Translations under genes and position numbers: made by a program | Virus record (IMG/VR): IMGVR_UViG_3300010403_000705 | Location: 62,001-126,000 of that record | Length of the DNA: 64,000 bases | Reading direction: 5' to 3' (one strand) | Part shown: positions 1-64,000 of the stretch, in pieces | Position numbering within the stretch: position 1 is the first letter of the stretch | How the letters are laid out: each line of letters starts with the position of its first letter | Notes under the pieces: generated by a model | Database searches by the model: none | The model's input: the letters and a program-made list of their open reading frames with translations, nothing else | Told to the model about the DNA's origin: nothing

Positions 1-1
1 A

Positions 2-730
2 TTAATTAATTGTATTGGTAAAACTGGCGTACCCAATGTAGATTGGTGTGAATCTAATAAAGAAATTACTGCTACCACTAATACTGCACTTCCAATCTTA
101 TTGGCTGAAAAATGCAGCAAAAAATCAGTACATCTAATAAATATAGGTTCTGGATGTATTTATTTCGGAAAATCCTCTAATATTTATCTTGGTTCGAGTC
201 GAATAGAACATTCAGCTTCTGATATTGGTTGGAAAGAGAATGATTTTGCTAATCCAAAATCATTCTATTCTAGAACCAAATACGCTTGTGATTTAGTTTT
301 AGAGGATATGCCTCATGTAACTACTTTAAGAATTCGAATGCCTATATCAGAAAAAAATCATCCTAGAAATCTAATTAATAAATTAATAGGATATAAACAA
401 ATTATTGATATCCCTAATTCAGTTACTTTTATCAAAGATTTACAGAACTGCGTACAATGGTGTATTGAAAATAATAAAAGCGGTATTTTTCATGTTACTA
501 ATCCACAACCTTTAAGTGCAGTTCAAATTATGATGGAGTACAAAAAGTATGTTCCAGAACATACTTTTGAAGTTATTACCGAGCAACAATTAGATAATTT
601 AACTATTGCAAAAAGATCTAATTGTATATTAAATACGGATAAGTTAAGAGAAGCTGGGTTCGAAATGACACCATCACATGATGCACTTTCCTATTGTATG
701 GCTAAATATATTTTAAATAAAAATTTTTAA
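2..730 (+). CDS. NDP-4-keto-6-deoxyglucose 3,5-epimerase/4-reductase (RmlD/NRS-ER-like), 5' truncated by window edge
   Basis: Frame is open from base 2 (LINCIGKTGVPNVDWCE...). The GKTGxPNVDWCE, GSGCIY, SFYSRTK (YxxxK) and LRIRMPI motifs are typical of NRS/ER-type rhamnose synthesis SDRs. Confidence 0.85.
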   Translation, partial: LINCIGKTGVPNVDWCESNKEITATTNTALPILLAEKCSKKSVHLINIGSGCIYFGKSSNIYLGSSRIEHSASDIGWKENDFANPKSFYSRTKYACDLVLEDMPHVTTLRIRMPISEKNHPRNLINKLIGYKQIIDIPNSVTFIKDLQNCVQWCIENNKSGIFHVTNPQPLSAVQIMMEYKKYVPEHTFEVITEQQLDNLTIAKRSNCILNTDKLREAGFEMTPSHDALSYCMAKYILNKNF

Positions 731-744
731 TTTGGAGAATAATT

Positions 745-939
745 ATGTCTAATAAAAATGTTACTATCGATTTGAAATCTAGAAAAGATGTTGACGGTCA
801 AGTCTTTTATGTTGGTAAAATTAAAGCTCCTGTTTTAATTGATTGTTCAATGGGCGCTGTATTTTTGGTTTTTGTGGCTGATAAAGGTGAAGAACAATTA
901 CAAATTGCTTTAATGGATAATAAAGAATTAGATGAATAA
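745..939 (+). CDS. hypothetical protein
   Basis: 64 aa ORF with GGAG RBS, coupled to next gene. Confidence 0.6.
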   Translation: MSNKNVTIDLKSRKDVDGQVFYVGKIKAPVLIDCSMGAVFLVFVADKGEEQLQIALMDNKELDE

Positions 940-1220
940 TGTCTTTTCATTTTGAAGATCTGTGGGAGCTGTGCGAAAAGTTACACCCAACCTCTTATCA
1001 TACAACTTCAGTTCAATCAACTATAGATGAATTATTAATAAAAATTAATTTATACAAGGCAGTTGATCAAAAATTAGAATTAAGTGAAGATGAGAGAGGG
1101 AAAATAAAATCTCGATTATATGGTGAAATTTTATTTTCCCTCACTAATTTGTCAGTAATAGACAATATTAATGTTTTTGAGTGTTTAGTGAATTCTTATA
1201 ATTATCGTATAGATAAATAA
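939..1220 (+). CDS. MazG-like (all-alpha NTP pyrophosphohydrolase fold) protein
   Basis: Helical 93 aa protein; YGEILFSLTNLS...NVFECL resembles the MazG ExGDxLF segment. Confidence 0.45.
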   Translation: MSFHFEDLWELCEKLHPTSYHTTSVQSTIDELLIKINLYKAVDQKLELSEDERGKIKSRLYGEILFSLTNLSVIDNINVFECLVNSYNYRIDK

Positions 1221-1227
1221 AAACAAT

Positions 1228-1587
1228 TTAAACTGGAACTTCTACTACATTATAAGCGATGCCAGGTAATACATTTTGTTGTTGTAATGTAGTTACTACT
1301 TTTTGTATAGTTCTAAATGCATAATCGCTACTTTTACCAGGAACAAACTGTACCTTAACAGTATTTGAACTAGTACCAGGCGCTACTTCTAACCTTCTCA
1401 CTAAACTTTTAACTTGTTGTGGAAGGGCATTGCTGATAGCTTCTGCTTCTTTTTTTGTAGTAATTTGTGGGTTTAAAGAAGCGGGTGGTAAAGCATCGCC
1501 TAACGATTGAGCGATTTTTGTGATTATTTGTTGTTGTTGCGCAACTACTTTAACCAATTTGCTGATAATTTCTTTATCTTTTGACAT
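1228..1587 (-). CDS. hypothetical protein, possible virion protein
   Basis: 119 aa ORF with AAGGGA RBS in its own gap; carries an ITKIAQ (K-x-A) motif. Confidence 0.65.
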   Translation of the reverse strand: MSKDKEIISKLVKVVAQQQQIITKIAQSLGDALPPASLNPQITTKKEAEAISNALPQQVKSLVRRLEVAPGTSSNTVKVQFVPGKSSDYAFRTIQKVVTTLQQQNVLPGIAYNVVEVPV

Positions 1588-1828
1588 TTGTTATCCCTTT
1601 TAATATAGTGCCGTTACATTTATCCATGAATAAATATCTAATAAATTCAAAAATATATGTTTTTATTAGTATTGCTATAAATAAAATTTTAGTGTAAATG
1701 TATATACCGCTCTTTAATTTTTTTATGATATTTTGTGTATTTATATAAAATACTGAAAGTAACTCTCGACAAAAAGTTGGGGACTATATAATAGGGGAAG
1801 TAGTTATATTAGAGTACGTAGGTATGTT

Positions 1829-2173
1829 ATGAAAAAAGCAAAAATAGTGAATAATTATAAGTTTAAAAACATGTCTTATAGTGATATGGTGATGTTTTTA
1901 AATAAAGAATTACCTATTAATATTAAATATAATGAAGAATTGATTAATAGAATTCATTGTAAATATCCTATACTAAGTAAGTCACAAATTAGTATGATAG
2001 TTAAACTAGTTTTCCAAAGTATTAGGGATTTTTTGGTTTTGGGTAAAATTTTGAATTTTAATAAATTATTTTTTGATACTAAATTACATTTCTTTGACTA
2101 TCGCAGAAAAGGTCGTATATTAAAAGCGTTGAAAGTAAAAATTTCAACGCCTCCGCCAATAAGGAATTTATAA
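1829..2173 (+). CDS. HU/IHF-like DNA-binding protein (divergent)
   Basis: Basic; ELINRI...LSKSQISMIVKLVFQSIRDFLVLGKILNF matches the HU/IHF helix-helix-strand pattern. Confidence 0.55.
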   Translation: MKKAKIVNNYKFKNMSYSDMVMFLNKELPINIKYNEELINRIHCKYPILSKSQISMIVKLVFQSIRDFLVLGKILNFNKLFFDTKLHFFDYRRKGRILKALKVKISTPPPIRNL

Positions 2174-2493
2174 TGGATGACGATATAAACGAACTAAGTT
2201 TTTCTTTTGATATCAAGAAAATGAAAGAGAAATTACCACAGTTCTCTTCCGTTAAATTATGTGAAATGATAGTATGTGATAGATATTTTAATATGGGTCA
2301 AAATATTTCTATCCATTGCATGGAAGAATTATCGTTGCGTCGACAAAAAGGTGATCTTTTTGATTTTGAATCCTATATAGATAATAGCTACAAAGAATTA
2401 CCTTATTTAAATCTTGATACAACCGATTTAAGATCAATATTAAATCAAATTATTAAAAAAAATGAATCACCAATTAACAGAGCAAATAGTTAA
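2173..2493 (+). CDS. hypothetical protein
   Basis: 106 aa ORF in operon-like array. Confidence 0.6.
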   Translation: MDDDINELSFSFDIKKMKEKLPQFSSVKLCEMIVCDRYFNMGQNISIHCMEELSLRRQKGDLFDFESYIDNSYKELPYLNLDTTDLRSILNQIIKKNESPINRANS

Positions 2494-2998
2494 ACATATT
2501 TTTTCTAACTTAGGTATAATAAAACCAGCTGTACCATTCAATGACAGATTTCAGAAACTTGTAACTAACACATTCCTTTTAAATAAAAAAATTTCATTTG
2601 AAATGGAAGATGGATCTATAGTTAGTAATAATTTATGGGGTTGTCAATTAAAGATTGACAACCAAGAGCTAAAAATCATTGTGGGAGATGTTTCAAGGGA
2701 TGTATCTGTTACAGAATATTGTTTAGTGGTTCATTTGCAAGATTATCCAATGTACGGAATATATTATATTGTTGATGCAACTGATACACAGTCTTTAATT
2801 GGTTATTCTGTAAATGGACAGCAATGGTTAGAATGTAATACTTATTTGCAAGCTACTTTTTTAGCTGCTATGGAACAAATTAAAGAACATTTTGCTTTAC
2901 CTCAACAATGTTCTTTATATGAAGTTGAATATTCAGCTTTACTTACATTTTTAGATTTTCATTCTACAATTTTTGAGAATAATGTTTATGAAAGGTAA
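2462..2998 (+). CDS. hypothetical protein
   Basis: 178 aa ORF. Confidence 0.65.
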   Translation: MNHQLTEQIVKHIFSNLGIIKPAVPFNDRFQKLVTNTFLLNKKISFEMEDGSIVSNNLWGCQLKIDNQELKIIVGDVSRDVSVTEYCLVVHLQDYPMYGIYYIVDATDTQSLIGYSVNGQQWLECNTYLQATFLAAMEQIKEHFALPQQCSLYEVEYSALLTFLDFHSTIFENNVYER

Positions 2999-3458
2999 GA
3001 AAATAGATAATGAATTCTTAAGTGAATTCATTTCAAATTGTATTAAAAAGGGTCTTTTTTCTTCAGAGGAAATAGTAGGTTTAGCACAATCAAAAATAAC
3101 TGATATTGATCTTAAGATAAGAGAAGTAGAAAGCTTAAAACTTTTAAGATCTAAATTACTGGATGTAATTACTGCATTTAAAAAAACGAATAAAGATAAA
3201 AAAGATGATAATGAGTTACTCTCTTTTTATAAAATACAAAACGCACAGATATCTAAATTAATTTGTGATAATGTAAAAAATAAATTAAATATCATTAATA
3301 TGATTTATGATACTAAACAGTTTTCTACTACAGATATTATATTTTGTATTAAACAGTTATTAGAAAATAAAATAATTCTAAAAACTGAGGGTAATTATTT
3401 TATAGAAGGTGAAATGTTTGAACAATATTATTCTTTTTTGTTAAAAAGTAACAATTAA
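2973..3458 (+). CDS. hypothetical protein (true start probably ATG 2982 or 2988)
   Basis: 161 aa ORF; C-terminus resembles a winged helix. Confidence 0.6.
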   Translation: MRIMFMKGKKIDNEFLSEFISNCIKKGLFSSEEIVGLAQSKITDIDLKIREVESLKLLRSKLLDVITAFKKTNKDKKDDNELLSFYKIQNAQISKLICDNVKNKLNIINMIYDTKQFSTTDIIFCIKQLLENKIILKTEGNYFIEGEMFEQYYSFLLKSNN

Positions 3459-3461
3459 TGT

Positions 3462-3794
3462 ATGAAAAGTTTACCAAATAGTATTACTAAAAGAATTTTA
3501 TGGAGATATGTAAATAAGAAAATAAACAGAACTATACATCATTATCATGTGTTCAGTGTTATAACTATTCTATTTGATGAAATATTAAATGATTTAAAAC
3601 TTGGTAAGGAACTGAAGATTTTTAATTTTGGAAGATTAGTTATAAAAGAGTTACCGTCACGTAAATATTATAACATTCATGATAAAACTATAAGAATATC
3701 CAATTCTCATAAGATTTTAAGATTTATATTATCTTCAAAATTAAGAAAAGAATTAAAGAAACAATTAGATGTGGATCTTTTTTTTGAAAGATGA
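3462..3794 (+). CDS. HU/IHF family DNA-binding protein
   Basis: LFDEILNDLKLGKELKIFNFGRLVIKELPSRKYYN...ILRFILSSKLRK matches the HU/IHF signature (I-x-x-FG-x-F, arm, F-x-x-S-x-x-L). Confidence 0.8.
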   Translation: MKSLPNSITKRILWRYVNKKINRTIHHYHVFSVITILFDEILNDLKLGKELKIFNFGRLVIKELPSRKYYNIHDKTIRISNSHKILRFILSSKLRKELKKQLDVDLFFER

Positions 3795-3800
3795 ATTTGA

Positions 3801-4184
3801 GTGAAAAAAAATCAAGAGTTATATGTGTGTAGTAGTATTTATAATAACGAAATATTATCAAAGATTATTCCCGCTTCTTCCAAAAAAGAAGCGGGAATAA
3901 TCTTTGATAATAAATTTAAAATACAAGCCCAAGAAATTCTAGGACCCTTCCTTGATGTTAAAAAGAAAGTGTTAGAAACCACAAAAATTTTGAAGTTTTC
4001 TGACAATAAAATTCATAAAGCATTTTATAATGATTGGTTAGTTAATGCTTTTTATCTATTGGAGCCTGCTGACCATGCATATCTAGTTTTTATAAAAAGA
4101 ATAGATGGTATCAAAAATAATCAACCGCCTAAAGGGACAATTATAGTACCAATACACAATTTGAGGTTTATACAAGATGAATAA
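3801..4184 (+). CDS. hypothetical protein
   Basis: 127 aa ORF, GTG start; contains a long internal inverted repeat. Confidence 0.6.
   Translation: MKKNQELYVCSSIYNNEILSKIIPASSKKEAGIIFDNKFKIQAQEILGPFLDVKKKVLETTKILKFSDNKIHKAFYNDWLVNAFYLLEPADHAYLVFIKRIDGIKNNQPPKGTIIVPIHNLRFIQDE
3853..3912. repeat. perfect 27-bp inverted repeat with 6-nt loop
   Basis: TATTATCAAAGATTATTCCCGCTTCTT (3853-3879) / CCAAAA / AAGAAGCGGGAATAATCTTTGATAATA (3886-3912). Confidence 0.95.
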
Positions 4185-4527
4185 AAAATTTTTACAACAA
4201 ATGAAAGATAACCTAGTAAAACAAAAGCAAGAGTTATTAATCAGATCGAAAAACTTACCAGATATAGATATTGAAGGTGATGAAACAGACGAGGTACAAG
4301 CGAATTTATTGATTGAAGTGGCAAATCAATTATCTGCTCGTGACATTAGTAAGATATATTTAATCGACGGTGCTTTAAAAAGAATAGAAAATAATACCTA
4401 TGGATTATGTGAGGAATGTGATGATCATATTCCAGAAAAAAGATTATTAGCTAATCCATATTTTTTAACTTGTGTGATATGCGCTGAACAGAGAGAGGCT
4501 GAAGAAAAACAAAGGAAGAGGTATTGA
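4177..4527 (+). CDS. dksA: DksA/TraR C4 zinc-finger protein
   Basis: Coiled coil with DETDEV tip; ALKRIENNTYGLCEEC...IPEKRLLANP...CVIC. Confidence 0.9.
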   Translation: MNKKFLQQMKDNLVKQKQELLIRSKNLPDIDIEGDETDEVQANLLIEVANQLSARDISKIYLIDGALKRIENNTYGLCEECDDHIPEKRLLANPYFLTCVICAEQREAEEKQRKRY

Positions 4528-4528
4528 T

Positions 4529-5113
4529 TTGAATACTATTGTTACGGAAGCTACTGAACATGGCGAAATGCCTATCGATATTTATCAAAAATTGTCTAAT
4601 GATAGAATATTATTTATATGTGATGTAATAGATGATAAATTAGCTACTGATATAGTTGCTACCCTCTTATTAAAAGATCTAGAAGATTCTGAGAAAAAAA
4701 TAACCCTTTTTATAAATTCTGAGGGAGGTGATATAAGGAATGTTCTTATGATTTATGATATGATGTGCTTAATACAAGCCCCCATAGAAACGGTATGTAT
4801 TGGTGCAGCTATGGATGAAGCTGCAATAATATTACTTGCTGGTACACAGGGTATGAGATTAGCTACTCCCAATTCGATAATATCTATAAGTCAATTAGTT
4901 CATGATTGGACAAGTTATTCTGATCTAACAGATGCAAAGAAAATTCTTGATCGATCTATGCAAGATAACAAAAAAATGATGGATATAATTGCTAAAAGTG
5001 TTGGTAAAACATTAAAACAGGTCATTGAGGATTTTAATAGGCGAGTTTTTATGAATTGTAACCAAGCAGTTAAATATGGCTTAATTGATAAGGTGGTTGT
5101 TTTTAACAAATGA
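4529..5113 (+). CDS. ClpP-like subunit lacking catalytic Ser/His (ClpR-like)
   Basis: ClpP fold motifs DIYQKLSNDRILF, LFINSEGG, A..YGLIDKV; nucleophile position reads GAAMDEAA and His position reads ISISQL. Confidence 0.85.
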   Translation: MNTIVTEATEHGEMPIDIYQKLSNDRILFICDVIDDKLATDIVATLLLKDLEDSEKKITLFINSEGGDIRNVLMIYDMMCLIQAPIETVCIGAAMDEAAIILLAGTQGMRLATPNSIISISQLVHDWTSYSDLTDAKKILDRSMQDNKKMMDIIAKSVGKTLKQVIEDFNRRVFMNCNQAVKYGLIDKVVVFNK

Positions 5114-5709
5114 AAACAAAAATGAAAGATCACGATGATCAAGATAACTTGGATAATATTCCAATTTTTCCGGGTTATGTAGAGACTTACATTAAACTAG
5201 CAAAAGATAGAATCATTTTCTTAAACGAAGATGTGACAAAGCAAGCTGCTGCTAATTTATCAGCTCTTTTGTTATATTATGATAATGAAAATTCTGATGA
5301 AAGTATTAGTATTTACATTCATTGTAGTGGGGGAGATGCTGCGGGATTAGTAAATATTTATGATGTTATGCAAATGATAAAATCACCTATCAAAACTATA
5401 TGTATTGGCAAGTGTTATTCTGCGGGTGCTATAATTTTGGCTGCTGGAAACGTTGGTGAAAGGTATGCATTTAAACATTCTAAGATTATGATACATGGCG
5501 TTCAGGCAGGTTTTCCAATTTTAGGTCATGATATAACGAACTCAAAAAGCTATTATGATTTTCTAAAGGATAGTAATGATAAGATAATGAAGATATTAAG
5601 TGATCATACTGGACATTCCTTAGAAAAAATTAAGCAAGATTGTTTAAGAGATGTTTGGTTAGACGCTAAACAGGCATTAGATTATGGTTTAATTGACGAA
5701 ATATTATGA
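5110..5709 (+). CDS. clpP: ATP-dependent Clp protease proteolytic subunit
   Basis: Intact triad: GKCYSAGA (Ser), IMIHG (His), RDVWL (Asp); ALDYGLIDEI. Confidence 0.92.
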   Translation: MKTKMKDHDDQDNLDNIPIFPGYVETYIKLAKDRIIFLNEDVTKQAAANLSALLLYYDNENSDESISIYIHCSGGDAAGLVNIYDVMQMIKSPIKTICIGKCYSAGAIILAAGNVGERYAFKHSKIMIHGVQAGFPILGHDITNSKSYYDFLKDSNDKIMKILSDHTGHSLEKIKQDCLRDVWLDAKQALDYGLIDEIL

Positions 5710-6417
5710 ATAATTTATCTTTAGTATCTTTCGTTGGAGTAGATCTTCGAACAAATTTTGAAGATCTATTATCTTTTCATAACAAAAATATAAAATATGA
5801 ATTTGGTGTTTTATATTCCGACTCTAAAAATGGATTATATCAAAGATACCCTGACTATAAGTTTTCAGAGAGATTCTTAAGGTGGTGTCAAAATAATAAA
5901 GTTAATTCTTCTTTGCATCTATGCGGGACATCTATAGATAAATTCTTAAATGAAGAAGATATTATTATGAATTTATGTTTAATTGCTGATCGCATACAAT
6001 TAAACATAAATATAAAAAAATATGATAATTTTGATATATTAAGCGATAATATACTAAAGATTAGTAAAAAGAATAATTATAGTATTATTTTACAAGATAA
6101 TCAAACAAAAAAAAGAGTTTAATAAGCTTTTTTTGTCAAAGATAGATCAGGATTTTCCTTTATCATTATTATACGATTCTTCTGGTGGTTTTGGCAGGCA
6201 GATTAGTAAAGTATCTGCACCAGATAATAAGTTTTTCACTGGTTATGCTGGCGGAATTAACCCATCCAATGTGCAGAAGATAATTTCATTAATAGATATG
6301 AGTAATATTAATAATAAACCATATTATATTGATATGGAATCTGGAATAAGAATTGATAATATATTTTCTATTTCAGAATGTAATAAGATAAAAGCTTTAA
6401 TTGAGGCTCGAATCTAA
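5706..6417 (+). pseudogene. TrpF (PRA isomerase)-like TIM-barrel protein split by a +1 frameshift in an A8 run
   Basis: ORFs 5706-6122 and 6133-6417 join into 236 aa if one A is removed from 6107-6114; LLYDSSGGFG, GYAGGINPSNV, IDMESGIR motifs. Confidence 0.7.
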
Positions 6418-6449
6418 AACTAACAATAGCAATAATCACCTATTATTGT

Positions 6450-7907
6450 ATGATTAAAGTTGCCGGCAAACCGTCTTCAGATCCTATTCAAGAAAAACTG
6501 AGACAAAGCAAAAAAATTTGGAATAAGCAAGTCTCAGAATTTGCTGATGATCTTTTTCGTATCAAAGATACTATGAATGGTAAGCCTTCTAAATTTCATC
6601 CGGAAAAATCTTCAATTAAAGATCCTATTCCTGGAGATCCTGTAACTATTATTGGAGTTTTGGTAAGTGATTTTCAAGATATAGCTCAAAAAGGAAATGA
6701 TATTATAAGACAACAACTTGAATATTCTAAGACAAGAAAAAGGAAACAACCTAAACAGTCTTTAGCGCCAATGCCAACATCACCTAATAATAGTCCCTCT
6801 ACAATAGATCTGAGTAAGCAATTAACAGCAACAGCAGATATGTATCAGTTGATCGCTCTAGGATCAAATCCATTAACTAGATTTTTTGCTCGTTTACTTA
6901 ATCCATCTTTTGGAACCAGCCATAAAGCAAGGACTAGAAAATACAGAATGTCTTTGTTAAAATCTGCTGTAGAGATATTTAAAGATTTAGTCGATTTGGA
7001 AGCATTTATAGTAAAATCCTCTCCAGAAAGCATTTTTAATGCCAGCAAACTTCTTTCGAAAATAGAAGGTAACTGGAATTTTTTTAAGACTGGATTAAAT
7101 ACTTATAAAGAGACAATGACACAAGATATAGTTAATACAACTCCTATTGAAGATAAACTTAATGTGCGGACTGTTCCAAATGATAATATTACAATTACAG
7201 AGCCATCTAATAGTTACTCTTCATCACAGATAAATTCTATAATAGAAGATTATAAAAAATACAGTAACAATTTTACAGATATTAATTTAAAAAATCTTTT
7301 TTCTTTAATAGGAAAATTCTTAAGTGTTCCTATCGAGAATAAAAATAAAAAATCTTTGATAAGTTCCGAATTACAAAGTGAATATAATAAAGTATTAAGT
7401 ATTCTGAATATTAAATATAATACTAATGGTTCATCATTTAAAGAAGTTTGGGAAACTAAACAAGCGAAGGCGCAATTTCATACTGATCAATTAGAAGCGG
7501 TAGCAGATCGTTCAATCGAAAGATGGTTAGGTAAAATTAAACATCAGTTAGGTCCATCGAATAAAACATCTGCTTATAGGCTAGATATTTATAAGGCTGC
7601 TAATAAAGCTAGAGACTTAATAGATAAGATTATGGATTCTTTAGAAAAGGAAATGAATACTTCCCAGTTAGAAGGACTTGCTAATCAAATAACTGCTGAG
7701 TTTAAAATTATGGAAAGATTGATAAGGGAATTAGAATCCACTTTACGTGGTAAGAATTTTGATAAGTCTTTCATGGACCTCTTAGAAAGTGGTAAAATAA
7801 CTAATTTTGACCCTGAGTTAACTTCTGAGCAGCGGGGCAACCTTCAAAAAATGATTGAAAGAAGAAGGGTAAGAGAACTAACGGATTTTTACCAAAATAG
7901 GAAATAA
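6450..7907 (+). CDS. hypothetical helical protein, possible virion/internal head protein
   Basis: 485 aa; starts MIKVAG (K-x-A); internally repeated helical modules. Confidence 0.6.
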   Translation: MIKVAGKPSSDPIQEKLRQSKKIWNKQVSEFADDLFRIKDTMNGKPSKFHPEKSSIKDPIPGDPVTIIGVLVSDFQDIAQKGNDIIRQQLEYSKTRKRKQPKQSLAPMPTSPNNSPSTIDLSKQLTATADMYQLIALGSNPLTRFFARLLNPSFGTSHKARTRKYRMSLLKSAVEIFKDLVDLEAFIVKSSPESIFNASKLLSKIEGNWNFFKTGLNTYKETMTQDIVNTTPIEDKLNVRTVPNDNITITEPSNSYSSSQINSIIEDYKKYSNNFTDINLKNLFSLIGKFLSVPIENKNKKSLISSELQSEYNKVLSILNIKYNTNGSSFKEVWETKQAKAQFHTDQLEAVADRSIERWLGKIKHQLGPSNKTSAYRLDIYKAANKARDLIDKIMDSLEKEMNTSQLEGLANQITAEFKIMERLIRELESTLRGKNFDKSFMDLLESGKITNFDPELTSEQRGNLQKMIERRRVRELTDFYQNRK

Positions 7908-7909
7908 GT

Positions 7910-8299
7910 ATGAGAGAAGGCTATTTATATATAGATAGTAATATTTTTCCAACTTATTTGGCAATATCAAGTCAAGAACAACAACAAGGGTTAATGCATG
8001 TCGATTGGCCACCGCCGGTAATGGCATTTGTATATGCTGCTCCACAAGTTAATAAATTTTGGATGAAAAACACTCCAAGTCCTTTGGATATTGTATTTTG
8101 TTGTAGTGGAGAAATAGTAGATATTTGTAAAGGGGAGCCATATTGTACTTCAACAATTGGAAATAAATATAGTGATTTAGTTATTGAGTTACCATACGGT
8201 ACGATTTCTAAATTAGGAATTGTAGAAAAACATAAGGCAGGTATTATAACACCTAAAGCTAATGAATTGCGACAGATATTTGGACAGTTAAAATTATAA
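7910..8299 (+). CDS. DUF192 family protein
   Basis: QQGLM...MAFVY...FWMKNTPSPLDIVF...VIELPYG. Confidence 0.85.
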   Translation: MREGYLYIDSNIFPTYLAISSQEQQQGLMHVDWPPPVMAFVYAAPQVNKFWMKNTPSPLDIVFCCSGEIVDICKGEPYCTSTIGNKYSDLVIELPYGTISKLGIVEKHKAGIITPKANELRQIFGQLKL

Positions 8300-8339
8300 C
8301 ATAACCTCTCCCATCGAAGAAAGTGGTTGGGGAAAGTGT

Positions 8340-9335
8340 ATGAACAATCAACATATTCATGATTTTAATAAGATCCTTCGTAACTTTAATATTAAAGCTA
8401 CTTGTGTAAACTATAAAGCTATAGATAATTACTTTTTCTATGATTTAAAATTATCTCCTCAAACTAAAGTTCGAGATATCCAAAGATATAATGATGAAAT
8501 TTCTTTATCATTAAAGTCACCTAATAAATCAAATATTAAAATTCTTCATCAAGAAGGTATTGTGAGGTTAGAGTTTGCCGCACCTCGCACACACGTATTA
8601 AAATTATTTGATTATTTTACAAATAATAATGTGCCTAAGGGAGAACTAATGTGTCTTCTTGGTCAATCACTTGATGGTAACAAAATGTGGATGGATTTAG
8701 CACAAAATCCACACATGATCATTTCTGGGACTACCGGATCTGGTAAAAGCACCTTGTTACATAATATCATTGCAAATTTATTCAACTACAGTAAAGTTAA
8801 ACTTTATTTAGTTGATCCAAAAAATGTAGAATTTATCGAATATGATAAAAAAATTAAAAATGATGTGAATGTTTCATATACTTACCATGATGCTTTGCTT
8901 GTTTTAGACTCATTACTAGAAACGATGGAGTATCGATATTCATTGTTACATAGTAATCGAAAGGAAGAATTCCCTCCTATCGTTTTAATTATTGATGAAT
9001 TTTCAGATTTAATTATGCAGGATGTGAATAATGAATTTTATGAAAAACTTTGTCGACTCGCTCAGAAATGTAGAGCTGCAAAAATTCATATTATTCTTTC
9101 AACACAAAGACCTTCTGTAAATATTATTAATGGAACAATTAAAGCTAATTTTCCTGCTCGTATTGCGTGTAGAGTTGCAAGTCATGTAGATTCAAAAGTA
9201 GTATTGGATGCTACAGGTGCTGAAAATCTAATGGGCAAAGGCGATGCTTTGGTTAAGGATAATTATAGATCTATGGAAAGATTTCAAATAGCATATACTG
9301 ACTCTTCAGAAGTGTGTACATATTTTGGTGAATAA
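8340..9335 (+). CDS. FtsK/SpoIIIE-family DNA translocase (motor domain only)
   Basis: PHMIISGTTGSGKS, LVDPK, IIDEFSDL, STQRPS, IKANFPARI, GAENLMGKGD. Confidence 0.9.
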   Translation: MNNQHIHDFNKILRNFNIKATCVNYKAIDNYFFYDLKLSPQTKVRDIQRYNDEISLSLKSPNKSNIKILHQEGIVRLEFAAPRTHVLKLFDYFTNNNVPKGELMCLLGQSLDGNKMWMDLAQNPHMIISGTTGSGKSTLLHNIIANLFNYSKVKLYLVDPKNVEFIEYDKKIKNDVNVSYTYHDALLVLDSLLETMEYRYSLLHSNRKEEFPPIVLIIDEFSDLIMQDVNNEFYEKLCRLAQKCRAAKIHIILSTQRPSVNIINGTIKANFPARIACRVASHVDSKVVLDATGAENLMGKGDALVKDNYRSMERFQIAYTDSSEVCTYFGE

Positions 9336-10624
9336 TGAAAGAAAATAATTTATTGAATATTGATGAATTAATAGCTCTATTTATGGAAGAGCATAAGCAA
9401 GGTATTATTACTTTACATAAAACTTATTTTAGTAATAATGAATTATCAATTGAAAAATTAATTTCCGAACTAATCGTGGAACTTAGAACTGGCTGCGTTG
9501 ATTTTCTTAACAAAGAATATCCGCAGTCAGAGCTAGGTTCTTATTTATTTTATATAGCTAACGAATTCTGTAAGAAAAAATCAATACCAATTATTAAGAA
9601 AAAATCAGAATACATATGTCCAGGCTGTATGTTTTTGAACAAACATACAGGCTTGTTAGCAAGTAACAATGGTATATTTATTTGCAAAAAATGCGAATTA
9701 GGTCTGGAAAAATCTATAGATCGTAAAGATATTTTGTTGTATAAAACATTTTTTATTCACAATAAGCAAGGATATCGATGTGATAATTGTTCAAGATTTA
9801 TTCCACATCCGTTAGATAATAATACGGTTATTTCATGTCCTTATTATGATTGTATGTTTGTGGGAAGCTGGGATAAATTAAAAAGAATGCATCACCCAGT
9901 TGCTGCAGATAAAAATGATGGTGTTGAAACAATTAAATTAGTAGAAAAATTAGAACCTATAACACCAGAGAAAATTGATAAAACATTACAAGATCAGATA
10001 TGTCATTTAAAAAATATTATTAATTCACAAATAGATAGTGTGGCATATTCTAGTTCTGAATTTACTATAAAAAATAAACTTTGTTGCTATCGAGCATTTT
10101 TAAATTTGCTCGATAAATTCCCTATGGGAATGGTAAATTATTTGCTGCATAATAGTAGAAGTGGAGGTTTTCAACAAAAGATATTTCAAGAGTATATAAA
10201 TATTTTAGAAAAATCTCTTCCTTATTCTTTTAAGAAAAATAATAAAATTTATAAGATTGAATCTTTGCTGGACGAACAATTATCATTGTTCGACGGCATA
10301 AGTGTATTTGAAGGGGTCGTTTCACCAAAACTAGAAGTGAAAAATAATACTAGCGAGTTTTACATTGGTGGACGAAAAGCCTCTTACGCTAAGCCTTATT
10401 ATATTGGTAAAATCTTATCAATCTCTGATAAGAAGACTAAAGAGTCTTTAATGAATAATATTGAAGAATATGGGTTTTTTAAAATTAAATTAAAAAATGT
10501 ATCTCCTGGTATAGAGGTGATCGTAAGTCATTTGAGAATACCGCCTCATTATCAAATGGGCGGTATGGTATATGTTAATAGATTAAGAAAAAATATAATT
10601 GAACAAGCTCGTTCAGAATTTTAG
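9335..10624 (+). CDS. hypothetical protein with multiple Zn-ribbon motifs
   Basis: CPGC, CKKC, CDNC, CPYYDC in 429 aa. Confidence 0.65.
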   Translation: MKENNLLNIDELIALFMEEHKQGIITLHKTYFSNNELSIEKLISELIVELRTGCVDFLNKEYPQSELGSYLFYIANEFCKKKSIPIIKKKSEYICPGCMFLNKHTGLLASNNGIFICKKCELGLEKSIDRKDILLYKTFFIHNKQGYRCDNCSRFIPHPLDNNTVISCPYYDCMFVGSWDKLKRMHHPVAADKNDGVETIKLVEKLEPITPEKIDKTLQDQICHLKNIINSQIDSVAYSSSEFTIKNKLCCYRAFLNLLDKFPMGMVNYLLHNSRSGGFQQKIFQEYINILEKSLPYSFKKNNKIYKIESLLDEQLSLFDGISVFEGVVSPKLEVKNNTSEFYIGGRKASYAKPYYIGKILSISDKKTKESLMNNIEEYGFFKIKLKNVSPGIEVIVSHLRIPPHYQMGGMVYVNRLRKNIIEQARSEF

Positions 10625-11042
10625 TTATATGCAAAATTTGGCAAAAGTGAATTTATCTAGTTCTTTTTTTATTCGTGCTAGATGCAGTAGATGTGGACAA
10701 AAACCATTGTATTATTTTTATTCAAGAAATCCAGTTCTATGGTATGATCCAAATAAGAGTAAAAATATTTTTGATTTAATAAAACGTCACTATAAAAGGT
10801 TTTCTGTAGATGAATTTATTATAAATCATATTAGAGACGCAGCAAAGATAGGTTATTATAATCATTCTGTTAATTATAAAGGATATAAACCAAAATTACA
10901 TAGAACTAGGGGTGTAAACCCGGTTTTTGATTTTGTTGAGTTTCTTACTTGTAATTGTGGATATAGTATTTGGTCTTTCGCTGAAAAATCTATTGCTAAT
11001 AGAAAAGAAATTAATAATAGAAAAGCAAGATATAATTTTTAA
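10599..11042 (+). CDS. hypothetical Zn-binding protein (start probably ATG 10628)
   Basis: CSRC and CNC motifs. Confidence 0.55.
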   Translation: MNKLVQNFSYMQNLAKVNLSSSFFIRARCSRCGQKPLYYFYSRNPVLWYDPNKSKNIFDLIKRHYKRFSVDEFIINHIRDAAKIGYYNHSVNYKGYKPKLHRTRGVNPVFDFVEFLTCNCGYSIWSFAEKSIANRKEINNRKARYNF

Positions 11043-11076
11043 TGTTAACTACGATAATTTTTTATTTTAACAGCTC

Positions 11077-11104
11077 TTGAAATACTGAAAAATGATGTTA
11101 TCTT
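11077..11104 (+). promoter_or_regulatory. candidate sigma70-type promoter upstream of topA
   Basis: TTGAAA-N16-TATCTT with extended -10 TG; the same ATGTTATCTTA 11-mer occurs at 24939-24949, upstream of ORF 24974. Confidence 0.4.
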
Positions 11105-11160
11105 AGAATAGATAGAATAAAATAATTTATATTTTTGCTTGATAAATTTTGGGAATAACC

Positions 11161-12951
11161 ATGAAAACATTAATAATAGTCGAATCTCCTTCCAAAGGAG
11201 AAAGTATACAAAATTATCTTGGTAAAGATTTTATTGTAATGGCAAGTAAAGGTCACATTACTGATCTTGCAAAAGGTGGAAGGCATAATTTAGGAGTGGA
11301 TATTGAGGATAATTTTAAACCACGATATGTATTAATGGAAGACAAAGTTCAAACATTGAATCAACTGATTAATGCGGCAAAAAAAGTTGATCAAATTTTT
11401 GTAGCTTCTGATCCTGATAGAGAGGGAGAAGCTATTGCATGGCATCTTGCGCAAAGATTAGAAGGGGTAGGTAAACCGATTAAGAGAATGGTTTTTAATG
11501 AAATAAAAAAAGATAAACTACTAAAGGCAGTTAAAGATGTGCGTGATATTAATATGGACCTTTTTCATGCGCAAGAAGCTCGCCGAATATTAGATAGAAT
11601 TGTTGGTTTCATGGCTTCGCCGTTTCTAATGAATTTTTTTGGTCCAAAGCTTTCAGCAGGACGCGTACAATCTGTTGTAACAAAAATGGTTATTGATCGT
11701 GAAAGAGAAATAGAAGCTTTTGTACCAGAAGATTTTTGGACGATACAAGTAATATTATCTAAAGATAACAAAAATGGTTTTAGTACTAAATATTCTGGAA
11801 AATTACTAGATGCTAAAAATGCTGAATTGATGCGAGATAAATTAGCATCCGCTAGTGATTATGTGGTATCTGATGTTATTGCGGAAGAAGAGAAAAAAGG
11901 ACCTGTTGCACCATTGGTAACCTCTAGTTTACAGCGCTTAATGTCTAGACAATATGGGTTTTCGGCTGATAGAACTATGAAAGCTGCTCAATCGCTATAC
12001 GAATCTGGCTACTGCACTTATATTAGAACTGATTCTGTAAGAATAGGTGATGAGGCTTTAGCAGAAGTCCGACAATGGTTAACAGATAATAAATATGTAA
12101 TTCCTAAAAAACCAAATTCTTATAAGAATAAGGATGCGGCACAAGATGCCCATGAATGCATTAGACCATCTAATCTAACATTAATTCCAAATAATAATAT
12201 GTCAATAATTGATCCTGACGAAAAATTAGTTTATGAGTCTATCTGGAAATATTTTATTGCTAGTCAAATGATGCCAGCAGTATATAATACTTTAAAAATT
12301 ACTGCTCATGTAAAAGACGATAAAAAAGCAGAAGTTAAAGCATCTGGTAAAGCATTAAAAATAAGTGGATATTTAGATATTTTGGGAGTTGTAGATGATA
12401 GTAAAATCGATATTCCTAACCTAGACAAAGGTGATCCACTTAAACTTTTTGGTAAAATTCCAGTTAGGATGGAGAAAAAACAGACACAACCACCTCCAAG
12501 GTTTTCAGAGGATAAATTAATTAAAGAATTAGATATTAGAAATATTGGTAGACCAGCTACTTACGCAGATTTATTGAGCAAAATTTGTAATAGGAATTAC
12601 GTCGAAAAGAAAGGCAGCGTTTTCCATGCTACAGATCTAGGCAAACAAATTACTGATGTGCTGTCTGGTTATTTTGCATTTATGAATTATGATTATACTG
12701 CTAAAATGGAAAAATTGTTAGACGAAATTGAATGCGGTAAAATTAATCATACCGATATGTTAAAAAACTTTTATCCAGAATTTAAATCAGAATTAGATAA
12801 AGCATACCTTGGATATGGTGGCACATTGTGTGATAAATGTGGCAGTGCAATGGTAACAAGAACCGTTAAAATTTCTGGTAATAAATTTCTTGCCTGCTCT
12901 GCTTATCCAAGATGCAATAATACTAAGAATATGGAGAAAAATGAAAAGTAA
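11161..12951 (+). CDS. topA: DNA topoisomerase I (type IA)
   Basis: LIIVESPSK, ASDPDREGEAIAWH, SAGRVQS, catalytic YIRTDS, QDAHECIRP, GRPATY, C-terminal Zn ribbon. Confidence 0.97.
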   Translation: MKTLIIVESPSKGESIQNYLGKDFIVMASKGHITDLAKGGRHNLGVDIEDNFKPRYVLMEDKVQTLNQLINAAKKVDQIFVASDPDREGEAIAWHLAQRLEGVGKPIKRMVFNEIKKDKLLKAVKDVRDINMDLFHAQEARRILDRIVGFMASPFLMNFFGPKLSAGRVQSVVTKMVIDREREIEAFVPEDFWTIQVILSKDNKNGFSTKYSGKLLDAKNAELMRDKLASASDYVVSDVIAEEEKKGPVAPLVTSSLQRLMSRQYGFSADRTMKAAQSLYESGYCTYIRTDSVRIGDEALAEVRQWLTDNKYVIPKKPNSYKNKDAAQDAHECIRPSNLTLIPNNNMSIIDPDEKLVYESIWKYFIASQMMPAVYNTLKITAHVKDDKKAEVKASGKALKISGYLDILGVVDDSKIDIPNLDKGDPLKLFGKIPVRMEKKQTQPPPRFSEDKLIKELDIRNIGRPATYADLLSKICNRNYVEKKGSVFHATDLGKQITDVLSGYFAFMNYDYTAKMEKLLDEIECGKINHTDMLKNFYPEFKSELDKAYLGYGGTLCDKCGSAMVTRTVKISGNKFLACSAYPRCNNTKNMEKNEK

Positions 12952-13228
12952 AAGATTATCACATTTTGACCTGGAAGTTAGAAATGGTCTTTGTAATATA
13001 GATATAATTCAACACTCTGATACTAAAGAGATGGTCTCTGAAGATATTGTAGATGATACAGATGCAAATTCTTTGCAAGTATGGTGGGAAATAGTATTCG
13101 AAACTTGTCAGTATGAAACTGGTGCTGATTTTTCCAATAAAAGTTCATTTGTAATCTATAAATTAGATGATCTTAATAGATTATCAGAAGCTTTCCAGAA
13201 AGCTATTAAGGAAACTCGTAACAGATGA
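12941..13228 (+). CDS. hypothetical protein
   Basis: ATG 12941 has a GGAG RBS; preferred over the upstream TTG. Confidence 0.55.
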   Translation: MKSKRLSHFDLEVRNGLCNIDIIQHSDTKEMVSEDIVDDTDANSLQVWWEIVFETCQYETGADFSNKSSFVIYKLDDLNRLSEAFQKAIKETRNR

Positions 13229-14544
13229 GAAATAACAAAAAAAGTACAAAAACAGAGTGTATTGATTCAAAATTTTTTGAATCTCAAGAACATCTTTCTA
13301 GAGAAATATTAGATAAGATGAAGCCTCGGATTGAATCTGTGGGAGCTGACAGACCCACTGCTAATTTCATTGACTTAATGAATTGGGTAATGCATTCTTT
13401 TTCTTCCTATATGAAAGATCAAGAAAATTTAAATAAATATGTTAATAACAGAATTATCATTGATGGTCAGTTTTTAACTTTTTGTAAAGAAACTGGAGTA
13501 GATGTTAGTTGCTTATACAAAGATTCTATCATTTCTTGGAAGACTGATCACGACTTTGAAAAATTTTTTATGCAAGGCATTTTTTTAATTAAATCAAAAA
13601 ATGTGGAATTTTTACATGCCGCCTTGTTTCATAAAGGCAATCAGCATGAAGATGAAGTGAGTTTTTTTGTTGTTGTTTCAAATAATAATTATAATGAATA
13701 TGTAAAACTAAGAAATTCTTTTGATAATTGGGTTTTAAAAAGAGACAGAAGTAATCTTAATATACGAGTAATAGATGGAGAAGATATACCATATACTAAA
13801 GATTACAACTGGGATAGTTTATTTTTGCCCAGTGATATTAAAAAAGAGTTACAAAGTTTGGTTGAAAATTTTTTATCCTCTAAAGAATTTTATGAAAGTA
13901 ATAAGATTCCATGGAAAAGAGGAGTATTGTTATACGGTAAACCTGGTAATGGAAAAACTTCTATTATTAGAACTATAATATCTATGTATAATTTTAAACC
14001 TGTTACTATTGTGCCAGGAGGCAACGATGAGGCAGTTAGAGAAGCTTTTTCATATGCTGAAGAACAAAGTCCATCATTATTGTATTTTGAAGATTCAGAT
14101 TCTATGTTAGATAAAAATGTCGATACTTCTTCTTTTTTAAATTTAATGGATGGTATTTCAGCTAAAAACGGTTTATTAGTTATTGCTACTGCTAATGATG
14201 TGAAGAAACTAAAACCCAGTATTACAGATCGTCCTTCTAGATTCGATAGAAAATTTGAAATTCCTCTTCCAAATCAAGAAATGGCGTATATATATCTTAA
14301 GAGATGGTTTGGTTCTCTATTGACTAACAGTAAATGTAAAGAACTGTCTAAGTATGCAGAAAAATCAGAATTTTCTTACGCATACTTAAAAGAGCTTTAT
14401 ATTTCTGCTATGTTTGAAGCTTTAGCTCATAATCGTAAATCTCCAACAGAAAAAGATATAGAAAACTCTTTAAATCGTCTCATCAAAGATAAAAATATTA
14501 TTAACGGTAATAAAATAATAAGTACTGATAAGTATTTTAAATGA
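13225..14544 (+). CDS. AAA+ ATPase (BCS1/classic-clade-like)
   Basis: PWKRGVLLYGKPGNGKTS, LLYFEDSD, FLNLMDG, IATAN, DRPSRFDR. Confidence 0.9.
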   Translation: MRNNKKSTKTECIDSKFFESQEHLSREILDKMKPRIESVGADRPTANFIDLMNWVMHSFSSYMKDQENLNKYVNNRIIIDGQFLTFCKETGVDVSCLYKDSIISWKTDHDFEKFFMQGIFLIKSKNVEFLHAALFHKGNQHEDEVSFFVVVSNNNYNEYVKLRNSFDNWVLKRDRSNLNIRVIDGEDIPYTKDYNWDSLFLPSDIKKELQSLVENFLSSKEFYESNKIPWKRGVLLYGKPGNGKTSIIRTIISMYNFKPVTIVPGGNDEAVREAFSYAEEQSPSLLYFEDSDSMLDKNVDTSSFLNLMDGISAKNGLLVIATANDVKKLKPSITDRPSRFDRKFEIPLPNQEMAYIYLKRWFGSLLTNSKCKELSKYAEKSEFSYAYLKELYISAMFEALAHNRKSPTEKDIENSLNRLIKDKNIINGNKIISTDKYFK

Positions 14545-14570
14545 AAGTTAAAATAGGTTAGTTTACAATT

Positions 14571-14900
14571 ATGTCTCAAAATGATACGTTAAACAAAATG
14601 AAGAAAACTTTTAAACAGGCAGTAAAAGGAGGTGAAACCGCAAGCCACGACTCAAAAAATAATGAAGCTGTATTAGCTCAACCATTAGAAGTCAGAGTCT
14701 ATAATAATAATTTTGATAGAGCACTACGAGCATTTAGAGCATTGGTGCAAAAAGAACGAATACTATCAACATATAAAGAAAAACAAACTTACGAAAAACC
14801 TTCTCAAAGAAAAAGAAGAAAACGTAATGAAATGAAAAGAAAACTCTTGGAAAACTCTGATAAACAAAGAGTGTACAAAAAGAGTGAAATTATAGAATAA
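14571..14900 (+). CDS. rpsU: ribosomal protein bS21
   Basis: VRVYNNNFDRALRAFRALVQKERIL...YEKPSQRKRRK; about 38 aa N-terminal extension. Confidence 0.9.
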   Translation: MSQNDTLNKMKKTFKQAVKGGETASHDSKNNEAVLAQPLEVRVYNNNFDRALRAFRALVQKERILSTYKEKQTYEKPSQRKRRKRNEMKRKLLENSDKQRVYKKSEIIE

Positions 14901-14914
14901 TTAGGAAAAAGATC

Positions 14915-15610
14915 ATGTCTAACAGAAGCGTTAAAATATTCAGAAATTCCGACAGGGATAAACCTGAGGTACATAAAAATTATGTACCTCAATACCAAAC
15001 AATGGGTATTGAGCCAGAAGAATTCAAAAGTGCTATGATATCAGGTGTTACTTCATCAAAAGTAAGTACTGAAATACCATTAACTAATCCACGAGCTAAA
15101 AGATCAGCTGTTAGACAACCTTATGCAAAAGTGATTCCTTCCCCGGTCGGAAGGGGAAGAGGTCCTGTGCCTAATGTTGGAAATAATATGGAGCATACTT
15201 GGTCTTCTGTAAATGGTGAAATCATAGACGATTTGTCAGAAGAGTCAATTGATGATCAAAAAAAAATGATTGACAATAATGATTTCGTAACTTCTAATGC
15301 ATTAGGAATTAATGATTCTTCAGAGTCTGAGTACTCTGAGGAGTATATAAAATCTTATATGACACAAAAAGATTTGCAAGAAGTAATTGAAGAAAAAGAT
15401 ACATCAAGCTTACTTGATGTCCAAGAAGATGAATATGTTTTGTTAATTAAAGGAATACTTTGTGAGATAGGTTCTTTTGATTTTATTCAAAATGAAGTAA
15501 AAAAAATAGTATTTTCAGAACACGAACTGTATAGAGAAAATACTATTTCTGTAGATGATTTAATAGTTTTGAAAAGAATAAAAATAAAGATAGGTGTGTT
15601 TTTAGAATAA
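14915..15610 (+). CDS. hypothetical protein
   Basis: 231 aa ORF. Confidence 0.65.
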   Translation: MSNRSVKIFRNSDRDKPEVHKNYVPQYQTMGIEPEEFKSAMISGVTSSKVSTEIPLTNPRAKRSAVRQPYAKVIPSPVGRGRGPVPNVGNNMEHTWSSVNGEIIDDLSEESIDDQKKMIDNNDFVTSNALGINDSSESEYSEEYIKSYMTQKDLQEVIEEKDTSSLLDVQEDEYVLLIKGILCEIGSFDFIQNEVKKIVFSEHELYRENTISVDDLIVLKRIKIKIGVFLE

Positions 15611-15619
15611 GGAGTTATC

Positions 15620-16372
15620 TTGGAAAAAGAACCTAGAAAAGCTTCTGAAATTCTTTTAGAATTAGAAGCTAAGATTGATGTGTTAACTAGTATAGTAAGA
15701 ACACAGGATCTTAATATTAAAATTTTATCTAATAAAGTTAATTCATTATTGGAATTAGAAAAATCAGATAAAGTCACATCATCTTCTATTAAAATTGAAG
15801 CAGTTGACACTATTCCGTCTAAAATAAATTCAGAGTTTTTGGAAAGACAAGTGTTAATAAATCCTAATTCACAATTACCCCAGGAACAAGAGCCTAAAGG
15901 TTTTAGGAGAACCTCCAGACCAGAAACTTATGCTGGTGATAACAGTTATCTAAAATCACCAGTGGTAAGTAATTCTAGAATTTCAGAAGACTTTACTAAA
16001 CTACAAGAACCGGAAGTAGTAGTTCCTAAGGAGGCAATGAATTTTACGGAAGTGCCAGTGCCTCTTAAAAAAGATAAATTGTCGTCATCTACAACTATAG
16101 TGCCAGTCGTACAGAGAATTGTAGATAAAAACGGTAAATCAGTATTTTTAGCAGATGTAGAAATATTACTTATGGAGAATAAGCAGTCTATTTCTAAAAC
16201 TAGAACTAATGGTGCGGGCAAATGGATGGCTTCTTTACCAATAGGACAATACAGAATTTTTGTTCGTAAAAGAGAATCAATAAATAAAGAAAAATTAGAA
16301 GTGATGCAAGATATTCAAGTGGATGGAACACAGTCGCCATTAGAATTGAAAACAATGATTATTAAATCTTGA
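15620..16372 (+). CDS. hypothetical protein: N-terminal coiled coil, C-terminal prealbumin/carboxypeptidase-regulatory-like beta sandwich
   Basis: IVDKNGKSVFLADVEI...TRTNGAGKW...LPIGQYRI. Confidence 0.6.
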   Translation: MEKEPRKASEILLELEAKIDVLTSIVRTQDLNIKILSNKVNSLLELEKSDKVTSSSIKIEAVDTIPSKINSEFLERQVLINPNSQLPQEQEPKGFRRTSRPETYAGDNSYLKSPVVSNSRISEDFTKLQEPEVVVPKEAMNFTEVPVPLKKDKLSSSTTIVPVVQRIVDKNGKSVFLADVEILLMENKQSISKTRTNGAGKWMASLPIGQYRIFVRKRESINKEKLEVMQDIQVDGTQSPLELKTMIIKS

Positions 16373-16417
16373 TTAACTTTGAGATATTGACATATATGCT
16401 TCTTTGGAGAAAAATAT

Positions 16418-17119
16418 ATGTCATCACAATTTCAAATTATAGTTGCCGATCCGCCTTGGGATTTTAATGATCTTTTAAAAATGTCAGATGTTGCACGAGG
16501 ATCTAAATCTAATTATCTCACCATGTCAATGTCAGACATTCAACATTTACCTATAAATAAATATGCAGATCCAAACGGTGCTATTCTAGCATTATGGGTT
16601 CCGTCTTCTTTATTACAAGAAGGTTTGAATGTTCTATCAGCATGGGGATTTACACATAAACAAACTTATGTATGGGTAAAAACAAAAATAAATCCATTTG
16701 TACACATTACTAAAGAATTTTTTAATAACATAAAAAAAATTTTAGATAAGAATAGTGCGTTGAGCCCTCGTGCTATAATTTGTATAAAAAATGCATTGTG
16801 TAAAACATACTCACTGGATAATATTTTATCTTTTGGCATGGGTCGTTTATTTAGGCAAACTCATGAAATTTGTTTAATCGGAGTGAACAACAATAAAATA
16901 TATAAAAAATTAAATAATAGATCACAAAGATCTGTATCATTTGCAGAAAATTTAAAACATTCTGCAAAGCCAGAATGTTTACAAAACTCTTTGGAATTAA
17001 TGTTTCCAGATTCAAATAAATTAGAATTATTTGCCAGAAGAATCAAACCTAATTGGGTTTGTTTAGGTAATGAAGTATGTAATGGAGAAGATATTACAGT
17101 CTCTCTCGCTAAATTATAA
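16418..17119 (+). CDS. MT-A70 family N6-adenine methyltransferase
   Basis: IIVADPPW, LWV, WGF, VWVK, GMG..FRQTHEICLIG, HSAKP, KLELFAR, GNE. Confidence 0.9.
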   Translation: MSSQFQIIVADPPWDFNDLLKMSDVARGSKSNYLTMSMSDIQHLPINKYADPNGAILALWVPSSLLQEGLNVLSAWGFTHKQTYVWVKTKINPFVHITKEFFNNIKKILDKNSALSPRAIICIKNALCKTYSLDNILSFGMGRLFRQTHEICLIGVNNNKIYKKLNNRSQRSVSFAENLKHSAKPECLQNSLELMFPDSNKLELFARRIKPNWVCLGNEVCNGEDITVSLAKL

Positions 17120-17150
17120 ATAATGTTAATTAGAGGATTATTGTGTAGTT

Positions 17151-17669
17151 ATGTCTAAAAAAACACTTTTATTAAATGCAAGTTATGAAGTGCTTTCCTT
17201 TATTCCAGAACGAAAAGTTTTTAAACTATTATTCTCTCCTAAAGATAAAGTAGAGGTAATTTCTTCCTGGGATGATGAAATTGTTTGGAGTAATGGTAGA
17301 GTGAAGCATCCTTCTATTTTAAGATTAAAAAACCATGTTAAAAGAAATTATTTTAACTCTAATTTTAGTCGTAAAGCGCTTATTAAAAGAGATAGAAGCA
17401 CTTGTCAATATTGCGGTAAAAAATTAACCGCCTCTCAAATAACTATAGATCATGTTTTACCAAGGGCTCAAAGAGGTATTACATCGTTTATCAATTGTGT
17501 GGTCTGTTGTCAAATTTGTAATAATAAAAAAGCAGATAGGACACCAGAGCAAGCATCTATGATTTTATTAAAAAAACCAACACATCCGTCTTTTTCCGCA
17601 CATCATTATCTTGCAGACCCTCAAGAGTTTTGGCATAAAGACTGGGATGATTTCTTGGGCTCATCTTAA
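17151..17669 (+). CDS. HNH endonuclease (McrA-like)
   Basis: LLLNASYE, RDRSTCQYCG, TIDHVLPRAQRG, NCVVCCQICNNKK. Confidence 0.9.
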   Translation: MSKKTLLLNASYEVLSFIPERKVFKLLFSPKDKVEVISSWDDEIVWSNGRVKHPSILRLKNHVKRNYFNSNFSRKALIKRDRSTCQYCGKKLTASQITIDHVLPRAQRGITSFINCVVCCQICNNKKADRTPEQASMILLKKPTHPSFSAHHYLADPQEFWHKDWDDFLGSS

Positions 17670-17673
17670 TAAG

Positions 17674-17709
17674 GAAAAAGTGGCAATATATACATATTGC
17701 CACTTTTTC
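17674..17709. terminator. intrinsic terminator, possibly bidirectional
   Basis: GAAAAAGTGGCAATAT / ATAC / ATATTGCCACTTTTTC, 16-bp perfect arms just after the HNH stop. Confidence 0.8.
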
Positions 17710-17762
17710 ATTCAATAATTATGAATACTATATAGTTTCCTTATGATATATAGGATGGCACT

Positions 17763-18014
17763 ATGACACAACAGGTAAGTTACAACTGTATAGTTTGCGC
17801 TAAAGAATTTGATAACACTGATGAGTTGCATTCTGTAGCTTTGTCTAAAATTAATGTAACTAAATTTAAAATTTGCCAATCCTGTTTAAATATATCTGAT
17901 CCATCAGATGATTATTTACAAGTTCGTAAAATAGTAAATTCTTATGCGGAAACTACAGAAGCAAAACATTATTTTGAAGCAGTCAAAGAAATAATTGATT
18001 CTATCAAGAAATGA
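17763..18014 (+). CDS. small Zn-finger protein
   Basis: CIVC...CQSC. Confidence 0.55.
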   Translation: MTQQVSYNCIVCAKEFDNTDELHSVALSKINVTKFKICQSCLNISDPSDDYLQVRKIVNSYAETTEAKHYFEAVKEIIDSIKK

Positions 18015-18087
18015 TTATAATATTTTTTTTATCTTTGTATCTTATTTTGTGATAATAGTGACACCTTCAATATAATAGAATATTAAT

Positions 18088-18285
18088 ATGATCTGTGCAA
18101 ATTGCTCTAAACTAGCGTCTTTGAACACCAGTAAATCGTGTCTAAAATGTGGTAATAGTATATTTAATAATCTATCTGTAATATGTAATAAATGTTCGGA
18201 TGTTGACAAGCAATGTGTCGTGTGCTTAAAAAGAATGTTACCTACTAATAAATTAAGCAAAGGCTGTGGATGTGGTGGGAAATAA
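18088..18285 (+). CDS. small Cys-rich protein
   Basis: 4 x CxxC plus C-terminal GCGCGGK. Confidence 0.6.
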   Translation: MICANCSKLASLNTSKSCLKCGNSIFNNLSVICNKCSDVDKQCVVCLKRMLPTNKLSKGCGCGGK

Positions 18286-18288
18286 AAT

Positions 18289-18837
18289 ATGATTATTAAA
18301 AATGATGAAGAGTTACTAAGAATTAAATGTGATAATGTAACTGAAGATGAAGTTGGATCACTTATTGAATTGTTAGAAAATGAATTAAATGCAGCTAATA
18401 GGCTGGGTGTGGAAGGTATAGGATTATCAGCTATTCAAGTGGGTGTGCGTAAGAATATTGCTATTGTTAGATTAAAAGATATATCTTTTAACTTAGTAAA
18501 TTGCACAATCAATCAAGCTTATGATCCTGCTATTTTTAGACAAGAAGGATGTTTATCATTTCCTGGACGAGTAGAAGATACTATAAGATTCCAAGAAATT
18601 CACGTTGTTGATAATTTAGTGTATCCTCACAATTTTATAGCTACTGGTCTATTATCTGTAATATGCCAACACGAAATTGATCATTTGAATGGTGCATTAT
18701 TTATGGATCGTGTGAATAGTATAAATACAGTTTCAAGAAAAAAAAATAAGCTTGGACCAAATGATCTTTGTATTTGTGGCAAAGTAGATCCACGTACTAA
18801 ACATCCTAAAAAATTTAAAAAATGTTGCGGTAAATAG
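18289..18837 (+). CDS. def: peptide deformylase with C-terminal SEC-C motif
   Basis: GIGLSAIQ, EGCLS, QHEIDHLNG; tail KLGPNDLCICG...KKFKKCCGK. Confidence 0.93.
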   Translation: MIIKNDEELLRIKCDNVTEDEVGSLIELLENELNAANRLGVEGIGLSAIQVGVRKNIAIVRLKDISFNLVNCTINQAYDPAIFRQEGCLSFPGRVEDTIRFQEIHVVDNLVYPHNFIATGLLSVICQHEIDHLNGALFMDRVNSINTVSRKKNKLGPNDLCICGKVDPRTKHPKKFKKCCGK

Positions 18838-19160
18838 TGAATTTATATAATTTATTTAATATAAATCTTCCGGTATGTTTTTATTGTTCATCTAAATGTA
18901 TTTCTCGAGGTCACAATATATTTTGTTGTGAGATATGTAAACATGAATATTTAAAAAATGATGTTTGTTTTGTGATGCAATGTAAAGATATTTTTATTAC
19001 ACATTCTCCGTTCGTGCCTTATCATTTTTCTATAGCATATAAAGAGTGGGATACTAAAAATGATTTTTCTGTACAGATAGAAATTCCATCATTTGATATA
19101 ACTAAAATGGATGAAGAAAAACTTTATAATAAAATAAAATTATATATAACGTTTACTTGA
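18837..19160 (+). CDS. hypothetical Zn-ribbon protein with C-terminal ..KIKLYITFT
   Basis: CFYC, CEIC; GTG start overlaps the def stop. Confidence 0.55.
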   Translation: MNLYNLFNINLPVCFYCSSKCISRGHNIFCCEICKHEYLKNDVCFVMQCKDIFITHSPFVPYHFSIAYKEWDTKNDFSVQIEIPSFDITKMDEEKLYNKIKLYITFT

Positions 19161-19166
19161 GGGCGT

Positions 19167-19385
19167 ATGGATAAAAAACAAGCAAAAGAATTAACTAATG
19201 ATGTATTGATTGCTGATGTTCTAATTAGATTGAAAGCGATAGAGACTTTATTAATTGCAAAAAATATTTGTACCGAAGAAGAGTTAAAAAAGCAAATAAA
19301 GAGTGTAACAGAATTAATAACTCTTTCTATTTTGCAAAAATCAAATGTATCGGGTGATTTAAATAAAATTATTCAAGAATTGTGA
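19167..19385 (+). CDS. hypothetical protein
   Basis: 72 aa helical ORF, GAGG RBS. Confidence 0.6.
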   Translation: MDKKQAKELTNDVLIADVLIRLKAIETLLIAKNICTEEELKKQIKSVTELITLSILQKSNVSGDLNKIIQEL

Positions 19386-19388
19386 TAA

Positions 19389-19697
19389 ATGTACTATTTA
19401 ACTCAAGAATGTGATTTAATTATAAGTGATAAAGTGCAAGTTTTGTATTTTTATGCAACATGGATGCCACATCATAACAAGATGTTATCAATGATAGATA
19501 AAATGGAGCAAAAATATAAAAATGTAGAATTTATTGCAATTGATGTCGATTTTTTCAAAAATTTATGCAAACGTTTTGAAGTAGAATCTATTCCAATAGT
19601 TATTATATTAAACAACGGAAAAGCCATTAAAAGGATTGAAGGGTTAGTATTAACGAGTGCATTTAAAAATGCATTTGCTGATATATTTAAATTATAG
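19389..19697 (+). CDS. thioredoxin-fold protein lacking CxxC
   Basis: FYATWMPHH in place of FxAxWCxxC; IDVD, FEVESIP (cis-Pro), NGK...IEG retained. Confidence 0.8.
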   Translation: MYYLTQECDLIISDKVQVLYFYATWMPHHNKMLSMIDKMEQKYKNVEFIAIDVDFFKNLCKRFEVESIPIVIILNNGKAIKRIEGLVLTSAFKNAFADIFKL

Positions 19698-19700
19698 GAG

Positions 19701-20003
19701 ATGATAATGAATAAAAAAAATAAAGAACATCAATCTAAAAACAATCCACCAGCTTTGAGATCAGAATCAGAAAAAATATGGAATGAAATTAAAAACTTAA
19801 AACTAGAAATGTTTACTTTGCCTAATCAATTTGTATATATGTATTACAAACCAATTACTATTGATCCTGCTAAATTACATTTAACTGCTTTAACTTCAGC
19901 TACTTCAGTTTTACCTGCATTAGAAAATGCATTATATCCTCAATATCAAGTTGAGCAAGTTGATAGATTTATTCTTGTTACTCTAGCACCAGTAAAAAAA
20001 TGA
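19701..20003 (+). CDS. hypothetical protein
   Basis: 100 aa ORF, AGGAG RBS. Confidence 0.6.
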   Translation: MIMNKKNKEHQSKNNPPALRSESEKIWNEIKNLKLEMFTLPNQFVYMYYKPITIDPAKLHLTALTSATSVLPALENALYPQYQVEQVDRFILVTLAPVKK

Positions 20004-20009
20004 GGAATT

Positions 20010-20504
20010 ATGCCATTTGATGAAGAAGATGAAAAACCATCGAATTATCCTCCAAAGGTAGCTTTAAAAAAAGTTAGCACCCAAAAATCTATTTTTGAGA
20101 CTCAACCTAGAAAACCTTCTGCGGAAGAATTTGAAAAAAAAGTACAACAAGTTCAAGATAGAGCATTTAGTTATAAAACTAAGGCTGCCGAATTAGCTTT
20201 GCAATTTAATAAAGCAATGACTGATCGTACTCTTAAATCTAATAAAACTGTTTTTTCTATTGAGATTGAACAAGATTTGCTTGCGAAAATGATTCAATTA
20301 GCCATCGAAATAAATGCTGACCCTATAGAACAAGAAGGAATGGGATCATTAAGTTGGATTACTTTATTATTAAAAACTTGTTTTACGCAAAGGGATAGAA
20401 TAAATTTTCTAGAATATTCTTTATCGCAAATTGATAAAAAAATGGAATCAATAATTATTCGAGAGATTAATAAATCTCTTGACAAGAAAAAGAACAATGA
20501 ATAA
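20010..20504 (+). CDS. hypothetical protein
   Basis: 164 aa ORF, GAGG RBS. Confidence 0.65.
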   Translation: MPFDEEDEKPSNYPPKVALKKVSTQKSIFETQPRKPSAEEFEKKVQQVQDRAFSYKTKAAELALQFNKAMTDRTLKSNKTVFSIEIEQDLLAKMIQLAIEINADPIEQEGMGSLSWITLLLKTCFTQRDRINFLEYSLSQIDKKMESIIIREINKSLDKKKNNE

Positions 20505-20507
20505 GTT

Positions 20508-20687
20508 ATGGTAACTAAGGAATTATTATTATTTCTCATTTCCGAGGAAAAAGAAAATTTTAGTAGGTATTCACAGTTATGTACAAATTATCAAATTTCT
20601 CTGGACCCGTTAGCAGTAGCCAAACATCAGGGTATTATGGAGATTCTACAGAAACTTCTACAGGAAAAAAATTCTACCAGGACTTGA
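20508..20687 (+). CDS. small hypothetical protein missed by ORF track (59 aa)
   Basis: MVTKELLLFLISEEKENFSRYSQLCTNYQISLDPLAVAKHQGIMEILQKLLQEKNSTRT; starts 3 nt after the previous stop and ends in a TTGA overlap with the next gene. Confidence 0.55.
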   Translation: MVTKELLLFLISEEKENFSRYSQLCTNYQISLDPLAVAKHQGIMEILQKLLQEKNSTRT

Positions 20688-21205
20688 TAAGAAAAGCAGA
20701 TTCAGTACCAATAACTAGATTATTTAAACATTATAATTTACGAATTAATGATCAAAATAGAAAAATAATATGTCCTTTTCCTACTCATAAAAGTGGAAGA
20801 GAAAGTTCGCCTTCTTTTTATTTTTATCCACAAACTAATAGTTTTTGGTGTTTTGGATGTAAAATAGGAACAAGATGCTGCGATTTAATTGCTAATATGG
20901 AGAATATTTCCAGAACTAAAGCAGCATTTAAAATATTAGAGTTGTTTAAATCTGATGTAGATGATGATGCTGTTTTGATTGATAGAGATAACTTTTCTGA
21001 AAAGTTATCTCTAATGTTGAGTTTTTCTGAGCATGTTAGAAACTTTATACATTATAATAATGATGAAAAATCTTTATTATTCATCGACCATGTGTGTGAG
21101 GTTTATGATACGGTAAATGCAAAGCATCATTTGAGTAATGATGCTTTGCAATCTGTAATAAGTCAATTAAAAGAAAAGATAGATTCTTATACATTATATG
21201 TCTAA
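20684..21205 (+). CDS. stand-alone CHC2 zinc-finger (primase zinc-binding domain) protein
   Basis: CPFPTH...ESSPSF...NSFWCFGC; TTG 20684 start preferred over ATG 20579. Confidence 0.85.
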   Translation: MIRKADSVPITRLFKHYNLRINDQNRKIICPFPTHKSGRESSPSFYFYPQTNSFWCFGCKIGTRCCDLIANMENISRTKAAFKILELFKSDVDDDAVLIDRDNFSEKLSLMLSFSEHVRNFIHYNNDEKSLLFIDHVCEVYDTVNAKHHLSNDALQSVISQLKEKIDSYTLYV

Positions 21206-22397
21206 TATCATTATACTTGGAGATCCACATTTAGGAAAAAGCTTATCTCAGGGCAGAGTTGGCATTGGGTCTAACTTAAATAGTCGTATTGTAGATCAGC
21301 TTAATCTTCTTGATTGGACCTTGGATCAAGCAATAGATTTATCTATAGATCATATAGTAATAACAGGAGATATTTTCGAAGATCCTAGACCACCTCCTTC
21401 ATTAATTACTTTATTCATTTCTTGGTTAAAAAAATGCCAAGCTAATTCTGTGCATGTTCATTTAATTTTGGGCAACCATGATATACTGCGCAGTGGTTTT
21501 ATTTACTCCTCTCCATTAGATATTATTAGTGAGGTAGAATTAGAAAATGTTGATGTGTATAAAAATATTAATACAATCACTATTGATACAACTGCTATAA
21601 CTTTAATGCCGTTTCGAGATCGAAAAGCCCTAGGAGCATCAACAAATAGTAATGCTCTTTCTTTACTAAAAGAATATTTAGTATATGAATTAGCTAGTAT
21701 GCCTATTACTTATAAAAAAGTTTTAATAGGACATTTAGCTATCGAAGGCTCTATTCCTATTGGTGATGAAATTGATGATATAAGTAATGAATTATTTTGC
21801 CCATTAGATATGTTTAATGGTTATGATTACGTTTGGATGGGGCATGTGCATAAGCCCCAAATTATGAAAAAACAGAAACCATATATTGCACATATTGGTA
21901 GTATGGATATTTCTAATTTTGCCGAAATCGATCACAGTAAACATATAATTATACTTAATTGTTCTTCAAATCAAGAATTTATAACAAAAAAGTTACCGAC
22001 TAGACCATTAAAAAAAATATCTATTGTAATTCCCAAATTTGTTGAAGATACTACTAAGTACGCTATTCAATGTATTAAAGATATGAATAAAGATTTGAAC
22101 AAATCTACAATAAGAGTGGAAATTGCACTAGAAAGCCCTGAACTACAATCAATTGACAAATCTGCAATAGAAAAATACTTAATTAATCAAGGCGTTTTTA
22201 ATATTACTGGTATCTCGGAATCTAAAAAAGCTATTTTGATAAAAAAAGATAATTATAATACTCTGGATACCAAAATAGATGTACCATCCGCCATTAAAAA
22301 ATATAGTTCCATTTATGTAGAAGAAAATCAAAGGTCTGATTTTATCAACTTAGCTATGGAAATTTATAATTCTTATAAGGTTGAATTAAAAGAATGA
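21198..22397 (+). CDS. sbcD: SbcD/Mre11-like metallophosphoesterase nuclease
   Basis: GDPHLG, TGDIFE, GNHD, GHL, MGHVH. Confidence 0.9.
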   Translation: MSNIIILGDPHLGKSLSQGRVGIGSNLNSRIVDQLNLLDWTLDQAIDLSIDHIVITGDIFEDPRPPPSLITLFISWLKKCQANSVHVHLILGNHDILRSGFIYSSPLDIISEVELENVDVYKNINTITIDTTAITLMPFRDRKALGASTNSNALSLLKEYLVYELASMPITYKKVLIGHLAIEGSIPIGDEIDDISNELFCPLDMFNGYDYVWMGHVHKPQIMKKQKPYIAHIGSMDISNFAEIDHSKHIIILNCSSNQEFITKKLPTRPLKKISIVIPKFVEDTTKYAIQCIKDMNKDLNKSTIRVEIALESPELQSIDKSAIEKYLINQGVFNITGISESKKAILIKKDNYNTLDTKIDVPSAIKKYSSIYVEENQRSDFINLAMEIYNSYKVELKE

Positions 22398-24610
22398 AAC
22401 CATCAAAATTATATATTGAAAATTTCATGTGCCACGAAAAAAGTTATATTGATTTCGCGGAATTTAATTCCGCGCTCATTGTAGGAAAGATAGAGAATAA
22501 TGAAAATTATTCTAATGGTGTTGGTAAAACATCTATATTTAAGGCAATTGAATATGTATTGTTTAATCAAGCAGACATTAATTTAGAAAAAATTATAAGA
22601 GATGATACTAATTTTTGTAGAGTAGTATTTGATTTTTTTGTAGGAGATCAAGAATATCGTATTTCTCGTAAAAGAACAAAAAAAGGTGTTACTGATCTAA
22701 CTTTATTGCACAAAAATACGATTATTGGTGATGTATCAGAAGTTTATCATACTAATTATGATGAAACGTATGAGCCATTAAGTAATGAAAAATATTGGAA
22801 AGATATTTCTGGTAGAAGATCCGCTGATACAGAAAAAGAGTTAGAAAAATTAATAAAGATTAATTTTAAATCCTTTAGAAGTACAGTGCATTTTTTACAA
22901 AATGATTTTTCAGGACTTACTACTTCTACTCCAGAAAAAAGAAAAGCTTTATTTAAGGACGCTTTAAATTTAATTATTTATTCTAAATTAGAAAAAATAG
23001 CAAAAGACAAAGCTAATGTGATATCCAAAGATTTAGAAAAACATAAAATATTAATAGATTCTTTAGGTGATGTTAAAACAGATATTAACAAATTACAACA
23101 GCAATGTTTGTTACTAGAAGAACAATTGGATCATAATAATAAATTGTTAATTGATCCAACTAATCAACTAAATGTAATAAACAACAATTTATCAAATTTA
23201 AATTCTTCTTATAAAGATCTAGAAAATAAATATAATATTTTATTAGAGAAAGAAAAATCAATTTTATCTGATAAAGTAAGAATAGAAAATTCTATTACAG
23301 AATATCAAAACAAAAAAACAATAGCCATCAAAACGGCAAAAAATATTGTTGATGACATCAAAAATTCCAAAGAAACACTTAAATCATTAAGTGAAATTGA
23401 TCTAAACCAAATAGAGATCTTAAATGATAAAATAAATGAACTTAAACAAAAGATAACTTATTACAACATCATTATACAGAACAATATCGTAGAATTTGAA
23501 GAATTAAAAATACCCGTTCCTGACGAAAGTATCTGTAAACATTGTCGCCAATATATGACAGATGAGCATAAGAAAATCTGTAAGTCCAAGATCATTCAAG
23601 ATATGGATAAATGTCAGCAGAATATCTCTATGGCAAAAAAAGAAATATCTATTTTTAGTAACGAAGTAAATATTCTACAACAAAAGTTAAGTGCTTTGAT
23701 TCGATGTAAACAACAAATAGAAGATATAAATAATAAGATTTTATCAAAAAATATAGATTTGCAAAACAAAAAGAATATTCATAATGAATATTCGTTATTA
23801 GTAAATAAATTTACAGAAGATCTCAAAATAAAAGAAAGTGAATATTCATTATTAAAAAGTGAATTATCTAATTCTTCTTTATTAGAAGCTAAATTTATTC
23901 AGGAATCTATTAATGTTCAAAACCAAAATATGGTTAAAGTACAATCATGTATAGCTTCTATAAATAAAGAAATAGCGCATTTAAATGCATCCAAGGCTGT
24001 AGCGCTATATACTATAGATGAAAAAACAAAAGATTTATTAAAAATAGATTTTCTAAGGAATAAAATTCAAGAGCTAGAAAAAAAATATAGTATATATCCA
24101 CAAGTTCTGCAAGCTTTTTCCTCTACTGGAATACCAAATCTAATAATTCAAAATGTACTCGATGATTTACAAGCAAAAGCTAATACATTATTATCGCAAT
24201 TAAAACCTGGTTTACAGTTATCTTTTCTTATAGAAAAAGTAAAAGGAGATGGCACTGAAGCAGATACTTTAGATATTCATTATAATGTAAATGGAAAGGA
24301 AAGATATTATGAGCAGTTATCTGGTGCCATGAAGTTAGCGGTAACTTTTAGTTTAAAGCTTGGATTATCTTTTCTTTTGCAGGAAATGGTAGGTACTGAT
24401 ATTAAGTTCTTATTATTAGATGAAATAGATCAATCACTGGATAAAGCAAGTGTAGATGCATTTGCAGATATTGTGAAATTTTTTCAGAAAGACTTCACGA
24501 TATTAATCATTACTCATAATGATAGATTAAAAGATAAATTTTCACATGCTATATTAGTGGAACAAGATGTCAATATGATATCTAGAGCTAAGGTAGTCAG
24601 TAATTGGTAA
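22394..24610 (+). CDS. sbcC: SbcC/Rad50-like SMC ATPase
   Basis: NGVGKTS, coiled coils with CKHC hook, LSGA, LLLDE, ITHN. Confidence 0.92.
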   Translation: MKPSKLYIENFMCHEKSYIDFAEFNSALIVGKIENNENYSNGVGKTSIFKAIEYVLFNQADINLEKIIRDDTNFCRVVFDFFVGDQEYRISRKRTKKGVTDLTLLHKNTIIGDVSEVYHTNYDETYEPLSNEKYWKDISGRRSADTEKELEKLIKINFKSFRSTVHFLQNDFSGLTTSTPEKRKALFKDALNLIIYSKLEKIAKDKANVISKDLEKHKILIDSLGDVKTDINKLQQQCLLLEEQLDHNNKLLIDPTNQLNVINNNLSNLNSSYKDLENKYNILLEKEKSILSDKVRIENSITEYQNKKTIAIKTAKNIVDDIKNSKETLKSLSEIDLNQIEILNDKINELKQKITYYNIIIQNNIVEFEELKIPVPDESICKHCRQYMTDEHKKICKSKIIQDMDKCQQNISMAKKEISIFSNEVNILQQKLSALIRCKQQIEDINNKILSKNIDLQNKKNIHNEYSLLVNKFTEDLKIKESEYSLLKSELSNSSLLEAKFIQESINVQNQNMVKVQSCIASINKEIAHLNASKAVALYTIDEKTKDLLKIDFLRNKIQELEKKYSIYPQVLQAFSSTGIPNLIIQNVLDDLQAKANTLLSQLKPGLQLSFLIEKVKGDGTEADTLDIHYNVNGKERYYEQLSGAMKLAVTFSLKLGLSFLLQEMVGTDIKFLLLDEIDQSLDKASVDAFADIVKFFQKDFTILIITHNDRLKDKFSHAILVEQDVNMISRAKVVSNW

Positions 24611-24625
24611 AACAAAAGGTAAATT

Positions 24626-24895
24626 ATGAATACAGAAGAATTTGAAGCAGCGGTACGCGCAGAATGTAATACTCTTGCTGATATGTTGGTAGAAAAAAAT
24701 CGTGCTTATGGCAATAGCGCTTTATCGCCTGTACGTATTTTTTCAAAATCTCCTATTGAAGAACAAATCCTTGTGCGTATAGATGATAAATTATCTCGTT
24801 TAGCACGAGGAAACAACGCTGGTGAAGATGTAATATTTGATCTCTTAGGATATTTAATTTTGTTACGCATCGCTCGACAATCTAAAAAGCTATAA
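24626..24895 (+). CDS. nucleotide modification associated domain 1 (DUF1599-like)
   Basis: KNRAYGNS...VRIDDKLSRL...EDVIFDLLGYLIL. Confidence 0.75.
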   Translation: MNTEEFEAAVRAECNTLADMLVEKNRAYGNSALSPVRIFSKSPIEEQILVRIDDKLSRLARGNNAGEDVIFDLLGYLILLRIARQSKKL

Positions 24896-24973
24896 AATAG
24901 TATCGTTATTTTGACATTTAATAAAATGATAACAAATCATGTTATCTTAAAATAATTGAATGTGTAATACAAA

Positions 24974-25954
24974 ATGACTGTTATTAATTTAACCATTACT
25001 GAATCGACCGAACAAGTAATTGCGGATATACCAAAAACAATTACTATCACTTCTAATATTCCTGCTTCCATTTTTTATACATTAGATGGAACTATTCCTA
25101 CCTTATTTTCCAATATTTATACTGAAGCCATTTTTTTACCAATTAATAAATTATCTGTTACATTAAGTATATTTGCAAGTAATGGAGTAGATTCATCACC
25201 TATTATTACAGAGGTATATGTAACAAATGTATTAGATAATGCTAGGTTGGCACATTCTGCAACAGATGTCCAACCTAATGTTAGTATTCCGGATTTGTAT
25301 CCATTTGGAACAAATCCGCAACAACCAGTTGGGCATTATTTGAACCCAGGTGATGCTGGGGTAAATGTTAATGATCCTTCTTTACCTGTTGTTGCTTCAG
25401 GATTCGATGCTGATGGCAATCCTAGTGTTTTTACTAATCAAGATTTTACAACAGAAAATTATAATATAGTATATTCAAATAGAGATGCTATTGGGCAACC
25501 AAATGTAGGAATTTTGCCAGCTCCTGTTAAAATACAAAATGCAGTGCCGGAACCAGAAGCTAGTGAACAATTTACTACTTTATTTGATCCAAGAGCGTTT
25601 GTAATTTTTCAGGATTTTTCTAAAGAAAATCCTGAAGATCCTATACACATAAATAGACAATTCTTTACTTTAGAAAACCATGAAAAAACTCGTGATGGAA
25701 ATGCATTTTTCACTAGTGGTTTAGATGCACCTGCTGTTAGTGGTTCATTTTTAAGATCACATTATAATCCCAGGGATAATACTATTACTTATTATTATTT
25801 AGATACCTGGAGTAATAGATGGATTATTTCCAAAACACCATATCAGCCAACAGGAAGTTTTGATGGTAATTTATCTGCTATGGCATTCGCGAGAAACGGT
25901 GGTGCAGGAATAGTATTTGAATGGTTGCCTTTTACTAGAAGAGTATTATTTTAA
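24974..25954 (+). CDS. protein with N-terminal FN3-associated/CHB_HEX_C-like domain, possible virion protein
   Basis: TITITSN...ASIFYTLDGTIPT..SNIYT..I. Confidence 0.6.
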   Translation: MTVINLTITESTEQVIADIPKTITITSNIPASIFYTLDGTIPTLFSNIYTEAIFLPINKLSVTLSIFASNGVDSSPIITEVYVTNVLDNARLAHSATDVQPNVSIPDLYPFGTNPQQPVGHYLNPGDAGVNVNDPSLPVVASGFDADGNPSVFTNQDFTTENYNIVYSNRDAIGQPNVGILPAPVKIQNAVPEPEASEQFTTLFDPRAFVIFQDFSKENPEDPIHINRQFFTLENHEKTRDGNAFFTSGLDAPAVSGSFLRSHYNPRDNTITYYYLDTWSNRWIISKTPYQPTGSFDGNLSAMAFARNGGAGIVFEWLPFTRRVLF

Positions 25955-25963
25955 GTATTTAAT

Positions 25964-26290
25964 ATGAAACAAAAAAGTGGACAAGAAATATTTTATACTG
26001 ATATCAATGTTATGATAACATCTATTAAACAATTTACGCAAGATAATTGTGCATATGTAGAAATTCACGATGATCTAAAAAGATTATATTATGGTTGGTT
26101 TTGTCCAAAAACTAATACATATTTTTATATGCAAGCTTCTCATTTTAGAAATCAAAGAAAAGGTCTCGCCCTACCTTTTGATTCATATTTAAAAAGAAAA
26201 ATAGCTAGTATACCATTGAGTAATTGTAAAAATGATAAAGAATATAATTCTCTTAAAGAAAAACTTAATAAATTGAAAGCATTTTGGTGA
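25964..26290 (+). CDS. hypothetical protein with C-terminal LKAFW tag
   Basis: 108 aa, ends KEKLNKLKAFW. Confidence 0.6.
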   Translation: MKQKSGQEIFYTDINVMITSIKQFTQDNCAYVEIHDDLKRLYYGWFCPKTNTYFYMQASHFRNQRKGLALPFDSYLKRKIASIPLSNCKNDKEYNSLKEKLNKLKAFW

Positions 26291-26562
26291 CGTTTAGTAT
26301 GATTAATTATTTACCGTGGAAAAAAATAAACGAAATACTTTATGAAAAAAGGTGTATAGATAATAGTCATACATCAAGTATTAAGTTGAGATATCATTGT
26401 AATGGTTATGGTTGGGTCCCAGAATTTTATAATAAATTAATGGGAGATCTGTATATACAGTATAATCCAGATTATTATATATCTATTATTGATATACATT
26501 ATGTAACACAATATATAGACAATTTTATAAATAGATACAATAATTTATTAGTATTTATGTGA
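26284..26562 (+). CDS. hypothetical protein with C-terminal LLVFM
   Basis: 92 aa, ends FINRYNNLLVFM. Confidence 0.55.
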   Translation: MVTFSMINYLPWKKINEILYEKRCIDNSHTSSIKLRYHCNGYGWVPEFYNKLMGDLYIQYNPDYYISIIDIHYVTQYIDNFINRYNNLLVFM

Positions 26563-26605
26563 GTTATATATACTATAACACTATAAATATGAAAAGACGT
26601 GTAAT

Positions 26606-27394
26606 ATGTCTAATGAATTACGATTATCTGTTAGTAAAACAAAGACATTCTTAGATTGCAAGGCAAAATATAAATATTCATATATTGAAAAATTGCCTAA
26701 AAAAGATTGGGAATTTCATACATTTGGTAAATTTTGTCACAAGGTGTTGGAAGATTTTCATAATGCATATATTAATGGCTCATCAGAGCCATATAATATA
26801 GTAATGTCAAAAGCATTTAAAGATTCATTGAATGAATATAAATCTGTTATGACAACAGAAATGAGGCGAGATTGTTGGAAAATTATTGATCAATACTTAA
26901 AAATTGTAAGTAGTGATAAAAAAAATAATTTATCTGCCAATGTTATTGCTTGCGAAAAAAATTTCGAATTTTTAGTAGGCGGTAAAGTTATTTTAAATGG
27001 TATGATTGACAGGATACAAATTGATGACGATAATGTAATACATGTTTGTGATTATAAAACAGTCAAAAATAAAAAATATTTAAAAAATGATTTTTTCCAA
27101 TTATTAACATACGCATATGTTATAATTTCTGAAGACCCTTCAATTGAAAAAGTTCGCGCCTCATATATTTTGCTTAGACATGATTTTGAATATATTACTA
27201 CTGAATTTACTGTTCCAGAAATTTTGAAGATTCAAGATAAGTATCTTGAATATGCTAATCAGATTTTAAAAGAAAAAGAATATGCTCCCAATCCAACTGC
27301 TTTGTGTAATTTTTGTGATTATTTGAATATGTGTCCAGAAGGTAAAGCAAAGTCTTATGGGCAGAATATTTATGGAGAGGTAACGTATGGGTAA
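26606..27394 (+). CDS. PD-(D/E)XK RecB/Cas4-like exonuclease
   Basis: LSVSK..FLDC, H..LE, CEKNF, GMIDRI, DYKT, QLLTY, C-terminal CxxC...C Fe-S ligands. Confidence 0.88.
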   Translation: MSNELRLSVSKTKTFLDCKAKYKYSYIEKLPKKDWEFHTFGKFCHKVLEDFHNAYINGSSEPYNIVMSKAFKDSLNEYKSVMTTEMRRDCWKIIDQYLKIVSSDKKNNLSANVIACEKNFEFLVGGKVILNGMIDRIQIDDDNVIHVCDYKTVKNKKYLKNDFFQLLTYAYVIISEDPSIEKVRASYILLRHDFEYITTEFTVPEILKIQDKYLEYANQILKEKEYAPNPTALCNFCDYLNMCPEGKAKSYGQNIYGEVTYG

Positions 27395-27590
27395 CAATTA
27401 CTATTTTACATACGAAACTAATCAGTATAAAATATATTACATGTACGAAGCACCTACTCCACATAGATTAGATGGACCCGCAATTGAATACGCAAATGGC
27501 ACAAAAGTGTGGTGTTATAAGGGAAAAATTATATCCTGTTCTTCACAAGAACAATTTGAAAAATATTTAAAAATGAAAATTTTTTGGTAA
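27387..27590 (+). CDS. HRxDGPA-repeat small protein with C-terminal MKIFW tag
   Basis: HRLDGPAIEYANGTKVWCYKGK; ends SQEQFEKYLKMKIFW. Confidence 0.7.
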   Translation: MGNNYYFTYETNQYKIYYMYEAPTPHRLDGPAIEYANGTKVWCYKGKIISCSSQEQFEKYLKMKIFW

Positions 27591-27608
27591 AAAGGAACGA
27601 AAATAATT

Positions 27609-27968
27609 ATGAAATACAGTGAAATTGCTCATTTAAAGAAAAAAATGATGACTATGTTAGAAAATGCCGTTGATCAATGTTTAAATCAATTACAAGCTAA
27701 TGAGCATGTCCAAGCAGCTAAAGCACAAATTAAAGCTAATGAAGAAGGTCACGCTGGAACAACTGATATTGTAGATTTACAACCAGGTTATTTTGATGCT
27801 GCGTTAGCTTTAGATTTCCCAAAGGGCTACGGTACGAATGGTGAGGGATTTGTTATTGTTTGCAATCCTGTCATTACATTAAAAGATGTGTATAGAAAGA
27901 TGGATGCGCAAAATTATAGTCATAAAATAATGAGTGATAAATTGCGTCAAGCAAAAGAAAACAAGTAA
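27609..27968 (+). CDS. hypothetical protein
   Basis: 119 aa ORF. Confidence 0.6.
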   Translation: MKYSEIAHLKKKMMTMLENAVDQCLNQLQANEHVQAAKAQIKANEEGHAGTTDIVDLQPGYFDAALALDFPKGYGTNGEGFVIVCNPVITLKDVYRKMDAQNYSHKIMSDKLRQAKENK

Positions 27969-27985
27969 CATTTATTTTTTTCTAA

Positions 27986-28045
27986 GAAAATTTAAGACCT
28001 TTAAATAGTAACAAAATATCTTAGAGGGTACGAATAAATCAGATA
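27986..28045 (+). pseudogene. 3' remnant of an HNH/endonuclease VII-type homing endonuclease
   Basis: Restoring one A gives ENLRPLNSKQNILEG, like the C-terminal NL[R/Q]PL..K.N motif of that family. Confidence 0.4.
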
Positions 28046-28059
28046 TAAAGGAAAATAAT

Positions 28060-29307
28060 ATGGAGATAAATGTAAAAGAATTAGAGCCATGTAAGTTAAG
28101 CATTCAGTACATCGCGGATGCCGGAGAAATTCTTGAAAAACGTGCGCAAATTTTACAAGTCTTTAAGAAAGCTCCTGTTCCTGGATTTAGACCAGGGAAA
28201 GGAACTTTAGATGCAATTAAGATTCATTACAAAAATCAAATTGAAGAATCTTTGAAACGCGGTTTAGCAGAAGATGCTTATCATAATACTATTTTTGAGA
28301 AAAAATTAAGACCTCATGGAGCGCCATTTTTTAAGTCTCTGATGATAGCTGATGGAAAATTTACTTGTGATTTTGATTTACATGTTAAACCTGATTTTGA
28401 ATTGGCTCCTTATAAAGAATTAGAAATACCAAAACCTCACGAAGATTTTTCTTCAGTAGAATTCAGTGAGAAAATATTACAAGAATTAAGACGTAAATTT
28501 GGAGATGCTTATCCATATACAGAAAATGATTTTGTGCAAGATAGTGATAATGTAATTATTGATTATCAAGGTACTGTGGACGGTGTAAAAATAGATAATT
28601 TGTCGGCACAGGGAGAAATGCTAACTGTAGGTCGTAGTCAATTACTAAACTTTGATGATAATTTATTAGGCATGGTTTTAGGAGAGACAAGAGAATTTGA
28701 TGTTAAAGTGCCAGAGAATGGTTTACCATCTTTAGCTGGTAAACTAGTTCATTTTAAAGTTACTCTTAATATGGGTTCTAAAACTGAATTATGCGCACTT
28801 GATGACTCCTTAGCTGTAAAAATGGGAAAAAAAGATTTCTCCGAACTAAAAGAATTTGTACATGCAGCTGCTATGAGCAGAACTTCTAACAGTTCCAAAC
28901 TAGCATTAAATGAAGCCATAACAAACAGATTAGTGAATGATAACAAATTTGCGGTTCCCAATTGGTTGAGCTTATCTGAAGCGCGTTATTTAGCACATAA
29001 CTCAAAGATGGATTGGGAAACTATGAATGATGTCGATAAAGAAAAATATTTGCAAATGGCGGAAAGTAATGTTAAATTATCTCTAATTTTAGATAGAATT
29101 AGAGATTTAGAGCCAGAAGCACAAATAACTGATCAAGAAGTTTTCGATATTGTTAAACAAAATTTAACTAAAATGAATAATCAAAAATCTATTGATGATA
29201 CTATAAAAGAAATGAATAGAACTGGCTATCTGCAAATTCTATTTTCTAGAATTAAAGATGAGTTTGTGTTAGATTTTATAACCAAAAGCGTTAAAGTAAT
29301 TGAATAA
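28060..29307 (+). CDS. tig: trigger factor
   Basis: Ribosome-binding PGFRPGK, FKBP-like DNVIIDYQGTVDG...F..NLLGM..GETREF...LAGK.V.F.V, C-terminal SurA-like helices. Confidence 0.92.
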   Translation: MEINVKELEPCKLSIQYIADAGEILEKRAQILQVFKKAPVPGFRPGKGTLDAIKIHYKNQIEESLKRGLAEDAYHNTIFEKKLRPHGAPFFKSLMIADGKFTCDFDLHVKPDFELAPYKELEIPKPHEDFSSVEFSEKILQELRRKFGDAYPYTENDFVQDSDNVIIDYQGTVDGVKIDNLSAQGEMLTVGRSQLLNFDDNLLGMVLGETREFDVKVPENGLPSLAGKLVHFKVTLNMGSKTELCALDDSLAVKMGKKDFSELKEFVHAAAMSRTSNSSKLALNEAITNRLVNDNKFAVPNWLSLSEARYLAHNSKMDWETMNDVDKEKYLQMAESNVKLSLILDRIRDLEPEAQITDQEVFDIVKQNLTKMNNQKSIDDTIKEMNRTGYLQILFSRIKDEFVLDFITKSVKVIE

Positions 29308-29318
29308 GGAATAATATA

Positions 29319-29651
29319 ATGAACAAACAACATGTAGATCAAAATAATGATGTGGTGGCATTTCCAGAAAAATGGGCGAAAGTTCTTAAAGAATTGCCTG
29401 AATTTAAAGAAATTGCTGATGCTGCAAGCGCAGATGAGTTAAAAAAGATAATACTTACTTCTGAGGGAAATGTATATGTTATTGAGCAAGAGAAAGAAGC
29501 AGATGTTAAGTTGAATGCTGCTAAAGAATTGGTAAAAGAACACTCTGCTCCTTATAGAGATGCAGCAAAAGTACAAATGGCAAAAATAAAATACGCTTTA
29601 TTTCTTTTAGAGGGTAAAGGGGTTGAATTAGGAAATAAGGAAACTGAATGA
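29319..29651 (+). CDS. hypothetical coiled-coil protein
   Basis: 110 aa ORF. Confidence 0.65.
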   Translation: MNKQHVDQNNDVVAFPEKWAKVLKELPEFKEIADAASADELKKIILTSEGNVYVIEQEKEADVKLNAAKELVKEHSAPYRDAAKVQMAKIKYALFLLEGKGVELGNKETE

Positions 29652-29659
29652 TTTAAAAA

Positions 29660-29938
29660 ATGAAAGTTAAAAAGTTTACTGTTCAAGCCTGTTGTGGAAG
29701 AATATCAATTATATTTAAAACTGATCAACCTATATCTAAACATCATTTAGTAAAGTTGGTCAGTTTTGGATTCAAAGAGCATAGTCATTTTACCCAAGCT
29801 GGTATATTATATGTCGATAATTCAGATTTTATAATAACAGGACCTATAGGTTCTGATCGACTGCAAGTAAAATGTAAGATTGCAGACTGTAACCAAAAAA
29901 CCAATGATCTAGAGATACTACTTCAACAACTAGGGTAA
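29660..29938 (+). CDS. hypothetical protein
   Basis: 92 aa ORF. Confidence 0.6.
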   Translation: MKVKKFTVQACCGRISIIFKTDQPISKHHLVKLVSFGFKEHSHFTQAGILYVDNSDFIITGPIGSDRLQVKCKIADCNQKTNDLEILLQQLG

Positions 29939-29940
29939 CT

Positions 29941-30606
29941 ATGGTTAATAATGGTGCTGGATCTATTGAAGACATCAGAAAAAAAGTCACTTATACACAT
30001 GAGTTAATATCTACTGCTTATCATGAGGCTGGACATACAATATATGGTTTACTGCATTGTATGAAAGTTAATATGGTACATATTTTTGAAAATAAAAAAT
30101 CAAAAAGAGTATGTGGTTTTACCCATTTTAATTATCCTGTAGCCAGTGACGTAGATGATCCGGAATTATCTCAAAAATTAATGAAGGCTGAAATTTGTCT
30201 TAATTACGCAGGTTTAGCTGCTGAAAAATATCATTTTAAGAATGTTTCAGGATCTGATAGATTTCCAGGATATTGGAAAAATGGATCGTCTAGCGATACT
30301 ATGGCTGCGGCTGCTTTAATAAAACAATATGATTTAGTCCCTCCAGGAAAGAAAAGACATTTTTTTAAAAATAAATTAATTAAAGAAACTGAGAAACAAT
30401 TACAACAACATTGGGATGTTGTTGTAATTGTTTCTCATGCTTTATTCCGAAAAAAAAGATTATATTTTTCTGATTTAAAAAGTTTATTAACGAAGAAATC
30501 TGCAAATAAAGAATTTTGGAAAGAGCAATTTAAGCGTATTGATTATATTTTTAAAAATGGATATGACCTTGACGAGAAAAATTTAAAATTTATATTGATG
30601 CAATGA
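29941..30606 (+). CDS. stand-alone M41 (FtsH protease domain-like) metallopeptidase
   Basis: TAYHEAGH, GFT, YAGLAAE, GSSSD, LQQHWDVV..VSHAL. Confidence 0.8.
   Translation: MVNNGAGSIEDIRKKVTYTHELISTAYHEAGHTIYGLLHCMKVNMVHIFENKKSKRVCGFTHFNYPVASDVDDPELSQKLMKAEICLNYAGLAAEKYHFKNVSGSDRFPGYWKNGSSSDTMAAAALIKQYDLVPPGKKRHFFKNKLIKETEKQLQQHWDVVVIVSHALFRKKRLYFSDLKSLLTKKSANKEFWKEQFKRIDYIFKNGYDLDEKNLKFILMQ
30569..30596 (+). promoter_or_regulatory. candidate sigma70 promoter
   Basis: TTGACG-N16-TATATT, followed by TGATATAT at 30604-30611. Confidence 0.4.
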
Positions 30607-30659
30607 TATATTAGAGTTGAAATACTCATAGGGTGTAGGCACACCAGAGAGGCTTTAAC

Positions 30660-31382
30660 ATGTTACGTATTATTGAGACATTTAATCATTTACCACAAAG
30701 TTTTTATGTTGATTCAGGTTCTAAATTTGAACCTGGTCAGATTGGTTCTCTTAAAATTAAGAACGGTAAAACTATAGTTACTATTTGTGATGGAATAAAT
30801 CCAATTGGCATATTAGACGATATAAAAAACGATTTTTATCGTGTACCAATCTACAATAAACAATTAGTCGTTCCAGTCTCTAATTATAGAATAGAAAATT
30901 ATTTAATGATTTTATCAGAAGATCTTAAATTTGAATTAGATCATACAAATATTATACATGGATCTTTTAAGAGCTCTATACCAGTCATTCTGGACTCAAA
31001 AAAAGGAGTAATAACTATACCCCGTGGTACACAATTAGATGATTACTATTTTAAATCAAAAGGCATTTTGGCTGTTATTTTTAATATTAATTATGCTTTT
31101 AAGATAAAAGCAAAAAGTTTTGATGATTCCACTATATCAACAGAGCAAGCTACCGTTTGGAATAAATTATTAATAGCAGATACAAATATGTTTGATACAG
31201 CTGTTGAATATCGTAAATATGATAATTTATATGCAGATAACGGTTTGCTTACTACAAAAAAGCTAACCTATGAAGCAGAGTGTATAGGGTTTGTATTAGA
31301 TATTCCTACTAATGATAATCCGCTACTACGATTTTTATTTGATCCAAATAATCAAATAAAAATAGGGGGCAAAAATGGATAA
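30660..31382 (+). CDS. hypothetical protein, possibly structural (head-decoration-like beta-rich)
   Basis: 240 aa; FEPGQIG...CDG.NPIGILDD...NLYADNGLLTT...IGFV..IPT. Confidence 0.55.
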   Translation: MLRIIETFNHLPQSFYVDSGSKFEPGQIGSLKIKNGKTIVTICDGINPIGILDDIKNDFYRVPIYNKQLVVPVSNYRIENYLMILSEDLKFELDHTNIIHGSFKSSIPVILDSKKGVITIPRGTQLDDYYFKSKGILAVIFNINYAFKIKAKSFDDSTISTEQATVWNKLLIADTNMFDTAVEYRKYDNLYADNGLLTTKKLTYEAECIGFVLDIPTNDNPLLRFLFDPNNQIKIGGKNG

Positions 31383-31500
31383 AAGTAGCGCGACAAATGT
31401 AAATTAGAAAAGTTTTTTAAAGAGTTTAATGTTAGTCGTAAATTGTATTCCCTGATATACATACGTAATCTATATAATATAAATTATAGCGCTTTATAAT
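31375..31500 (+). pseudogene. possible decayed 5' end of a homing endonuclease
   Basis: ATG overlaps the previous stop; a shifted frame reads RDKCKLEKFFKEFN, like the KxCxxCxxEKxxxEF N-terminal Zn motif. Confidence 0.3.
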
Positions 31501-31546
31501 AAATAAGACAGATATGTAATTTCAAAATACTTTAAGTAATAAGGTA

Positions 31547-34500
31547 ATGTTTATGATAGAGTTTGTGTCTTTGCATAATCAAACGTATTTTTCTATTTTA
31601 GATTCTTTAATTTCTCCTAAAGATCTCTTTTTAAGAGCAAAAGAGTTAGGACAATCTGCTATAGCAATAACGGATCATGGTACTTTGGCATCAGCATGGG
31701 ATGCATTAAAAGCTTCTAAAGAAACTGGTGTCAAATTAATTATTGGGTGTGAATGTTATTTTCAAAATGATTCTCAAAACACTGAAGATAAATTTAGACA
31801 TATTGTACTTATAGCCAAAAACGCCATTGGATATAGAAATTTACTAACGATAAATAAGAAAGGTTTTGACCAAGGGGTTTTTCTAGGTAAAAGAGTCTAT
31901 TCTGTAGTAGATTGGAAACTGTTGAAACAATATTCTGATGGATTGATCTGTTTAACTGCTTGCGGTAACGGTATTGTTTCTCAGCTTCTAACAAATGGTA
32001 AATTTGAAGAGGCTGAAGAAACATTGTTGAAATTGAAAGATATTTTTGGTTCTAATTTAGGAATTGAAATTCAGCCCAATAACATGGATCGTGGCTCTAA
32101 TTTTTATAGTGATAAAATAGACCAAAAATTTTTAAATCGCAGACTAATAGATTTAGGAAAAAAATATGACATCAAGATTGTAGCTGCATGTAACGCACAC
32201 TATTTGAAAAAAGAAGATCATGCAATGCATGATATATTTCTAGCCATTGGCTCTCATCAGCCAGTCTATTCTAATTTTAGATTAAAATATACAGTACCTG
32301 AATTTTATCTCAAATCTGGAGAAGAGATTAAGAATTTTTTCTCTAGGAATTTTGGAGAAGAATTTGCTGAACAGATTTGTAAAAATAGTATATATTTTTC
32401 CTCTTTATGTGAGTATCCTGATTGGATAGATCCTAAATTTTCTAATCCTTCTGGAAAAGAGTTACCAATTTTTCCAGTAAAAGATGAAAAAGATTATTTA
32501 GATTTTTGTCAATGGGTGTCATGTCAGCCAGAGGAAATAAGAAAATTAGAAGAAGATAAATTATTTCTTCGTTATAGATGTTTGATAAAATTTAACTCAA
32601 AAGTAAAAAATATTAATAATGAACAACGTATTCTGTATGACAGCCGTATAGCCGAAGAGTTAGATGTATTGGAATACCATGGATTTTCTAGCTATATGTT
32701 AATTGTGGCTGATTATATTGATTGGGCAAGAAATAATAATATTGCGGTAGGAGAGGGTCGTGGTTCGGTAGGTGGATCTTTGATTGCATATTTATTAGGT
32801 ATTCATCAAGCAGATCCAATTAAATATAATTTAATTTTTGCTAGATTTCATAATAAGGAGAAATCTAGTTTTCCAGATATTGATACTGATTTTGCTCCAT
32901 CTGGACGCGCTTTAGTACAAGAGTATTTAAAGAAAAAGTATGGAGAAGATAATGTGGCACATGTTTCTAATGTAAATACTATCACTCCAAAAGTTTATGT
33001 AAGAGATATCGCTAGAGCTTGCGAATTAGGTGGCTCACGTGAAGATGCGATCAAAATTGGAAATGATGTAGCAGACTGTATTCCGGCTGATATTCATTCT
33101 ATTGAGGATGCTTTGGTGAAGGTGCCTTTGTTTGCAGAATATTGTAAAAAATATTCTGAGTTTGTCAAATACAAAGATATTTGCGGAAAATACCGAGCAT
33201 GGTCTACTCATGCTGGTGGTATTATTATTTCTGCTAGACCTTTAACCGGACTAGTACCATTAAGAAAAGATAAAGATGGAGCTTTAGCTATTGAATATGA
33301 TAAAGATAAAGCTGAAGAAAATGGTCTCGTAAAAATGGATACTTTAGGATTATCTACTTTAGATATTATTGGTCAAACTATTAAATTAATTAAAGAATCT
33401 GGGAAACCATTACCTCCTGAACCGCTTAATTATGAGGAATATGATAAATCAACTTATGATTTAGTATCTGAAGGAGATACATTTTGTGTATTTCAGTTAG
33501 GTACTAGTGGCGGGACCATTGATCTATGCCGTAGAATTAAACCAAAATCAGTTAATGATATTAGTTATGTTAATTCTTTAGCTAGACCATCTGCGCGAGA
33601 TATGCGCACGGATTTTATTGCTACCAAAGATGGTAAAAAGCCATTCTCATTATTGCATCCTAATTTAGGAAGAGCTTTTAATAACACATACGGATTTGGT
33701 CTATATGAAGAATCCTTGATGTATTTAGCACAAGATGTCGCTGGTTGGAGTTTGCATTCTGCAGATCGTCTACGTAAATTAACCAAAGAAAAAGGTAAAA
33801 ATCCTAAAAAAGCACAGCAATGGAGAAATGAATTCATTAATGATGCAACAAAAAATTCGATAGATGAAGAAATAGCAAAAAAAATCTGGGATGAAGTAGT
33901 AGATAAATTTCAAGGTTACGGTTTTAATATGTCACATAGCATATTGTATTCTATGACCAGTTATAAAACTGCTTATTTAAAAGCCCATTACCCAGTAGAA
34001 TTTTTGATGGCTAACTTAATGGCAGAGGTAAAATCTAATACCCCGGATGCCAAAGCAAATATCGAAAAAATAAAGAAAGAGTTAAGGGAGCACAAAGTCA
34101 AGTTAATGCCGCCAGATATTAATAATTCTCAACTAAGTTATACTATTTCTAAAGATAATAAGTTATTAACTGGATTGGATGCCTTGAAATTCGTAGGCGA
34201 AGATGCTATAAAAGATATAATTGAAAAAAGACCTTTTAAAAGTTTTTTTGATTTTATGGTTAGAGTTGATTCAAGAAAAGTGCGAGCAAATGCAATACAA
34301 GCTTTGGCTGCTGCAGGTAGTATGGATATTTTTGGTATCCCCAGAAAATTAGTGTACTTATATTGTTCTGATTACAGAAAAAAATTACAGGTTTGGTTAA
34401 AAAAGCATGATGTTTCCAAAGAAGAATTCATATACCCTTGGCCACAAGAATTGGAATGGAAAATACATGAATTATATGCTTTAGAACAATATTATTTAGG

Positions 34501-35074
34501 AGAATCATTTGTTTGTAAACCAGCAGATGCATATGGTAAATTTTTTAAAGAAGACCATAAAACTATTAATGATATTAAACGATCTAAAGATAGGACTAAA
34601 ATATTTCCTATTAAAGCTATAGTAAGGAGCTTTTTTGAATTTAAAGTTAAAAAAGAAACTAGTAAATATTATGGCCAATCCATGATAAAAGCCATAATTG
34701 AGGATATGAATGGAGAACAGTGTTCTTGTACTATTTTTCCAGATAGATGGAAGACGATACAAAACCGATTAAAAGAAGTACATAGTAAAGCGGTATTTGA
34801 CACTGGTTTAGCTCTTAGTTTTGCTGGAAATACAAATAACTATGAAGATGACATTGGTATAATCTTAGAAGACTTATTCAATGTGGCTCTCATTCCATCA
34901 TTGCCAAATGATCTAAAAGCTAAAAAAATTAATTTAAAAGAATTAAAGGCAAAAATTGTAAAAGAAGAAAATAGTATATCTTCCAATAAAGATTCTCTAT
35001 TAGAAGAAATTGAGGACTCCCTTATAAATGATGGCTTGTTAGATTTGGATGTGGAATTTGAAAATGATGATTAA
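31547..35074 (+). CDS. dnaE: DNA polymerase III alpha subunit (family C)
   Basis: PHP domain (AITDHG), GRGSVGGSL, FPDIDTDF, HAGG, KMDTLGL, YGFNMSHS, AYLKAHYP, OB fold. Confidence 0.97.
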   Translation: MFMIEFVSLHNQTYFSILDSLISPKDLFLRAKELGQSAIAITDHGTLASAWDALKASKETGVKLIIGCECYFQNDSQNTEDKFRHIVLIAKNAIGYRNLLTINKKGFDQGVFLGKRVYSVVDWKLLKQYSDGLICLTACGNGIVSQLLTNGKFEEAEETLLKLKDIFGSNLGIEIQPNNMDRGSNFYSDKIDQKFLNRRLIDLGKKYDIKIVAACNAHYLKKEDHAMHDIFLAIGSHQPVYSNFRLKYTVPEFYLKSGEEIKNFFSRNFGEEFAEQICKNSIYFSSLCEYPDWIDPKFSNPSGKELPIFPVKDEKDYLDFCQWVSCQPEEIRKLEEDKLFLRYRCLIKFNSKVKNINNEQRILYDSRIAEELDVLEYHGFSSYMLIVADYIDWARNNNIAVGEGRGSVGGSLIAYLLGIHQADPIKYNLIFARFHNKEKSSFPDIDTDFAPSGRALVQEYLKKKYGEDNVAHVSNVNTITPKVYVRDIARACELGGSREDAIKIGNDVADCIPADIHSIEDALVKVPLFAEYCKKYSEFVKYKDICGKYRAWSTHAGGIIISARPLTGLVPLRKDKDGALAIEYDKDKAEENGLVKMDTLGLSTLDIIGQTIKLIKESGKPLPPEPLNYEEYDKSTYDLVSEGDTFCVFQLGTSGGTIDLCRRIKPKSVNDISYVNSLARPSARDMRTDFIATKDGKKPFSLLHPNLGRAFNNTYGFGLYEESLMYLAQDVAGWSLHSADRLRKLTKEKGKNPKKAQQWRNEFINDATKNSIDEEIAKKIWDEVVDKFQGYGFNMSHSILYSMTSYKTAYLKAHYPVEFLMANLMAEVKSNTPDAKANIEKIKKELREHKVKLMPPDINNSQLSYTISKDNKLLTGLDALKFVGEDAIKDIIEKRPFKSFFDFMVRVDSRKVRANAIQALAAAGSMDIFGIPRKLVYLYCSDYRKKLQVWLKKHDVSKEEFIYPWPQELEWKIHELYALEQYYLGESFVCKPADAYGKFFKEDHKTINDIKRSKDRTKIFPIKAIVRSFFEFKVKKETSKYYGQSMIKAIIEDMNGEQCSCTIFPDRWKTIQNRLKEVHSKAVFDTGLALSFAGNTNNYEDDIGIILEDLFNVALIPSLPNDLKAKKINLKELKAKIVKEENSISSNKDSLLEEIEDSLINDGLLDLDVEFENDD

Positions 35075-35104
35075 AAATTCTATTTAATAGAGAATTCCTT
35101 AAAC

Positions 35105-35138
35105 AAGAGCGCTCGGTTCACCAGAACCGAGCGCTCTT
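35105..35138 (+). terminator. intrinsic terminator after dnaE
   Basis: AAGAGCGCTCGGTTC / ACCA / GAACCGAGCGCTCTT followed by TCTTT. Confidence 0.85.
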
Positions 35139-35151
35139 TCTTTATGAGACA

Positions 35152-35185
35152 ATTGAGAGGTTTTATTTAAATAAAACCTCTCAAT
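35152..35185. repeat. perfect 34-bp palindrome without spacer
   Basis: ATTGAGAGGTTTTATTT|AAATAAAACCTCTCAAT. Confidence 0.95.
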
Positions 35186-35290
35186 GATATATAAGATATT
35201 AATCAATAATAAAAAACAATATAAAAAGTAGTAAATAAGAAAAATGATATAAATGATATTATATGTATATGCATAACAAGGAATAAGATT

Positions 35291-36163
35291 ATGAAACTTT
35301 CAGATTGGGCAAAAAAACAGGGTATCTCTTATTTAACTGCTTATAGGTGGTTTAAGGATGGTAGATTACCTATTAAGGCGTATCAATCTGATTCGGGCAC
35401 TATAATAGTGCAAGATGAATCTGAAAACTTGGAGAATCCTATGTTGGGTTGTATGACTAGTAATCAATCAAATGATATCATGTCTCTTTTTTTAAAAAAA
35501 ACTGTAGAGTTTAGTAAAAATAATGCTACAGTTGAAGATTTTGCAGCTTACATATTATCTAATTTCTCTCTTAAATTGAACAATTCAGTGGACCATCCTA
35601 GATATTCAAGGAATAAGCCTAAATCTGAAGAAATTCAAAAGCATTTTCAACAATTTTTAAAACCTAAAGGCGAAAAGCCTAAACCTAATATGTTGATTAC
35701 TGATGGAGAAACATTTGATAAATTAGCAGAACAATCTGACACATTAGCTAGTCAAGAACTTGAAGAGCAACTTGGTAAATTATCAGATAATTTACCAAGT
35801 GTAAGTATAGTTCCAGAAGTACAGGATTTATTGAAAGATTTCACCGCTGTTTTTGCTGCCAGCCCAAGTAATAGTTTAAATTTTAACAGCTCTATTAAAT
35901 CTTATAACAGTACGAATGCCGAAGGAATTATTAATCGAAATGAACTAACTCCACAAACAACTAACTATACCGATTCAATTAATAATGCCTCCGGCAGCTC
36001 GTCAAATATTTTTAATACACAATCTGTATTAACACCCTCATCTGTTACAGTAACTGGGGCTTTTAAACCAACTCAAAAAGAATTAGAGTCAGTTGGTAAA
36101 ACAATGGAACAAGTATTAGTTAAATCTAAAAGAGGAAGAAAAACTTCCAAAATTAAAAAATAA
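35291..36163 (+). CDS. protein with IS607-TnpA/MerR-like N-terminal HTH and unrelated, partly disordered C-terminus
   Basis: MKLSDWAKKQGISYLTAYRWFKDGRLP...SGTIIV; no serine-recombinase YARVS motif. Confidence 0.75.
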   Translation: MKLSDWAKKQGISYLTAYRWFKDGRLPIKAYQSDSGTIIVQDESENLENPMLGCMTSNQSNDIMSLFLKKTVEFSKNNATVEDFAAYILSNFSLKLNNSVDHPRYSRNKPKSEEIQKHFQQFLKPKGEKPKPNMLITDGETFDKLAEQSDTLASQELEEQLGKLSDNLPSVSIVPEVQDLLKDFTAVFAASPSNSLNFNSSIKSYNSTNAEGIINRNELTPQTTNYTDSINNASGSSSNIFNTQSVLTPSSVTVTGAFKPTQKELESVGKTMEQVLVKSKRGRKTSKIKK

Positions 36164-36176
36164 ACTTGGAGATTTT

Positions 36177-36821
36177 ATGAATGAAAATTTAGAAGATGTA
36201 ACAATTTCGGTTGATGATAATGGTTTTGCCGAATTAACTAAAGTATATGAAAATACTGATGCGAAGATAGAAGAGAATTCTCAGGCAACAATCTCTTCCC
36301 ATGAAGATATTAATAAAATTGAAGAATATCCAACAATAATAAATGATTTACCCTCAGAAGAAGTAATATATGTACTATGTCCCAAAGAATTTCAAAATTT
36401 CAATGATGAAATGAAAGAAAAAAAATTAGCTATTAATAAAAATCATTTAAATGAAAATTCTCAAGCACATTTTAAAAAGTTTATCAAAGCAGAAGGAGGT
36501 AAATCAGATTATACTTTTTCAAGAGCTGGTTTAGGAGGTACAATGAGTACAGGTCGCACTCATAAATCTAGCGTAACCAATATTTTATGTGAGAAGGAGG
36601 CGGCAATAAAATGCAAGGAAGCTATTGATAATATCAATAAAATCTCTCAAAAAATTTTGCAAGAGTTTGAGTATAGTATGTCGCATACACCAGTAGAGAA
36701 AAATTTAAGCGATAAATTATCAGCTGCTCTAGACACTTTTAAAGAGAAAGCGGTAAGTGCTAAAAGAAATATTTTCTTCTCTATAGTTAATCGTGCACAA
36801 AAAATGTTAAATATTAAATAA
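36177..36821 (+). CDS. hypothetical protein
   Basis: 214 aa ORF, GGAG RBS. Confidence 0.6.
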   Translation: MNENLEDVTISVDDNGFAELTKVYENTDAKIEENSQATISSHEDINKIEEYPTIINDLPSEEVIYVLCPKEFQNFNDEMKEKKLAINKNHLNENSQAHFKKFIKAEGGKSDYTFSRAGLGGTMSTGRTHKSSVTNILCEKEAAIKCKEAIDNINKISQKILQEFEYSMSHTPVEKNLSDKLSAALDTFKEKAVSAKRNIFFSIVNRAQKMLNIK

Positions 36822-36833
36822 TTAAAAGGTAAT

Positions 36834-37685
36834 ATGAAATGTATATCTTGTGAAATGGAAATAAATCCAAAATGGAAACATGCTATTGATATTAATGTAT
36901 GTCCATTTTGCGGTCAAGGAATCATGGAAGAACAATTAAAAAATCTTTTTTCTTCTTTGTGCGATACTATGGAACAGTTATCTGAATACCCTGATCAACT
37001 TGACGATTGGATGTTGTCAAATCATAATTATATAAGAACAGATTCAGAAAATTTGTATTCTCATATTCCTCAACATCTTATAAATAAAATTGAAGAAAAT
37101 GCCTTGGAAAAATTGCAAAATACAGAGATTGCTAAAAAAGCAATTGAAAATGTAGAAGACTTTGAAAAAAGAAAAAATAAAAAATTTAAAGTGAAAGTAT
37201 CTACAGAAACTGGTGAAGAAGAAGTTACGGCAGAAAAAATTCAATCAGAAGAAAAGACTAATGAATTTTATAAAAGAGCCGAAGCAGTTAAACCAAATAT
37301 TGAAGGCTTCAAAAGTTTGTCAGAAAAGACTCAACATCTTAAAGCGATGGCGCAACAAATTAGAAGAGAAGGCGCGACCGTAGTTAATCAATCTGGTGCG
37401 AGCAGTTTAATTAGCCCAGAAATGATGGAAATGGCAGACCCTGAAGCAGTGGCAGAAATGCAATCTATGATTTCTGGAGGTGAAATAATTAATTCAGCCT
37501 TACCAGACTCTGATATAGGAGGAGATGATGACATTCCTTCAGTAGTATTAGCGATGGCAAACAGAGCTCAAGGCAGTGATAAAAATAGTCAAGCCGATCT
37601 AGCTAAATTACAGCAGTTACAGAATAAAGTATCTGGTTCTAGGCAAAAATTCTTATCTGGTGCCGGAGGTTTCTCTAGAATATAA
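36834..37685 (+). CDS. hypothetical protein with N-terminal Zn ribbon
   Basis: CISC...CPFCG. Confidence 0.65.
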   Translation: MKCISCEMEINPKWKHAIDINVCPFCGQGIMEEQLKNLFSSLCDTMEQLSEYPDQLDDWMLSNHNYIRTDSENLYSHIPQHLINKIEENALEKLQNTEIAKKAIENVEDFEKRKNKKFKVKVSTETGEEEVTAEKIQSEEKTNEFYKRAEAVKPNIEGFKSLSEKTQHLKAMAQQIRREGATVVNQSGASSLISPEMMEMADPEAVAEMQSMISGGEIINSALPDSDIGGDDDIPSVVLAMANRAQGSDKNSQADLAKLQQLQNKVSGSRQKFLSGAGGFSRI

Positions 37686-37694
37686 GGTTTAAAA

Positions 37695-37997
37695 TTGATG
37701 GCTTTTAAAATTATAGATAATAAAAAAGTAGAAATGACTCAAGATGAGTGGTTAATGTATGAGAAGATTGTAAAATCATATAATACCTTAACCAATAAGG
37801 GAGAAGATTTATTTGTAGATTTGTTTGAAGTTGATCAAAATGGAATAATTATTTTTCTTAAACCTCCATCTAAAAGGCAAACCTCTTTTGAGATTTTTTT
37901 ATTTTTGATGGCGTTAATGCAACATCAACATTTACGATTAATGCACGCTCAAATTGACGACTTATGCTCTCAAATTAAAGAAAAAATAAAGAAGTAA
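37695..37997 (+). CDS. hypothetical protein
   Basis: 100 aa ORF. Confidence 0.6.
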   Translation: MMAFKIIDNKKVEMTQDEWLMYEKIVKSYNTLTNKGEDLFVDLFEVDQNGIIIFLKPPSKRQTSFEIFLFLMALMQHQHLRLMHAQIDDLCSQIKEKIKK

Positions 37998-38025
37998 ATT
38001 GTGTATTTATAAAGGAAGATGATTT

Positions 38026-38535
38026 ATGACTCAGCAAGTAAAACTTGGTGATTTTTTAGGTTTTGATTTAGAAGAAAATTTTATGAATTTCGATTTAACT
38101 GAGATTCAGCAAGTTTTAGAAAAATTGCAGGATACTGAGGCTATAGATTTAGCTCATGCAGAACTATTACAACAACAGGCATTGCGTGGCGCTGATATTA
38201 TTACAGAATATTTAGGCAAAGTAGTAAAAACAGTAGGGTATTTAGAAGCTAAAGTAAATAGTACAAAAAATAAAGTATCATTAGATTATCAAGCACCTGA
38301 TGGAGCCCGAACTACAGCAGACATGAAAAAATGGGCAGGCGAGTCTTCCACAGAAGTTGAAAATGTACAAATAAAATTAGCAAAAGCAAAAGCAAGTAAA
38401 ATTGTATTAGAAAAAAAGTATGACATTCTAATAAGGAGCCATCATCACTACAAAGATATTGCCGCTGGATTGCGTAGAAGTATTTTGGGTTATGTTCCAA
38501 TTAGTAGAGAAAAAATTCCTGAAGGATATGAATAA
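38026..38535 (+). CDS. helical protein, possible UvsY-like recombination mediator
   Basis: Long coiled-coil helices with a T.DMK.W turn; immediately upstream of recA. Confidence 0.45.
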   Translation: MTQQVKLGDFLGFDLEENFMNFDLTEIQQVLEKLQDTEAIDLAHAELLQQQALRGADIITEYLGKVVKTVGYLEAKVNSTKNKVSLDYQAPDGARTTADMKKWAGESSTEVENVQIKLAKAKASKIVLEKKYDILIRSHHHYKDIAAGLRRSILGYVPISREKIPEGYE

Positions 38536-38615
38536 TCTAAAGAAAATATTTTTTAAAGAAGATTTATCAAGAAATAATAAATTAAATGATTAATTAAAAA
38601 AGTATAGGAGTTATA

Positions 38616-39797
38616 ATGTCGAATAAATTAGATGCATTTTTTAAAAGTTTTGCTGATTCAGAAGAGCAATTAGATTTTAGAATGGCTCATGAGACTGTGG
38701 GTCAGAAAATTCCAGCAATCCAAACTGGTTCGTTAGTATTAGATGATGCATTATCATCTGGTGGACTACCTAAAGGAAGATTAATACAATATTATGGACC
38801 CCCTGGAAGTGGTAAAACTCTTATGGCAATGATAGCTATTAAAGAAGCACAGAAAGAGGATCCGAGTGCTCAACAAGTTTTTATTGATGCTGAGCAAACT
38901 TTTTCCCCAATTTGGGCTGAAACTTTAGGTCTTGATACTACAAGAATTATTATTATTGATGGTGATACTGCTGTTAATGGACGTAAATGTTTTGAAATGG
39001 TATTAGGTGTTCCAAAAGAAGACGCAAAAACACATATTTTAAAAGGTAAATCTAAAGATGGTTTATTAGATAAAATTGCATCTGGAGAATTTAATATTAA
39101 TTTAATAGTATTAGATTCATTAGGATCAATAATACCTCCTGGAGAAGATGTATCCGCAGTGGGAAAAATGAACATGGCTTTATTGGCAAGATTTTTAACT
39201 ACAACATTTCGCAAATTGTCTTTAGAAGTTAGCAAAACAAATGTTCCATTTATTATTATTAATCATAAAAAAGCTAATATGGATCCCTATGGTGTTGATC
39301 ATACATTCTCTGGAGGTAATACATATGCACATTTCTTAAGTGCAAATGTTTATTTTGAGCCAGTTAATCGTGCGGATGCGCGTATTCTAGATGATAAAGA
39401 AAATAAGATTGGGCAAACAATCAGAGCAACTATAGAAAAGTCCAAGTTTGGACCTTGGCCACGCAAGTGTGAATTCAAAGTAGATTTTAGCATAGGTGTT
39501 ATAGATAGATTTGAGGAAATTGCACAATTATCTTTAGATTATGAAGTAGTAACCAAACCAACTGCTGTGACACATGAATATGGTGAAAAAAAATGGGTCG
39601 GTTTTAATAAGTTTTGTGAAGCCATTAAAGATGATTTAGATTTATCTTTAGAATTAGAAAATAAAATAACTGAAGCTCGTGATATGAAATGGGAAAAGAA
39701 ACGTCAAGAACAAGAGGCGTTAAAAATTAAATTAGATCAAGAGCCATCTGAGGATGAATCAGAAGGAAAAAAAAGAGGCAGAAAGGCTAAAGTATAA
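38616..39797 (+). CDS. recA: RecA recombinase
   Basis: IQTGSLVLDDAL..GGLPKGRL...YGPPGSGKT, FIDAEQ, IVLDSL, IEKSKFG. Confidence 0.95.
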   Translation: MSNKLDAFFKSFADSEEQLDFRMAHETVGQKIPAIQTGSLVLDDALSSGGLPKGRLIQYYGPPGSGKTLMAMIAIKEAQKEDPSAQQVFIDAEQTFSPIWAETLGLDTTRIIIIDGDTAVNGRKCFEMVLGVPKEDAKTHILKGKSKDGLLDKIASGEFNINLIVLDSLGSIIPPGEDVSAVGKMNMALLARFLTTTFRKLSLEVSKTNVPFIIINHKKANMDPYGVDHTFSGGNTYAHFLSANVYFEPVNRADARILDDKENKIGQTIRATIEKSKFGPWPRKCEFKVDFSIGVIDRFEEIAQLSLDYEVVTKPTAVTHEYGEKKWVGFNKFCEAIKDDLDLSLELENKITEARDMKWEKKRQEQEALKIKLDQEPSEDESEGKKRGRKAKV

Positions 39798-40114
39798 TGT
39801 CTAGCGATATAGCAATAGCAGTTACAGGTCTACCAAATGCAATGTCAACGTCAAAAAAGCCATCTTATTTAATAATTTTAGAAGATAATAATACAAAAAG
39901 TAAAGTTGTTAAAAAATTTATTACGCTTGATAAGCCAGAACTTTTGCAGGGTTTTGTTCAAGCAAAGGGTTTTTTTTCTGAAGCACCTGAAGAAGAAATA
40001 ATTAAAAATTTTTCTGAACTCTTGACTTCTACTTCTAAGGATTTAATATTAGAAGTGTTAATACCGTGGCATAAAATTTCTTATATGAGAAGTTTAATTT
40101 TTAAACAAAAATGA
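39797..40114 (+). CDS. hypothetical protein
   Basis: 105 aa ORF coupled to recA. Confidence 0.6.
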   Translation: MSSDIAIAVTGLPNAMSTSKKPSYLIILEDNNTKSKVVKKFITLDKPELLQGFVQAKGFFSEAPEEEIIKNFSELLTSTSKDLILEVLIPWHKISYMRSLIFKQK

Positions 40115-40557
40115 TATTTACTAATCAAGCGCTAAATAATGTAAAATTTTTAAATGAACTTGTGTTAATTGGGGAGGACTTTGATGCTGAAAACCACGTA
40201 ATTGAATTTTTAAATATTATTGATTTCTCTAGCAAAATAACAACACTCAAAAAATTGATTCTAGATATGGAAGTACAAATAGTTAGGTGGGATCTGGCAG
40301 CCACAGATTTATTTTTCAATTCAGATCTGTATCAATATGTTATTGATACATTAGGAAAAGATTTGTATAGAAAGAATGGTTCCATTTACTTATGGGACAT
40401 CCAGTTACATTTTTTAGACGATTTCATATCTGATAGAATCCTATGCTTGAATAGATATTTAGAGAACCTTGAAACATTGAAGACCAGATATATTTCTGTT
40501 GCAAAAATAGATACAAAAATTGTAAAAAGATTATTAGATTTAAAAGCATTTTGGTAA
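40111..40557 (+). CDS. hypothetical protein with C-terminal LKAFW tag
   Basis: 148 aa, ATGA overlap, ends IVKRLLDLKAFW. Confidence 0.6.
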   Translation: MIFTNQALNNVKFLNELVLIGEDFDAENHVIEFLNIIDFSSKITTLKKLILDMEVQIVRWDLAATDLFFNSDLYQYVIDTLGKDLYRKNGSIYLWDIQLHFLDDFISDRILCLNRYLENLETLKTRYISVAKIDTKIVKRLLDLKAFW

Positions 40558-40576
40558 GGAAAGTGAGAGTAATAAA

Positions 40577-40870
40577 ATGACATTACATAGTAAGACAAAT
40601 TTAGTTGATAATGTGGTTCTAGAAGGCGTACTTAAATCATTGGAAGATAATCAAAAATCTCAATGGCAAGGTACAATGACTGAACTTAATTCAACTTTAA
40701 ATAAAATATTTAATAGAAATCAAACAAAAATAAATAATTTACCTCGATCGCCAAGTGCACTTCGAGTGGTTATAAATAGAATAACAAATAGGCTACGTGC
40801 TAGAGGAGTTTCGGTTAAATTTGGAAGAACCAATGATCGCACTCGTACTCGTTATGTAAAATTTGCTTAA
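40577..40870 (+). CDS. basic winged-helix-like DNA-binding protein
   Basis: WQGTMTEL...PRSPSALRVVINR...LRARGVSVKFGR. Confidence 0.5.
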   Translation: MTLHSKTNLVDNVVLEGVLKSLEDNQKSQWQGTMTELNSTLNKIFNRNQTKINNLPRSPSALRVVINRITNRLRARGVSVKFGRTNDRTRTRYVKFA

Positions 40871-40954
40871 ATAAAATAGTGAAATTAATATAGATCAAGT
40901 GAGTTTAAATAGAAAAAGTACATTGTACAAAAAAAATAACATTAGGAGATCAAA

Positions 40955-41674
40955 ATGACAACATTTGGTGAAATATCATACAATGATGAAGTATATGGTG
41001 ATAGAAAAATTAATAATTCTAAAGATCTTTTCTTAAGATTAGATGAAGGCGATAATGAATTGAGATTGTTGACAAATCCTTTTCAATATTTAGTACACAA
41101 AATTAAAAAAGATCCAACAAATCCTAAGGATTTTGGACAAAAGGTACCTTGTTCGGCAATTCATGGAAGTTGTCCAGCGTGTGCTGGTGATAAAGCCAAA
41201 CCCCGTTGGTTGTATGGTGTAATAGTCCGTAAAACTGGTACATATAAAATTTTTGATGTATCATTTGCTGTATTTTCTCAAATAAGAAAACTAGCCAAGA
41301 ATCCTCGTTGGGGAGATCCTACTAAATATGATATTAATATTGTAGTAGATAAAAATGGAGGCGCAACTGGATATTATTCAGTGCAACCTATTCCTAAAGA
41401 ACCATTATCTGGCGAAGATCAAAGAACCAAAGATAATGCTGATTTGGATGATCTAAAACGTAGGGTAACTCCACCTACTGCTGATGTAGTTCAAAAAAGA
41501 CTTGACAAGATTTTTGGAGATGTATCCTTTAATGATGTGTCTGCTCAAGTAGCATCATCTACAAAAAAAGAAAATAATATTAGAAAAACCATCTCACCTA
41601 ACAAAACACAAGCTGTAAGTATGTCGGATGATGAAAATGTGGATGAATTTCCAGATTATGACGGTCAATCTTAA
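40955..41674 (+). CDS. single-stranded DNA-binding protein (T4 gp32-like)
   Basis: FLRL..GDNELRLL, H/C Zn ligands (C...CPAC), GDPT.YDI.I, acidic C-terminal tail ending DEFPDYDGQS. Confidence 0.75.
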   Translation: MTTFGEISYNDEVYGDRKINNSKDLFLRLDEGDNELRLLTNPFQYLVHKIKKDPTNPKDFGQKVPCSAIHGSCPACAGDKAKPRWLYGVIVRKTGTYKIFDVSFAVFSQIRKLAKNPRWGDPTKYDINIVVDKNGGATGYYSVQPIPKEPLSGEDQRTKDNADLDDLKRRVTPPTADVVQKRLDKIFGDVSFNDVSAQVASSTKKENNIRKTISPNKTQAVSMSDDENVDEFPDYDGQS

Positions 41675-41699
41675 ATAAAAAAATAAGCATTTTATACTT

Positions 41700-41736
41700 A
41701 AGGGATCTTGGCTGAATCAGCCAAGATCCCTTTTTT
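41700..41736 (+). terminator. intrinsic terminator after ssb
   Basis: AAGGGATCTTGGCTGA / A / TCAGCCAAGATCCCTT, then T-run. Confidence 0.88.
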
Positions 41737-41835
41737 ATTATTTTTCTCTCTATATTAGATTATAAAAAATAATATTTACATAAAATTCTATCCATATCCC
41801 TTCATTTCATTCAAATATAAAATAACTTACCACGC

Positions 41836-41932
41836 TTAGATCGTATTGTTACAAAAAGGATATGTTAAAGCTAATATAGAAGTTATATCTTATAGAGCTA
41901 ATAGGATAAAAAATAATGCTAACCTTTTCTAA
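41836..41932 (+). pseudogene. frameshifted HNH homing endonuclease remnant
   Basis: LDRIVTK-(frameshift)-GYVKANIEVISYRANRIKNNA matches the SLDRI...KGY..GN..VIS.RAN..K HNH core. Confidence 0.7.
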
Positions 41933-41972
41933 TTATAAAGCATTGTTTCATTCTTAAGAATATGGAGATAAA

Positions 41973-42536
41973 ATGAAAACGGTGCTTGGTTTTGATGTAT
42001 CTAGTTCCACAATTGGCTGGTGTGTTTTAGAAATTAGTGATGAGAGTATTATAAAATATACTGATTCTGGATATTTTAAGCCCGTTAAAAAAGGATCTAT
42101 AATTGATCGCTTGGTCGATACTAGAAAAAAAATACAAGATATTATCTATAAATATAAACCAGATTATATTGGTATTGAAGATTTAATAAAATTTATGCCT
42201 AAGAGCACTGCTACAACTGTAGTAATGTTAACAACTTTTAATCGTATGGTATGTCTAACTTCTTATGATTATTTAACTAGTAATCCAGGTTTATTTAATG
42301 TTATGAGTATTAGGCACGGATTAAAAATCTCTAAAATAATTCCAAAAAAAGAAGATATGCCAGAACTTGTGTCTAAACATCTAGGAATTATTTTTCCCTA
42401 TGAGAGAGTATTAAAAGGCAAGAAAAATGGTACAATAAAAATAGAAAATTATGATAGGGCAGATGGCATGGCAGTGGCTTTATATTATGCATTTTTGTTA
42501 ACGGGAAAAATTAAGCACAAGGGCAAGAATAAATGA
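41973..42536 (+). CDS. ruvC: RuvC-like Holliday junction resolvase
   Basis: VLGFDVSSSTIGW, KPDYIGIED, DRADGMAVA. Confidence 0.85.
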   Translation: MKTVLGFDVSSSTIGWCVLEISDESIIKYTDSGYFKPVKKGSIIDRLVDTRKKIQDIIYKYKPDYIGIEDLIKFMPKSTATTVVMLTTFNRMVCLTSYDYLTSNPGLFNVMSIRHGLKISKIIPKKEDMPELVSKHLGIIFPYERVLKGKKNGTIKIENYDRADGMAVALYYAFLLTGKIKHKGKNK

Positions 42537-43477
42537 ATCTATCAGAAGCGTATTCAATTTTAGAATTATCACCCAATTCTTCAGCGGATGAAGTTAAAAA
42601 AAAGTACAGAGAATTTACAAAAAAATATCATCCAGATATTAATAAAGAAGAAAATTCTGAGGATAGGTTTAAGAAAATTAATGAGGCTTATAACTGTATA
42701 AATAATGGGAAAAATTCGGACGCTGATTCATTTACTGGTTTTCATAACCCTTTTGTGAATAAGACTACCTTCCAAGCTGAAAATATCCAACTATATACGA
42801 CAATTTCTTTTAAAGAATCTGTTTTAGGGTGTCAAAAAGAACTATGTTTTAGTAGGAATAGTAAATGCACGAATTGTAATGGTAATGGTTTTATTCGTAT
42901 AAATAATGGATGTGATAGATGTCATGGCAAAGGACAAATTGTTGGTAAACAAGGTAACATGATATTTACACGAACATGTGATAAATGTATGGGACAGAAC
43001 AATTCTTCTCAGTGTAATATATGTTTAGGCACAGGACATGTAAATATGCAGGTGTCAATTAATGTAAATATTCCTGGAGGTGTTGTCAGTGGTAATATTT
43101 TAAGACTAAGTGGTTTCGGAAACTATATAGGTAGTTTTATAAATATGGACCAATATACTGAAGCACACCTACATATAACAGTGATTATGGATGAAGGTTT
43201 AACTTTAGAAAATAATGACGTTATATCCAGGATAAATATTACTTTATTGGAGGCGTTACAAGGATCGCAAAAAACTGTAAAAACTATTCTTGGAGATTAC
43301 ATAATCTCCATACCCCCTTTATCTAAAAACAAAGAAGAAATTAACATACCAAATTTAGGTGTTAATGGAATGGGTAATCAAAAAGTTATATTAGATGTAT
43401 CATATCCATCTAATATACAAGATGTAATTAATGTGTTATCTAATGATGAGGAGTTATTTCCGTGCCATTCTCAATGA
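42533..43477 (+). CDS. dnaJ: DnaJ (Hsp40) chaperone
   Basis: J domain with HPD, CxxCxGxG repeats, C-terminal substrate-binding domain. Confidence 0.92.
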   Translation: MNLSEAYSILELSPNSSADEVKKKYREFTKKYHPDINKEENSEDRFKKINEAYNCINNGKNSDADSFTGFHNPFVNKTTFQAENIQLYTTISFKESVLGCQKELCFSRNSKCTNCNGNGFIRINNGCDRCHGKGQIVGKQGNMIFTRTCDKCMGQNNSSQCNICLGTGHVNMQVSINVNIPGGVVSGNILRLSGFGNYIGSFINMDQYTEAHLHITVIMDEGLTLENNDVISRINITLLEALQGSQKTVKTILGDYIISIPPLSKNKEEINIPNLGVNGMGNQKVILDVSYPSNIQDVINVLSNDEELFPCHSQ

Positions 43478-43815
43478 GTTGTACTAACAAAGGTTGCGGT
43501 AAAACACAAGAACCTTATATTAATATTAAAGATGATAAAGTATATTGTTCTATCTGTGATAGAGAAATATCTAATATTAGTTATTTCGCTAAAGTACAGA
43601 TGAAAAATTTGAAACAATTTAAACAGAAAATTCCTATACCATTTTCTGTTAAATGCAATAAATGTAATAAAGAAGATCGACCTAAATTGATTAAAGATAA
43701 TTTAGTATGTACAGGATGTAATAATCCGTTAGATAATTTATCTTTGCCTTTTAAAAATATGTTAAAACAAAAATTAAAAAATCCATTATCTCAAGATATT
43801 ACAGAAGAAGAATAA
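43462..43815 (+). CDS. double Zn-ribbon protein
   Basis: CTNKGC, CSIC, CNKC, CTGC. Confidence 0.6.
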   Translation: MPFSMSCTNKGCGKTQEPYINIKDDKVYCSICDREISNISYFAKVQMKNLKQFKQKIPIPFSVKCNKCNKEDRPKLIKDNLVCTGCNNPLDNLSLPFKNMLKQKLKNPLSQDITEEE

Positions 43816-43839
43816 TGTTTATGAAAGGTTTAATTCTTT

Positions 43840-44595
43840 ATGTACAGTAAAATTATAGAATCGTGTCAATTTTTGTTACATAATTATCCAGCAGCTCAAG
43901 AATGTAAATATTATTTAGATTCTAGATTATCTTTACAAAGTCAGCATAAATTCCAATTTGGATATTTTCCAAATTTATCTAATTTATCTGCTTTGGTATC
44001 TTTAATCGGAGAAGATATACTTAAAGAGAATAAAATGTTTTATTCTAAAGAAATTAAAGATTCTTTATACCCTAGAACAATAAATTTTTCATATTTTGAT
44101 GATTATCCTTTAATAATGCCCTTCAAGGATGCTTATGGAAATATAATTGCTATTGTAGGTAGGTCTTTATTGTCTGATGCGGAAAGAAAAAATAAAAATA
44201 TATCTAAATATAAAAACACTGTATTTACTAAAGGTAATTATTTGTTTGGTATATTTGAAAACAAACAATCTATTATAAAAAATAATATAGTATATATAGT
44301 AGAAGGACAGTTTGATGTTATTAAAGCATACGAAAAAGGAATGTATAATGTAGTCGGTTTAGGAAGTTCTAATATGACTGCTTATCAATTTTCTGTTATC
44401 AGCAGATACACAAATAATATAGTACTTTTATTAGATAATGATGAAGCTGGAGAAAAAGGCAGGAAACGTATCATGGATAAATTTAGCCAATACGCTAATA
44501 TTCAAAATTTCTATTTACCAGACAATTATAAGGATATGGATGAATTTTTATCTACAAATAGTTATGAAGATTTATCTTTTATTATTAAGAGTTAA
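43840..44595 (+). CDS. dnaG: DnaG-type primase catalytic/TOPRIM domain without zinc-binding domain
   Basis: YLDSR, LIMPF, GRSL, SKYKN, IVEGQFDV, LDNDEAG, KDMDE. Confidence 0.9.
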   Translation: MYSKIIESCQFLLHNYPAAQECKYYLDSRLSLQSQHKFQFGYFPNLSNLSALVSLIGEDILKENKMFYSKEIKDSLYPRTINFSYFDDYPLIMPFKDAYGNIIAIVGRSLLSDAERKNKNISKYKNTVFTKGNYLFGIFENKQSIIKNNIVYIVEGQFDVIKAYEKGMYNVVGLGSSNMTAYQFSVISRYTNNIVLLLDNDEAGEKGRKRIMDKFSQYANIQNFYLPDNYKDMDEFLSTNSYEDLSFIIKS

Positions 44596-44606
44596 AGGAA
44601 ATATTT

Positions 44607-44774
44607 ATGCCACCTATTGTTGATTCTATAGAAGACATTGAAATACATAAAAAACACATTGATAACGATCAGTCAGAAACTTGTGATTTATGTTGGATGG
44701 AAATTCCTTTTACAAAAATAGAACTTTTTATCATTAGCGAAAATTTAGATGAAGGACATTGTTATGAATGGTGA
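44607..44774 (+). CDS. small hypothetical protein missed by ORF track (55 aa)
   Basis: AAAGGA RBS; MPPIVDSIEDIEIHKKHIDNDQSETCDLCW...GHCYEW. Confidence 0.5.
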   Translation: MPPIVDSIEDIEIHKKHIDNDQSETCDLCWMEIPFTKIELFIISENLDEGHCYEW

Positions 44775-45048
44775 GTTTAATTTAAATGATAGCCAAGGGT
44801 TATTTTTAGAATTAGTATCTGGATGTAAATTAATGAAACTAATTGGTGGGGTTTGGTGTACTTCTAATAAAAAATCTCACGAAATAGCAGAAAAATTAAT
44901 TTCCAAAGGATGGTTGATTGAAACTACGACCAAATATTTTAGTATTTCAGGAAATGATAGAAGTTTTGAGTTAACTGAAAAAGGTATGGAAAAAACTATA
45001 GGTATACAGGTTTCTGAAATTGAACCAATAATAGACAGTAGCATATAA
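44749..45048 (+). CDS. small winged-helix-like protein
   Basis: EKLISKGWLI...FELTEKG (wHTH wing motif). Confidence 0.5.
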   Translation: MKDIVMNGEFNLNDSQGLFLELVSGCKLMKLIGGVWCTSNKKSHEIAEKLISKGWLIETTTKYFSISGNDRSFELTEKGMEKTIGIQVSEIEPIIDSSI

Positions 45049-45049
45049 T

Positions 45050-45199
45050 TATAATAGTGATAGTATTATTGAAGAAAAACAAGATGTAAAATTTAATAAA
45101 TTTCTTAGTAGAAGCGAATTATCTAGACAATACAATTGTGGGAAGACAACAATAAGAGATATTTTAATAAGACATGATGTTAAAATATTAAGGAGTTAA
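45050..45199 (+). pseudogene. start-less HTH remnant, probably the 3' end of a homing endonuclease
   Basis: Open frame with no start codon: SRSELSRQYNCGKTTIRDILIRHDVKI. Confidence 0.4.
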
Positions 45200-45202
45200 T
45201 TT

Positions 45203-45646
45203 ATGGTTGAAAAAAGAACTAATCGATCAGATCGCTACCAGTGGGTACTTTTGGAGACAGTTTGTTCAAATGATATGATGGAAGCGTTTTCCAACGAAGA
45301 AAGTATTTATAACAGATTAAATCCCTTTCAATATAGTGAAGATTTAATGAATTTAGAAGATCAATTAAAAAAAGAATTTTGGCGAGTTGTAGAAACTTTA
45401 TTAACTCCTAGACAAAAAGAGGTAATTAAACTATATGCAGATGGCTATACACAAATGGAAATAGCTAAAATGTTAAATGTTAATCAGAGTTCAATTACTA
45501 AATCTTTAAATGGAAATGTTGATTATAAAAATGGAAAAAAAATATATGGCGGAGCTCGTAAGAAGATTAGAAAGATAATAGAAAATGACGATAAAATTAA
45601 AGAGATCTTGAAAAAAATGGATGAGGTTCGTGAATCAAGATGGTAA
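45203..45646 (+). CDS. sigma-70 region 4/LuxR-type HTH transcription factor
   Basis: LTPRQKEVIKL..DGYTQMEIAKMLNVNQSSITKSL. Confidence 0.8.
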   Translation: MVEKRTNRSDRYQWVLLETVCSNDMMEAFSNEESIYNRLNPFQYSEDLMNLEDQLKKEFWRVVETLLTPRQKEVIKLYADGYTQMEIAKMLNVNQSSITKSLNGNVDYKNGKKIYGGARKKIRKIIENDDKIKEILKKMDEVRESRW

Positions 45647-45778
45647 AAATACACTAATATAAATAATTTAATCAGAATACTAAAATGTAAAGCTTTTTGG
45701 TAATGACTACTAATAAAGTATAGAATTTATCAATATTTCTTTATCTATGATAGGTATATTGTATTTACTGGAGACGTA

Positions 45779-46234
45779 ATGTCAAAATTTTCAATAGATT
45801 ACTCAAGGTTAGAAAATAAAATTTACAAAAAAGCTTATAGACTTAAGGATGTAAAAGATCAGCTTGAAACGGTTGCTTTTGATGTAGTAAGATTTAAAGA
45901 CGGTGATAAGGGTGCGGATCTATGGCAAGTTCAAAGTTCTGATGATGGAGATTACATAGTGTCTTTATACCAACAGGACGAGGAAAAAACGGCTGCTTTA
46001 TGGGATGTAACAATAAGTAAAGTAGCAGGTGATTTACAAATTTCCTATAAAGGAGATCCGTTAGTAAAGATTACTTCTTCTAAATTGGGTATACCTAGTG
46101 AACAATTGATTAAAGTAAAAGATTACTTACCAGCTAGACTAGCAGAGAACAAAAAATTGGTCAAATCCTTATTAAATGAATTGCCAAATGCTGTTAAACA
46201 AGCTGTATTAAATAAATATCCAGAGTTGGTCTAA
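45779..46234 (+). CDS. hypothetical protein, morphogenesis cluster
   Basis: 151 aa, GGAG RBS; KKAY and EEKTA motifs. Confidence 0.65.
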   Translation: MSKFSIDYSRLENKIYKKAYRLKDVKDQLETVAFDVVRFKDGDKGADLWQVQSSDDGDYIVSLYQQDEEKTAALWDVTISKVAGDLQISYKGDPLVKITSSKLGIPSEQLIKVKDYLPARLAENKKLVKSLLNELPNAVKQAVLNKYPELV

Positions 46235-46252
46235 TAACATATAGGATGCTAA

Positions 46253-47878
46253 ATGAGTCTCGAAAAAATTCAGCAATTAGTAAGTTCTCTAGCTAAATCA
46301 CTAGATGATAATGAAAAATTAGCTACCCCCATTCTAGCAGCTAAATTAGCTAAGTATGTGGATGTTTACCCATATGATCAAACACTTGGTTCTATGTCAA
46401 GAGTTATTGAAAAAATGGCATCTAATAATACAATTTTTATTAAAAGATCAGATTTTAAATCATTATATAATAAATTGTATACAAGAAATACAAAAATAGC
46501 TGAGCTTTTTCAAGATGAACTTGGTATTGCTAATAACGAAGAATCTAATATCAAGACTTATGAAAGAGATGATGCTGCGCAAATAAATCCATATCAAGTA
46601 GCCGATCCTATTTTATCCAACGCTCTAAATAGTATATTTGATGGCTCTCCAGTGAAAATGTATTCACAGTCATTAGCTAATCAAGCATTAAAATCTGTCA
46701 CATCTACTTTAGATGCATGGAATTTAAAACCCTCTTCATTATTGATAAATGATGGTAATGATAAATTTTTAATGATTAAAGCCGATTATGAAACGCCTAA
46801 GGGTGTAACAAGTTTTTACGTACCTATAGAAATACATAATAATAAGATATCTGAAGCCTCTGTTTTTATGGGTAATTCAGGTCCGCAGGATTTAAATTAT
46901 ACTAATATAAAATCTTATATTACTTCTAATGCAGGCAGTAAACTAAAAGCTACTGGAACTACTATATTAGGACTATTAACAAATGCATATTCTGAAGGTA
47001 GAGAAATAAGCAATGCAGAATTGGCACTGACTAAATTAAATGCCACCAGGCAAAGTCAATCAGAATTTTTCCAGAATCAAATAGTAGGACAGAAAATAGC
47101 AGAGGCATCTACGGTAGATGTAAAAATTCCAAAATATATAATTCCTGAAATGGATAAAAACCATTTTGAGACAACCCTTAATTCCCCCGTTGGTATTGCT
47201 TCTTTTCAGTTTGGCGACGAAAAAGTAAAAATTGGCAGAGAACATATTGTAAGAGAATTAACATCTTATGGACATAAAAATGTGCAAGTAAAGGTTAATG
47301 GAAATGATGATAATACCATTTTTTATGCAGTAGCTTTAGATGCAGGAAGAGTAGGTTTTGTTGTACCCATGAAATTGTTTGAAGGAAAATTATCTAAACC
47401 CTCAGTATTGTTATGTAATGGAACTATATTTTCTTTTAGTAAAGAAGGCGTAAATCAATTATATGTTAATAATCAATCTGATTTTAAGGTAGCAGCAGCA
47501 GCTTCTCCATTATATAATCTTAAACCAAGTGATTTAATTAATAATATTAAGTTAGCATTACAAAGCGGCAATCACGAAAAAGCTGAAGATGCTTTAAATG
47601 TATTAGCAAATTCTGGTGATAATAAAGCGTATGCCATTGGTTTTCAAGCATTTATACAAGGATTATCATTTAATAAGAATGCTTCTAATAACAAGACTAA
47701 AACCTGTGAAATGATAGTTAAGAATGCATCTAGCGAACATCCAATTTGCGCCCATACAGGATTACCAGTTCATAAAACTTATATAGATAAAGATGGTAAT
47801 TGTAGACCGTTATACAGAAAAGGTATGGAAGAGGGATATGAGGGAGCTACCTTCATGAATCATAAGATATTTGGATAA
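46253..47878 (+). CDS. hypothetical protein, probable virion protein with duplicated domain
   Basis: 541 aa; two similar modules (GVTSFYVPIEI..NKI..ASV / GRVGFVVPMKL..GKL..PSV). Confidence 0.65.
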   Translation: MSLEKIQQLVSSLAKSLDDNEKLATPILAAKLAKYVDVYPYDQTLGSMSRVIEKMASNNTIFIKRSDFKSLYNKLYTRNTKIAELFQDELGIANNEESNIKTYERDDAAQINPYQVADPILSNALNSIFDGSPVKMYSQSLANQALKSVTSTLDAWNLKPSSLLINDGNDKFLMIKADYETPKGVTSFYVPIEIHNNKISEASVFMGNSGPQDLNYTNIKSYITSNAGSKLKATGTTILGLLTNAYSEGREISNAELALTKLNATRQSQSEFFQNQIVGQKIAEASTVDVKIPKYIIPEMDKNHFETTLNSPVGIASFQFGDEKVKIGREHIVRELTSYGHKNVQVKVNGNDDNTIFYAVALDAGRVGFVVPMKLFEGKLSKPSVLLCNGTIFSFSKEGVNQLYVNNQSDFKVAAAASPLYNLKPSDLINNIKLALQSGNHEKAEDALNVLANSGDNKAYAIGFQAFIQGLSFNKNASNNKTKTCEMIVKNASSEHPICAHTGLPVHKTYIDKDGNCRPLYRKGMEEGYEGATFMNHKIFG

Positions 47879-47881
47879 AAT

Positions 47882-48733
47882 ATGAGAATATTAAGGTTAG
47901 CTGAATTACTTGTTTTAAAACATGCAGATACATCTCCCCAACAACTAGAAACCAGTCTTCGTAAAGACATTCATGTTTTGTGGGACTATCCAAATAAAAT
48001 TTACAATATATTAAGAGCTTGTGCCGAGTCACATCCTAAAAATCCTAAAAGCCCACATCAAGTTAAAGCTGTGGAAGGTTTTAAATTTTGTCAAGAACTA
48101 TTAGTAATGATAGATTATTTACAATCTAATGTAGATACTATTCCATTAGGTCAAATAAGAGAAATTTTAAATAAAATAGTACTTCTTATTAAAAATAACA
48201 TTAATTTAAAATTTAATGCTAATGGAAAACCAGATGAAGAGGGGGAAAAGGCATCAGTACAATTTCCACATGTTTCTGAATTAATTTTCGAAATGATACC
48301 TGTTACCACTAAACATACTAGAACATTGCGAGACCAACAATTTAATAAAGTTAAAACTGGTTTTTCGAGAATTCTCAGTCTTTCTCTCAGTATGTTAGAA
48401 AAAATTTCAAAGTTAGAAATGTTGGTACCTGAAAAATTTCAATATGCAAATGTTACTGATATTGATATTGATCAAGAGCTTCCAAGTAGATTTACACCAA
48501 ATAGAACTACACTATCGGTATATGATATAATAGATTTCATTAGGCAACATGGGTTAGAATATGGTATATCTACTACAGAAGATTGGGCAACAGTATTTAG
48601 AGATGACCCGCAATTAAAAGAAGATATAACTACTGTTATTAATGCTATTAACAGAGGACATTATCCTAGTGGTTCTGCTGACATTAAAATGGAAATAGCC
48701 AGAATTCTAAAAGAACATGAAGAAAGAAAATAA
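47882..48733 (+). CDS. hypothetical protein, morphogenesis cluster
   Basis: 283 aa; N-terminal LVLKHA. Confidence 0.6.
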   Translation: MRILRLAELLVLKHADTSPQQLETSLRKDIHVLWDYPNKIYNILRACAESHPKNPKSPHQVKAVEGFKFCQELLVMIDYLQSNVDTIPLGQIREILNKIVLLIKNNINLKFNANGKPDEEGEKASVQFPHVSELIFEMIPVTTKHTRTLRDQQFNKVKTGFSRILSLSLSMLEKISKLEMLVPEKFQYANVTDIDIDQELPSRFTPNRTTLSVYDIIDFIRQHGLEYGISTTEDWATVFRDDPQLKEDITTVINAINRGHYPSGSADIKMEIARILKEHEERK

Positions 48734-48756
48734 AAATTTTTAAGTAATGAGGGAAT

Positions 48757-49467
48757 ATGAGAATTTCAGAAATGTTACAAGCCATTGCGTCATGGCTAGA
48801 AAGTCCAGATAATGAAGCATTACTTTTAGCAGAATATGATGAGGATTGTTTAAAAGTGGTAGCAGAATCTTGTGTAGAGGCTGCTGCTGCTTTAAAAAAA
48901 GCAGCGTATAAGGTTGAAACAATTGAGCCCGCCGAACAGTCTCATATAACCTCTGAATCACTTCAAGGATTAGCTCAAATAGCAAATGCATTTGATACTT
49001 CTGGAGATATAAATTTAAAAAAACAAGCTTCTGTTATAGATGAATTATTGTTAACCATTGCTGCGCCACCTAATGCTCAAGCGTCTCGTAAAGATCTAGA
49101 AGATAACAGGATCGAAGAGTTAAAGAAAAAATATGAAAATCCACGTAAAGAGTTAGAAAAAACCAATAAAATTGCAGACTCTGAAAAAGGTATTGAAAAA
49201 AGCAAAATGACTAAACAATATTCTATTTTGGAAGCTCCTTTGAGCTCAAGATATTGCCCAGATCATGCTGGTGCGCAAATTGCTCGTATAGGCGAGCATC
49301 TATGGCAATGCGAACTAGACAAAAAAATCTATAATTTTGAAACTGGATTCGAATTAAATAATGGAACAAAAGTTCCGGGCGGTGATGTTTCTCAACAAAC
49401 ACAGGGATTAAATGTTCCTTCACATACTATCTTCGATACTAGAGAAGGTAGATTAGGAAATAATTAA
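48757..49467 (+). CDS. hypothetical protein, morphogenesis cluster
   Basis: 236 aa; LKKQAS, CPDH motif. Confidence 0.65.
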   Translation: MRISEMLQAIASWLESPDNEALLLAEYDEDCLKVVAESCVEAAAALKKAAYKVETIEPAEQSHITSESLQGLAQIANAFDTSGDINLKKQASVIDELLLTIAAPPNAQASRKDLEDNRIEELKKKYENPRKELEKTNKIADSEKGIEKSKMTKQYSILEAPLSSRYCPDHAGAQIARIGEHLWQCELDKKIYNFETGFELNNGTKVPGGDVSQQTQGLNVPSHTIFDTREGRLGNN

Positions 49468-49482
49468 CCATGAGAATCAACC

Positions 49483-50238
49483 ATGAACAAGAATGCTTTA
49501 AAAAAAATATTGGACCATCCAGATAAAGATGAAATTATATCTAAATTAGTTATTGGTATTCCGTCTAAAAGTATACATGATTGGTTAGAATCTAAATATA
49601 CCAATATAAATGAGGCAAAATTTGTTATTGCGGAAAAGTCCATTAAATCTTTTAAAGATAATTATTTAGATCTTTATAGCATCATTCAGGAAGATTTAAT
49701 AAAAACCAAATCAGCATTAATAAATAATACTCAAGATAATCTGCAACTTTCTATTCAAAATCTGCCAACATATAAAAATATTATTTTAAAATCTGCCGAA
49801 GAAGAGTTAGATATTAGGCAAGTTATTAAAAGAATGGTTGTGGGATTAGAAACACGTTTCTCACAAGTATTCGATGAAATACAAGAAGATCCGCGAAATA
49901 TTAATACTAGAGTGGATAGATTAGTAATTGAATATGCGGAAGTTATAAGTAATTTATTAGATAAGTGTCATAAATTTACAGAGCAGCCAGCAAATCAAGT
50001 AATTCAACATAATGTTACTTTACAAGTAGTAGATCAGCATATTTCTGTATTTCATGATGTGATTAAAGAAGTTTTGTCACAAATGGATTTAGAAACTTCT
50101 TTATATTTTATGGAAGTTTTTAATGAAAAAATGGCTAAATTAAAAGCTCCTGATAAAGATATGCCTATTAGTTCAGAAATCAGATTAGCAGAAGCTAAAT
50201 TACTTAATGAAACAATTAACAAAAAAATCAATGAGTGA
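49483..50238 (+). CDS. hypothetical helical protein, possible terminase small subunit
   Basis: N-terminal HTH-like HPDKDEIISKL..G...I..WL then coiled coils; lies upstream of terminase/portal. Confidence 0.35.
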   Translation: MNKNALKKILDHPDKDEIISKLVIGIPSKSIHDWLESKYTNINEAKFVIAEKSIKSFKDNYLDLYSIIQEDLIKTKSALINNTQDNLQLSIQNLPTYKNIILKSAEEELDIRQVIKRMVVGLETRFSQVFDEIQEDPRNINTRVDRLVIEYAEVISNLLDKCHKFTEQPANQVIQHNVTLQVVDQHISVFHDVIKEVLSQMDLETSLYFMEVFNEKMAKLKAPDKDMPISSEIRLAEAKLLNETINKKINE

Positions 50239-52088
50239 ATTTTATGACAAGTACTAAACACAAACCAGAATTAAAACCTGATATACCATATTCTGAAATT
50301 GTACATAGTACTCGTGTACCAGTAGAAGATGAAATCTTAAAAGATCCTGATGTTGCTGGAAAAATTGATAAATTATTAAATTTTTTTAATGAAACAGGAA
50401 TAAGGTATGGGGATTTTGATATTGATCCTGAGCAGGATCCACTAAAAGGGCTGAGAAGAACTGACACTTATAATAAAAAAGCTTATCCTAACACAGATTA
50501 TTATGTACATATTCCTGGACAGCATAACACTGAGAAATGGTTACAAGCAGTTAAAGAAGTTTATTATAAAGAAAGAAATGGATCTAATCGTGTATTAGCT
50601 ATTAGACAGGCTACTAATGGTTGGAATCCTATGGAAACTTATGATTTTTTGAATTGGTTAAGATATTATGAAGGTGCTACACATTTAAAATATAAGTTTG
50701 CTCAATTATGGTATGAAAACGGAGCTCCTGGATATTTTCTTCATGTTAAACCAGATGCCAAAAAAGAAGAGCCTTCTGTTGAAGGAAAAGATATTGATAT
50801 GGCACGAGACGCTATTTCTAACGAAATGTCTTCATCAGAAAAAAAACACATAATAGAGAAACAGAGAAACAAAATTGTTGGAAGGCTAGATTCTGCAGAA
50901 AAATTACTAAGGACACGTGATGGTCAAGTTTTTGCAGGAAAAGAATTTGAAACATTATTGGAAGCTATTTATCAATTAAAGAAAAAGCTACAAATGGTAA
51001 ACAAAATTAGCACTTCTACAAAAATATATGATGATATGATTGTAAGAGAAGCTAATATTTTATCCAAAAAAGGTTTTGTTAAAGCGGGAAATTTATTGTT
51101 ATCATTATCACAAGCTAATAATCCTCCTCCTGAAGGTTTGGGTAACACTGTTAACAAATCACAAATATCGTTAACTCCAGTATCACCAGTACCCCCGCAA
51201 CAGGGCGCTGGTTCGGCAGGCGGCTTACCTTCTATGGGACCAGGTATACCTCAAACTCTGCCAGAAAATTCATCTAGTGAACTGCCGCCAAAAGGAATAA
51301 GTGAATTCTTAGAGAATTTAGATGTTGGGTCAAAAGATAATAATTCTTCAGATACATTGGAGATACAAGATACTTTAGATATTAATGACCTTGAAGAAGA
51401 AGTTCTCGTTACCCATGCACAAGATGTTAAACCACCTACTGTGCCAATAAACACTCCTTCTAATAAAACAGATAAAATAGATAAGCCATTGGAAATCAAA
51501 CAAAATTCACCAGAAGTAAATGGTGACAAATTATCTCCACAAAATAGAGATTTTGATAACATGATTGATTCTCTTTTTTCACACATCAGTATTAATGATA
51601 TTGTAGCGAAATTAGAAGATATTTCTAAAATATATAAAACTAGAGAAATACCGAGACAATTATCTATCATAGATATGATGTTAGATAGTAAAGGGTTAGC
51701 GGCATATTTCCCTTCATTGTCGGAAGCCATTAATAAAGCGCTAGAATCTAATAACTATATCTCTACCCGCATAGATGATATTTTAGCTAAACTAACTGGT
51801 GGTATAGAAGGTAGAGATCTTGATTTGAAGGGTGAAATGACCCCAAAAACAAATTCTCCAGAAATTGAAAATCTGAAACAAAATTTGAAATTACAAGAAG
51901 ACAAAGAAAAGGCTAGAAAGAAATTAAGAAAAGAGCAATCAGATCAAGAATTAGATTTATCTAATTCGCCTAAGGAAACTCCTGAAATAGATATTGAAGA
52001 AGATCTAAGTCGACCTCTCCCTTCTAAAGAACAAACTGCTAGTCCTCCAGCCGCTCCTGTCGCTAAACCAACACCAGTTACTAAATAA
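50235..52088 (+). CDS. hypothetical protein with Pro-rich linkers, probable head/scaffold-associated protein
   Basis: 617 aa; several K-x-A sites; low-complexity linkers. Confidence 0.6.
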   Translation: MNFMTSTKHKPELKPDIPYSEIVHSTRVPVEDEILKDPDVAGKIDKLLNFFNETGIRYGDFDIDPEQDPLKGLRRTDTYNKKAYPNTDYYVHIPGQHNTEKWLQAVKEVYYKERNGSNRVLAIRQATNGWNPMETYDFLNWLRYYEGATHLKYKFAQLWYENGAPGYFLHVKPDAKKEEPSVEGKDIDMARDAISNEMSSSEKKHIIEKQRNKIVGRLDSAEKLLRTRDGQVFAGKEFETLLEAIYQLKKKLQMVNKISTSTKIYDDMIVREANILSKKGFVKAGNLLLSLSQANNPPPEGLGNTVNKSQISLTPVSPVPPQQGAGSAGGLPSMGPGIPQTLPENSSSELPPKGISEFLENLDVGSKDNNSSDTLEIQDTLDINDLEEEVLVTHAQDVKPPTVPINTPSNKTDKIDKPLEIKQNSPEVNGDKLSPQNRDFDNMIDSLFSHISINDIVAKLEDISKIYKTREIPRQLSIIDMMLDSKGLAAYFPSLSEAINKALESNNYISTRIDDILAKLTGGIEGRDLDLKGEMTPKTNSPEIENLKQNLKLQEDKEKARKKLRKEQSDQELDLSNSPKETPEIDIEEDLSRPLPSKEQTASPPAAPVAKPTPVTK

Positions 52089-52091
52089 TAT

Positions 52092-52865
52092 ATGAAACTT
52101 CGTGAATTACTTTTTCAAATGAAAGAAGTACAAAAGAAAGCAGATACTTCTGAACCTTATATTTGTGGTGGTACACCTAGAGATAAGTATTTGAAAAGAT
52201 TAGATAATATTTCTGATTTAGATATTACCACTGGAGATAAATCTGTAGACTATCTATCTCAGATGTTTGCAGAAGAATTAAAGAAAAAATATAATGTGGA
52301 CAGAAAATCTATGGAAGATGGACATAGTACTATTTTTATTGGTAACTTAAAAATAGATTTTTCATCAAATTTTAATGTACCTAATATAGATAAGATTTTG
52401 TTTAAGAAAGGTATTAATAAACCTACTGAAATGCAGAAAGAAATGTTTAGTAGAGATTTTACTTGCAATGCATTGTTACTATCACTAGATTTAGTTAATA
52501 TTATTGATCCAACACATAAAGGATTTATTGACATCAAGGAAAAAAAAATTAAAACATGCTTAAGTCCAGACATTACTTTAACTACAAATAGAAATAGGGT
52601 AGTAAGAGCTGTATATTTGGCTTCTAAATTAGGTTTTGATATTGATAGTTCAATAATAGATTATGTACGAAAAAATCCAAATACTGTAAGAATAGCTACA
52701 GAAAAATCATTAACAGATAAATTAAATGAAGCTTTTAAAAGAGATGGTGATCGTGCTAGTTATTTTCTTACCAAAATGGAGTTATGGAATTACGTACCTA
52801 TTACAGAAATAATGTATCCATTTTATAATGTACATACCAAAGGTAAATCAAATGTCACAAAATAA
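52092..52865 (+). CDS. CCA-adding/poly(A) polymerase family (class II) nucleotidyltransferase, short form
   Basis: CGGTPRD...DLDITT, SRDFTCNAL, IIDP...G..DI, R.VRA..L..KLGF. Confidence 0.85.
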   Translation: MKLRELLFQMKEVQKKADTSEPYICGGTPRDKYLKRLDNISDLDITTGDKSVDYLSQMFAEELKKKYNVDRKSMEDGHSTIFIGNLKIDFSSNFNVPNIDKILFKKGINKPTEMQKEMFSRDFTCNALLLSLDLVNIIDPTHKGFIDIKEKKIKTCLSPDITLTTNRNRVVRAVYLASKLGFDIDSSIIDYVRKNPNTVRIATEKSLTDKLNEAFKRDGDRASYFLTKMELWNYVPITEIMYPFYNVHTKGKSNVTK

Positions 52866-53562
52866 AAAAGCATATTTCCAAGGCACTGAAGAGCCAACGC
52901 CAAAAAAGAAAAAATATAAATCAGAAAAAGCCATATTAGTACAACCTCGCTTTAAGGAACCATTTTATAGTAATTATGATTTATATGATACAGAGGGTCT
53001 AGATGGAAATACAAAATTAGGTCCAGGTGCTGGATGGCATAGCATGCATAAATATAAGAGTATCAAAGAATTTAGGGACGCAAAAAGAAAGCGTATGCAA
53101 GATAAATACAAAGCTGACGATTTTTGGATTGAAGATACAGCTTCTAACAGGAATCAGCGTATTGAAAAAATGAAAATAAGAGCCGAAATTGTTAAAAGTT
53201 TAATTAAGATAGCTATAGATTTTCCTATAGATGATCAAATAAATTCGGGCTCTATTACAGGTGATTCTGGATGCTATACTGACGGAGCACAACTAGGCGG
53301 TGAATTAGATGAATATTTAATGAAAAATGATTTTGAAGAAAAATCGCCAGATCAATTAAATTTTGGTAGAGATTATATTGAAGATCAGTACCCTAATTCC
53401 AAATTAAACAAATTACAAGAAAAATATATTCAACCAACAGAGCCGTCTCTATATGGCTTGCCAGACGGCGTAGATATAAAAGAAGATTTAAATATAGCTG
53501 GTATAGAACAATCACAGTATGGAGTAACAGATTTTGGAAATACATTTTACAACGAAATATAA
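52852..53562 (+). CDS. hypothetical protein, morphogenesis cluster
   Basis: ATG 52852 with AAAGG RBS; NKKAY and LIKIA motifs. Confidence 0.6.
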   Translation: MSQNKKAYFQGTEEPTPKKKKYKSEKAILVQPRFKEPFYSNYDLYDTEGLDGNTKLGPGAGWHSMHKYKSIKEFRDAKRKRMQDKYKADDFWIEDTASNRNQRIEKMKIRAEIVKSLIKIAIDFPIDDQINSGSITGDSGCYTDGAQLGGELDEYLMKNDFEEKSPDQLNFGRDYIEDQYPNSKLNKLQEKYIQPTEPSLYGLPDGVDIKEDLNIAGIEQSQYGVTDFGNTFYNEI

Positions 53563-53631
53563 GTCTAACTAGCTATTATTACATATAAATGTATATCAAT
53601 TAATAATGACTCTTAAGAAGGTATTTAAAAT

Positions 53632-54549
53632 ATGTCTCTAAAATCAATGGCTCAAGAATTAATAGTAATAGATCCTACTTCATTTAATCATGAAGCGCCA
53701 CCACAAGATTCTGTAATTCCTATTGTTCCATTAGAAGTATCTACTTTTAACGATTCTCCTAATGAAGAACTACAAGTATCTGATAGTGGAGACATAGTAA
53801 TTGAGTTAGGAGACTTACCAGGTGCCCCTCCAGGGACCACAGATCCTAAAGAAGAGGAAGAATCTGTTTTAGAAGTAACAGATGAATCTGCAGCTAGTGA
53901 TGAAGAGGACGCAAAAAAATCTAAGAAAAATGAAAAATGGGATTGGGAATCCCATGGACCACATGGTTTTATTGCGTGGATTAAAACAAGAATTGATGAC
54001 GTGCCGAAACATTCAGGATATGATTCGGCAGGTCTTGAAAGAGCCATGTCTTACATGGAAAGGCTAGATAATGAAATTTCTAGAGCTATGAGAATGGATT
54101 TAGATGGTGAATTAGATGCTAATAAAATAGAAGAAGTAAGATCAAAAATAGATGAAGGATTATCTAGTTTACATGCTAGGTTAGACAAAGTTAAAAAAAG
54201 TACTAAAGCTCGTCGCAAGAAAAAATCTGATTACACAGAAGAAGGTATAATTAAGGAAGGGCAAAAGATAACAGGTGTACAAGGTGTTTTTGTTACCGTA
54301 CCTTTATTGATTTCTGGAATTGGAAGAATATGTATAAATAGTATGGTATCTGCTGGTCATGACATTGAAGATGTTTATGCAGAACAGGTAAAAAAATGGG
54401 GATTGAATGATAGAGAAAAAGCAGAAGTAAGATGGTTTTTATATGATTTAGGATACCCTATGCGTGGAGATAGAGGCTACATGCCAGAAGAAGATATAGA
54501 TACTTCATCATCAAATAATTTCGATTGGGCAGCCAATTATAAAGGATAA
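53632..54549 (+). CDS. hypothetical protein, morphogenesis cluster
   Basis: 305 aa; acidic N-terminal half; IIKEGQ motif. Confidence 0.65.
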   Translation: MSLKSMAQELIVIDPTSFNHEAPPQDSVIPIVPLEVSTFNDSPNEELQVSDSGDIVIELGDLPGAPPGTTDPKEEEESVLEVTDESAASDEEDAKKSKKNEKWDWESHGPHGFIAWIKTRIDDVPKHSGYDSAGLERAMSYMERLDNEISRAMRMDLDGELDANKIEEVRSKIDEGLSSLHARLDKVKKSTKARRKKKSDYTEEGIIKEGQKITGVQGVFVTVPLLISGIGRICINSMVSAGHDIEDVYAEQVKKWGLNDREKAEVRWFLYDLGYPMRGDRGYMPEEDIDTSSSNNFDWAANYKG

Positions 54550-54552
54550 GTT

Positions 54553-55206
54553 ATGTCAAAATATACAAGATACCAATCCACTATATCACGCCATTCAGAT
54601 GCATATATAGATGAAGATAATTGGATTAATAAACTAGAAAAATCTTTGAAAAAAGATGCTGTGCAGCCAAAAAGAGTAGATCAATCTATATTTGAACAAA
54701 TTACTACTATTATGAATGGTAAATCTAAATATACTTCAGTCCAAGCAGCAGTAGATGATATGAAAAATAGAAGTGGATTGACAGCTTACCTAGATAAAAT
54801 AAATAAAATTTCTAATGACGAAAAACACAATAATAAAAAAATAGCATCAGATGACAATAAAGTTATAGATAAAAAAATAACAATGATTCCTATTGTTTTT
54901 TCAAAATGTCCTAAAATACAGCAAACGGCAGCCAACCATATAAAAACTACCAGAGGTAACTTGCCTGTACCTGCTATTATCGAGAAAATAAAATCAATTC
55001 ATCATAATGATGTTTCTGATGCTAACGATTGGGAAGACGATAAATTAATTAAACAAATTAGTAGAATGAATTTAGAAGAAAAAAGTAAAAATGGGATTAC
55101 TGAGCAAGATTATAATAATTTAGGTATGGCTGATGATAGTAATGATATGGAAATTGATCCATCAAATACCGACGCCTTTCATGCTTTAAACCCTGTTAAA
55201 TTATAA
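54553..55206 (+). CDS. hypothetical protein, morphogenesis cluster
   Basis: 217 aa; NKKIAS motif. Confidence 0.65.
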   Translation: MSKYTRYQSTISRHSDAYIDEDNWINKLEKSLKKDAVQPKRVDQSIFEQITTIMNGKSKYTSVQAAVDDMKNRSGLTAYLDKINKISNDEKHNNKKIASDDNKVIDKKITMIPIVFSKCPKIQQTAANHIKTTRGNLPVPAIIEKIKSIHHNDVSDANDWEDDKLIKQISRMNLEEKSKNGITEQDYNNLGMADDSNDMEIDPSNTDAFHALNPVKL

Positions 55207-55849
55207 TTTCTGATATATTTTTTAATAGAGATATTTTGTTATAATTACAGTTAAAACATAAAACTTGAAATTTCAGATTATGAGGAAATTTATTTTTAAT
55301 TAGCCATCTATAAAATTTTATTCCATTTTTGCATTTGATTGGTGTGTTGTTGATATCACTATATAATGTTAATTTTTCTATTTTGTCTTCTTGGCACTCC
55401 ACACACTGTCCACCATAATTATCTATAACCTTTTTTTTATCTCTGAAGGCATATTTATCTTTATAAATTTTATTTTTACTACAATTATGGCACAATACTT
55501 GATATCCATCTTTTATGATCGGATTATTATAAAGCCACTCATAAACATTATTTATTTTTTTATCATGATTATTATATACTATAGTTAATTTGTAATAATC
55601 ATCTTCGTGGCATTTAACACAACTATTACCATAAGAGAAAATAACAGCACTTTTTCTAAAATGATATCTTGCTGCTTGTTTTCTATTATAATTTATATCT
55701 GTTTTATGATATTGTCTACTATATTGTTTAAAACATGTGGTACAAATATAATTACTCCTTTTATGTAAATATTTTAACCAGTTGTTTTCAGTAAGCATAA
55801 TACCACATTTGATACAACATTTTAGACTAGATTTTTTCTGTGACTTCAT
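55196..55849 (-). CDS. HNH-like homing endonuclease with duplicated domain, possibly degenerate
   Basis: Two repeats YG..CV.C.ED....LT...YxWL......YQVLC.NC; antisense insertion before terminase. Confidence 0.75.
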   Translation of the reverse strand: MKSQKKSSLKCCIKCGIMLTENNWLKYLHKRSNYICTTCFKQYSRQYHKTDINYNRKQAARYHFRKSAVIFSYGNSCVKCHEDDYYKLTIVYNNHDKKINNVYEWLYNNPIIKDGYQVLCHNCSKNKIYKDKYAFRDKKKVIDNYGGQCVECQEDKIEKLTLYSDINNTPIKCKNGIKFYRWLIKNKFPHNLKFQVLCFNCNYNKISLLKNISEIII

Positions 55850-55876
55850 ATCAAGGCATATATCATTATTCTTACT

Positions 55877-57745
55877 ATGAATGATGATAAAAAATTATTT
55901 GAAAGATTAAAAAACGATTTATTAAATATTGATCCTGTAAGTTGGACAGAGAGATATCTTACGTTAGATGGAAAACCATTTCGTTTAACAGGAAATGGTT
56001 TTAAGCCTTTTGCAGATATTTATAGATATATTGGAATTAAAGCATTAGAACCAAACGCTATGCCAATTATCCTAGTTAAGGGTCGTCAGGTTGGAGCAAC
56101 TACTATGGCAAGTGCATTAGAAATGTACTTCATGGGATCTGGTATATTCGGTAATGGTGAAAAACCTCCAATTAGAATTATTCATGCTTTTCCACAATTA
56201 GAATTAGCAGCAGCTTATTCTAAAACAAAATTAAATCAAATGATTTCCTCTTCTTTACCATTGCCTGGAGAAGATAATAAAAAAAATAATAAAACTAAAT
56301 CATATATGCAATCACTGTTAGACCAAACAAGTGCCACCAATGATTCTTTACATTTTAAACAATTTATTGGAGGAAACCATATTTGGGTAGAATCTACTGG
56401 ACTAGATGCTGATCGAATCATGGGACGTACGGCTGATGTTATTTTTTTTGACGAAGTTCAAAAAACAACAAGTCAGGCTATTGGGAATGCATTAAAAATT
56501 TTAACAACTTCTAAATACGGAAAAATAAATAAAGGCGTTCAAGTGTATTTTGGAACTCCACGTCGAAAAGGATCTGATTATCATAAGATGTGGCAAAGCT
56601 CTACTCAACAATATTTTTACCTTGGTTGTGAAAAATGTAACAAGCATTTTCCATTGTATACCCCTGGAACTGATGAATGGGAAAATATTTGGATTCATGG
56701 GTACATAGTTAAATGTACGCATTGTGGGTATGAGCAAGATAAAAGGCAAGCAGCAGAAAGAGGAAAATGGGTTGCATTAAAATCAGAAGCAAATGATGAT
56801 TGTAAAATGGTAGGTTTTCATATTAATCAATTATATATGCCTACATTTACAAAAGAAGATTTAATTAATGAAAAACCAGGTAATCATCCTATTAACACTG
56901 AACGAGTCTATAAAAATGAAGTTTTGGGAGAGTTTTATCAAGGAGATGCCTCTCCAATTACACCAGAAGAGATTAGAGAATTATGTGGAGAACCAGGGAG
57001 AAAATTTAGAGCCAGAATTGAACCTAGTAAAGAACAAATAATAGTACTAGGTATAGATTATGGTGCTAGAGCAGATTTAGAACAATTAGCTAATCCAGAC
57101 AAAGTAAAATTATCAGGTCAATCGTATAGCACCGCTGTTGTTTTAATGGCAACTGGTCCAAACTTGTTATCTATTGAATTTGCTACAAAATTCAAACGTA
57201 ATGATATGGAAAGTAAAAAAGGTTTGATTGATCAGATTATGAGACAATATAGTATACAGTTAGCAATAGGAGATATTGGTTTTTCACAAGATTTTTCGAC
57301 TATGTTACATACTTCATATGGAGACAGGTACTTAGTTTCCAGAGCTCATAATAAGGTAAATGGATATGTTAAATTTTCTGCTGATGCTTACCCAAAAGAG
57401 ATAGTTTTTGAAAGAGATCATTATATCGGTGAGTTGTATGAACAAATGAAAAAAGGAAATATAAAATTTCCTTTTGGAGATTATGAAAAATTAGCTTGGT
57501 TAATAGAACATTGTGCTAGTATGGAAATTAAACCATCCATGTCTAAATATGGGGATCATAGTATTCACTATGTAAAAGGCGGTACACCTAATGATGGTTT
57601 CATGGCTTTATTAAACGCTTACTTAGCTTATAAATTCGTTATAACTAAAGGTTTTACTAGTAATAATCCATTATTGCAACAACAAGTTTTTAAAGAAGTG
57701 AATAAACCATTAGCACTTACTGGATATATAAGCCGTAAATTTTAA
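55877..57745 (+). CDS. terminase large subunit (lambda GpA-like)
   Basis: KGRQVGATT Walker A, FFDEVQ Walker B, GTP motif, CEKC...CTHC Zn motif, GFHINQL, NEVLGEFY, nuclease GIDYG. Confidence 0.88.
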   Translation: MNDDKKLFERLKNDLLNIDPVSWTERYLTLDGKPFRLTGNGFKPFADIYRYIGIKALEPNAMPIILVKGRQVGATTMASALEMYFMGSGIFGNGEKPPIRIIHAFPQLELAAAYSKTKLNQMISSSLPLPGEDNKKNNKTKSYMQSLLDQTSATNDSLHFKQFIGGNHIWVESTGLDADRIMGRTADVIFFDEVQKTTSQAIGNALKILTTSKYGKINKGVQVYFGTPRRKGSDYHKMWQSSTQQYFYLGCEKCNKHFPLYTPGTDEWENIWIHGYIVKCTHCGYEQDKRQAAERGKWVALKSEANDDCKMVGFHINQLYMPTFTKEDLINEKPGNHPINTERVYKNEVLGEFYQGDASPITPEEIRELCGEPGRKFRARIEPSKEQIIVLGIDYGARADLEQLANPDKVKLSGQSYSTAVVLMATGPNLLSIEFATKFKRNDMESKKGLIDQIMRQYSIQLAIGDIGFSQDFSTMLHTSYGDRYLVSRAHNKVNGYVKFSADAYPKEIVFERDHYIGELYEQMKKGNIKFPFGDYEKLAWLIEHCASMEIKPSMSKYGDHSIHYVKGGTPNDGFMALLNAYLAYKFVITKGFTSNNPLLQQQVFKEVNKPLALTGYISRKF

Positions 57746-57802
57746 TTCAATGATATATTATTTCTTGAGTATAGGGTATAGTTATTGAATTAATGAGGCT
57801 GC

Positions 57803-59626
57803 ATGGCTATAAATAAATCTACAAAAAAATGGGTTGGACCATCCAATTCAGAACAGTTTTTACAAAAAAGATCTACTGTTCCACAAGTAAGTGCCCTAAT
57901 GGCTCAAGGTATTTCGAGTGTTAGAAGAGATATTTTATCTGAAGAAGTCGATCAAGGATTTTTTAGAGACGGATCTGGTCCTTCTAATAAACAGAATGAT
58001 TTAACACATAATTCTCATGTCACCGCATCAGTAGGTGTAAAAAAATACGCACAAGTATTAAGTGGAGGTGGTAATTATCGTGGTGGTAATGGAGATACTG
58101 TTAAACAAACGCCAGAAGTATATTCTCCACTGTGGCTTAATAGTAACTTAAACCTTCCTAGAGATAGAGCAACTATTAATGCATGGTGTCGTAGTTTTTA
58201 TGCTTTAAATCCCTTCGTACATAACGCAATTAATTTACATAGTACATATCCAATTAGTAAACTAAATATTAAATGTTCGAATAAAGATATTGAAAAATTC
58301 TTCAATGATATGAGTGAAGAAATAGATTTAATGAATATTTGCGTACAAATAGCTCAAGAATATTGGTTACTAGGTGAAGCATTTGTATATTCTGAATTAG
58401 ATGAAAGTAAAGGCAAATGGAGTAGGTTATTGATTCAAAATCCTGATCATATGCTTGTTAAACGTACTGTAGTGACCACTGACCCTATAATTATGTTGCG
58501 TCCAGATGAAAATTTAAAAAACATTGTATTTTCTAATAAACCAACAGACATTGAACAACGTAAACAACTAAATCAATATATTATAGATTCTGTTAAACGT
58601 GGAGAAAATATCACACTAGATAATTTTCATGTATCTCATTTAGCAAGAAGAATTAGCCCGTATGAAATAAGAGGCACTGGTCTTCCTGTTTGTATATTTA
58701 GACAATTAATGTTATTTGATAAGTTAAGAGAATCTAAATATGCACAGGCTGATAATATGATTAATCCATTAACTCTAGTAAAAATTGGCACAGATGGACC
58801 TGAAGGCTTACATCCAACATTTGGTGATTTAGAAGCATGGAGAAATATTTTTGAAGAAGCACAATATGATAAAGATTTTAAAATCTTTACACACGCTGGT
58901 ATTGATGTGCAGAGAGTGGGGTATGGTCAAGGCATATATGATATCTCTGGAGATATCACTCAAATAATTAAAGAAATTTATGTTGGCTTACAAGTTCCGC
59001 CAGTATTGATGGATGGTGGTGCAGATACAACTTATGCTAATGGTGGTGTGGCGCTTGATGTATTAAGACAACGATACATGCAGTTCCGTAATATGATGTC
59101 TGCTTGGTTGAAAAGACAAATATTTGCTCCAATATCAAAAATTCAGGGATTTTATGATTATTCTGGTGGAGAAAAACAACTTATAGTACCAGAGATTGAC
59201 TGGAATCATATGTCATTATTTGATGCTGGTGATTATATTAATACTTTAGTTACTCTTACACAAGGTCAAGATGATCAAAAACGTGCTTCTTTACACACAT
59301 TGTATCGTTCTATGGGTCTTGAATTTGAAGATGAAAATAGAAAAATACGTAAAGAAGCAATTCAAAATGCAATTGTAAAAAAAGAAAAAATGGCTTTAGA
59401 AGCATTAGATTTAAATTCACTAAGAGCTTTAGATGAAGAAGAGGAAATTCCTCAAGCACAAACTCAACAGCCAGGAACAGAAAACGCAGTACCGGGTCAA
59501 ATGCCTTCTCCTACTAGTATGCCTGGATTAGATTTAGGTGCACCTCCTGGTATGTCAGCTTCTCCAATGCCTTCAGGACCAGCATCAGGACCTACTGATT
59601 CTGCACCTCCTCCTGTTCCCGCATAA
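57803..59626 (+). CDS. portal protein
   Basis: Directly after terminase; FYALNPFVHNAINLHSTYP, EYWLLGEAF, ISPYEIRGT; Pro-rich C-terminal tail. Confidence 0.8.
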   Translation: MAINKSTKKWVGPSNSEQFLQKRSTVPQVSALMAQGISSVRRDILSEEVDQGFFRDGSGPSNKQNDLTHNSHVTASVGVKKYAQVLSGGGNYRGGNGDTVKQTPEVYSPLWLNSNLNLPRDRATINAWCRSFYALNPFVHNAINLHSTYPISKLNIKCSNKDIEKFFNDMSEEIDLMNICVQIAQEYWLLGEAFVYSELDESKGKWSRLLIQNPDHMLVKRTVVTTDPIIMLRPDENLKNIVFSNKPTDIEQRKQLNQYIIDSVKRGENITLDNFHVSHLARRISPYEIRGTGLPVCIFRQLMLFDKLRESKYAQADNMINPLTLVKIGTDGPEGLHPTFGDLEAWRNIFEEAQYDKDFKIFTHAGIDVQRVGYGQGIYDISGDITQIIKEIYVGLQVPPVLMDGGADTTYANGGVALDVLRQRYMQFRNMMSAWLKRQIFAPISKIQGFYDYSGGEKQLIVPEIDWNHMSLFDAGDYINTLVTLTQGQDDQKRASLHTLYRSMGLEFEDENRKIRKEAIQNAIVKKEKMALEALDLNSLRALDEEEEIPQAQTQQPGTENAVPGQMPSPTSMPGLDLGAPPGMSASPMPSGPASGPTDSAPPPVPA

Positions 59627-59717
59627 CTAATAAAGAATAAATAAACTAAGTACCTTTTACGTGTATGTATAATCTTGTATTGTTTTACAGATTATATATA
59701 GATAAAGGGTTTTTACT

Positions 59718-60953
59718 ATGCAGAAAACTGCTCAAAAAAGAAGTCTTCTTAATAAACTAAAAGAAATGACAGATGTTGGCGGAATTGCCACTGAAAAATA
59801 TTTCAATCCAGAATTCAAAGAAATTATGGATCAATTACGCAACGTAGATGATGGTGCTAGAGCTATTGCGGCAGGTGAACAGGTAGGAGAGGCATCTGCG
59901 CCAGCAGACGCAATTAGTTTGAAAGATCTTTTAAAATCTGTTAAATCAAATATAAACAGACGTGAATATATGAAATCTGTAGCTGATTTAGGAAGATTTC
60001 ATAGAAAAATGTTTGATATTACACACTTGATATCTCTTTTTAATTCTAATGTAGATAAAATTCATGAGAGATTTTTATTTCAAGACTTAGATGAAGATAG
60101 TAAAAAACATTTACAGTATTTTAAAAGCAAATGGTCTAGTGCAAACATACATCAACCATATTTTATTAAAGAAGCTAATATACTAGATTTTTTTACTAAT
60201 ATAGCTACTGAGAGAGGTAGAGCACTTTCATCTTGGGAAAAAAGATATCCTAATAGGATAAAAAAATTAAAAACTGATGTAACTACTATATTAGAAGCTT
60301 CTGAAAAAAATTTAAATATATTATTGTCAGTTTTAAAAGATATGGCTAAAGCTAGAGCTTCTAGGAATCCAGACAGCTATATTGCATCTGCTAGTAAAAT
60401 TACTAGCAATTTTAAAAATTATGATGATATGTTCAAAAAATTCTATGATGAACATGTTAAAGGATTTTTAGAAAAACAAGAATTCTTTGCGCCTACTAAA
60501 ACAGATACCTCAGAAAAAACAGAAGATTTGTCAAAAAAAGATATTCAAGTAGAAACAAAAAATACTACCAATAATAATGTGCCCTTAATAAATCCTACAA
60601 ATATTATCAAACCAATAATACCTTCATTACCACCCATACCACAATTTCCCGGTCGTTCTACTTCAGTTTCAGAAACTGCTAAAAATTTAACAGTAAATCC
60701 AAATGATTTTTCAAAAACAATAGAGGAGGGTGCCCCACAATTTGAAGAAGATAAATTTGATGAAACAGCTACTATTCCAAATAGTAAAGTAGCTCCAGCA
60801 CATCAGAAATTTATGAATTCTTTAGTCTCAATAAGTGAAGAATCGCCTATTTTATTATCAGCCCATATAAATAGATACGCAAAGGCTATTCTTCCTAGAG
60901 ATCCAGAAACCGCAATAAAACTATTTAAATTAGTTAAATCTATTAAGGATTAA
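59718..60953 (+). CDS. hypothetical protein, probable internal head protein
   Basis: 411 aa; MQKTAQ and FIKEAN motifs. Confidence 0.6.
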   Translation: MQKTAQKRSLLNKLKEMTDVGGIATEKYFNPEFKEIMDQLRNVDDGARAIAAGEQVGEASAPADAISLKDLLKSVKSNINRREYMKSVADLGRFHRKMFDITHLISLFNSNVDKIHERFLFQDLDEDSKKHLQYFKSKWSSANIHQPYFIKEANILDFFTNIATERGRALSSWEKRYPNRIKKLKTDVTTILEASEKNLNILLSVLKDMAKARASRNPDSYIASASKITSNFKNYDDMFKKFYDEHVKGFLEKQEFFAPTKTDTSEKTEDLSKKDIQVETKNTTNNNVPLINPTNIIKPIIPSLPPIPQFPGRSTSVSETAKNLTVNPNDFSKTIEEGAPQFEEDKFDETATIPNSKVAPAHQKFMNSLVSISEESPILLSAHINRYAKAILPRDPETAIKLFKLVKSIKD

Positions 60954-60954
60954 T

Positions 60955-61938
60955 ATGGGTGCCAGAGTTAAACGTGTTAAAACAAATGTATCTACAGAGC
61001 AAATAACGCAAGCTGTTATTAATGCATGGGTAGAATTATTTCATGTTGTACCCTCTAAAGAACAAATAGCAATGGTTTTAGCTCAAAATGCATTAGAAAC
61101 TGGTCATAGAAAAAGTATGTGGAATTATAATATTGGTAATATTACGACAGATGGTAAAGGCGGATATGACTTTTTTGATGATTTACCAACAGACGAACAA
61201 GTGAAACCTGGTGTATGGAAGAAAATGAGTCTTAAATATAGAGCATATCCTTCTTTAAAAGAAGGTATGCAAGATTATTTAAAATTTATAAGTGGAAAAA
61301 AATATGCCAATGCTTGGCAGCATATACTACATCCTAATCCAGCAGCTTTTTCTAAAGCCTTAAAACAGTCTGGTTATTACACAGCAAATGAGGCTCCATA
61401 CACAAAAACTTTAACAAAATTATATAATCAATATTCGAAATCTAAGATTGATAAAATACAACCTGTTTTCGATAAAAATGTTATACCCCATAATGATAAC
61501 CAATTAAATCACATTTTAGATGATTATTTACAAATGGTAGCAGCTTCCGAAAAAAATAATAAAAAAATATACAAAAAACTATTACCATTTAATAATATAT
61601 TAGTAAAAATAAATTCTATCGATTATAATAATTCTATAGAATTTGCCAGGATATTATGTTCGGCACTAGAAGAAGAATTAATGGCAACTGCATATACACA
61701 TACAGATGGTAACTCTATAGAAATAGAATGTGTTATTCCTGGTCCTGCACAAGATTGTCTATATGCTACGATGCAACTAACTAGTTCAGTAGCAGATGCT
61801 TTTAGAGTTGCCACTAAAAAAATTGGTAGTATAGATGTAACTACTCAGTGTACGCTAAACAAAAAATCTTCTTATAAACAAATAGGATTCAAATCTGCTG
61901 AATGTCAACATAGAAAATTTTTAATGAAATTTATTTGA
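60955..61938 (+). CDS. GH73/FlgJ-like glucosaminidase fused to unknown C-terminal domain
   Basis: AQNALETG, NIGNI, YRAYPSL.EG..DY, LK.SGYYTA. Confidence 0.8.
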   Translation: MGARVKRVKTNVSTEQITQAVINAWVELFHVVPSKEQIAMVLAQNALETGHRKSMWNYNIGNITTDGKGGYDFFDDLPTDEQVKPGVWKKMSLKYRAYPSLKEGMQDYLKFISGKKYANAWQHILHPNPAAFSKALKQSGYYTANEAPYTKTLTKLYNQYSKSKIDKIQPVFDKNVIPHNDNQLNHILDDYLQMVAASEKNNKKIYKKLLPFNNILVKINSIDYNNSIEFARILCSALEEELMATAYTHTDGNSIEIECVIPGPAQDCLYATMQLTSSVADAFRVATKKIGSIDVTTQCTLNKKSSYKQIGFKSAECQHRKFLMKFI

Positions 61939-61945
61939 GGTAATA

Positions 61946-62329
61946 ATGGTAACAGAAATAGAAATTCAAGATTTAGTGCAAAAATTTGGAGGGGCTGAAA
62001 AAACATTTGCTGAATTTTTAGGAGAATTATTTAAAGATAAATTCATAGAAATTTATTTCGGAGAATCATATGAAGAAGTAAGCACAGAACAAGTCTCTAC
62101 TTCTTATCCAGCCGTTTTTTGTGGAAAAGTAATAGCAGCTTATAAAACATGCTTGATTGTTAATGGGGCATATGTAAATAATAAAAAAATGCAGATTGGC
62201 AACATAATTTTTATAAACGAAAGTGCTATTAAAGCTGTAACAGAGATTGACGGTAAAGGCATTTTAGAAGAGTTATTATTAAGAAGCAAAGAATCTTTAA
62301 ATGTAAAAACAAATTTTATAAATAAATAA
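61946..62329 (+). CDS. hypothetical protein
   Basis: 127 aa, GAGG RBS. Confidence 0.6.
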   Translation: MVTEIEIQDLVQKFGGAEKTFAEFLGELFKDKFIEIYFGESYEEVSTEQVSTSYPAVFCGKVIAAYKTCLIVNGAYVNNKKMQIGNIIFINESAIKAVTEIDGKGILEELLLRSKESLNVKTNFINK

Positions 62330-62333
62330 TAAC

Positions 62334-63074
62334 ATGTATAACCTAGATCAAATTACGAAGATGGCGTATATGTATGAAAATGTATGCTTATCTTTTACTA
62401 AAGAAAGTCGTATTGTAAAATTACCTAACGATAAGTACCGTGTACTTTCTGAAAAAGGTAAAAATCTAGGTACTTCTAATTCAAAAGCCGAGGCTAAAAC
62501 AAGATTAAAACAAATAGAATATTTTAAGCATAAAGATGATAATAAGGCAGAAGATAGTCAACATTTAGACTTAACTAAAACAGATGAATTTTCTTACTCA
62601 GCTATTATGCGATGTTTAAGACAACAAGCTTCAAAAGAACAAGTGGTGGATTTTTTGAAACTCTTTAAGAAAGAGTTTGATAGAGCTGTGAAAAATAAGT
62701 TACAAAGACCAGAAAAAATAGCTCTACAAAATTCTTTAATAAAATTAAACAAGATTCATCCAATAAAAATAAATAGAAAATTAGTTAAAACAGCGGCTAT
62801 TAGTGAATTAGGAGATCCTATATGGGTTGGAAAATATCTAGCGGATATTATTAGATTTAGTTTAAATAGAATATCTGCTGACAAACGTCCTCTGGCATTG
62901 AATAGATTAAGAAATAAAATTTATAATATGAATGAAAATGAGATTGGATCCAAGAATATGCCAGCCACCTCTTCTATGGGGCAATCCATTACTTTCGTCA
63001 AACATGTGCTATTTAATCATGATCCACAATATGTACGAGCTGTGTTAAATAACATAACTAGGAATTTGGTATGA
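62334..63074 (+). CDS. hypothetical protein, probable head protein
   Basis: YRVLSEKGKNLGT..SK.EA..RLKQIEYFKH module; ITKMA, FTKES, LVKTA motifs. Confidence 0.6.
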   Translation: MYNLDQITKMAYMYENVCLSFTKESRIVKLPNDKYRVLSEKGKNLGTSNSKAEAKTRLKQIEYFKHKDDNKAEDSQHLDLTKTDEFSYSAIMRCLRQQASKEQVVDFLKLFKKEFDRAVKNKLQRPEKIALQNSLIKLNKIHPIKINRKLVKTAAISELGDPIWVGKYLADIIRFSLNRISADKRPLALNRLRNKIYNMNENEIGSKNMPATSSMGQSITFVKHVLFNHDPQYVRAVLNNITRNLV

Positions 63075-63802
63075 TTCAAAAGCTACAAAAAGTTACTAAC
63101 GGTTTATATCGAGGTGGCGCCCCAACTCCTAAAGATGTGCTATGGCTCAAAGAGAATTTACATATTAATAAAATAATAAGTTTAGATCAAATGGCAGGTA
63201 CTAAAATTAATCGTGTATGTGAGATGTTACATATACAACATATTAATTTACCTATTGATAGCTCTCGCCAATCATTATTAAATGTGCTACAACATGATTT
63301 AAAAAAATTATTATTAAACAATGGACCTACTTATATCCATTGTCAAGCAGGCAAAGATCGCACAGGTTTAATTATCGCTTTATTCAAATGTAAATATATG
63401 AATGTTGATCCAGAAGTATCTATCAAAGAAGCTAAATCTTTAGGTTTTGGAATTGGAATTGATCCTCGTATTACTCAATTATATGAAAAGATAATTAGAA
63501 AATGCAAACCATCTAGAGATATAAATAATTCAGATATAGTCTCTAATGAAAGAGAATATAAAAACGATAACCAGGATTCTTTCTTAGAAACAACGTATCA
63601 AGGATCTTTTTCAACATATTTAGATACCACTATACAAAATTCTATGGATGATGCATATAATTATATGAACGTACAAGTCTATGAGCCAATAAAAATGCAT
63701 CAATCTAAGAATAATATACCGCAAGTAGGAATATTTAATAACGATGCTGGAGTAAAAGGTTTTGGTCCTACTGAAAATTATGGTGGGTTTTTTTATGATT
63801 AA
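63071..63802 (+). CDS. protein tyrosine/dual-specificity phosphatase
   Basis: LYRGGAP, IISL, P-loop HCQAGKDRTG. Confidence 0.88.
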   Translation: MIQKLQKVTNGLYRGGAPTPKDVLWLKENLHINKIISLDQMAGTKINRVCEMLHIQHINLPIDSSRQSLLNVLQHDLKKLLLNNGPTYIHCQAGKDRTGLIIALFKCKYMNVDPEVSIKEAKSLGFGIGIDPRITQLYEKIIRKCKPSRDINNSDIVSNEREYKNDNQDSFLETTYQGSFSTYLDTTIQNSMDDAYNYMNVQVYEPIKMHQSKNNIPQVGIFNNDAGVKGFGPTENYGGFFYD

Positions 63803-64000
63803 AAAATCTTATTCAGTTCAAATGACATATGATGTGTCAGATTCAGAGAAGCTACAAGCAGAGCGCGCCTTATTATGTTTTAATCATGTATTAAAATTAT
63901 TGGACATTGCTTCTAATCATTTAGATATTATGAAAACGCCATTCAAAAATAATCCAGAGATGTCTCCCGAAGAAGTAATGAAAGCTCGTGCGGCTATTAG
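63795..64000 (+). CDS. hypothetical protein, 3' truncated by window edge
   Basis: MIKKSYSVQMTYDVSDSEK... open to the end of the window. Confidence 0.6.
   Translation, partial: MIKKSYSVQMTYDVSDSEKLQAERALLCFNHVLKLLDIASNHLDIMKTPFKNNPEMSPEEVMKARAAI

What the first reader, a model, noticed from the sequence alone, without database searches (positions are those of the whole stretch)
45640..45703. Orphan KAFW tag sits in frame directly behind the stop codon of the sigma-like gene
Seen: after the TAA (45644-45646) of ORF 45203-45646, the same frame continues KYTNINNLIRILKCKAFW* to 45703, a complete copy of the tag with no gene of its own. An ATG at 45640 (ATG GTA AAA A TAC...) would give a 20-aa tag-only peptide, MVKYTNINNLIRILKCKAFW, with one A fewer. 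Inference, three options: read-through makes a tagged form of the transcription factor; a frameshifted minigene makes a decoy peptide; or this is the remaining 3' end of a deleted tagged gene.
Basis: partly seen in the sequence, partly recalled or inferred. Interest (0 to 1): 0.65.

Follow-up and report, generated by a model that had tools for sequence, protein, structure and literature searches.

The report
Leftover tail of a deleted gene
The 'orphan KAFW tag' behind the transcription-factor gene is the decayed last ~15 codons of a small accessory gene that related huge phages still carry intact at this spot, so it is an ordinary deletion scar and not a read-through extension or a mini-gene.

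Summary
ORF 45203-45646 ends in TGG-TAA, and the same frame continues as KYTNINNLIRILKCKAFW* to 45703. In all 80 related loci (huge phages, 350-480 kb) the HTH gene stops after the same invariant Trp (73 TAA, 7 TGA). None carries a fused tag. The spacer to the next conserved gene varies from 84 to 2472 nt. It is a hot spot holding GIY-YIG endonucleases, a TnpB-like gene and accessory genes. In 9 loci an intact 52-77 aa gene lies there and ends ...LYDILMDEEKLRVLVSKLRNKAFW*. It sits in all three frames relative to the HTH gene. A profile of that gene, run against all 20,276 six-frame segments of this 433-kb genome, ranks the orphan first and aligns it to the profile's last 14 positions. The last 25 nt are 92% identical to the gene's end in L007. 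The orphan has no in-frame start codon, lacks the LYDIL.DEEK half of the module, and has lost one residue that is invariant in intact copies. The genome has no ochre-suppressor tRNA, and the region has no stimulatory RNA fold and no terminator. An independent assembly gives the same A5 run. Verdict: pseudogene fragment, low interest. The KAFW C-terminal module itself (15 or more genes here) is real and unexplained.

The parts
45203..45646 (+). Gene for a 147-aa HTH protein (sigma-70 region 4 / LuxR type). It ends at an invariant Trp followed by TAA.
   Evidence: The alignment of 16 homologues shows 89% mean column identity and an invariant W147. All 80 relatives end TGG plus stop.
45644..45646 (+). 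Ancestral TAA stop of the HTH gene, not a recent nonsense mutation.
   Evidence: Relatives have a stop at the same codon: TAA in 73 and TGA in 7.
45640..45657 (+). Five-codon ORF ATG GTA AAA ATA CAC TAA (MVKIH*), opened by the ATG inside AGATGGTAA. It is out of frame with the tag. The A5 run is at 45645-45649.
   Evidence: Sequence read. In L070 and L083 the intact small gene starts at the equivalent ATGGTAA overlap. Here the frame is lost after three codons.
45647..45703 (+). Open stretch of 18 codons plus TAA, in frame with the HTH gene: KYTNINNLIRILKCKAFW*. It has no in-frame ATG, GTG or TTG.
45659..45703 (+). The relic proper: the last 14 codons and stop of a small accessory gene of the LEIP...LYDILMDEEKLRVLVSKLRNKAFW family.
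   Evidence: The profile built from 9 intact syntenic genes aligns residues 5-18 of the segment to profile positions 56-69 of 69. It scores 13.8 bits, E 0.078, and ranks 1 of 20,276 six-frame segments of the genome. Window 45681-45705 is 92% identical over 25 nt to the 3' end of the L007 gene.
45722..45778 (+). Conserved non-coding block (TATCAATATTTCTTTATCTATGATAGG...GGAGACGTA) directly upstream of the next gene. It is probably that gene's promoter, leader and ribosome-binding site, and it marks the right-hand boundary of the variable spacer.
   Evidence: It is near-invariant in 59 distinct upstream sequences. Its core occurs once in the window and once in the genome.
45779..46234 (+). Next conserved gene (151 aa, no family match). 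It serves as the right-hand synteny anchor.
   Evidence: Homologues at 54-85% identity were found downstream of the HTH gene in 77 of 80 loci. There are no Pfam or PHROG hits.

Best explanation
The 57 bases after the HTH gene's stop are a pseudogene fragment. In this lineage of 350-480 kb phages, the spacer between the HTH gene and the next conserved gene is a gain-and-loss hot spot. In some members it holds a small gene of 52-77 codons. That gene has a variable N-terminal half, and its C-terminal 24 residues (LYDILMDEEKLRVLVSKLRNKAFW) are almost invariant at the protein level.

In the ancestor of this genome, an out-of-frame deletion of roughly 110-170 nt removed the gene's start and body. 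That size is inferred. A second deletion removed the left part of the conserved non-coding block downstream. What remains is the last ~14 codons plus the stop. It lies in the HTH gene's frame, which has a one-in-three probability by chance.

The remnant has no start codon. It is shielded from the HTH gene's ribosomes by the ancestral TAA. It has drifted at positions that intact copies never change. It is most likely not translated and has no function of its own. At most it now serves as spacer DNA upstream of the next gene's conserved control block.

Shown here: synteny, homology of the tail, conservation of the stop, absence of a start codon, and absence of a suppressor tRNA and of RNA structure. 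Inferred: the order and size of the deletions, and non-expression.
For: 1. The stop is ancestral. 80 of 80 related loci (65 distinct gene sequences) end the HTH gene at TGG plus TAA or TGA, and W147 is invariant.
2. The spacer is hypervariable, 84-2472 nt against 132 nt here. It contains GIY-YIG/NUMOD3 endonucleases (L033, L053), a TnpB/OrfB-like gene (L054) and other tagged genes (L004, L079).
3. Intact small genes ending ...KL[KR][NM]KAFW* lie in this spacer in L004/5, L006, L007, L010 (two copies), L033, L046, L070 and L083, in frames 0, 1 and 2 relative to the HTH gene.
4. Intermediate states of decay exist. L074 and L054 have tag ORFs without an ATG, and L011 has a tag with a 1-nt loss (KAFG).
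5. The orphan is the top hit in the whole genome to the profile of these genes. It aligns to the profile's last 14 positions and scores above all 15 of the genome's own tagged genes.
6. At the DNA level, AAAGCTTTTTGGTAATG is identical to L007. There is 92% identity over 25 nt, compared with 79-81% in the flanking genes.
7. The tail is degraded. Invariant K67 is Ile, the nearly invariant D57, E58, E59 and K60 are K, Y, T and N, and the LYDIL part is absent.
8. Nothing supports recoding. There is no UUA-anticodon tRNA among 39 tRNAs, no Rfam match, no fold better than shuffles (z = +0.78) and no terminator.
Against: The profile E-value alone (0.078 against 20,276 segments) is modest. Clear DNA homology is limited to about 25 nt. 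Without the synteny the case would be weak.

No close relative (above 90% identity in the HTH protein) was found, so the deletion cannot be dated or its breakpoints fixed. Expression could not be tested: the only public run is a DNA soil metagenome held as contigs, probably the source of the assembly. Rare A-run variants and low-level read-through are therefore not excluded.

A second short in-frame 'MKVFW*' follows another TAA at genome 431063-431092. Two such cases are still within the chance expectation.
Confidence: 0.86

Rival explanations
1. Stop-codon read-through of TAA 45644-45646 makes a minor, C-terminally tagged form of the HTH or sigma-like protein. That form would be recruited to whatever binds the KAFW module.
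For: The tag is in frame with no further stop for 18 codons. The genome has many proteins with this C-terminus. It also encodes a suppressor-type tRNA (anticodon CUA), which shows that stop-codon decoding may be manipulated in this phage.
Against: The suppressor reads TAG, not TAA, and there is no UUA-anticodon tRNA. TAA is the commonest stop of long ORFs in the genome (311 of 519). By established knowledge UAA is read by both release factors. None of 80 relatives has a tag in frame directly behind the stop as a conserved feature, and the spacer sequence differs in almost every lineage. There is no downstream RNA structure. The tail lacks half the conserved module.
Confidence: 0.03
2. A mini-gene: ribosomes start at ATG 45640, coupled to termination of the HTH gene. 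By slippage in the A5 run, or in an A4 sub-population, they make the 20-aa tag-only peptide MVKYTNINNLIRILKCKAFW as a decoy for the tag's partner.
For: In L070 and L083 the intact small gene does start at the equivalent ATGGTAA overlap, so initiation at this ATG is plausible. A homopolymer run lies at the required place.
Against: As sequenced, the ORF is MVKIH*. An independent Logan assembly and the source contig both show A5 with no variant. An A5 run is short for transcriptional or translational slippage (general knowledge). No stimulatory structure is present. The ATG is an automatic by-product of Lys or Arg followed by Trp and a stop (AAATGG or AGATGG), and is present in about a third of the relatives (25 of 80), whether or not a small gene follows. 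The peptide would lack LYDIL.DEEK and the invariant Lys.
Confidence: 0.04
3. Chance: an AT-rich spacer happens to translate to a KAFW-like ending and has no historical link to a tagged gene.
For: About 1.4 K[AVSIT]FW-stop strings are expected per genome by chance. At least one other short example, at 431063-431092, looks like chance.
Against: The 11-residue pattern is expected only 0.18 times per genome. The segment ranks first of 20,276 against the profile of the gene that occupies this very spacer in relatives. There is a 17-nt identity with L007, followed by a near-identical downstream block.
Confidence: 0.05
4. The fragment is retained for a DNA- or RNA-level role. For example, its TTGGTA could serve as the -35 element of a promoter (TTGGTA-18-TAGAAT, 45697-45726) for the next gene, or it could act as a terminator.
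For: A promoter-like match of 9 of 12 starts in the tag's last codons. TGGTAAT recurs at the left edge of the conserved block in many relatives.
Against: Nine promoter-like sites were found in 800 nt against 5.2 expected, so the match is not informative. In relatives the distance from TGGTAA to the conserved block varies widely. No terminator, fold or Rfam family was found. Many relatives have a G+C-rich hairpin terminator here, and the window does not.
Confidence: 0.03

Closest known systems
Unnamed family of small hypothetical proteins (intact copies in L004-L083; P0001-P0026), with pattern ...LEIP...LYDILMDEEKLRVLVSKLRNKAFW-COOH
   Same: It occupies the same genomic position, between the HTH gene and the next conserved gene. 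It has the same last 14 residues in pattern, the same KAFW-stop, and 17 nt identical to the L007 copy.
   Different: The window copy has no start codon and no N-terminal half. It lacks the LYDIL.DEEK part of the module, and the invariant Lys is replaced. It is a fragment, not a member that could fold. The AF2 model of an intact member has three helices.
Gene remnants in variable regions of large phages that are rich in homing endonucleases, for example the hyperplastic regions of T4-like phages (general knowledge, not tested here)
   Same: A conserved gene pair flanks a spacer that differs between relatives. The spacer holds GIY-YIG/NUMOD3 endonucleases, a TnpB-like gene, small accessory genes and decayed pieces of them.
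   Different: This lineage is uncultivated and has no match among GenBank phages. That the endonucleases caused this particular deletion is not shown.
Programmed stop-codon read-through extensions, for example the Q-beta A1 protein (general knowledge)
   Same: An open in-frame stretch follows a stop codon.
   Different: The extension is not conserved in any relative. The stop is TAA, there is no cognate suppressor tRNA and no stimulatory structure.
Shared C-terminal docking tails of phage T4 proteins that bind the sliding clamp (gp43, gp55, gp33). This analogy comes from memory and is a lead only.
   Same: Several unrelated proteins of one phage end in the same short hydrophobic C-terminal peptide. 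In T4 one of them is a late transcription factor.
   Different: Here the transcription-factor-like protein never carries the tail in any of 81 genomes. No partner of the KAFW module is known. The phage DnaE ends in a different peptide (LDLDVEFENDD).

Membership tests
Small LEIP...LYDILMDEEKLRVLVSKLRNKAFW protein family (unnamed) | Lies between the HTH gene and the next conserved gene | tested here: met
   The intact genes in 9 loci and the orphan occupy the same spacer.
Small LEIP...LYDILMDEEKLRVLVSKLRNKAFW protein family (unnamed) | C-terminus K-A-F-W followed by a stop, preceded by the amphipathic L..L..KL pattern | tested here: met
   NLIRILKCKAFW* aligns to profile positions 56-69 and is the top hit in the genome.
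Small LEIP...LYDILMDEEKLRVLVSKLRNKAFW protein family (unnamed) | Complete 24-residue module, including LYDIL, DEEK and the invariant Lys of SKL | tested here: not met
   Alignment A2 gives Y52, I54, K67, L68 and K71-W74 as invariant. The window has a stop where D56 would be, K/Y/T/N for D/E/E/K, and Ile for K67.
Small LEIP...LYDILMDEEKLRVLVSKLRNKAFW protein family (unnamed) | An ORF of 45 aa or more with its own start codon | tested here: not met
   The stretch is 18 codons with no in-frame ATG, GTG or TTG.
Programmed stop-codon read-through | In-frame extension conserved among relatives | tested here: not met
   The downstream frame is unrelated or closed in the relatives. The small gene lies in frames 0, 1 and 2.
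Programmed stop-codon read-through | A cognate suppressor tRNA, a leaky stop context or a stimulatory RNA structure | tested here: not met
   ARAGORN finds a CUA anticodon but no UUA anticodon. The fold z-score is +0.78. There is no Rfam hit.
Programmed frameshift or slippage mini-gene | Slippery run with length heterogeneity, or a downstream stimulator | tested here: inconclusive
   Only contigs were available. They show A5 with no variant. No structure was found. Raw reads were not available.
Intrinsic terminator | G+C-rich hairpin followed by a T run | tested here: not met
   No sites in 45100-45900. Relatives such as L008 and L020 do have one in this spacer.
Sigma-70 family (the upstream gene) | Region 4 helix-turn-helix | tested here: met
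   PF08281, 26.7 bits against a cut-off of 25.7, residues 67-99. PHROG sigma-factor families match at E about 1e-6.
Sigma-70 family (the upstream gene) | Region 2 (core binding and -10 recognition) | tested here: not met
   No region-2 family appears among the Pfam hits at E <= 0.01. PDB profile hits are mainly LuxR/GerE-type HTH proteins, all at E >= 0.01. 'Sigma-like' therefore remains unproven.

The most novel reading that the evidence does not exclude
The fragment may not be dead. Ribosomes terminating on the HTH gene could re-initiate at ATG 45640 and occasionally slip in the A5 run, or read through the TAA. That would yield a short peptide or an HTH fusion ending in KAFW, which competes with the genome's 15 or more KAFW-tailed proteins for their unknown common partner.
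Probability: 0.03. Interest if true: 0.55.

Novelty: already known. Interest (0 to 1): 0.15.

Why it matters
For this finding, the result removes a tempting but wrong reading, a recoded and tagged transcription factor. It also shows that the spacer behind the HTH gene is a gene-turnover hot spot in a lineage of uncultivated 350-480 kb phages.

The result of wider value is indirect. The comparison exposed a 24-residue C-terminal module (LYDILMDEEKLRVLVSKLRNKAFW) that is kept almost invariant at the protein level, despite many synonymous changes, on otherwise variable small proteins. Shorter versions of it end 15 or more unrelated small proteins per genome. That pattern suggests a common docking partner, and it deserves study on the intact genes rather than on this fragment.

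Tried and rejected
- DNA search of the region, and protein searches of the HTH protein and the 541-aa downstream protein, against GenBank phages found nothing.
- An exact-pattern scan of IMG/VR for the relic found nothing.
- A metagenome scan allowing A4 to A6 found only the source contig, with A5.
- The sequencing-run search gave one soil DNA run held as contigs, identical to the window, so no read-level information on the A run could be obtained.
- Pfam and PHROG scans of the intact small genes gave only sub-threshold noise.
- The ESM Atlas gave no usable feature hit.
- The AF2 model of an intact member (pLDDT 78.5) had no PDB match at E <= 0.001.
- Rfam, an RNA fold and a terminator scan of the spacer were all negative.
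- I considered that the repeated element might be a DNA motif rather than a peptide. I rejected this because the module varies freely at synonymous sites and the DNA of the genome's tags is dissimilar.
- I considered that the orphan was copied from another tagged gene of the same genome. I rejected this because it scores higher against the syntenic family than any of those genes does.
- I did not run the complex predictor, because I make no binding claim.
- I did not run the exhaustive protein search, because the conclusion does not rest on absence of relatives.

Full report
**What is in the sequence**

The window is bases 62001-126000 of a 432,844-bp virus record (33% G+C; CheckV completeness estimate 97%). 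It comes from a soil metagenome.

- ORF 45203-45646 encodes a 147-aa protein. Its only family signal is a sigma-70 region-4 / LuxR-type helix-turn-helix at residues 67-99 (Pfam PF08281, 26.7 bits against a cut-off of 25.7).
- The ORF ends AGA TGG TAA. The same frame then reads KYTNINNLIRILKCKAFW and stops at 45701-45703.
- An ATG at 45640 lies inside AGATGGTAA. As sequenced it opens only MVKIH*. With four A's instead of five it would read MVKYTNINNLIRILKCKAFW.

**Is the 'tag' real?**

Yes.

- Fifteen ORFs of 60 aa or more in the genome end in [LMNV]K[AVSIT]FW-stop. Three of them are in the window, ending at 26290, 27590 and 40557.
- Their N-terminal bodies are mostly unrelated to one another.
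- K[AVSIT]FW-stop occurs 16 times in six frames, against 1.4 expected in third-order Markov genomes. An 11-residue version occurs 10 times against 0.18 expected.
- The KAFW-stop DNA pattern occurs 2-7 times in each of five related genomes of 360-480 kb. The reversed control pattern never occurs.
- One bare four-residue orphan could still be chance, so the case for the orphan has to rest on more than the motif.

**Relatives**

A scan of IMG/VR with the HTH protein returned 80 loci at 80-90% identity, many on contigs of 350-480 kb.

- In all 80 (65 distinct gene sequences) the gene ends at the same Trp followed by a stop: TAA in 73 and TGA in 7. W147 is invariant in the alignment. The stop is therefore ancestral, and no relative has a tagged form of this protein.
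- The distance to the next conserved gene (the homologue of 45779-46234) ranges from 84 to 2472 nt. It is 132 nt in the window.
- The short spacers differ in almost every lineage, and many carry a G+C-rich hairpin terminator.
- The long spacers carry GIY-YIG/NUMOD3 endonucleases (L033, L053), a TnpB/OrfB-like gene (L054), cysteine-rich ORFs of about 290 aa, and further KAFW- or SAFW-tailed genes (L004, 146 aa; L079, 85 aa).
- This spacer is a hot spot of gene gain and loss.

**The intact gene**

In L004/5, L006, L007, L010 (two copies), L033, L046, L070 and L083 the spacer holds an intact gene of 52-77 codons that ends ...LYDIL.DEEKL..L.SKL[KR][NM]KAFW*.

- Relative to the HTH gene it lies in frame 0, 1 or 2. 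No selection links the two frames.
- In L070 and L083 its ATG is the one inside the ATGGTAA overlap with the HTH stop.
- Decayed versions also exist. L074 and L054 have tag ORFs without an ATG. L011 has lost one T, giving KAFG.
- A word search found 26 more members, all 'hypothetical protein'.
- In the 33-sequence alignment the last 24 residues are almost invariant while the N-terminal half is highly variable. Synonymous differences in the module are abundant, 254 of 900 codon comparisons. The constraint is therefore on the peptide, not on the DNA.
- An AlphaFold model (pLDDT 78.5) shows three helices, the last two formed by the module. It matches no solved structure, no Pfam or PHROG family, and nothing usable in the Atlas.

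**The orphan is the tail of that gene**

- A profile of the nine intact syntenic genes was run against all 20,276 six-frame stop-to-stop segments of the genome. The orphan segment ranks first, at 13.8 bits and E 0.078. Its residues 5-18 align to the last 14 profile positions. It ranks above all 15 of the genome's own tagged genes.
- At the DNA level the window aligns to the last ~45 nt of the gene.
- AAAGCTTTTTGGTAATG is identical to L007. Window 45681-45705 is 92% identical to the 3' end of the L007 gene, compared with 79-81% for the flanking genes. The block downstream of the relic is nearly identical to L007.
- Compared with intact copies, the fragment lacks LYDIL. It has K-Y-T-N in place of D-E-E-K, and Ile in place of the invariant Lys. 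It has no in-frame ATG, GTG or TTG.
- Relative to an L007-like ancestor, about 160 nt are missing in at least two pieces. One piece removed the gene's start and body. The other removed the left part of the conserved non-coding block. The exact breakpoints are inferred, not shown.

**Tests of the other readings**

*Read-through*
- ARAGORN finds 39 tRNAs and a tmRNA in the genome. One tRNA has a CUA (amber) anticodon. None has a UUA anticodon that could read TAA.
- TAA is the commonest stop of long ORFs in the genome.
- The downstream frame is not conserved in relatives.

*Slippage*
- The Logan assembly of the only public run is identical over 2 kb, and so is the source contig. Both show A5 with no variant.
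- These are contigs and probably the source of the record, so rare variants are not excluded.

*RNA or DNA element*
- There is no Rfam match, no fold better than shuffles (z = +0.78) and no terminator.
- The promoter-like match that starts in the tag's last codons is one of nine in 800 nt, against 5.2 expected.

**Conclusion**

The feature is a pseudogene fragment, left by deletion of a small accessory gene in a hypervariable spacer. Its in-frame position behind the HTH gene is a one-in-three coincidence. Confidence is about 0.86. The kind of feature is ordinary, and interest is low.

The KAFW module on intact genes is the part that remains unexplained and worth attention. A near-invariant C-terminal peptide on variable bodies suggests a common binding partner. 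I did not test any partner and make no binding claim.

Noticed in passing
L004-L083 and P0001-P0026 (alignment A2); none intact in the window: The small-protein family has a variable N-terminal half but an almost invariant C-terminal 24 residues (DLYDILMDEEKLRVLVSKLRNKAFW). Synonymous changes are many, so selection acts on the peptide. This looks like a docking module for an unknown partner. No Pfam, PHROG or PDB match was found.
   Followed up: partly
window 25964-26290, 27387-27590, 40111-40557; G000:C1 207751-208080, 212408-212758, 230800-237507 (four genes, minus strand), 419678-430425 (six genes): Fifteen small ORFs with mostly unrelated bodies end in [LMNV]K[AVSIT]FW-stop, against 1.4 expected by chance. 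They lie partly in clusters. A variant ending KAFC-stop closes an ORF at G000:C1:47883. Related genomes have 2-7 exact KAFW-stop copies each.
   Followed up: partly
window 45722-45778: A non-coding block of about 57 nt (TATCAATATTTCTTTATCTATGATAGG...GGAGACGTA) directly upstream of gene 45779 is near-invariant in 59 distinct relatives and occurs once in the genome. It is a candidate promoter or leader of the downstream gene. In relatives the block extends further left (GGTAATATTCTGAAATC...), and that part is missing in the window.
   Followed up: partly
L008, L011, L020, L032, L036, L074, L083 and others, spacer after the HTH gene: The hexamer TGGTAA(T) recurs at the HTH gene's end, at the end of the tagged genes, after the terminator hairpins, and at the left edge of the conserved block. 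Inserts appear bracketed by copies of it. This may reflect microhomology used in insertion and deletion at this hot spot.
   Followed up: no
L033:3472-4149, L053:4212-5087, L054:2280-3293: The same spacer in relatives holds GIY-YIG/NUMOD3 homing-endonuclease genes and a TnpB/OrfB_IS605-like gene, so mobile elements target this site.
   Followed up: yes
G000:C1:55645-55997 and 58637-58710 (upstream of the window): The phage genome encodes a tmRNA (tag peptide ANDNAFVPMAQAA) and 39 tRNAs, one with a CUA (amber-reading) anticodon. TAG is the rarest stop of long ORFs (55 of 519). Whether TAG is recoded was not examined. The stop in this finding is TAA.
   Followed up: no
G000:C1:431060-431092: A second short in-frame tag-like string (ILSIMKVFW*) follows the TAA of a 210-codon ORF (430430-431062). 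With only nine codons, it is within the chance expectation.
   Followed up: partly
window 31547-35074; also 4529-5709, 28060-29307, 42533-43477: The window encodes a DnaE-type Pol III alpha that ends LDLDVEFENDD. From memory, this resembles beta-clamp-binding tails; it was not tested. By Pfam it also encodes trigger factor. From reading the translations only, without a scan, it appears to encode two ClpP-like ORFs and a DnaJ-like protein, an unusual set of chaperone and protease genes for a phage.
   Followed up: no
window 27387-27590 and L079:4372-4626: Two tagged proteins have bodies with a YxNGK...HRxDGPA-type repeat, reminiscent of MORN-like repeats. Pfam gave no hit at E <= 0.01.
   Followed up: partly

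What the first reader, a model, noticed from the sequence alone, without database searches (positions are those of the whole stretch)
45779..64000. Recurrent K-x-[A/S/G] motif across head-cluster proteins: candidate prohead-protease cleavage code
Seen: IYKKAY and EEKTAA (45779); FKVAA and FNKNAS (46253); LVLKHAD (47882); LKKQAS (48757); YNKKAY and YKFAQ (50235); QNKKAY and LIKIAI (52852); IIKEGQ (53632); NKKIAS (54553); VKKYAQ (portal N-terminus); MQKTAQ and FIKEAN (59718); ITKMAY, FTKESR and LVKTAA (62334); MIKKSY (63795). Two distant genes also have it: MIKVAG (6450) and ITKIAQ (1228-1587). Sites lie at N-termini or between folded segments. Established: T4 gp21 (I/L-x-E) and phiKZ gp175 (S/A/G-x-E) cleave many head proteins at such repeated short motifs. 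Inference: this phage uses a different, Lys-x-Ala-type specificity, and the motif predicts which hypothetical proteins enter the capsid.
Basis: partly seen in the sequence, partly recalled or inferred. Interest (0 to 1): 0.75.

Follow-up and report, generated by a model that had tools for sequence, protein, structure and literature searches.

The report
Lys-x-Ala motif in megaphage head proteins
A short Lys-x-Ala sequence recurs, and is conserved, in the head-assembly proteins of this 433-kb relative of Bacillus phage G; it is most likely the site where the phage's capsid-maturation protease cuts them, though no cleavage has been shown.

Summary
All the quoted strings are in the sequence. The motif as written, K-x-[A/S/G], is not enriched over composition in 45779-64000 (116 observed, 104.2±8.8 expected, p=0.105). 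K-x-S and K-x-G carry no signal.

K-x-A does. It is the most enriched of 315 X-x-Y patterns in the whole head module (104 vs 68.2, z=4.9). The module runs past the window end to the capsid gene. Tail genes and the rest of the genome show no excess. Other spacings, the reverse order, R-x-A and K-x-L are flat.

K-x-A starts within the first 30 residues in 17 of 32 head proteins against 43 of 429 others. In diverged relatives it persists as an island in variable sequence.

A protease with the T4 gp21 / herpesvirus assemblin fold lies 0.7 kb past the window. It is fused to a long, probably scaffold-like tail and carries conserved sites of its own. Cultured phage G repeats the enrichment (z=5.1).

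Best reading: Lys at P3, Ala/Gly at P1, cleavage after Ala. This is inferred. A docking motif that is not cut is the main rival. It would be a new variant of a known kind, testable in phage G.

The parts
45779..46234 (+). 151-aa hypothetical protein with conserved K-x-A sites at aa 17 (KKA, nt 45827-45835), 70 (KTA, nt 45986-45994) and 81 (KVA, nt 46019-46027)
   Evidence: K and A/G/S kept in 100%, 100% and 94% of 16 orthologues, above flank identity. No PHROG or Pfam match.
46253..47878 (+). 541-aa hypothetical protein. Conserved K-x-A at aa 22, 31, 81 and 412 (FKVAA, nt 47486-47494); aa 475 (FNKNAS, nt 47675-47683) is 79% kept.
   Evidence: 14 orthologues. 18 K-x-[ASG] observed vs 10.6 expected.
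47882..48733 (+). 283-aa hypothetical protein.
   Evidence: K and [AGS] kept together in 0 of 6 orthologues.
48757..49467 (+). 236-aa hypothetical protein. K-x-A at aa 47 (nt 48895-48903) and aa 89 (LKKQAS, nt 49021-49029) are conserved, but within conserved sequence.
   Evidence: 0.79 and 0.82 kept; flank identity 0.55 and 0.72.
49483..50238 (+). 251-aa hypothetical protein. Conserved island K-S-A at aa 76 (nt 49708-49716).
   Evidence: 0.94 kept vs flank identity 0.45.
50235..52088 (+). 617-aa hypothetical protein. YKFAQ at aa 154 (nt 50694-50702) is invariant; [KR]-K-A-Y-P-N at aa 81 (nt 50475-50483) is mostly kept; K-A-G at aa 283.
52828..53562 (+). 244-aa hypothetical protein. Its N-terminal module N-K-K-A-Y-F-Q-G-T-E-E-P-T-P (aa 13, nt 52864-52872) also occurs twice in the protease-scaffold protein. 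LIKIAI at aa 127 (nt 53206-53214).
   Evidence: 0.84 and 0.97 kept. The tail of the module co-varies within genomes.
53632..54549 (+). 305-aa hypothetical protein. IIKEGQ at aa 208 (nt 54253-54261); most orthologues read LVKEAQ.
   Evidence: 1.00 kept vs flank identity 0.60.
54553..55206 (+). 217-aa hypothetical protein. LKKDAV at aa 34 (nt 54652-54660) is a conserved island. NKKIAS at aa 96 (nt 54838-54846) is partly kept (K 0.52, A 0.90).
55877..57745 (+). Large terminase subunit. It is not expected inside the capsid and has no conserved K-x-A island, only K-x-G inside conserved folded sequence.
   Evidence: phrog_675, 1.9e-61; GpA_ATPase.
57803..59626 (+). Portal protein. VKKYAQ at aa 81 (nt 58043-58051) is invariant in 65 orthologues. 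It aligns with K55-M-A-S of phage G portal gp14, exactly where similarity between the two portals begins.
   Evidence: phrog_16240, 9e-51.
59718..60953 (+). 411-aa hypothetical protein. MQKTAQ at aa 3 (nt 59724-59732). FIKEAN at aa 151 (nt 60168-60176) lies at the border between a variable N-terminal part and a conserved C-terminal part.
   Evidence: 0.96 kept vs flank identity 0.36 at aa 151.
60955..61938 (+). Glucosaminidase-domain protein, possibly a virion-associated lysin. Conserved K-I-G at aa 289 (nt 61819-61827).
   Evidence: (PF01832, 3.1e-10).
62334..63074 (+). 246-aa hypothetical protein. FTKESR at aa 23 (nt 62400-62408; orthologues have K-x-A) and LVKTAA at aa 152 (nt 62787-62795) are conserved islands. 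ITKMAY at aa 9 is partly kept.
63762..64000 (+). Start of a 227-aa protein that runs off the window. MIKKSY (nt 63801-63809) is conserved; orthologues mostly have K-K-A or K-K-G.
   Evidence: K 1.00, A/G 0.72.
6450..7907 (+). Distant 485-aa gene. MIKVAG at aa 1-6; the one distinct orthologue reads MIKTAK.
   Evidence: Only one distinct orthologue sequence, so this is weak.
1228..1587 (-). Distant 119-aa gene. An N-terminal helix ends in IITKIAQ, followed by a Pro-rich stretch. The orthologue reads ILTKLAQ, then an indel, then PP.
   Evidence: Only one orthologue.

Best explanation
The window comes from a 433-kb phage related to Bacillus phage G. Its head-assembly module starts at about window position 45779 and runs about 18 kb past the window end, to the major capsid gene.

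Just past the window (genome 126727-130407) lies a 1226-residue protein. Residues about 40-245 form a serine protease of the T4 gp21 / herpesvirus assemblin fold. The rest looks like a scaffold-type extension.

I propose that this protease recognises [L/F/I/M]-[V/I]-K-x-[A/G]. Lys would sit in the S3 pocket and the small residue in S1, with cleavage after Ala/Gly. This is the same P3-x-P1 layout as T4 (L/I-x-E), phiKZ (S/A/G-x-E) and herpesvirus assemblin ((V/L/I)-x-A|S).

Predicted cuts:
- short N-terminal peptides of about 5-35 residues from the capsid protein and many internal head proteins;
- about 80 residues from the portal;
- several internal sites, including in the protease's own polyprotein.

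Shown here: the motif's enrichment, spacing, position and conservation; the protease fold and its location. Inferred: that the motif is cleaved, by this protease, and at which bond.
For: 1. Enrichment is specific. K.A is rank 1 of 315 X.Y patterns in the head module (104 vs 68.2, z=4.9). Tail module z=0.12; rest of genome ratio 0.95.

2. Spacing and identity are specific. KA z=-1.1, K..A 0.3, K...A 0.4, A.K -0.5, R.A -0.3, E.A -0.1, K.L -0.05.

3. There is an N-terminal bias: 17/32 vs 43/429 proteins, p=1.3e-8. Control patterns are flat.

4. The motif is conserved. In an unbiased scan of all X.Y pairs on orthologue alignments, K.A is the top 'conserved island' (14/84 vs a 4.8% background, p=5e-5), and only at gap 2. 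In alignments at 22-70% identity, K-x-A/G stays put while a Pro/Gly/Ala-rich linker after it varies freely.

5. The family-weighted logo of 43 conserved sites is: -2 L/F/I/M, -1 V/I, K, x, A 0.74 / G 0.22, +3 Q/A/E/S.

6. A protease is present. phrog_18299 'head maturation protease', E=1.2e-11. The AF2 model has pLDDT 95.7. Best structural match is T4 gp21 (5jbl, Z=10.6, rmsd 2.5 Å over 129 residues), followed by herpesvirus proteases at Z 7-9.7. H133 and S184 are invariant.

7. The protease carries its own sites. K35-x-A and K42-x-A-P lie just before the catalytic domain and are shared with phage G gp19. Across 116 diverse homologues, sites persist at aa 5, 35, 415, 514, 667, 850, 986 and 1185.

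8. The portal site falls exactly where similarity to the phage G portal begins.

9. Phage G replicates the enrichment. Head genes gp4-gp27: K.A 58 vs 31.6±5.2, z=5.1. Neighbouring gp28-gp64: z=0.7. The commonest form there is K-x-A-S. Apart from portal, protease and capsid, those proteins share no BLAST similarity with ours.

10. Enzymes in the module that should not be packaged (terminase, nucleotidyltransferase, HNH, phosphatase) have no conserved K-x-A island.
Against: - There are no protein-level data. Cleavage, the scissile bond and the responsible enzyme are all inferred.
- The complex prediction of the protease domain with capsid residues 1-50 gave no answer.
- The protease matches neither Pfam S77 nor S78, and no solved structure by sequence.
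- I did not check by superposition that H133 and S184 fall on the gp21 catalytic residues.
- Several sites sit 3-5 residues from the initiator Met (MQKTAQ, MIKVAG, MTFIKLG). Cutting there would remove almost nothing.
- Some conserved sites precede long conserved modules (KKAYFQGGGGVNEPTP) or a hydrophobic segment. That could point to binding rather than cutting.
- Phage G's capsid protein lacks the N-terminal extension that carries our LVKYAA.
- The orthologues are related sequences, so conservation counts are not independent events.
- I set the right-hand boundary of the head module after seeing the genes.
Confidence: 0.6

Rival explanations
1. K-x-A is the core of a docking or capsid-targeting peptide. 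It would be a short helix-end motif by which internal proteins, portal and capsid protein bind the scaffold or the protease-scaffold protein during prohead assembly, without being the bond that is cut.
For: - Many sites end a conserved amphipathic N-terminal helix.
- The 16-residue module N-K-x-[AG]-Y-[FY]-Q-G-GGGVNEPTP is conserved well beyond K-x-A and co-varies between proteins of one genome, as a binding epitope might.
- Sites 3-5 residues from the N-terminus make little sense as cleavage sites.
Against: - Many conserved sites are internal, and several occur per protein. In hypervariable linkers the only residues kept are K and A/G. That fits enzyme recognition of an extended strand better than a helical interface.
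- An i,i+2 pair with A/G alternation is unusual for a helix contact.
- The P3-x-P1 layout matches all characterised proteases of this fold (established knowledge).
- In T4 the targeting peptide is itself removed at such a site, so the two readings are not exclusive.
Confidence: 0.2
2. The motif is recognised by something other than the module's own protease. Candidates are a host or second phage protease (phage G also encodes ClpP/ClpX), or a modifying enzyme acting on the Lys.
For: - Some phages use host enzymes for head-protein processing; staphylococcal phage 80alpha uses host Prp (recalled from memory).
- Phage G particles contain ClpP and ClpX (bioRxiv 10.1101/2024.12.16.628780).
- Nothing here links the motif to the gp21-fold protease except co-location and the sites on the protease itself.
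Against: - The enrichment is confined to the head module. It is shared by phages from very different environments, and so probably different hosts.
- The protease-scaffold protein itself carries the densest set of conserved sites.
Confidence: 0.08
3. There is no specific function. The excess would be a by-product of composition, helical or coiled-coil sequence, or shared ancestry of paralogous head proteins.
For: - The genome is AT-rich, so Lys-rich. The loose motif is expected about 100 times in the region by chance.
- Designed coiled coils with KKIA repeats were the only, and non-significant, PDB sequence hits to the protease N-terminus.
Against: - Within-protein shuffles remove composition.
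- Helical periodicity would also raise K..A, K...A, K.L and E.A, which are flat.
- Tail fibres and other helical proteins show nothing.
- The enrichment recurs in phage G proteins with no detectable similarity to ours.
- K.A is the top conserved island among all patterns.
Confidence: 0.07

Closest known systems
T4 gp21 prohead protease and its L/I-x-E cleavage code
   Same: - It is the best structural match to the protease domain (5jbl, Z=10.6).
- One protease would process many head proteins at a short motif with two fixed positions two residues apart.
- Short N-terminal peptides are removed, and the protease processes itself.
   Different: - The motif here is K-x-A/G, not hydrophobic-x-Glu.
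- No sequence match to Pfam S77.
- The protease is fused to a ~1000-residue extension and has a Cys-rich zinc-ribbon-like insert.
- Cleavage is not demonstrated.
phiKZ gp175 (S/A/G-x-E) and SPN3US gp245 (A-x-E) in giant phages
   Same: A jumbo phage in which many internal head proteins and the portal carry repeated sites, sometimes several per propeptide (PMC10052503).
   Different: - Different lineage: the capsid protein is related to phage G, not phiKZ.
- Different residues at P3 and P1.
- Those motifs were mapped by mass spectrometry; this one is only predicted.
Herpesvirus assemblin, which cleaves (V/L/I)-x-A|S (specificity recalled from memory)
   Same: - Same fold (VZV Z=9.7, PRV 9.2, HCMV about 8).
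- A small P1 residue (Ala) is proposed.
- In phage G the commonest form is K-x-A-S, i.e. Ala followed by Ser.
- The protease is fused to a scaffold.
   Different: - Lys rather than a hydrophobic residue at P3.
- Many substrates rather than two sites in one polyprotein.
- The third catalytic residue is unknown.
Bacillus phage G gp19 (candidate prohead protease) and its head module
   Same: - Closest cultured relative: capsid protein 53% identical, portal 33%, protease domain 34%.
- It shares the two K-x-A sites ahead of the protease domain and the portal site.
- It shows the same K.A enrichment.
   Different: - gp19 is a stand-alone 300-residue protein, not a 1226-residue fusion.
- The phage G capsid protein lacks the 44-residue N-terminal extension.
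- I found no published cleavage motif for phage G in the papers I could read. The 2020 J Mol Biol paper on its capsid is not held.
Protease-scaffold fusions or nested genes (lambda C/Nu3, P2 gpO, HK97-type proteases)
   Same: - Protease at the N-terminus of a long assembly protein.
- The gene lies between the portal and capsid genes.
   Different: - Much longer (1226 residues).
- About eight conserved candidate self-cleavage sites.
- No match to Pfam S78.

Membership tests
gp21 / assemblin-fold capsid maturation serine proteases | The characteristic fold | tested here: met
   AF2 model pLDDT 95.7. T4 gp21 Z=10.6, rmsd 2.5 Å over 129 residues; herpesvirus proteases Z 7-9.7; Foldseek probability 0.97-0.99.
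gp21 / assemblin-fold capsid maturation serine proteases | Catalytic His followed by catalytic Ser at the structurally equivalent positions | tested here: inconclusive
   H133 and S184 are invariant in 69 diverse homologues and in phage G gp19, in the right order and about 51 residues apart. I could not inspect a residue-level superposition on gp21.
gp21 / assemblin-fold capsid maturation serine proteases | Sequence membership in a curated family (Pfam S77 or S78) | tested here: not met
   No match at E<=1 in the genome, nor in the protein itself. Only PHROG 18299 'head maturation protease' matches, at 1.2e-11.
gp21 / assemblin-fold capsid maturation serine proteases | Gene placed between the portal and major capsid genes | tested here: met
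   Portal at genome 119803, protease at 126727, capsid protein at 140840.
gp21 / assemblin-fold capsid maturation serine proteases | Proteolytic activity | not testable with these tools
   Needs purified protein.
Motif-coded multi-substrate prohead proteolysis (T4, phiKZ, SPN3US type) | A short motif with two fixed positions (P3 and P1) recurs in many head proteins and is rarer elsewhere | tested here: met
   K.A rank 1 of 315 in the head module, z=4.9; flat in the tail and the rest of the genome.
Motif-coded multi-substrate prohead proteolysis (T4, phiKZ, SPN3US type) | Sites are conserved in orthologues and lie near N-termini or at domain borders | tested here: met
Motif-coded multi-substrate prohead proteolysis (T4, phiKZ, SPN3US type) | The protease carries its own sites (self-processing) | tested here: met
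   K35-x-A and K42-x-A-P lie before the domain, and about eight conserved sites lie in the extension. Shown at sequence level only.
Motif-coded multi-substrate prohead proteolysis (T4, phiKZ, SPN3US type) | Glu at P1 | tested here: not met
   The head-specific pattern is K-x-A. I.E is raised in both the head (z=3.1) and the tail (z=3.8), so it is not head-specific.
Motif-coded multi-substrate prohead proteolysis (T4, phiKZ, SPN3US type) | Mature N-termini mapped to the motif by protein chemistry | not testable with these tools
   No proteomic data are reachable. The papers held give no cleavage sites for phage G.

The most novel reading that the evidence does not exclude
Phage G-like megaphages, a large environmental clade with genomes of 350-480 kb, would share a cleavage code that can be read from sequence: [hydrophobic]-[V/I]-K-x-A/G, cut after the small residue. 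The enzyme would be a gp21/assemblin-fold protease with Lys at P3 and Ala at P1, a specificity closer to herpesvirus assemblin than to any characterised phage protease. The 1100-1600-residue protease-scaffold polyprotein would cut itself at about eight sites. The code would identify more than 15 unannotated proteins as packaged head components, including two genes far from the module.
Probability: 0.5. Interest if true: 0.7.

Novelty: new variant of a known kind. Interest (0 to 1): 0.6.

Why it matters
Head modules of megaphages consist almost entirely of proteins with no known function. A validated cleavage motif would show, from sequence alone, which of them are loaded into the capsid and trimmed. 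It would also give their mature ends for cryo-EM model building.

It would add a fourth, chemically different specificity (basic P3, small P1) to a protease fold shared by phages and herpesviruses.

The motif is shared with Bacillus phage G, the only long-cultured megaphage. The prediction can therefore be tested directly, possibly by re-searching mass-spectrometry data that already exist.

Tried and rejected
- **Nucleotide search of the phage collection** with 6 kb of the region: no match.
- **Pfam S77 and S78 searches** of the genome: nothing.
- **First AF2 run** of protease residues 1-330 with 19 close orthologues: pLDDT 46.8, unusable. It was rescued by a 69-sequence alignment from the representative search.
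- **Profile searches against PDB sequences:** only non-significant coiled-coil or zinc-ribbon hits.
- **Complex prediction** of the protease domain with capsid residues 1-50: 'no answer'. It is not used as evidence either way.
- **Literature:** the 2020 phage G capsid paper is not held. The papers I could read on phage G, SPN3US and jumbo phages give no K-x-A motif.
- **More distant capsid relatives** (Pseudomonas Lu11, Erwinia phB78, Mycobacterium Myrna): no obvious N-terminal K-x-A. The motif appears confined to the phage G-like clade.
- **Substitution spectra** at motif K and A are circular, because the sites were selected for conservation. I do not use them.
- **K-x-A-Q**, the tighter motif I noticed first (30 observed vs 19 expected genome-wide, 10 of them in 112-140 kb), turned out to be one flavour of the broader K-x-A/G pattern.

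Full report
**What the window is.** The window is bases 62001-126000 of a single 432,844-bp IMG/VR virus record. CheckV rates it 97% complete. G+C is 0.27-0.33, and 592 of my 670 ORF calls are on the + strand. The closest cultured relative is Bacillus phage G:
- major capsid protein 53% identical over residues 45-327;
- portal 33% identical;
- protease domain 34% identical.

Hundreds of environmental contigs, several of 350-480 kb, encode capsid proteins 87-95% identical to this one.

**What lies in 45779-64000.** Only two genes are recognisable head or packaging genes: the large terminase (55877-57745, phrog_675, 1.9e-61) and the portal (57803-59626, phrog_16240, 9e-51). The stretch also holds:
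- a PolyA_pol-type nucleotidyltransferase (52092-52865);
- an HNH endonuclease on the minus strand (55196-55849);
- a glucosaminidase (60955-61938);
- a tyrosine phosphatase (63071-63802).

The remaining proteins match nothing. The module does not stop at the window end. A 1226-residue protein at genome 126727-130407 has a head-maturation-protease match over residues 103-215 (phrog_18299, 1.2e-11). The major capsid protein is at genome 140840-141853 (phrog_2522, 8e-76). Between them lie five unannotated proteins.

**The observation as written.** Every quoted string is present. K-x-[A/S/G] is nevertheless a very loose pattern in a Lys-rich proteome. In the region I count 116 occurrences against 104.2±8.8 in within-protein shuffles (p=0.105). 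The rest of the window gives 226 vs 231, and the rest of the genome 1622 vs 1691.

**The narrower motif is real.** I scored all X-x-Y pairs against within-protein shuffles.

| Region | K-x-A observed vs expected | z | Rank |
|---|---|---|---|
| Head module, genome 107779-144387 | 104 vs 68.2 | 4.9 | 1 of 315 |
| Part beyond the window, 126-144.4 kb | 55 vs 34.3 | 3.98 | 1 of 255 |
| Tail module | 47 vs 46.3 | 0.12 | 139 of 319 |

In the rest of the genome the ratio is 0.95. K-x-G and K-x-S are not enriched anywhere.

The signal needs exactly this spacing, order and pair of residues. KA, K..A, K...A, A.K, R.A, E.A and K.L all have z between -1.1 and 0.4; K.V (1.2) and AK (-2.6) are not enriched either. 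This argues against an amphipathic-helix or coiled-coil artefact.

K-x-A starts within the first 30 residues of 17 of 32 head-module proteins, against 43 of 429 others (p=1.3e-8). Control patterns show nothing.

**Conservation.** I fetched about 190 related loci, using the capsid protein, the portal and two other window proteins as queries. I aligned the orthologues of each head-module protein.

I then scanned every X-x-Y pair for 'conserved islands'. An island has both residues kept in at least 80% of orthologues, at least 0.25 above the identity of its flanks. K-x-A ranks first: 14 of 84 occurrences against a background of 4.8% (p=5e-5). The effect is seen only at gap 2.

In the most diverged families (22-70% identity) the picture is plain. 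An N-terminal helix of 15-25 residues ends in K-x-A or K-x-G. It is followed by a Pro/Gly/Ala-rich linker of free length and sequence.

The family-weighted logo of 43 conserved sites is: L/F/I/M at -2, V/I at -1, K, any residue, A (0.74) or G (0.22), then Q/A/E/S.

- 13 are conserved islands: IYKKAY, EEKTAA, FKVAA, YKFAQ, QNKKAY, LIKIAI, IIKEGQ, VKKYAQ, MQKTAQ, FIKEAN, FTKESR, LVKTAA and MIKKSY;
- 5 are partly conserved or sit in conserved sequence: FNKNAS, LKKQAS, YNKKAY, NKKIAS and ITKMAY;
- 1 is not conserved: LVLKHAD.

The two distant genes keep their motif in the only orthologue found. They are also among just 12 of 515 non-head proteins that match a stricter N-terminal pattern, against 9 of 33 head proteins.

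The enzymes in the module that should not be packaged have no conserved K-x-A island.

**The protease.** A profile of residues 40-245 finds 1993 relatives in the 1.84-billion-protein library. Most are fusions of 1100-1600 residues. With 69 of them as the alignment, AlphaFold2 gives a confident model (pLDDT 95.7). Its best structural match is the T4 capsid assembly protease gp21 (Z=10.6, rmsd 2.5 Å over 129 residues). Herpesvirus proteases follow at Z 7-9.7.

H133 and S184 are invariant, in the order expected for this fold. I could not check the superposition residue by residue. There is no sequence match to Pfam S77 or S78, nor to any solved structure.

The protein carries the motif itself. 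K35-x-A and K42-x-A-P lie just ahead of the catalytic domain and are shared with phage G gp19. Across 116 full-length homologues averaging 35% identity, sites persist at residues 5, 35, 415, 514, 667, 850, 986 and 1185. This is what a self-processing protease-scaffold polyprotein would look like.

**Comparison with phage G.** The two portals become similar exactly at our K81-Y-A-Q and phage G's K55-M-A-S. That fits removal of a non-conserved N-terminal propeptide.

Phage G head genes gp4-gp27 share no BLAST similarity with ours apart from portal, protease and capsid. They still repeat the enrichment: 58 K-x-A against 31.6±5.2 (z=5.1, none of 2000 shuffles reach it). The next 37 genes give z=0.7. 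The commonest form in phage G is K-x-A-S.

Phage G's capsid protein lacks the 44-residue extension that holds our LVKYAA.

More distant capsid relatives (Lu11, phB78, Myrna) show no such N-terminal motif.

**How it most likely works.** All characterised proteases of this fold read two positions two residues apart and cut after the second. T4 reads L/I-x-E, phiKZ S/A/G-x-E, and SPN3US A-x-E (PMC10052503). Herpesvirus assemblin reads (V/L/I)-x-A|S, which I recall from memory.

K-x-A fits that template, with Lys at P3 and Ala/Gly at P1. I therefore propose cleavage after the small residue. The predicted cuts are:
- short N-terminal peptides from the capsid protein (about 26 residues) and many internal proteins;
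- about 83 residues from the portal;
- the polyprotein cut into pieces.

The motif's statistics, the protease fold and the gene order are shown. Everything about catalysis is inferred. The one in-silico docking attempt gave no answer.

**Rivals.**
- The main rival is a docking or capsid-targeting peptide that is not itself cut. In its favour are the longer conserved module N-K-x-[AG]-Y-[FY]-Q-G-GGGVNEPTP, which co-varies within genomes, and the sites only 3-5 residues from the initiator Met.
- A host or second protease is possible but less likely, because the protease-scaffold protein is itself the richest in sites.
- A compositional or structural artefact is largely excluded.

**Caveats.**
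- Genes were called as longest ORFs, so some start codons are uncertain.
- The orthologue sequences are related, so conservation counts are not independent events.
- The right-hand limit of the head module and the -2/-1 preferences were defined after looking at the data.
- I could not read the 2020 paper on the phage G capsid. By my recollection of its abstract it names a candidate prohead protease, so a published cleavage motif cannot be fully excluded.

**Verdict.** The pattern that counts is K-x-A (sometimes G) with hydrophobic residues just upstream. It is specific to the head module of phage G-like megaphages. It is best explained as the recognition site of their gp21/assemblin-fold maturation protease. 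This would be a new specificity within a known kind of system, unproven, and directly testable in phage G.

Noticed in passing
Relatives P0021, P0022, P0097 (homologues of the protease at genome 126727, locus L001:1727-5407): In some relatives the protease domain is split by an intein (Hint, Intein_splicing and LAGLIDADG domains). It is inserted near residue 104, just before the invariant N-x-N-G-D motif. The window's phage has no intein there.
   Followed up: partly
L001:1727-5407 (genome 126727-130407), residues 194-212: The protease domain has an invariant Cys cluster (C194, C199, C210; H212 is invariant among close relatives and phage G gp19) after the putative catalytic Ser. It gives weak zinc-ribbon-like hits, and I do not recall such an insert in T4 gp21 or assemblin.
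   Followed up: no
window 52864-52905; L001 residues 415-430 and 514-530 of the 1226-aa protein: A 16-residue module N-K-x-[A/G]-Y-[F/Y]-Q-G, followed by either GGGVNEPTP or TEEPTPG, occurs in two different proteins (three copies). The variant of its tail tends to be the same in all copies within one genome, which suggests concerted evolution or a shared partner.
   Followed up: partly
L001:13653-14888 (genome 138653-139888), residue 159: A conserved K-x-A directly precedes a hydrophobic, membrane-span-like segment in an otherwise unannotated head-module protein.
   Followed up: no
window 45203-45646: A small sigma-factor-like protein sits immediately upstream of the head module, as gp3 (annotated as a sigma factor) does in phage G. 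It could be a late-gene regulator.
   Followed up: no
window 55196-55849 (minus strand): An HNH endonuclease gene, one of the few minus-strand genes, is wedged directly upstream of the large terminase. It has 10 K-x-[ASG] against 3.3 expected, but none is conserved.
   Followed up: partly
window 52092-52865, 60955-61938, 63071-63802: A PolyA_pol/CCA-type nucleotidyltransferase, a glucosaminidase and a tyrosine/dual-specificity phosphatase are embedded among the head genes. Phage G likewise has an endolysin between its protease and capsid genes.
   Followed up: no
window 24974-25954: A 326-residue ORF has only 1.8% Lys, in a proteome that averages 7.8%.
   Followed up: no
whole record: IMG/VR classes the 433-kb record as a 'provirus', although it is rated 97% complete and resembles the lytic phage G.
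   Followed up: no

What the first reader, a model, noticed from the sequence alone, without database searches (positions are those of the whole stretch)
52092..52865. Short CCA/poly(A)-type nucleotidyltransferase with altered templating motif inside the head gene cluster
Seen: the class II NTase core (GG..RD, DxD, RDFTxNA) is only 257 aa. The base-selecting EDxxR motif reads TNRNR (52584-52598) and RRD reads SRD. The gene is flanked by K-x-A morphogenesis genes. Established: EDxxR residues form the amino-acid template for C/A selection in CCA-adding enzymes, and phage CCA enzymes can repair tRNA 3' ends. Inference: altered nucleotide specificity, and possibly a late or virion-delivered RNA-repair or RNA-tailing counter-defence enzyme.
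Basis: partly seen in the sequence, partly recalled or inferred. Interest (0 to 1): 0.6.

Follow-up and report, generated by a model that had tools for sequence, protein, structure and literature searches.

The report
Minimal phage CCA-type nucleotidyltransferase, altered template
A 433-kb soil phage carries a stripped-down relative of the enzyme that builds the CCA tail of tRNAs: it keeps the catalytic residues, lacks the tRNA-gripping half and one base-reading residue, and is coupled or fused to a disordered partner just upstream of the DNA-packaging genes, so it is probably an RNA-end-tailing enzyme of untested specificity.

Summary
ORF 52092-52865 (+, 257 aa) is a class II nucleotidyltransferase (Pfam PolyA_pol, 46 bits against a cut-off of 23). 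Its model (pLDDT 96) matches only the head and neck of CCA-adding enzymes (Z 20; BstCCA residues 3-240). GGxxRD, DxD, a third carboxylate and RDFTxN are intact. TNRNR (52584-52598) aligns with EDxxR, and SRD with RRD.

The change is selected, not decay. In 120 relatives at 67-84% identity, N166 is kept in 117 and N168 and R169 in all. SRD marks a phage-only short family (188 clusters at E<=1e-10). Basal members keep xDPxR; the query's clade has xNxNR. The Arg is almost always kept.

The protein scores far below the curated CCA, A-adding and PcnB models.

The gene sits in a fixed block, HTH ... g617, NTase, partner, g305, g217, TerL, portal, conserved down to about 35% identity. The partner's ATG lies 11 nt before the NTase stop. 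The two are one ORF in 17 of 65 distinct relatives. Distant relatives fuse the NTase to peptidoglycan hydrolases or an RNA-repair phosphatase.

Best reading: an active minimal RNA 3'-end nucleotidyltransferase, not a canonical CCA enzyme, co-expressed with packaging genes. Altered specificity and virion delivery remain untested.

The parts
52092..52865 (+). Minimal class II (CCA/poly(A)-type) nucleotidyltransferase, 257 aa, head and neck domains only
   Evidence: ORF. PF01743 at 46.4 bits. AF2 model pLDDT 95.9. Foldseek top hits are all class II CCA-, A- and CC-adding enzymes or PAP. VIA Z 20.2 to TmCCA residues 17..291 and Z 18.2 to BstCCA 1miv_A residues 3..240 of 395.
52167..52223 (+). Motif A: G26-G27-T-P-R30-D31 ... 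D42-L-D44 (NTP and metal binding)
   Evidence: G26, G27, R30, D42 and D44 are invariant in the 94-sequence family alignment A1 and in 121 of 121 close relatives.
52350..52373 (+). Strand K-I-D89-F-S-S-N-F carrying the third catalytic carboxylate; the BxA motif that follows it in CCA enzymes is absent
   Evidence: D89 is nearly invariant and aligns with the E of ELEFVGAR in canonical members. TmCCA has three catalytic carboxylates (PMC3925840).
52440..52469 (+). Motif B variant E117-x-x-S120-R121-D122-F-T-C-N126 (canonical DxxRRD)
   Evidence: Aligns with RRDFTINA of 6ibp. SRD is present throughout the short family, RRD only in the outgroup. RRD is the ribose-recognition motif (PMC2910056).
52584..52607 (+). 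Motif D variant T165-N166-R-N168-R169-V-V-R172 in place of E-D-x-x-R-x-x-R
   Evidence: phmmer alignment to PDB CCA enzymes; conservation in relatives; distribution on the family tree.
52852..53562 (+). Downstream partner, 236 aa from the ATG at 52852, predicted mostly disordered, with conserved short motifs (AYFQG, QPRFKEPFY.NYDLY, GPGAGWH..YKS, IDFPIDD, LNFGRDY, LYGLPDG)
   Evidence: Found next to the NTase in 82 of 83 loci. Fused to it in one ORF in 17 of 65 distinct relatives. Alignment A2. The Atlas's own model has pLDDT 0.43. In the fused AF2 model the partner part is mostly below pLDDT 70.
52852..52865 (+). 14-nt overlap: partner ATG (52852) to NTase TAA (52863-52865), with an AAGG Shine-Dalgarno-like site at 52840-52843
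   Evidence: Sequence. The same arrangement, with the ATG 11 nt before the stop, occurs in most of the 38 distinct loci where the partner is in the +1 frame.
50235..52088 (+). g617, conserved upstream neighbour of unknown function; its stop is 3 nt before the NTase ATG
   Evidence: ORF. Syntenic in 82 of 83 loci and in the distant relative L085. No family or PDB match.
53632..55206 (+). g305 and g217, conserved genes of unknown function between the partner and TerL
   Evidence: ORFs; synteny in 81 and 79 of 83 loci; no family hits.
55877..57745 (+). Terminase large subunit
   Evidence: PF05876 GpA_ATPase E 3.9e-15; PHROG 675 E 1.9e-61.
57803..59626 (+). Portal protein
   Evidence: PHROG 16240 E 9e-51.

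Best explanation
The gene encodes a catalytically competent, minimal class II ribonucleotidyltransferase, consisting of the head and neck of a CCA-adding or poly(A)-polymerase-type enzyme. It belongs to a phage-specific family that has lost the tRNA-binding body and tail domains, the BxA/flexible-loop element and the first Arg of RRD. In the clade holding this phage, the Asp that pairs with the amino group of C or A has been replaced (consensus xNxNR), while the templating Arg and all catalytic residues remain under strong purifying selection. The enzyme most likely adds one or a few nucleotides, without a template, to RNA 3' ends. tRNA or tRNA-like acceptor ends are the obvious candidates. 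Base choice would be set mainly by the retained Arg, as in poly(A) polymerase, which favours A and/or C. It would not run the C-C-A programme of a true CCA-adding enzyme. It works together with the largely disordered protein encoded immediately downstream, which is translationally coupled to it here and covalently fused to it in about a quarter of relatives. It is co-transcribed with the terminase and portal block, so it is probably made late. Shown: fold, motifs, conservation, family structure, synteny, coupling and fusion. Inferred: activity, RNA substrate, nucleotide choice, timing.
For: Fold and family. Catalytic residues G26, G27, R30, D42, D44, R121, D122 and R172 are invariant, and D89, N126 and R169 are at least 90% conserved, across 94 sequences down to 25% identity. 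Close-clade conservation of T/S-N-R/K-N-R. Family size, about 702 proteins by word search and 188 clusters at E<=1e-10, mostly 240-260 aa. Tree: the outgroup has RRD plus (E/D)DPxR, the short family has SRD, basal clades have xDPxR and the query's clade has xNxNR with Arg retained. No body or tail: BstCCA 3..240 of 395; the fused-partner model adds no helical bundle. PAP precedent that only the Arg is needed for A-specificity: PMC2532741. Asp is irreplaceable for CCA or A addition in the human enzyme: PMC11784652. Coupling and fusion with the partner: (at least 6 fusion or fission changes on the tree). Operon context and synteny conserved to about 35% identity. RNA-repair link in the family and genome: HAD_SAK fusion, RtcB and RNA ligases.
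Against: No biochemical data exist for any member. Without body and tail, affinity for tRNA should be low, and nothing shows that the partner binds RNA. The complex prediction gave no verdict. Position 166 varies (N, S, Q, M, H, K, D) across the wider derived clade. That fits a relaxed templating role, but it could also mean a different substrate pocket altogether. The gene does not sit with the genome's RNA-repair genes. No RNA-seq run holds the locus, so timing is inferred from gene order only.
Confidence: 0.55

Rival explanations
1. It is a bona fide tRNA CCA-adding or CCA-repairing enzyme in miniature. It would mature the phage's own CCA-less tRNAs or restore 3' ends trimmed by host nucleases or defence systems, with Asn166 still accepting the H-bond from the C or A amino group.
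For: All nearest solved structures are CCA-, CC- or A-adding enzymes. The genome carries 39 predicted tRNA genes, about 12 of which lack an encoded CCA, and this is its only PF01743 gene. RtcB and several RNA ligases show investment in RNA repair. Jumbo-phage CCA enzymes are interpreted this way in the literature (PMC7824862).
Against: There are no body or tail domains, which recognise the acceptor and T-arm helices (PMC3925840). There is no BxA motif or flexible loop, which are needed for the C-to-A switch (PMC2910056, PMC2532741). The Asp is replaced, and Asp was irreplaceable under selection for CCA or A repair although Asn was offered (PMC11784652). Scores lie far below the NCBIfam equivalog cut-offs: 54.9 against 290 and 42.6 against 438.8. 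Most phage tRNA genes already encode CCA.
Confidence: 0.2
2. It is a cargo protein packaged in the capsid and injected with the DNA, either with its partner or as the fusion. It would act on host or phage RNA 3' ends at the very start of infection, as counter-defence or host shut-off by tailing tRNA ends.
For: The position in the TerL, portal and head block is fixed across a deep phage lineage. In distant relatives the NTase at the same syntenic position is fused to Peptidase_M15_3 and a phage tail lysozyme domain (P0207, P0246); by general phage knowledge, such domains in large multidomain proteins within structural modules are usually virion-associated. The partner is long, disordered and motif-rich. 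An SLT-domain protein and a 1226-aa protease-domain protein lie in the same module. An NTase-like phage protein is toxic to its host (PMC7291057).
Against: There is no proteomic evidence and no cultured relative. There is no N-terminal propeptide: M1-K-L is conserved and is part of the first helix of the fold. The partner's motifs occur in no other protein of the genome, so there is no shared targeting signal. Conserved synteny in a vertically inherited core does not prove a functional link.
Confidence: 0.15
3. The acceptor is not RNA. The enzyme would nucleotidylate DNA ends in connection with packaging, or a protein or small molecule, as other Pol-beta-fold transferases do.
For: The tRNA-binding domains are lost and ribose-recognition motif B is altered (ExxSRD instead of DxxRRD) (PMC2910056). 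The gene is adjacent to terminase genes. The head domain alone also resembles aminoglycoside nucleotidyltransferases and Pol beta at Z 6-7.5.
Against: The neck domain with the R169/R172 helix, which forms the NTP base pocket of RNA-tailing class II enzymes, is retained and conserved. The full-length structural match to CCA and PAP enzymes (Z 14-20) is far stronger than to any non-RNA transferase (Z 7.5 or less). The Arg next to Asp in motif B is invariant.
Confidence: 0.07
4. It is a catalytically dead, structural or regulatory remnant of a CCA enzyme.
For: Domains and canonical motif residues have been lost.
Against: Every metal-binding and triphosphate-binding residue is invariant across a family spanning 25-84% identity. 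The model is very confident. Hundreds of intact copies exist.
Confidence: 0.03

Closest known systems
Class II CCA-adding enzymes (e.g. Thermotoga maritima 3h3a, Geobacillus/Bacillus stearothermophilus 1miv, Planococcus halocryophilus 6ibp)
   Same: Head and neck fold (Z 18-20, about 225 aligned residues, 19-21% identity). Shared GGxxRD, DxD, third carboxylate, RDFTxNA, and the R..R helix of motif D.
   Different: No body or tail (nothing beyond BstCCA residue 240). No BxA motif or flexible loop. ExxSRD instead of DxxRRD. TNRNR instead of EDxxR. Scores are 5-10 times below the curated equivalog cut-offs.
Bacterial poly(A) polymerase I (PcnB; 3aqk/3aql/3aqm)
   Same: Same catalytic core. In PAP only the Arg of EDxxR matters for A-selection and the flexible loop is dispensable (PMC2532741), which matches what this family has kept and lost.
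   Different: PAP has body and leg RNA-binding regions and an intact EDxxR. The structural match is weaker (Z 14-15). The TIGR01942 score is 33 against a cut-off of 306.
Aquifex-type A-adding and CC-adding enzymes (1vfg, 4wby/4wc2, 3wfo-3wfs)
   Same: Split or partial activities show that class II enzymes can be restricted to one nucleotide. CC-adding enzymes naturally lack the flexible loop. Z 17-20.
   Different: They keep EDxxR and the full body and tail; this protein keeps neither.
Other short phage 'tRNA nucleotidyltransferases' (PHROG 24229, profile 245 aa) and the stand-alone CCA-enzyme head domain NP_344798.1 (PDB 2la3)
   Same: Truncated class II NTases without tRNA-binding domains; uncharacterised.
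   Different: The match to PHROG 24229 is weak (E 1.4e-7, C-terminal half only). 2la3 is a head domain alone (Z 6.6). Neither is known to carry xNxNR or the coupled partner.
Packaged, injected phage enzymes (T4 Alt, N4 virion RNA polymerase, P1 Dar proteins); comparison from general knowledge
   Same: If the virion-cargo reading is right, the logic is the same: an enzyme delivered with the DNA to act before phage genes are expressed.
   Different: No evidence of packaging here, and no RNA 3'-end nucleotidyltransferase is known among such cargo.

Membership tests
Class II nucleotidyltransferase superfamily (Pfam PF01743 PolyA_pol head domain) | Score above the Pfam gathering cut-off | tested here: met
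   46.4 bits against 23, residues 23-153 covering profile positions 2-125 of 126.
Class II nucleotidyltransferase superfamily | Motif A GGxxRD ... DxD plus a third catalytic carboxylate | tested here: met
   G26, G27, R30, D31, D42, D44 and D89; invariant or at least 90% conserved in A1.
Class II nucleotidyltransferase superfamily | Head and neck fold with the NTP pocket between them | tested here: met
   AF2 pLDDT 95.9. Z 20.2, rmsd 3.4 over 223 residues to 3h3a_A.
Class II CCA-adding enzyme | Motif D amino-acid template E-D-x-x-R | tested here: not met
   T165-N166-R-N-R169 aligns with E-D-A-L-R. Only the Arg is kept. No other EDxxR in the protein.
Class II CCA-adding enzyme | Motif B DxxRRD (ribose recognition) | tested here: not met
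   E117-M-F-S120-R121-D122. The first Arg is Ser throughout the short family.
Class II CCA-adding enzyme | BxA motif and flexible loop between motifs A and B (C-to-A switch) | tested here: not met
   The residues after D89 read F-S-S-N-F-N-V-P, with no basic-x-acidic motif. Residues 99-119 are modelled as two confident helices with pLDDT of 96 or more.
Class II CCA-adding enzyme | Body and tail domains that bind the acceptor and T-arm helices | tested here: not met
   The model spans BstCCA residues 3..240 of 395 and TmCCA 17..291 of 417. The partner is predicted disordered, not a helical bundle.
Class II CCA-adding enzyme | Curated equivalog models (NF009814, TIGR02692) | tested here: not met
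   54.9 bits against 290; 42.6 bits against 438.8.
Class II CCA-adding enzyme | Synthesises exactly C-C-A on tRNA 3' ends | not testable with these tools
   Needs an enzyme assay.
Poly(A) polymerase I (PcnB) | Curated models TIGR01942 and NF008634 | tested here: not met
   33.4 bits against 305.65; 17.1 bits against 702.
A-adding tRNA nucleotidyltransferase | Curated model NF041569 | tested here: not met
   18.3 bits against 1440.
Short phage NTase family defined here (SRD type, about 240-260 aa) | ExxSRDFT[CIV]N, K.DFSSNF, D-G-H hairpin, head and neck only, N-terminus at M1 | tested here: met
   All present. 84 clusters at E<=1e-30, and 325 viral contigs matched the ExxSRDFT[CIV]N pattern and were confirmed by tblastn.
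Virion-packaged (injected) phage proteins | Detected in purified particles, or carrying a known capsid-targeting or processing signal | not testable with these tools
   No cultured relative. No shared motif with other proteins of the genome.

The most novel reading that the evidence does not exclude
The NTase, with its disordered partner or as the natural fusion, is a capsid-packaged cargo that is injected with the genome and modifies RNA 3' ends (host or phage tRNA acceptor ends) before any phage gene is expressed, using a remodelled xNxNR pocket with a nucleotide specificity different from C/A. That would be a new class of virion-delivered RNA-modifying effector, and the first natural class II enzyme with a rewritten amino-acid template.
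Probability: 0.12. Interest if true: 0.85.

Novelty: new variant of a known kind. Interest (0 to 1): 0.55.

Why it matters
Class II CCA-adding enzymes are the textbook case of a protein side-chain template (EDxxR) standing in for a nucleic-acid template. Laboratory selections say the Asp and Arg cannot be replaced. Here nature supplies hundreds of intact, strongly conserved enzymes that have dropped the Asp, the loop that switches C to A, and the whole tRNA-binding half, yet keep every catalytic residue. Assaying them would show what the bare head-neck core can do and whether xNxNR encodes a new specificity.

For phage biology, this is a hallmark gene of a widespread clade of soil huge phages. 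It is locked next to the terminase and repeatedly fused to a disordered partner, and in distant relatives to cell-wall hydrolases or an RNA-repair phosphatase. That makes it a concrete candidate for an RNA-directed takeover or counter-defence function tied to the virion module.

Tried and rejected
(1) Complex prediction of the NTase with the partner gave no verdict (score 0.00). This is not evidence either way.

(2) Can the partner supply a body/tail-like domain? The fused AF2 model (L029, 487 aa) gives the partner mostly pLDDT below 70 with only short helices. The Atlas's own model has pLDDT 0.43. The idea is rejected as unsupported.

(3) The conserved AYFQG at the junction as a general prohead-protease site: Y[FY]QG occurs once in all ORFs of at least 100 codons in the 433-kb genome. 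Rejected.

(4) The partner's short motifs as a shared capsid-targeting signal: each occurs only in the partner. No support.

(5) Programmed +1 frameshift joining the NTase and the partner: the conserved ATG with an SD-like AAAGG upstream, 11 nt before the stop, fits ordinary translational coupling. Not pursued further.

(6) Function of the neighbours: g617 profile against PDB sequences, and the Atlas, gave nothing. Pfam, PHROG and NCBIfam gave nothing for g541, g283, g236, g251, g617, g305, g217 and g411.

(7) hhalign of the partner profile against the C-terminal extensions of P0212 and P0207: no homology.

(8) Rfam on the whole window: no match. The promoter scan was at chance level.

(9) Sequencing runs: only the probable source soil metagenome holds the locus, and no RNA run does.

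(10) A search of the genome for PF05065 failed on the server, and PF07068 found nothing. The major head protein was found by PHROG instead.

(11) dNTP use inferred from SRD: I could not establish from the papers at hand which Arg of RRD contacts the 2'-OH, so no claim is made.
Full report
WHAT IS THERE

The window is bases 62001-126000 of a 432,844-bp virus record, which IMG/VR classes as a provirus and CheckV estimates at 97% complete. The record has 32.7% GC and carries 39 predicted tRNA genes, a tmRNA and a CUA-anticodon tRNA. The only public run that holds the locus is a soil metagenome.

The ORF at 52092-52865 (+) exists exactly as described: 257 aa, ATG start, TAA stop. It matches Pfam PolyA_pol (PF01743) at 46.4 bits against a cut-off of 23, and the PHROG 'tRNA nucleotidyltransferase' families 2244 and 24229.

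phmmer against all PDB sequences finds only class II CCA-adding, A-adding and CC-adding enzymes. In those alignments:
- S120-R-D-F-T-C-N-A lies under R-R-D-F-T-I-N-A.
- T165-N-R-N-R169 (nt 52584-52598) lies under E-D-A-L-R.
- V-V-R172-A lies under M-L-R-A.

The protein contains no other EDxxR.

FOLD

An AlphaFold2 model built on a 94-sequence family alignment is very confident (mean pLDDT 95.9, pTM 0.90). The top 46 Foldseek matches in the PDB are all class II enzymes (E down to 1e-11). The VIA re-alignment gave these matches:

| Target | Z | Model range | Target range |
|---|---|---|---|
| T. maritima CCA enzyme (3h3a_A) | 20.2 | 1-252 | 17-291 of 417 |
| B. stearothermophilus CCA enzyme (1miv_A) | 18.2 | 1-256 | 3-240 of 395 |

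The protein is therefore the head and neck only. The alpha-helical body and tail, which recognise the acceptor and T-arm helices of tRNA (PMC3925840), have no counterpart.

The segment between the third catalytic carboxylate (D89) and motif B also differs. It has no basic-x-acidic (BxA) motif and is modelled as two confident helices, not the flexible loop that CCA enzymes need to switch from C to A (PMC2910056, PMC2532741).

SELECTION, NOT DECAY

A word-indexed search found 702 relatives. The best 120 are 67-84% identical and almost all 244-260 aa long. Among these relatives plus the query (121 rows):
- G26, G27, R30, D42, D44, D89, S120, R121, D122, N126, N168, R169 and R172 are invariant; D31 is kept in 120 of 121.
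- Position 166 is N in 117 and S in 4.
- Position 165 is S, T or A in 113 of the 121.

An exhaustive HMMER search of 1.84 billion cluster representatives found 84 clusters at E<=1e-30 and 188 at E<=1e-10, again mostly 240-260 aa. Across a 94-sequence alignment reaching 25% identity, the metal-binding and triphosphate-binding residues remain invariant. A dead remnant is therefore very unlikely.

WHERE THE ALTERED TEMPLATE COMES FROM

The alignment and tree of 115 representatives show a clear pattern:
- The few long canonical-type members, used as outgroup, have RRD and (E/D)DPxR.
- The whole short family, a 98% supported split, has SRD.
- Its basal clades keep xDP(R/K)R.
- The subclade holding the query mostly has xNxNR (TNKNR, SNKNR, YNINR, LNTNR and similar). 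Some members carry S, Q, M, H, K or D at the Asp position.
- The final Arg is replaced in only 4 of the 115 rows, one of them inside the query's subclade.

So 'SRD' is a family signature, not a peculiarity of this gene. Loss of the templating Asp is a derived state of one subclade, coupled to a new conserved Asn two residues later.

WHAT THAT MEANS FOR SPECIFICITY

In TmCCA the Asp accepts the H-bond from the 4-NH2 of C or the 6-NH2 of A, and the Arg donates to N3 or N1 (PMC3925840).

In E. coli poly(A) polymerase, E211A and D212A leave A-specificity almost unchanged, while R215A gives random A, C and U incorporation (PMC2532741).

In the human CCA enzyme, a library offering E, D, R, N, K, S, G, T and A at all three template positions was put under selection for A repair or CCA repair. 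It returned variants only at the Glu position. The Asp and Arg were never replaced (PMC11784652).

Taken together, the phage enzyme is unlikely to carry out the canonical CCA programme. It may well retain an Arg-driven preference for A and/or C, as PAP does. A truly new specificity through the two Asn side chains is possible but unsupported.

The curated NCBIfam models agree that it belongs to none of the characterised subfamilies:

| Model | Score (bits) | Cut-off (bits) |
|---|---|---|
| CCA (NF009814) | 54.9 | 290 |
| CCA (TIGR02692) | 42.6 | 438.8 |
| PcnB (TIGR01942) | 33.4 | 305.65 |
| A-adding (NF041569) | 18.3 | 1440 |

THE PARTNER

The next gene starts at the ATG at 52852, not at the upstream ATG of the mechanical ORF list. 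It overlaps the NTase stop by 14 nt and has an AAGG site 8 nt upstream of the ATG. The same geometry, with the ATG 11 nt before the stop, recurs in most of the 38 distinct related loci where the partner lies in the +1 frame. This is classic translational coupling.

In other relatives the two genes form a single ORF of 447-783 aa. For example, the 561-aa P0121 was found letter for letter on five contigs; the three shown come from three separate sources, ENA, JGI and Logan. Among 65 distinct NTase sequences, 17 are fused. The tree needs at least six fusion or fission changes, four of them forced by well-supported branches.

The partner has these features:
- a conserved basic N-terminal region of about 100 residues (AYFQG[GGG]..NEPTP.KKKYKS..VQPRFKEPFYRNYDLY..GPGAGWH..YKS..EF);
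- a highly variable middle, which in some phages carries duplicated motifs or Zn-ribbon inserts;
- acidic and aromatic short motifs (IDFPIDD, DFEGK.P..LDFGRDY, LYGLPDG).

The partner has no Pfam, PHROG or NCBIfam match. It is predicted to be largely disordered (Atlas pLDDT 0.43). In the fused AF2 model only residues of about 311-330 reach pLDDT 85. It is therefore not a substitute body/tail bundle.

Recurrent fusion plus coupling is good evidence that the two act as a unit. What the partner contributes (RNA binding, localisation or regulation) is unknown.

CONTEXT

In 83 viral contigs of 59-81% NTase identity the gene order is fixed: primase, sigma-r4-like HTH, g151, g541, (g283), g236, g251, g617, NTase, partner, g305, g217, TerL, portal, g411, SLT-domain protein.

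The same block is recognisable around relatives of only about 35% identity:
- L094 (P0212): HTH ... NTase ... TerL.
- L085 (P0207): g151, g541, g236, g251, g617, NTase.

Within the window:
- g617 ends 3 nt before the NTase ATG.
- No + strand terminator-like site lies between g251 and TerL, apart from one weak site inside g305.
- TerL (55877) and portal (57803) follow.

Beyond the window lie a 1226-aa protein with a head-maturation-protease domain and the major head protein, the latter about 26.7 kb downstream of the NTase.

'Inside the head gene cluster' is therefore fair as 'at the upstream edge of the packaging and head module'. The immediate neighbours are of unknown function, and I could not verify the 'K-x-A' label.

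FUSIONS ELSEWHERE IN THE FAMILY

Pfam scans of long family members show three kinds of fusion:
- NTase + Peptidase_M15_3 + Phage_lysozyme2 (P0207, 783 aa), and NTase + Peptidase_M15_3 (P0246). In L085 this fusion occupies the syntenic slot of NTase plus partner.
- NTase + HAD_SAK, the phosphatase of 'Swiss-army-knife' RNA-repair proteins (P0249).
- NTase + PcfJ-like + partner (P0123).

Other extensions have no match and are not homologous to the partner.

The hydrolase fusions hint at a virion-associated protein. The HAD fusion hints at RNA 3'-end repair. Each rests on one or two cluster representatives.

THE GENOME'S RNA TOOLKIT

This NTase is the only PF01743 gene in the genome. The genome also encodes RtcB and four to six RNA-ligase-family proteins at distant sites. 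Of the 39 predicted tRNA genes, 27 already encode CCA.

VERDICT

The most probable reading, with confidence of about 0.55, is an active minimal RNA 3'-end nucleotidyltransferase of a phage-specific family, acting with its coupled or fused partner and co-expressed with packaging genes. It uses an Arg-centred base pocket rather than the canonical Asp/Arg template. It works like a CCA or poly(A)-type tailing enzyme but fails the membership tests for CCA-adding, A-adding and PcnB enzymes.

Canonical CCA repair (0.2) and virion delivery (0.15) remain live. A non-RNA acceptor (0.07) and a dead protein (0.03) are unlikely.

It is a new variant of a known kind, of moderate to good interest. It offers a natural experiment on the protein template of class II enzymes and is a hallmark gene of a widespread huge-phage clade.

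Noticed in passing
G000:C1:58637-58710 (3.3 kb upstream of the window start); also 55645-55997: ARAGORN predicts a tRNA with a CUA anticodon (it would read TAG) and a tmRNA with tag ANDNAFVPMAQAA just upstream of the window. The genome has 39 predicted tRNA genes in all, most in a cluster at 401-423 kb. Genes in the window, including TerL and portal, read through intact under table 11, so I named no alternative code.
   Followed up: partly
window 55196-55849 (-): An HNH-endonuclease-like ORF (PHROG 4234, E 9e-6; Cys-rich) lies on the opposite strand, wedged between g217 and TerL. In many relatives the g217-to-TerL distance equals the length of g217 alone (e.g. L029), so this looks like a mobile insertion present in only some genomes.
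   Followed up: partly
L002:11372-13702 (TerL, 776 aa) compared with window 55877-57745 (622 aa): The terminase large subunit of a related phage is about 150 aa longer than the window's, which suggests an insertion (intein or endonuclease domain) in TerL.
   Followed up: no
L005, L007, L008, L022 (between the NTase and the partner): In four relatives a 530-580-nt insert separates the NTase stop from the partner start, and the partner is then in the +2 frame. This may be a small inserted gene.
   Followed up: no
L086:727-4407 and L086:14840-15853 (genome 126727-130407 and 140840-141853): A 1226-aa protein matches a head-maturation-protease family at residues 106-215 (PHROG 18299) and is otherwise unassigned. 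The major head protein (PHROG 2522, E 8e-76) lies 10 kb further on.
   Followed up: partly
G000:C1:363250-364554; 44508-44990; 306806-307393; 332783-333349; 416374-416892: The genome encodes RtcB (E 5e-91) and at least four RNA-ligase-family (PF09414) proteins scattered across it. This is an unusually rich RNA-repair toolkit.
   Followed up: partly
window 45203-45646 (+), and the same slot in L002 and L094: A small sigma-70 region-4-like HTH protein heads the conserved block that ends in TerL. It may be a phage sigma-like or late-transcription factor for this module.
   Followed up: no
Alignment A2, e.g. L012, L024, L042, L058, L079: Some partner proteins carry one or two extra copies of the 'GPNFDYGKGLY.NM.KYKSV.DF' unit, a duplicate of the N-terminal GPGAGWH..YKS..EF motif, or CxxC...CxxC inserts in the variable middle.
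   Followed up: no
window 60955-61938 (+): An endolysin/SLT-like protein (PHROG 3513; PF01464 in relatives) lies two genes after the portal, inside the structural block. It is a candidate virion-associated peptidoglycan hydrolase.
   Followed up: no
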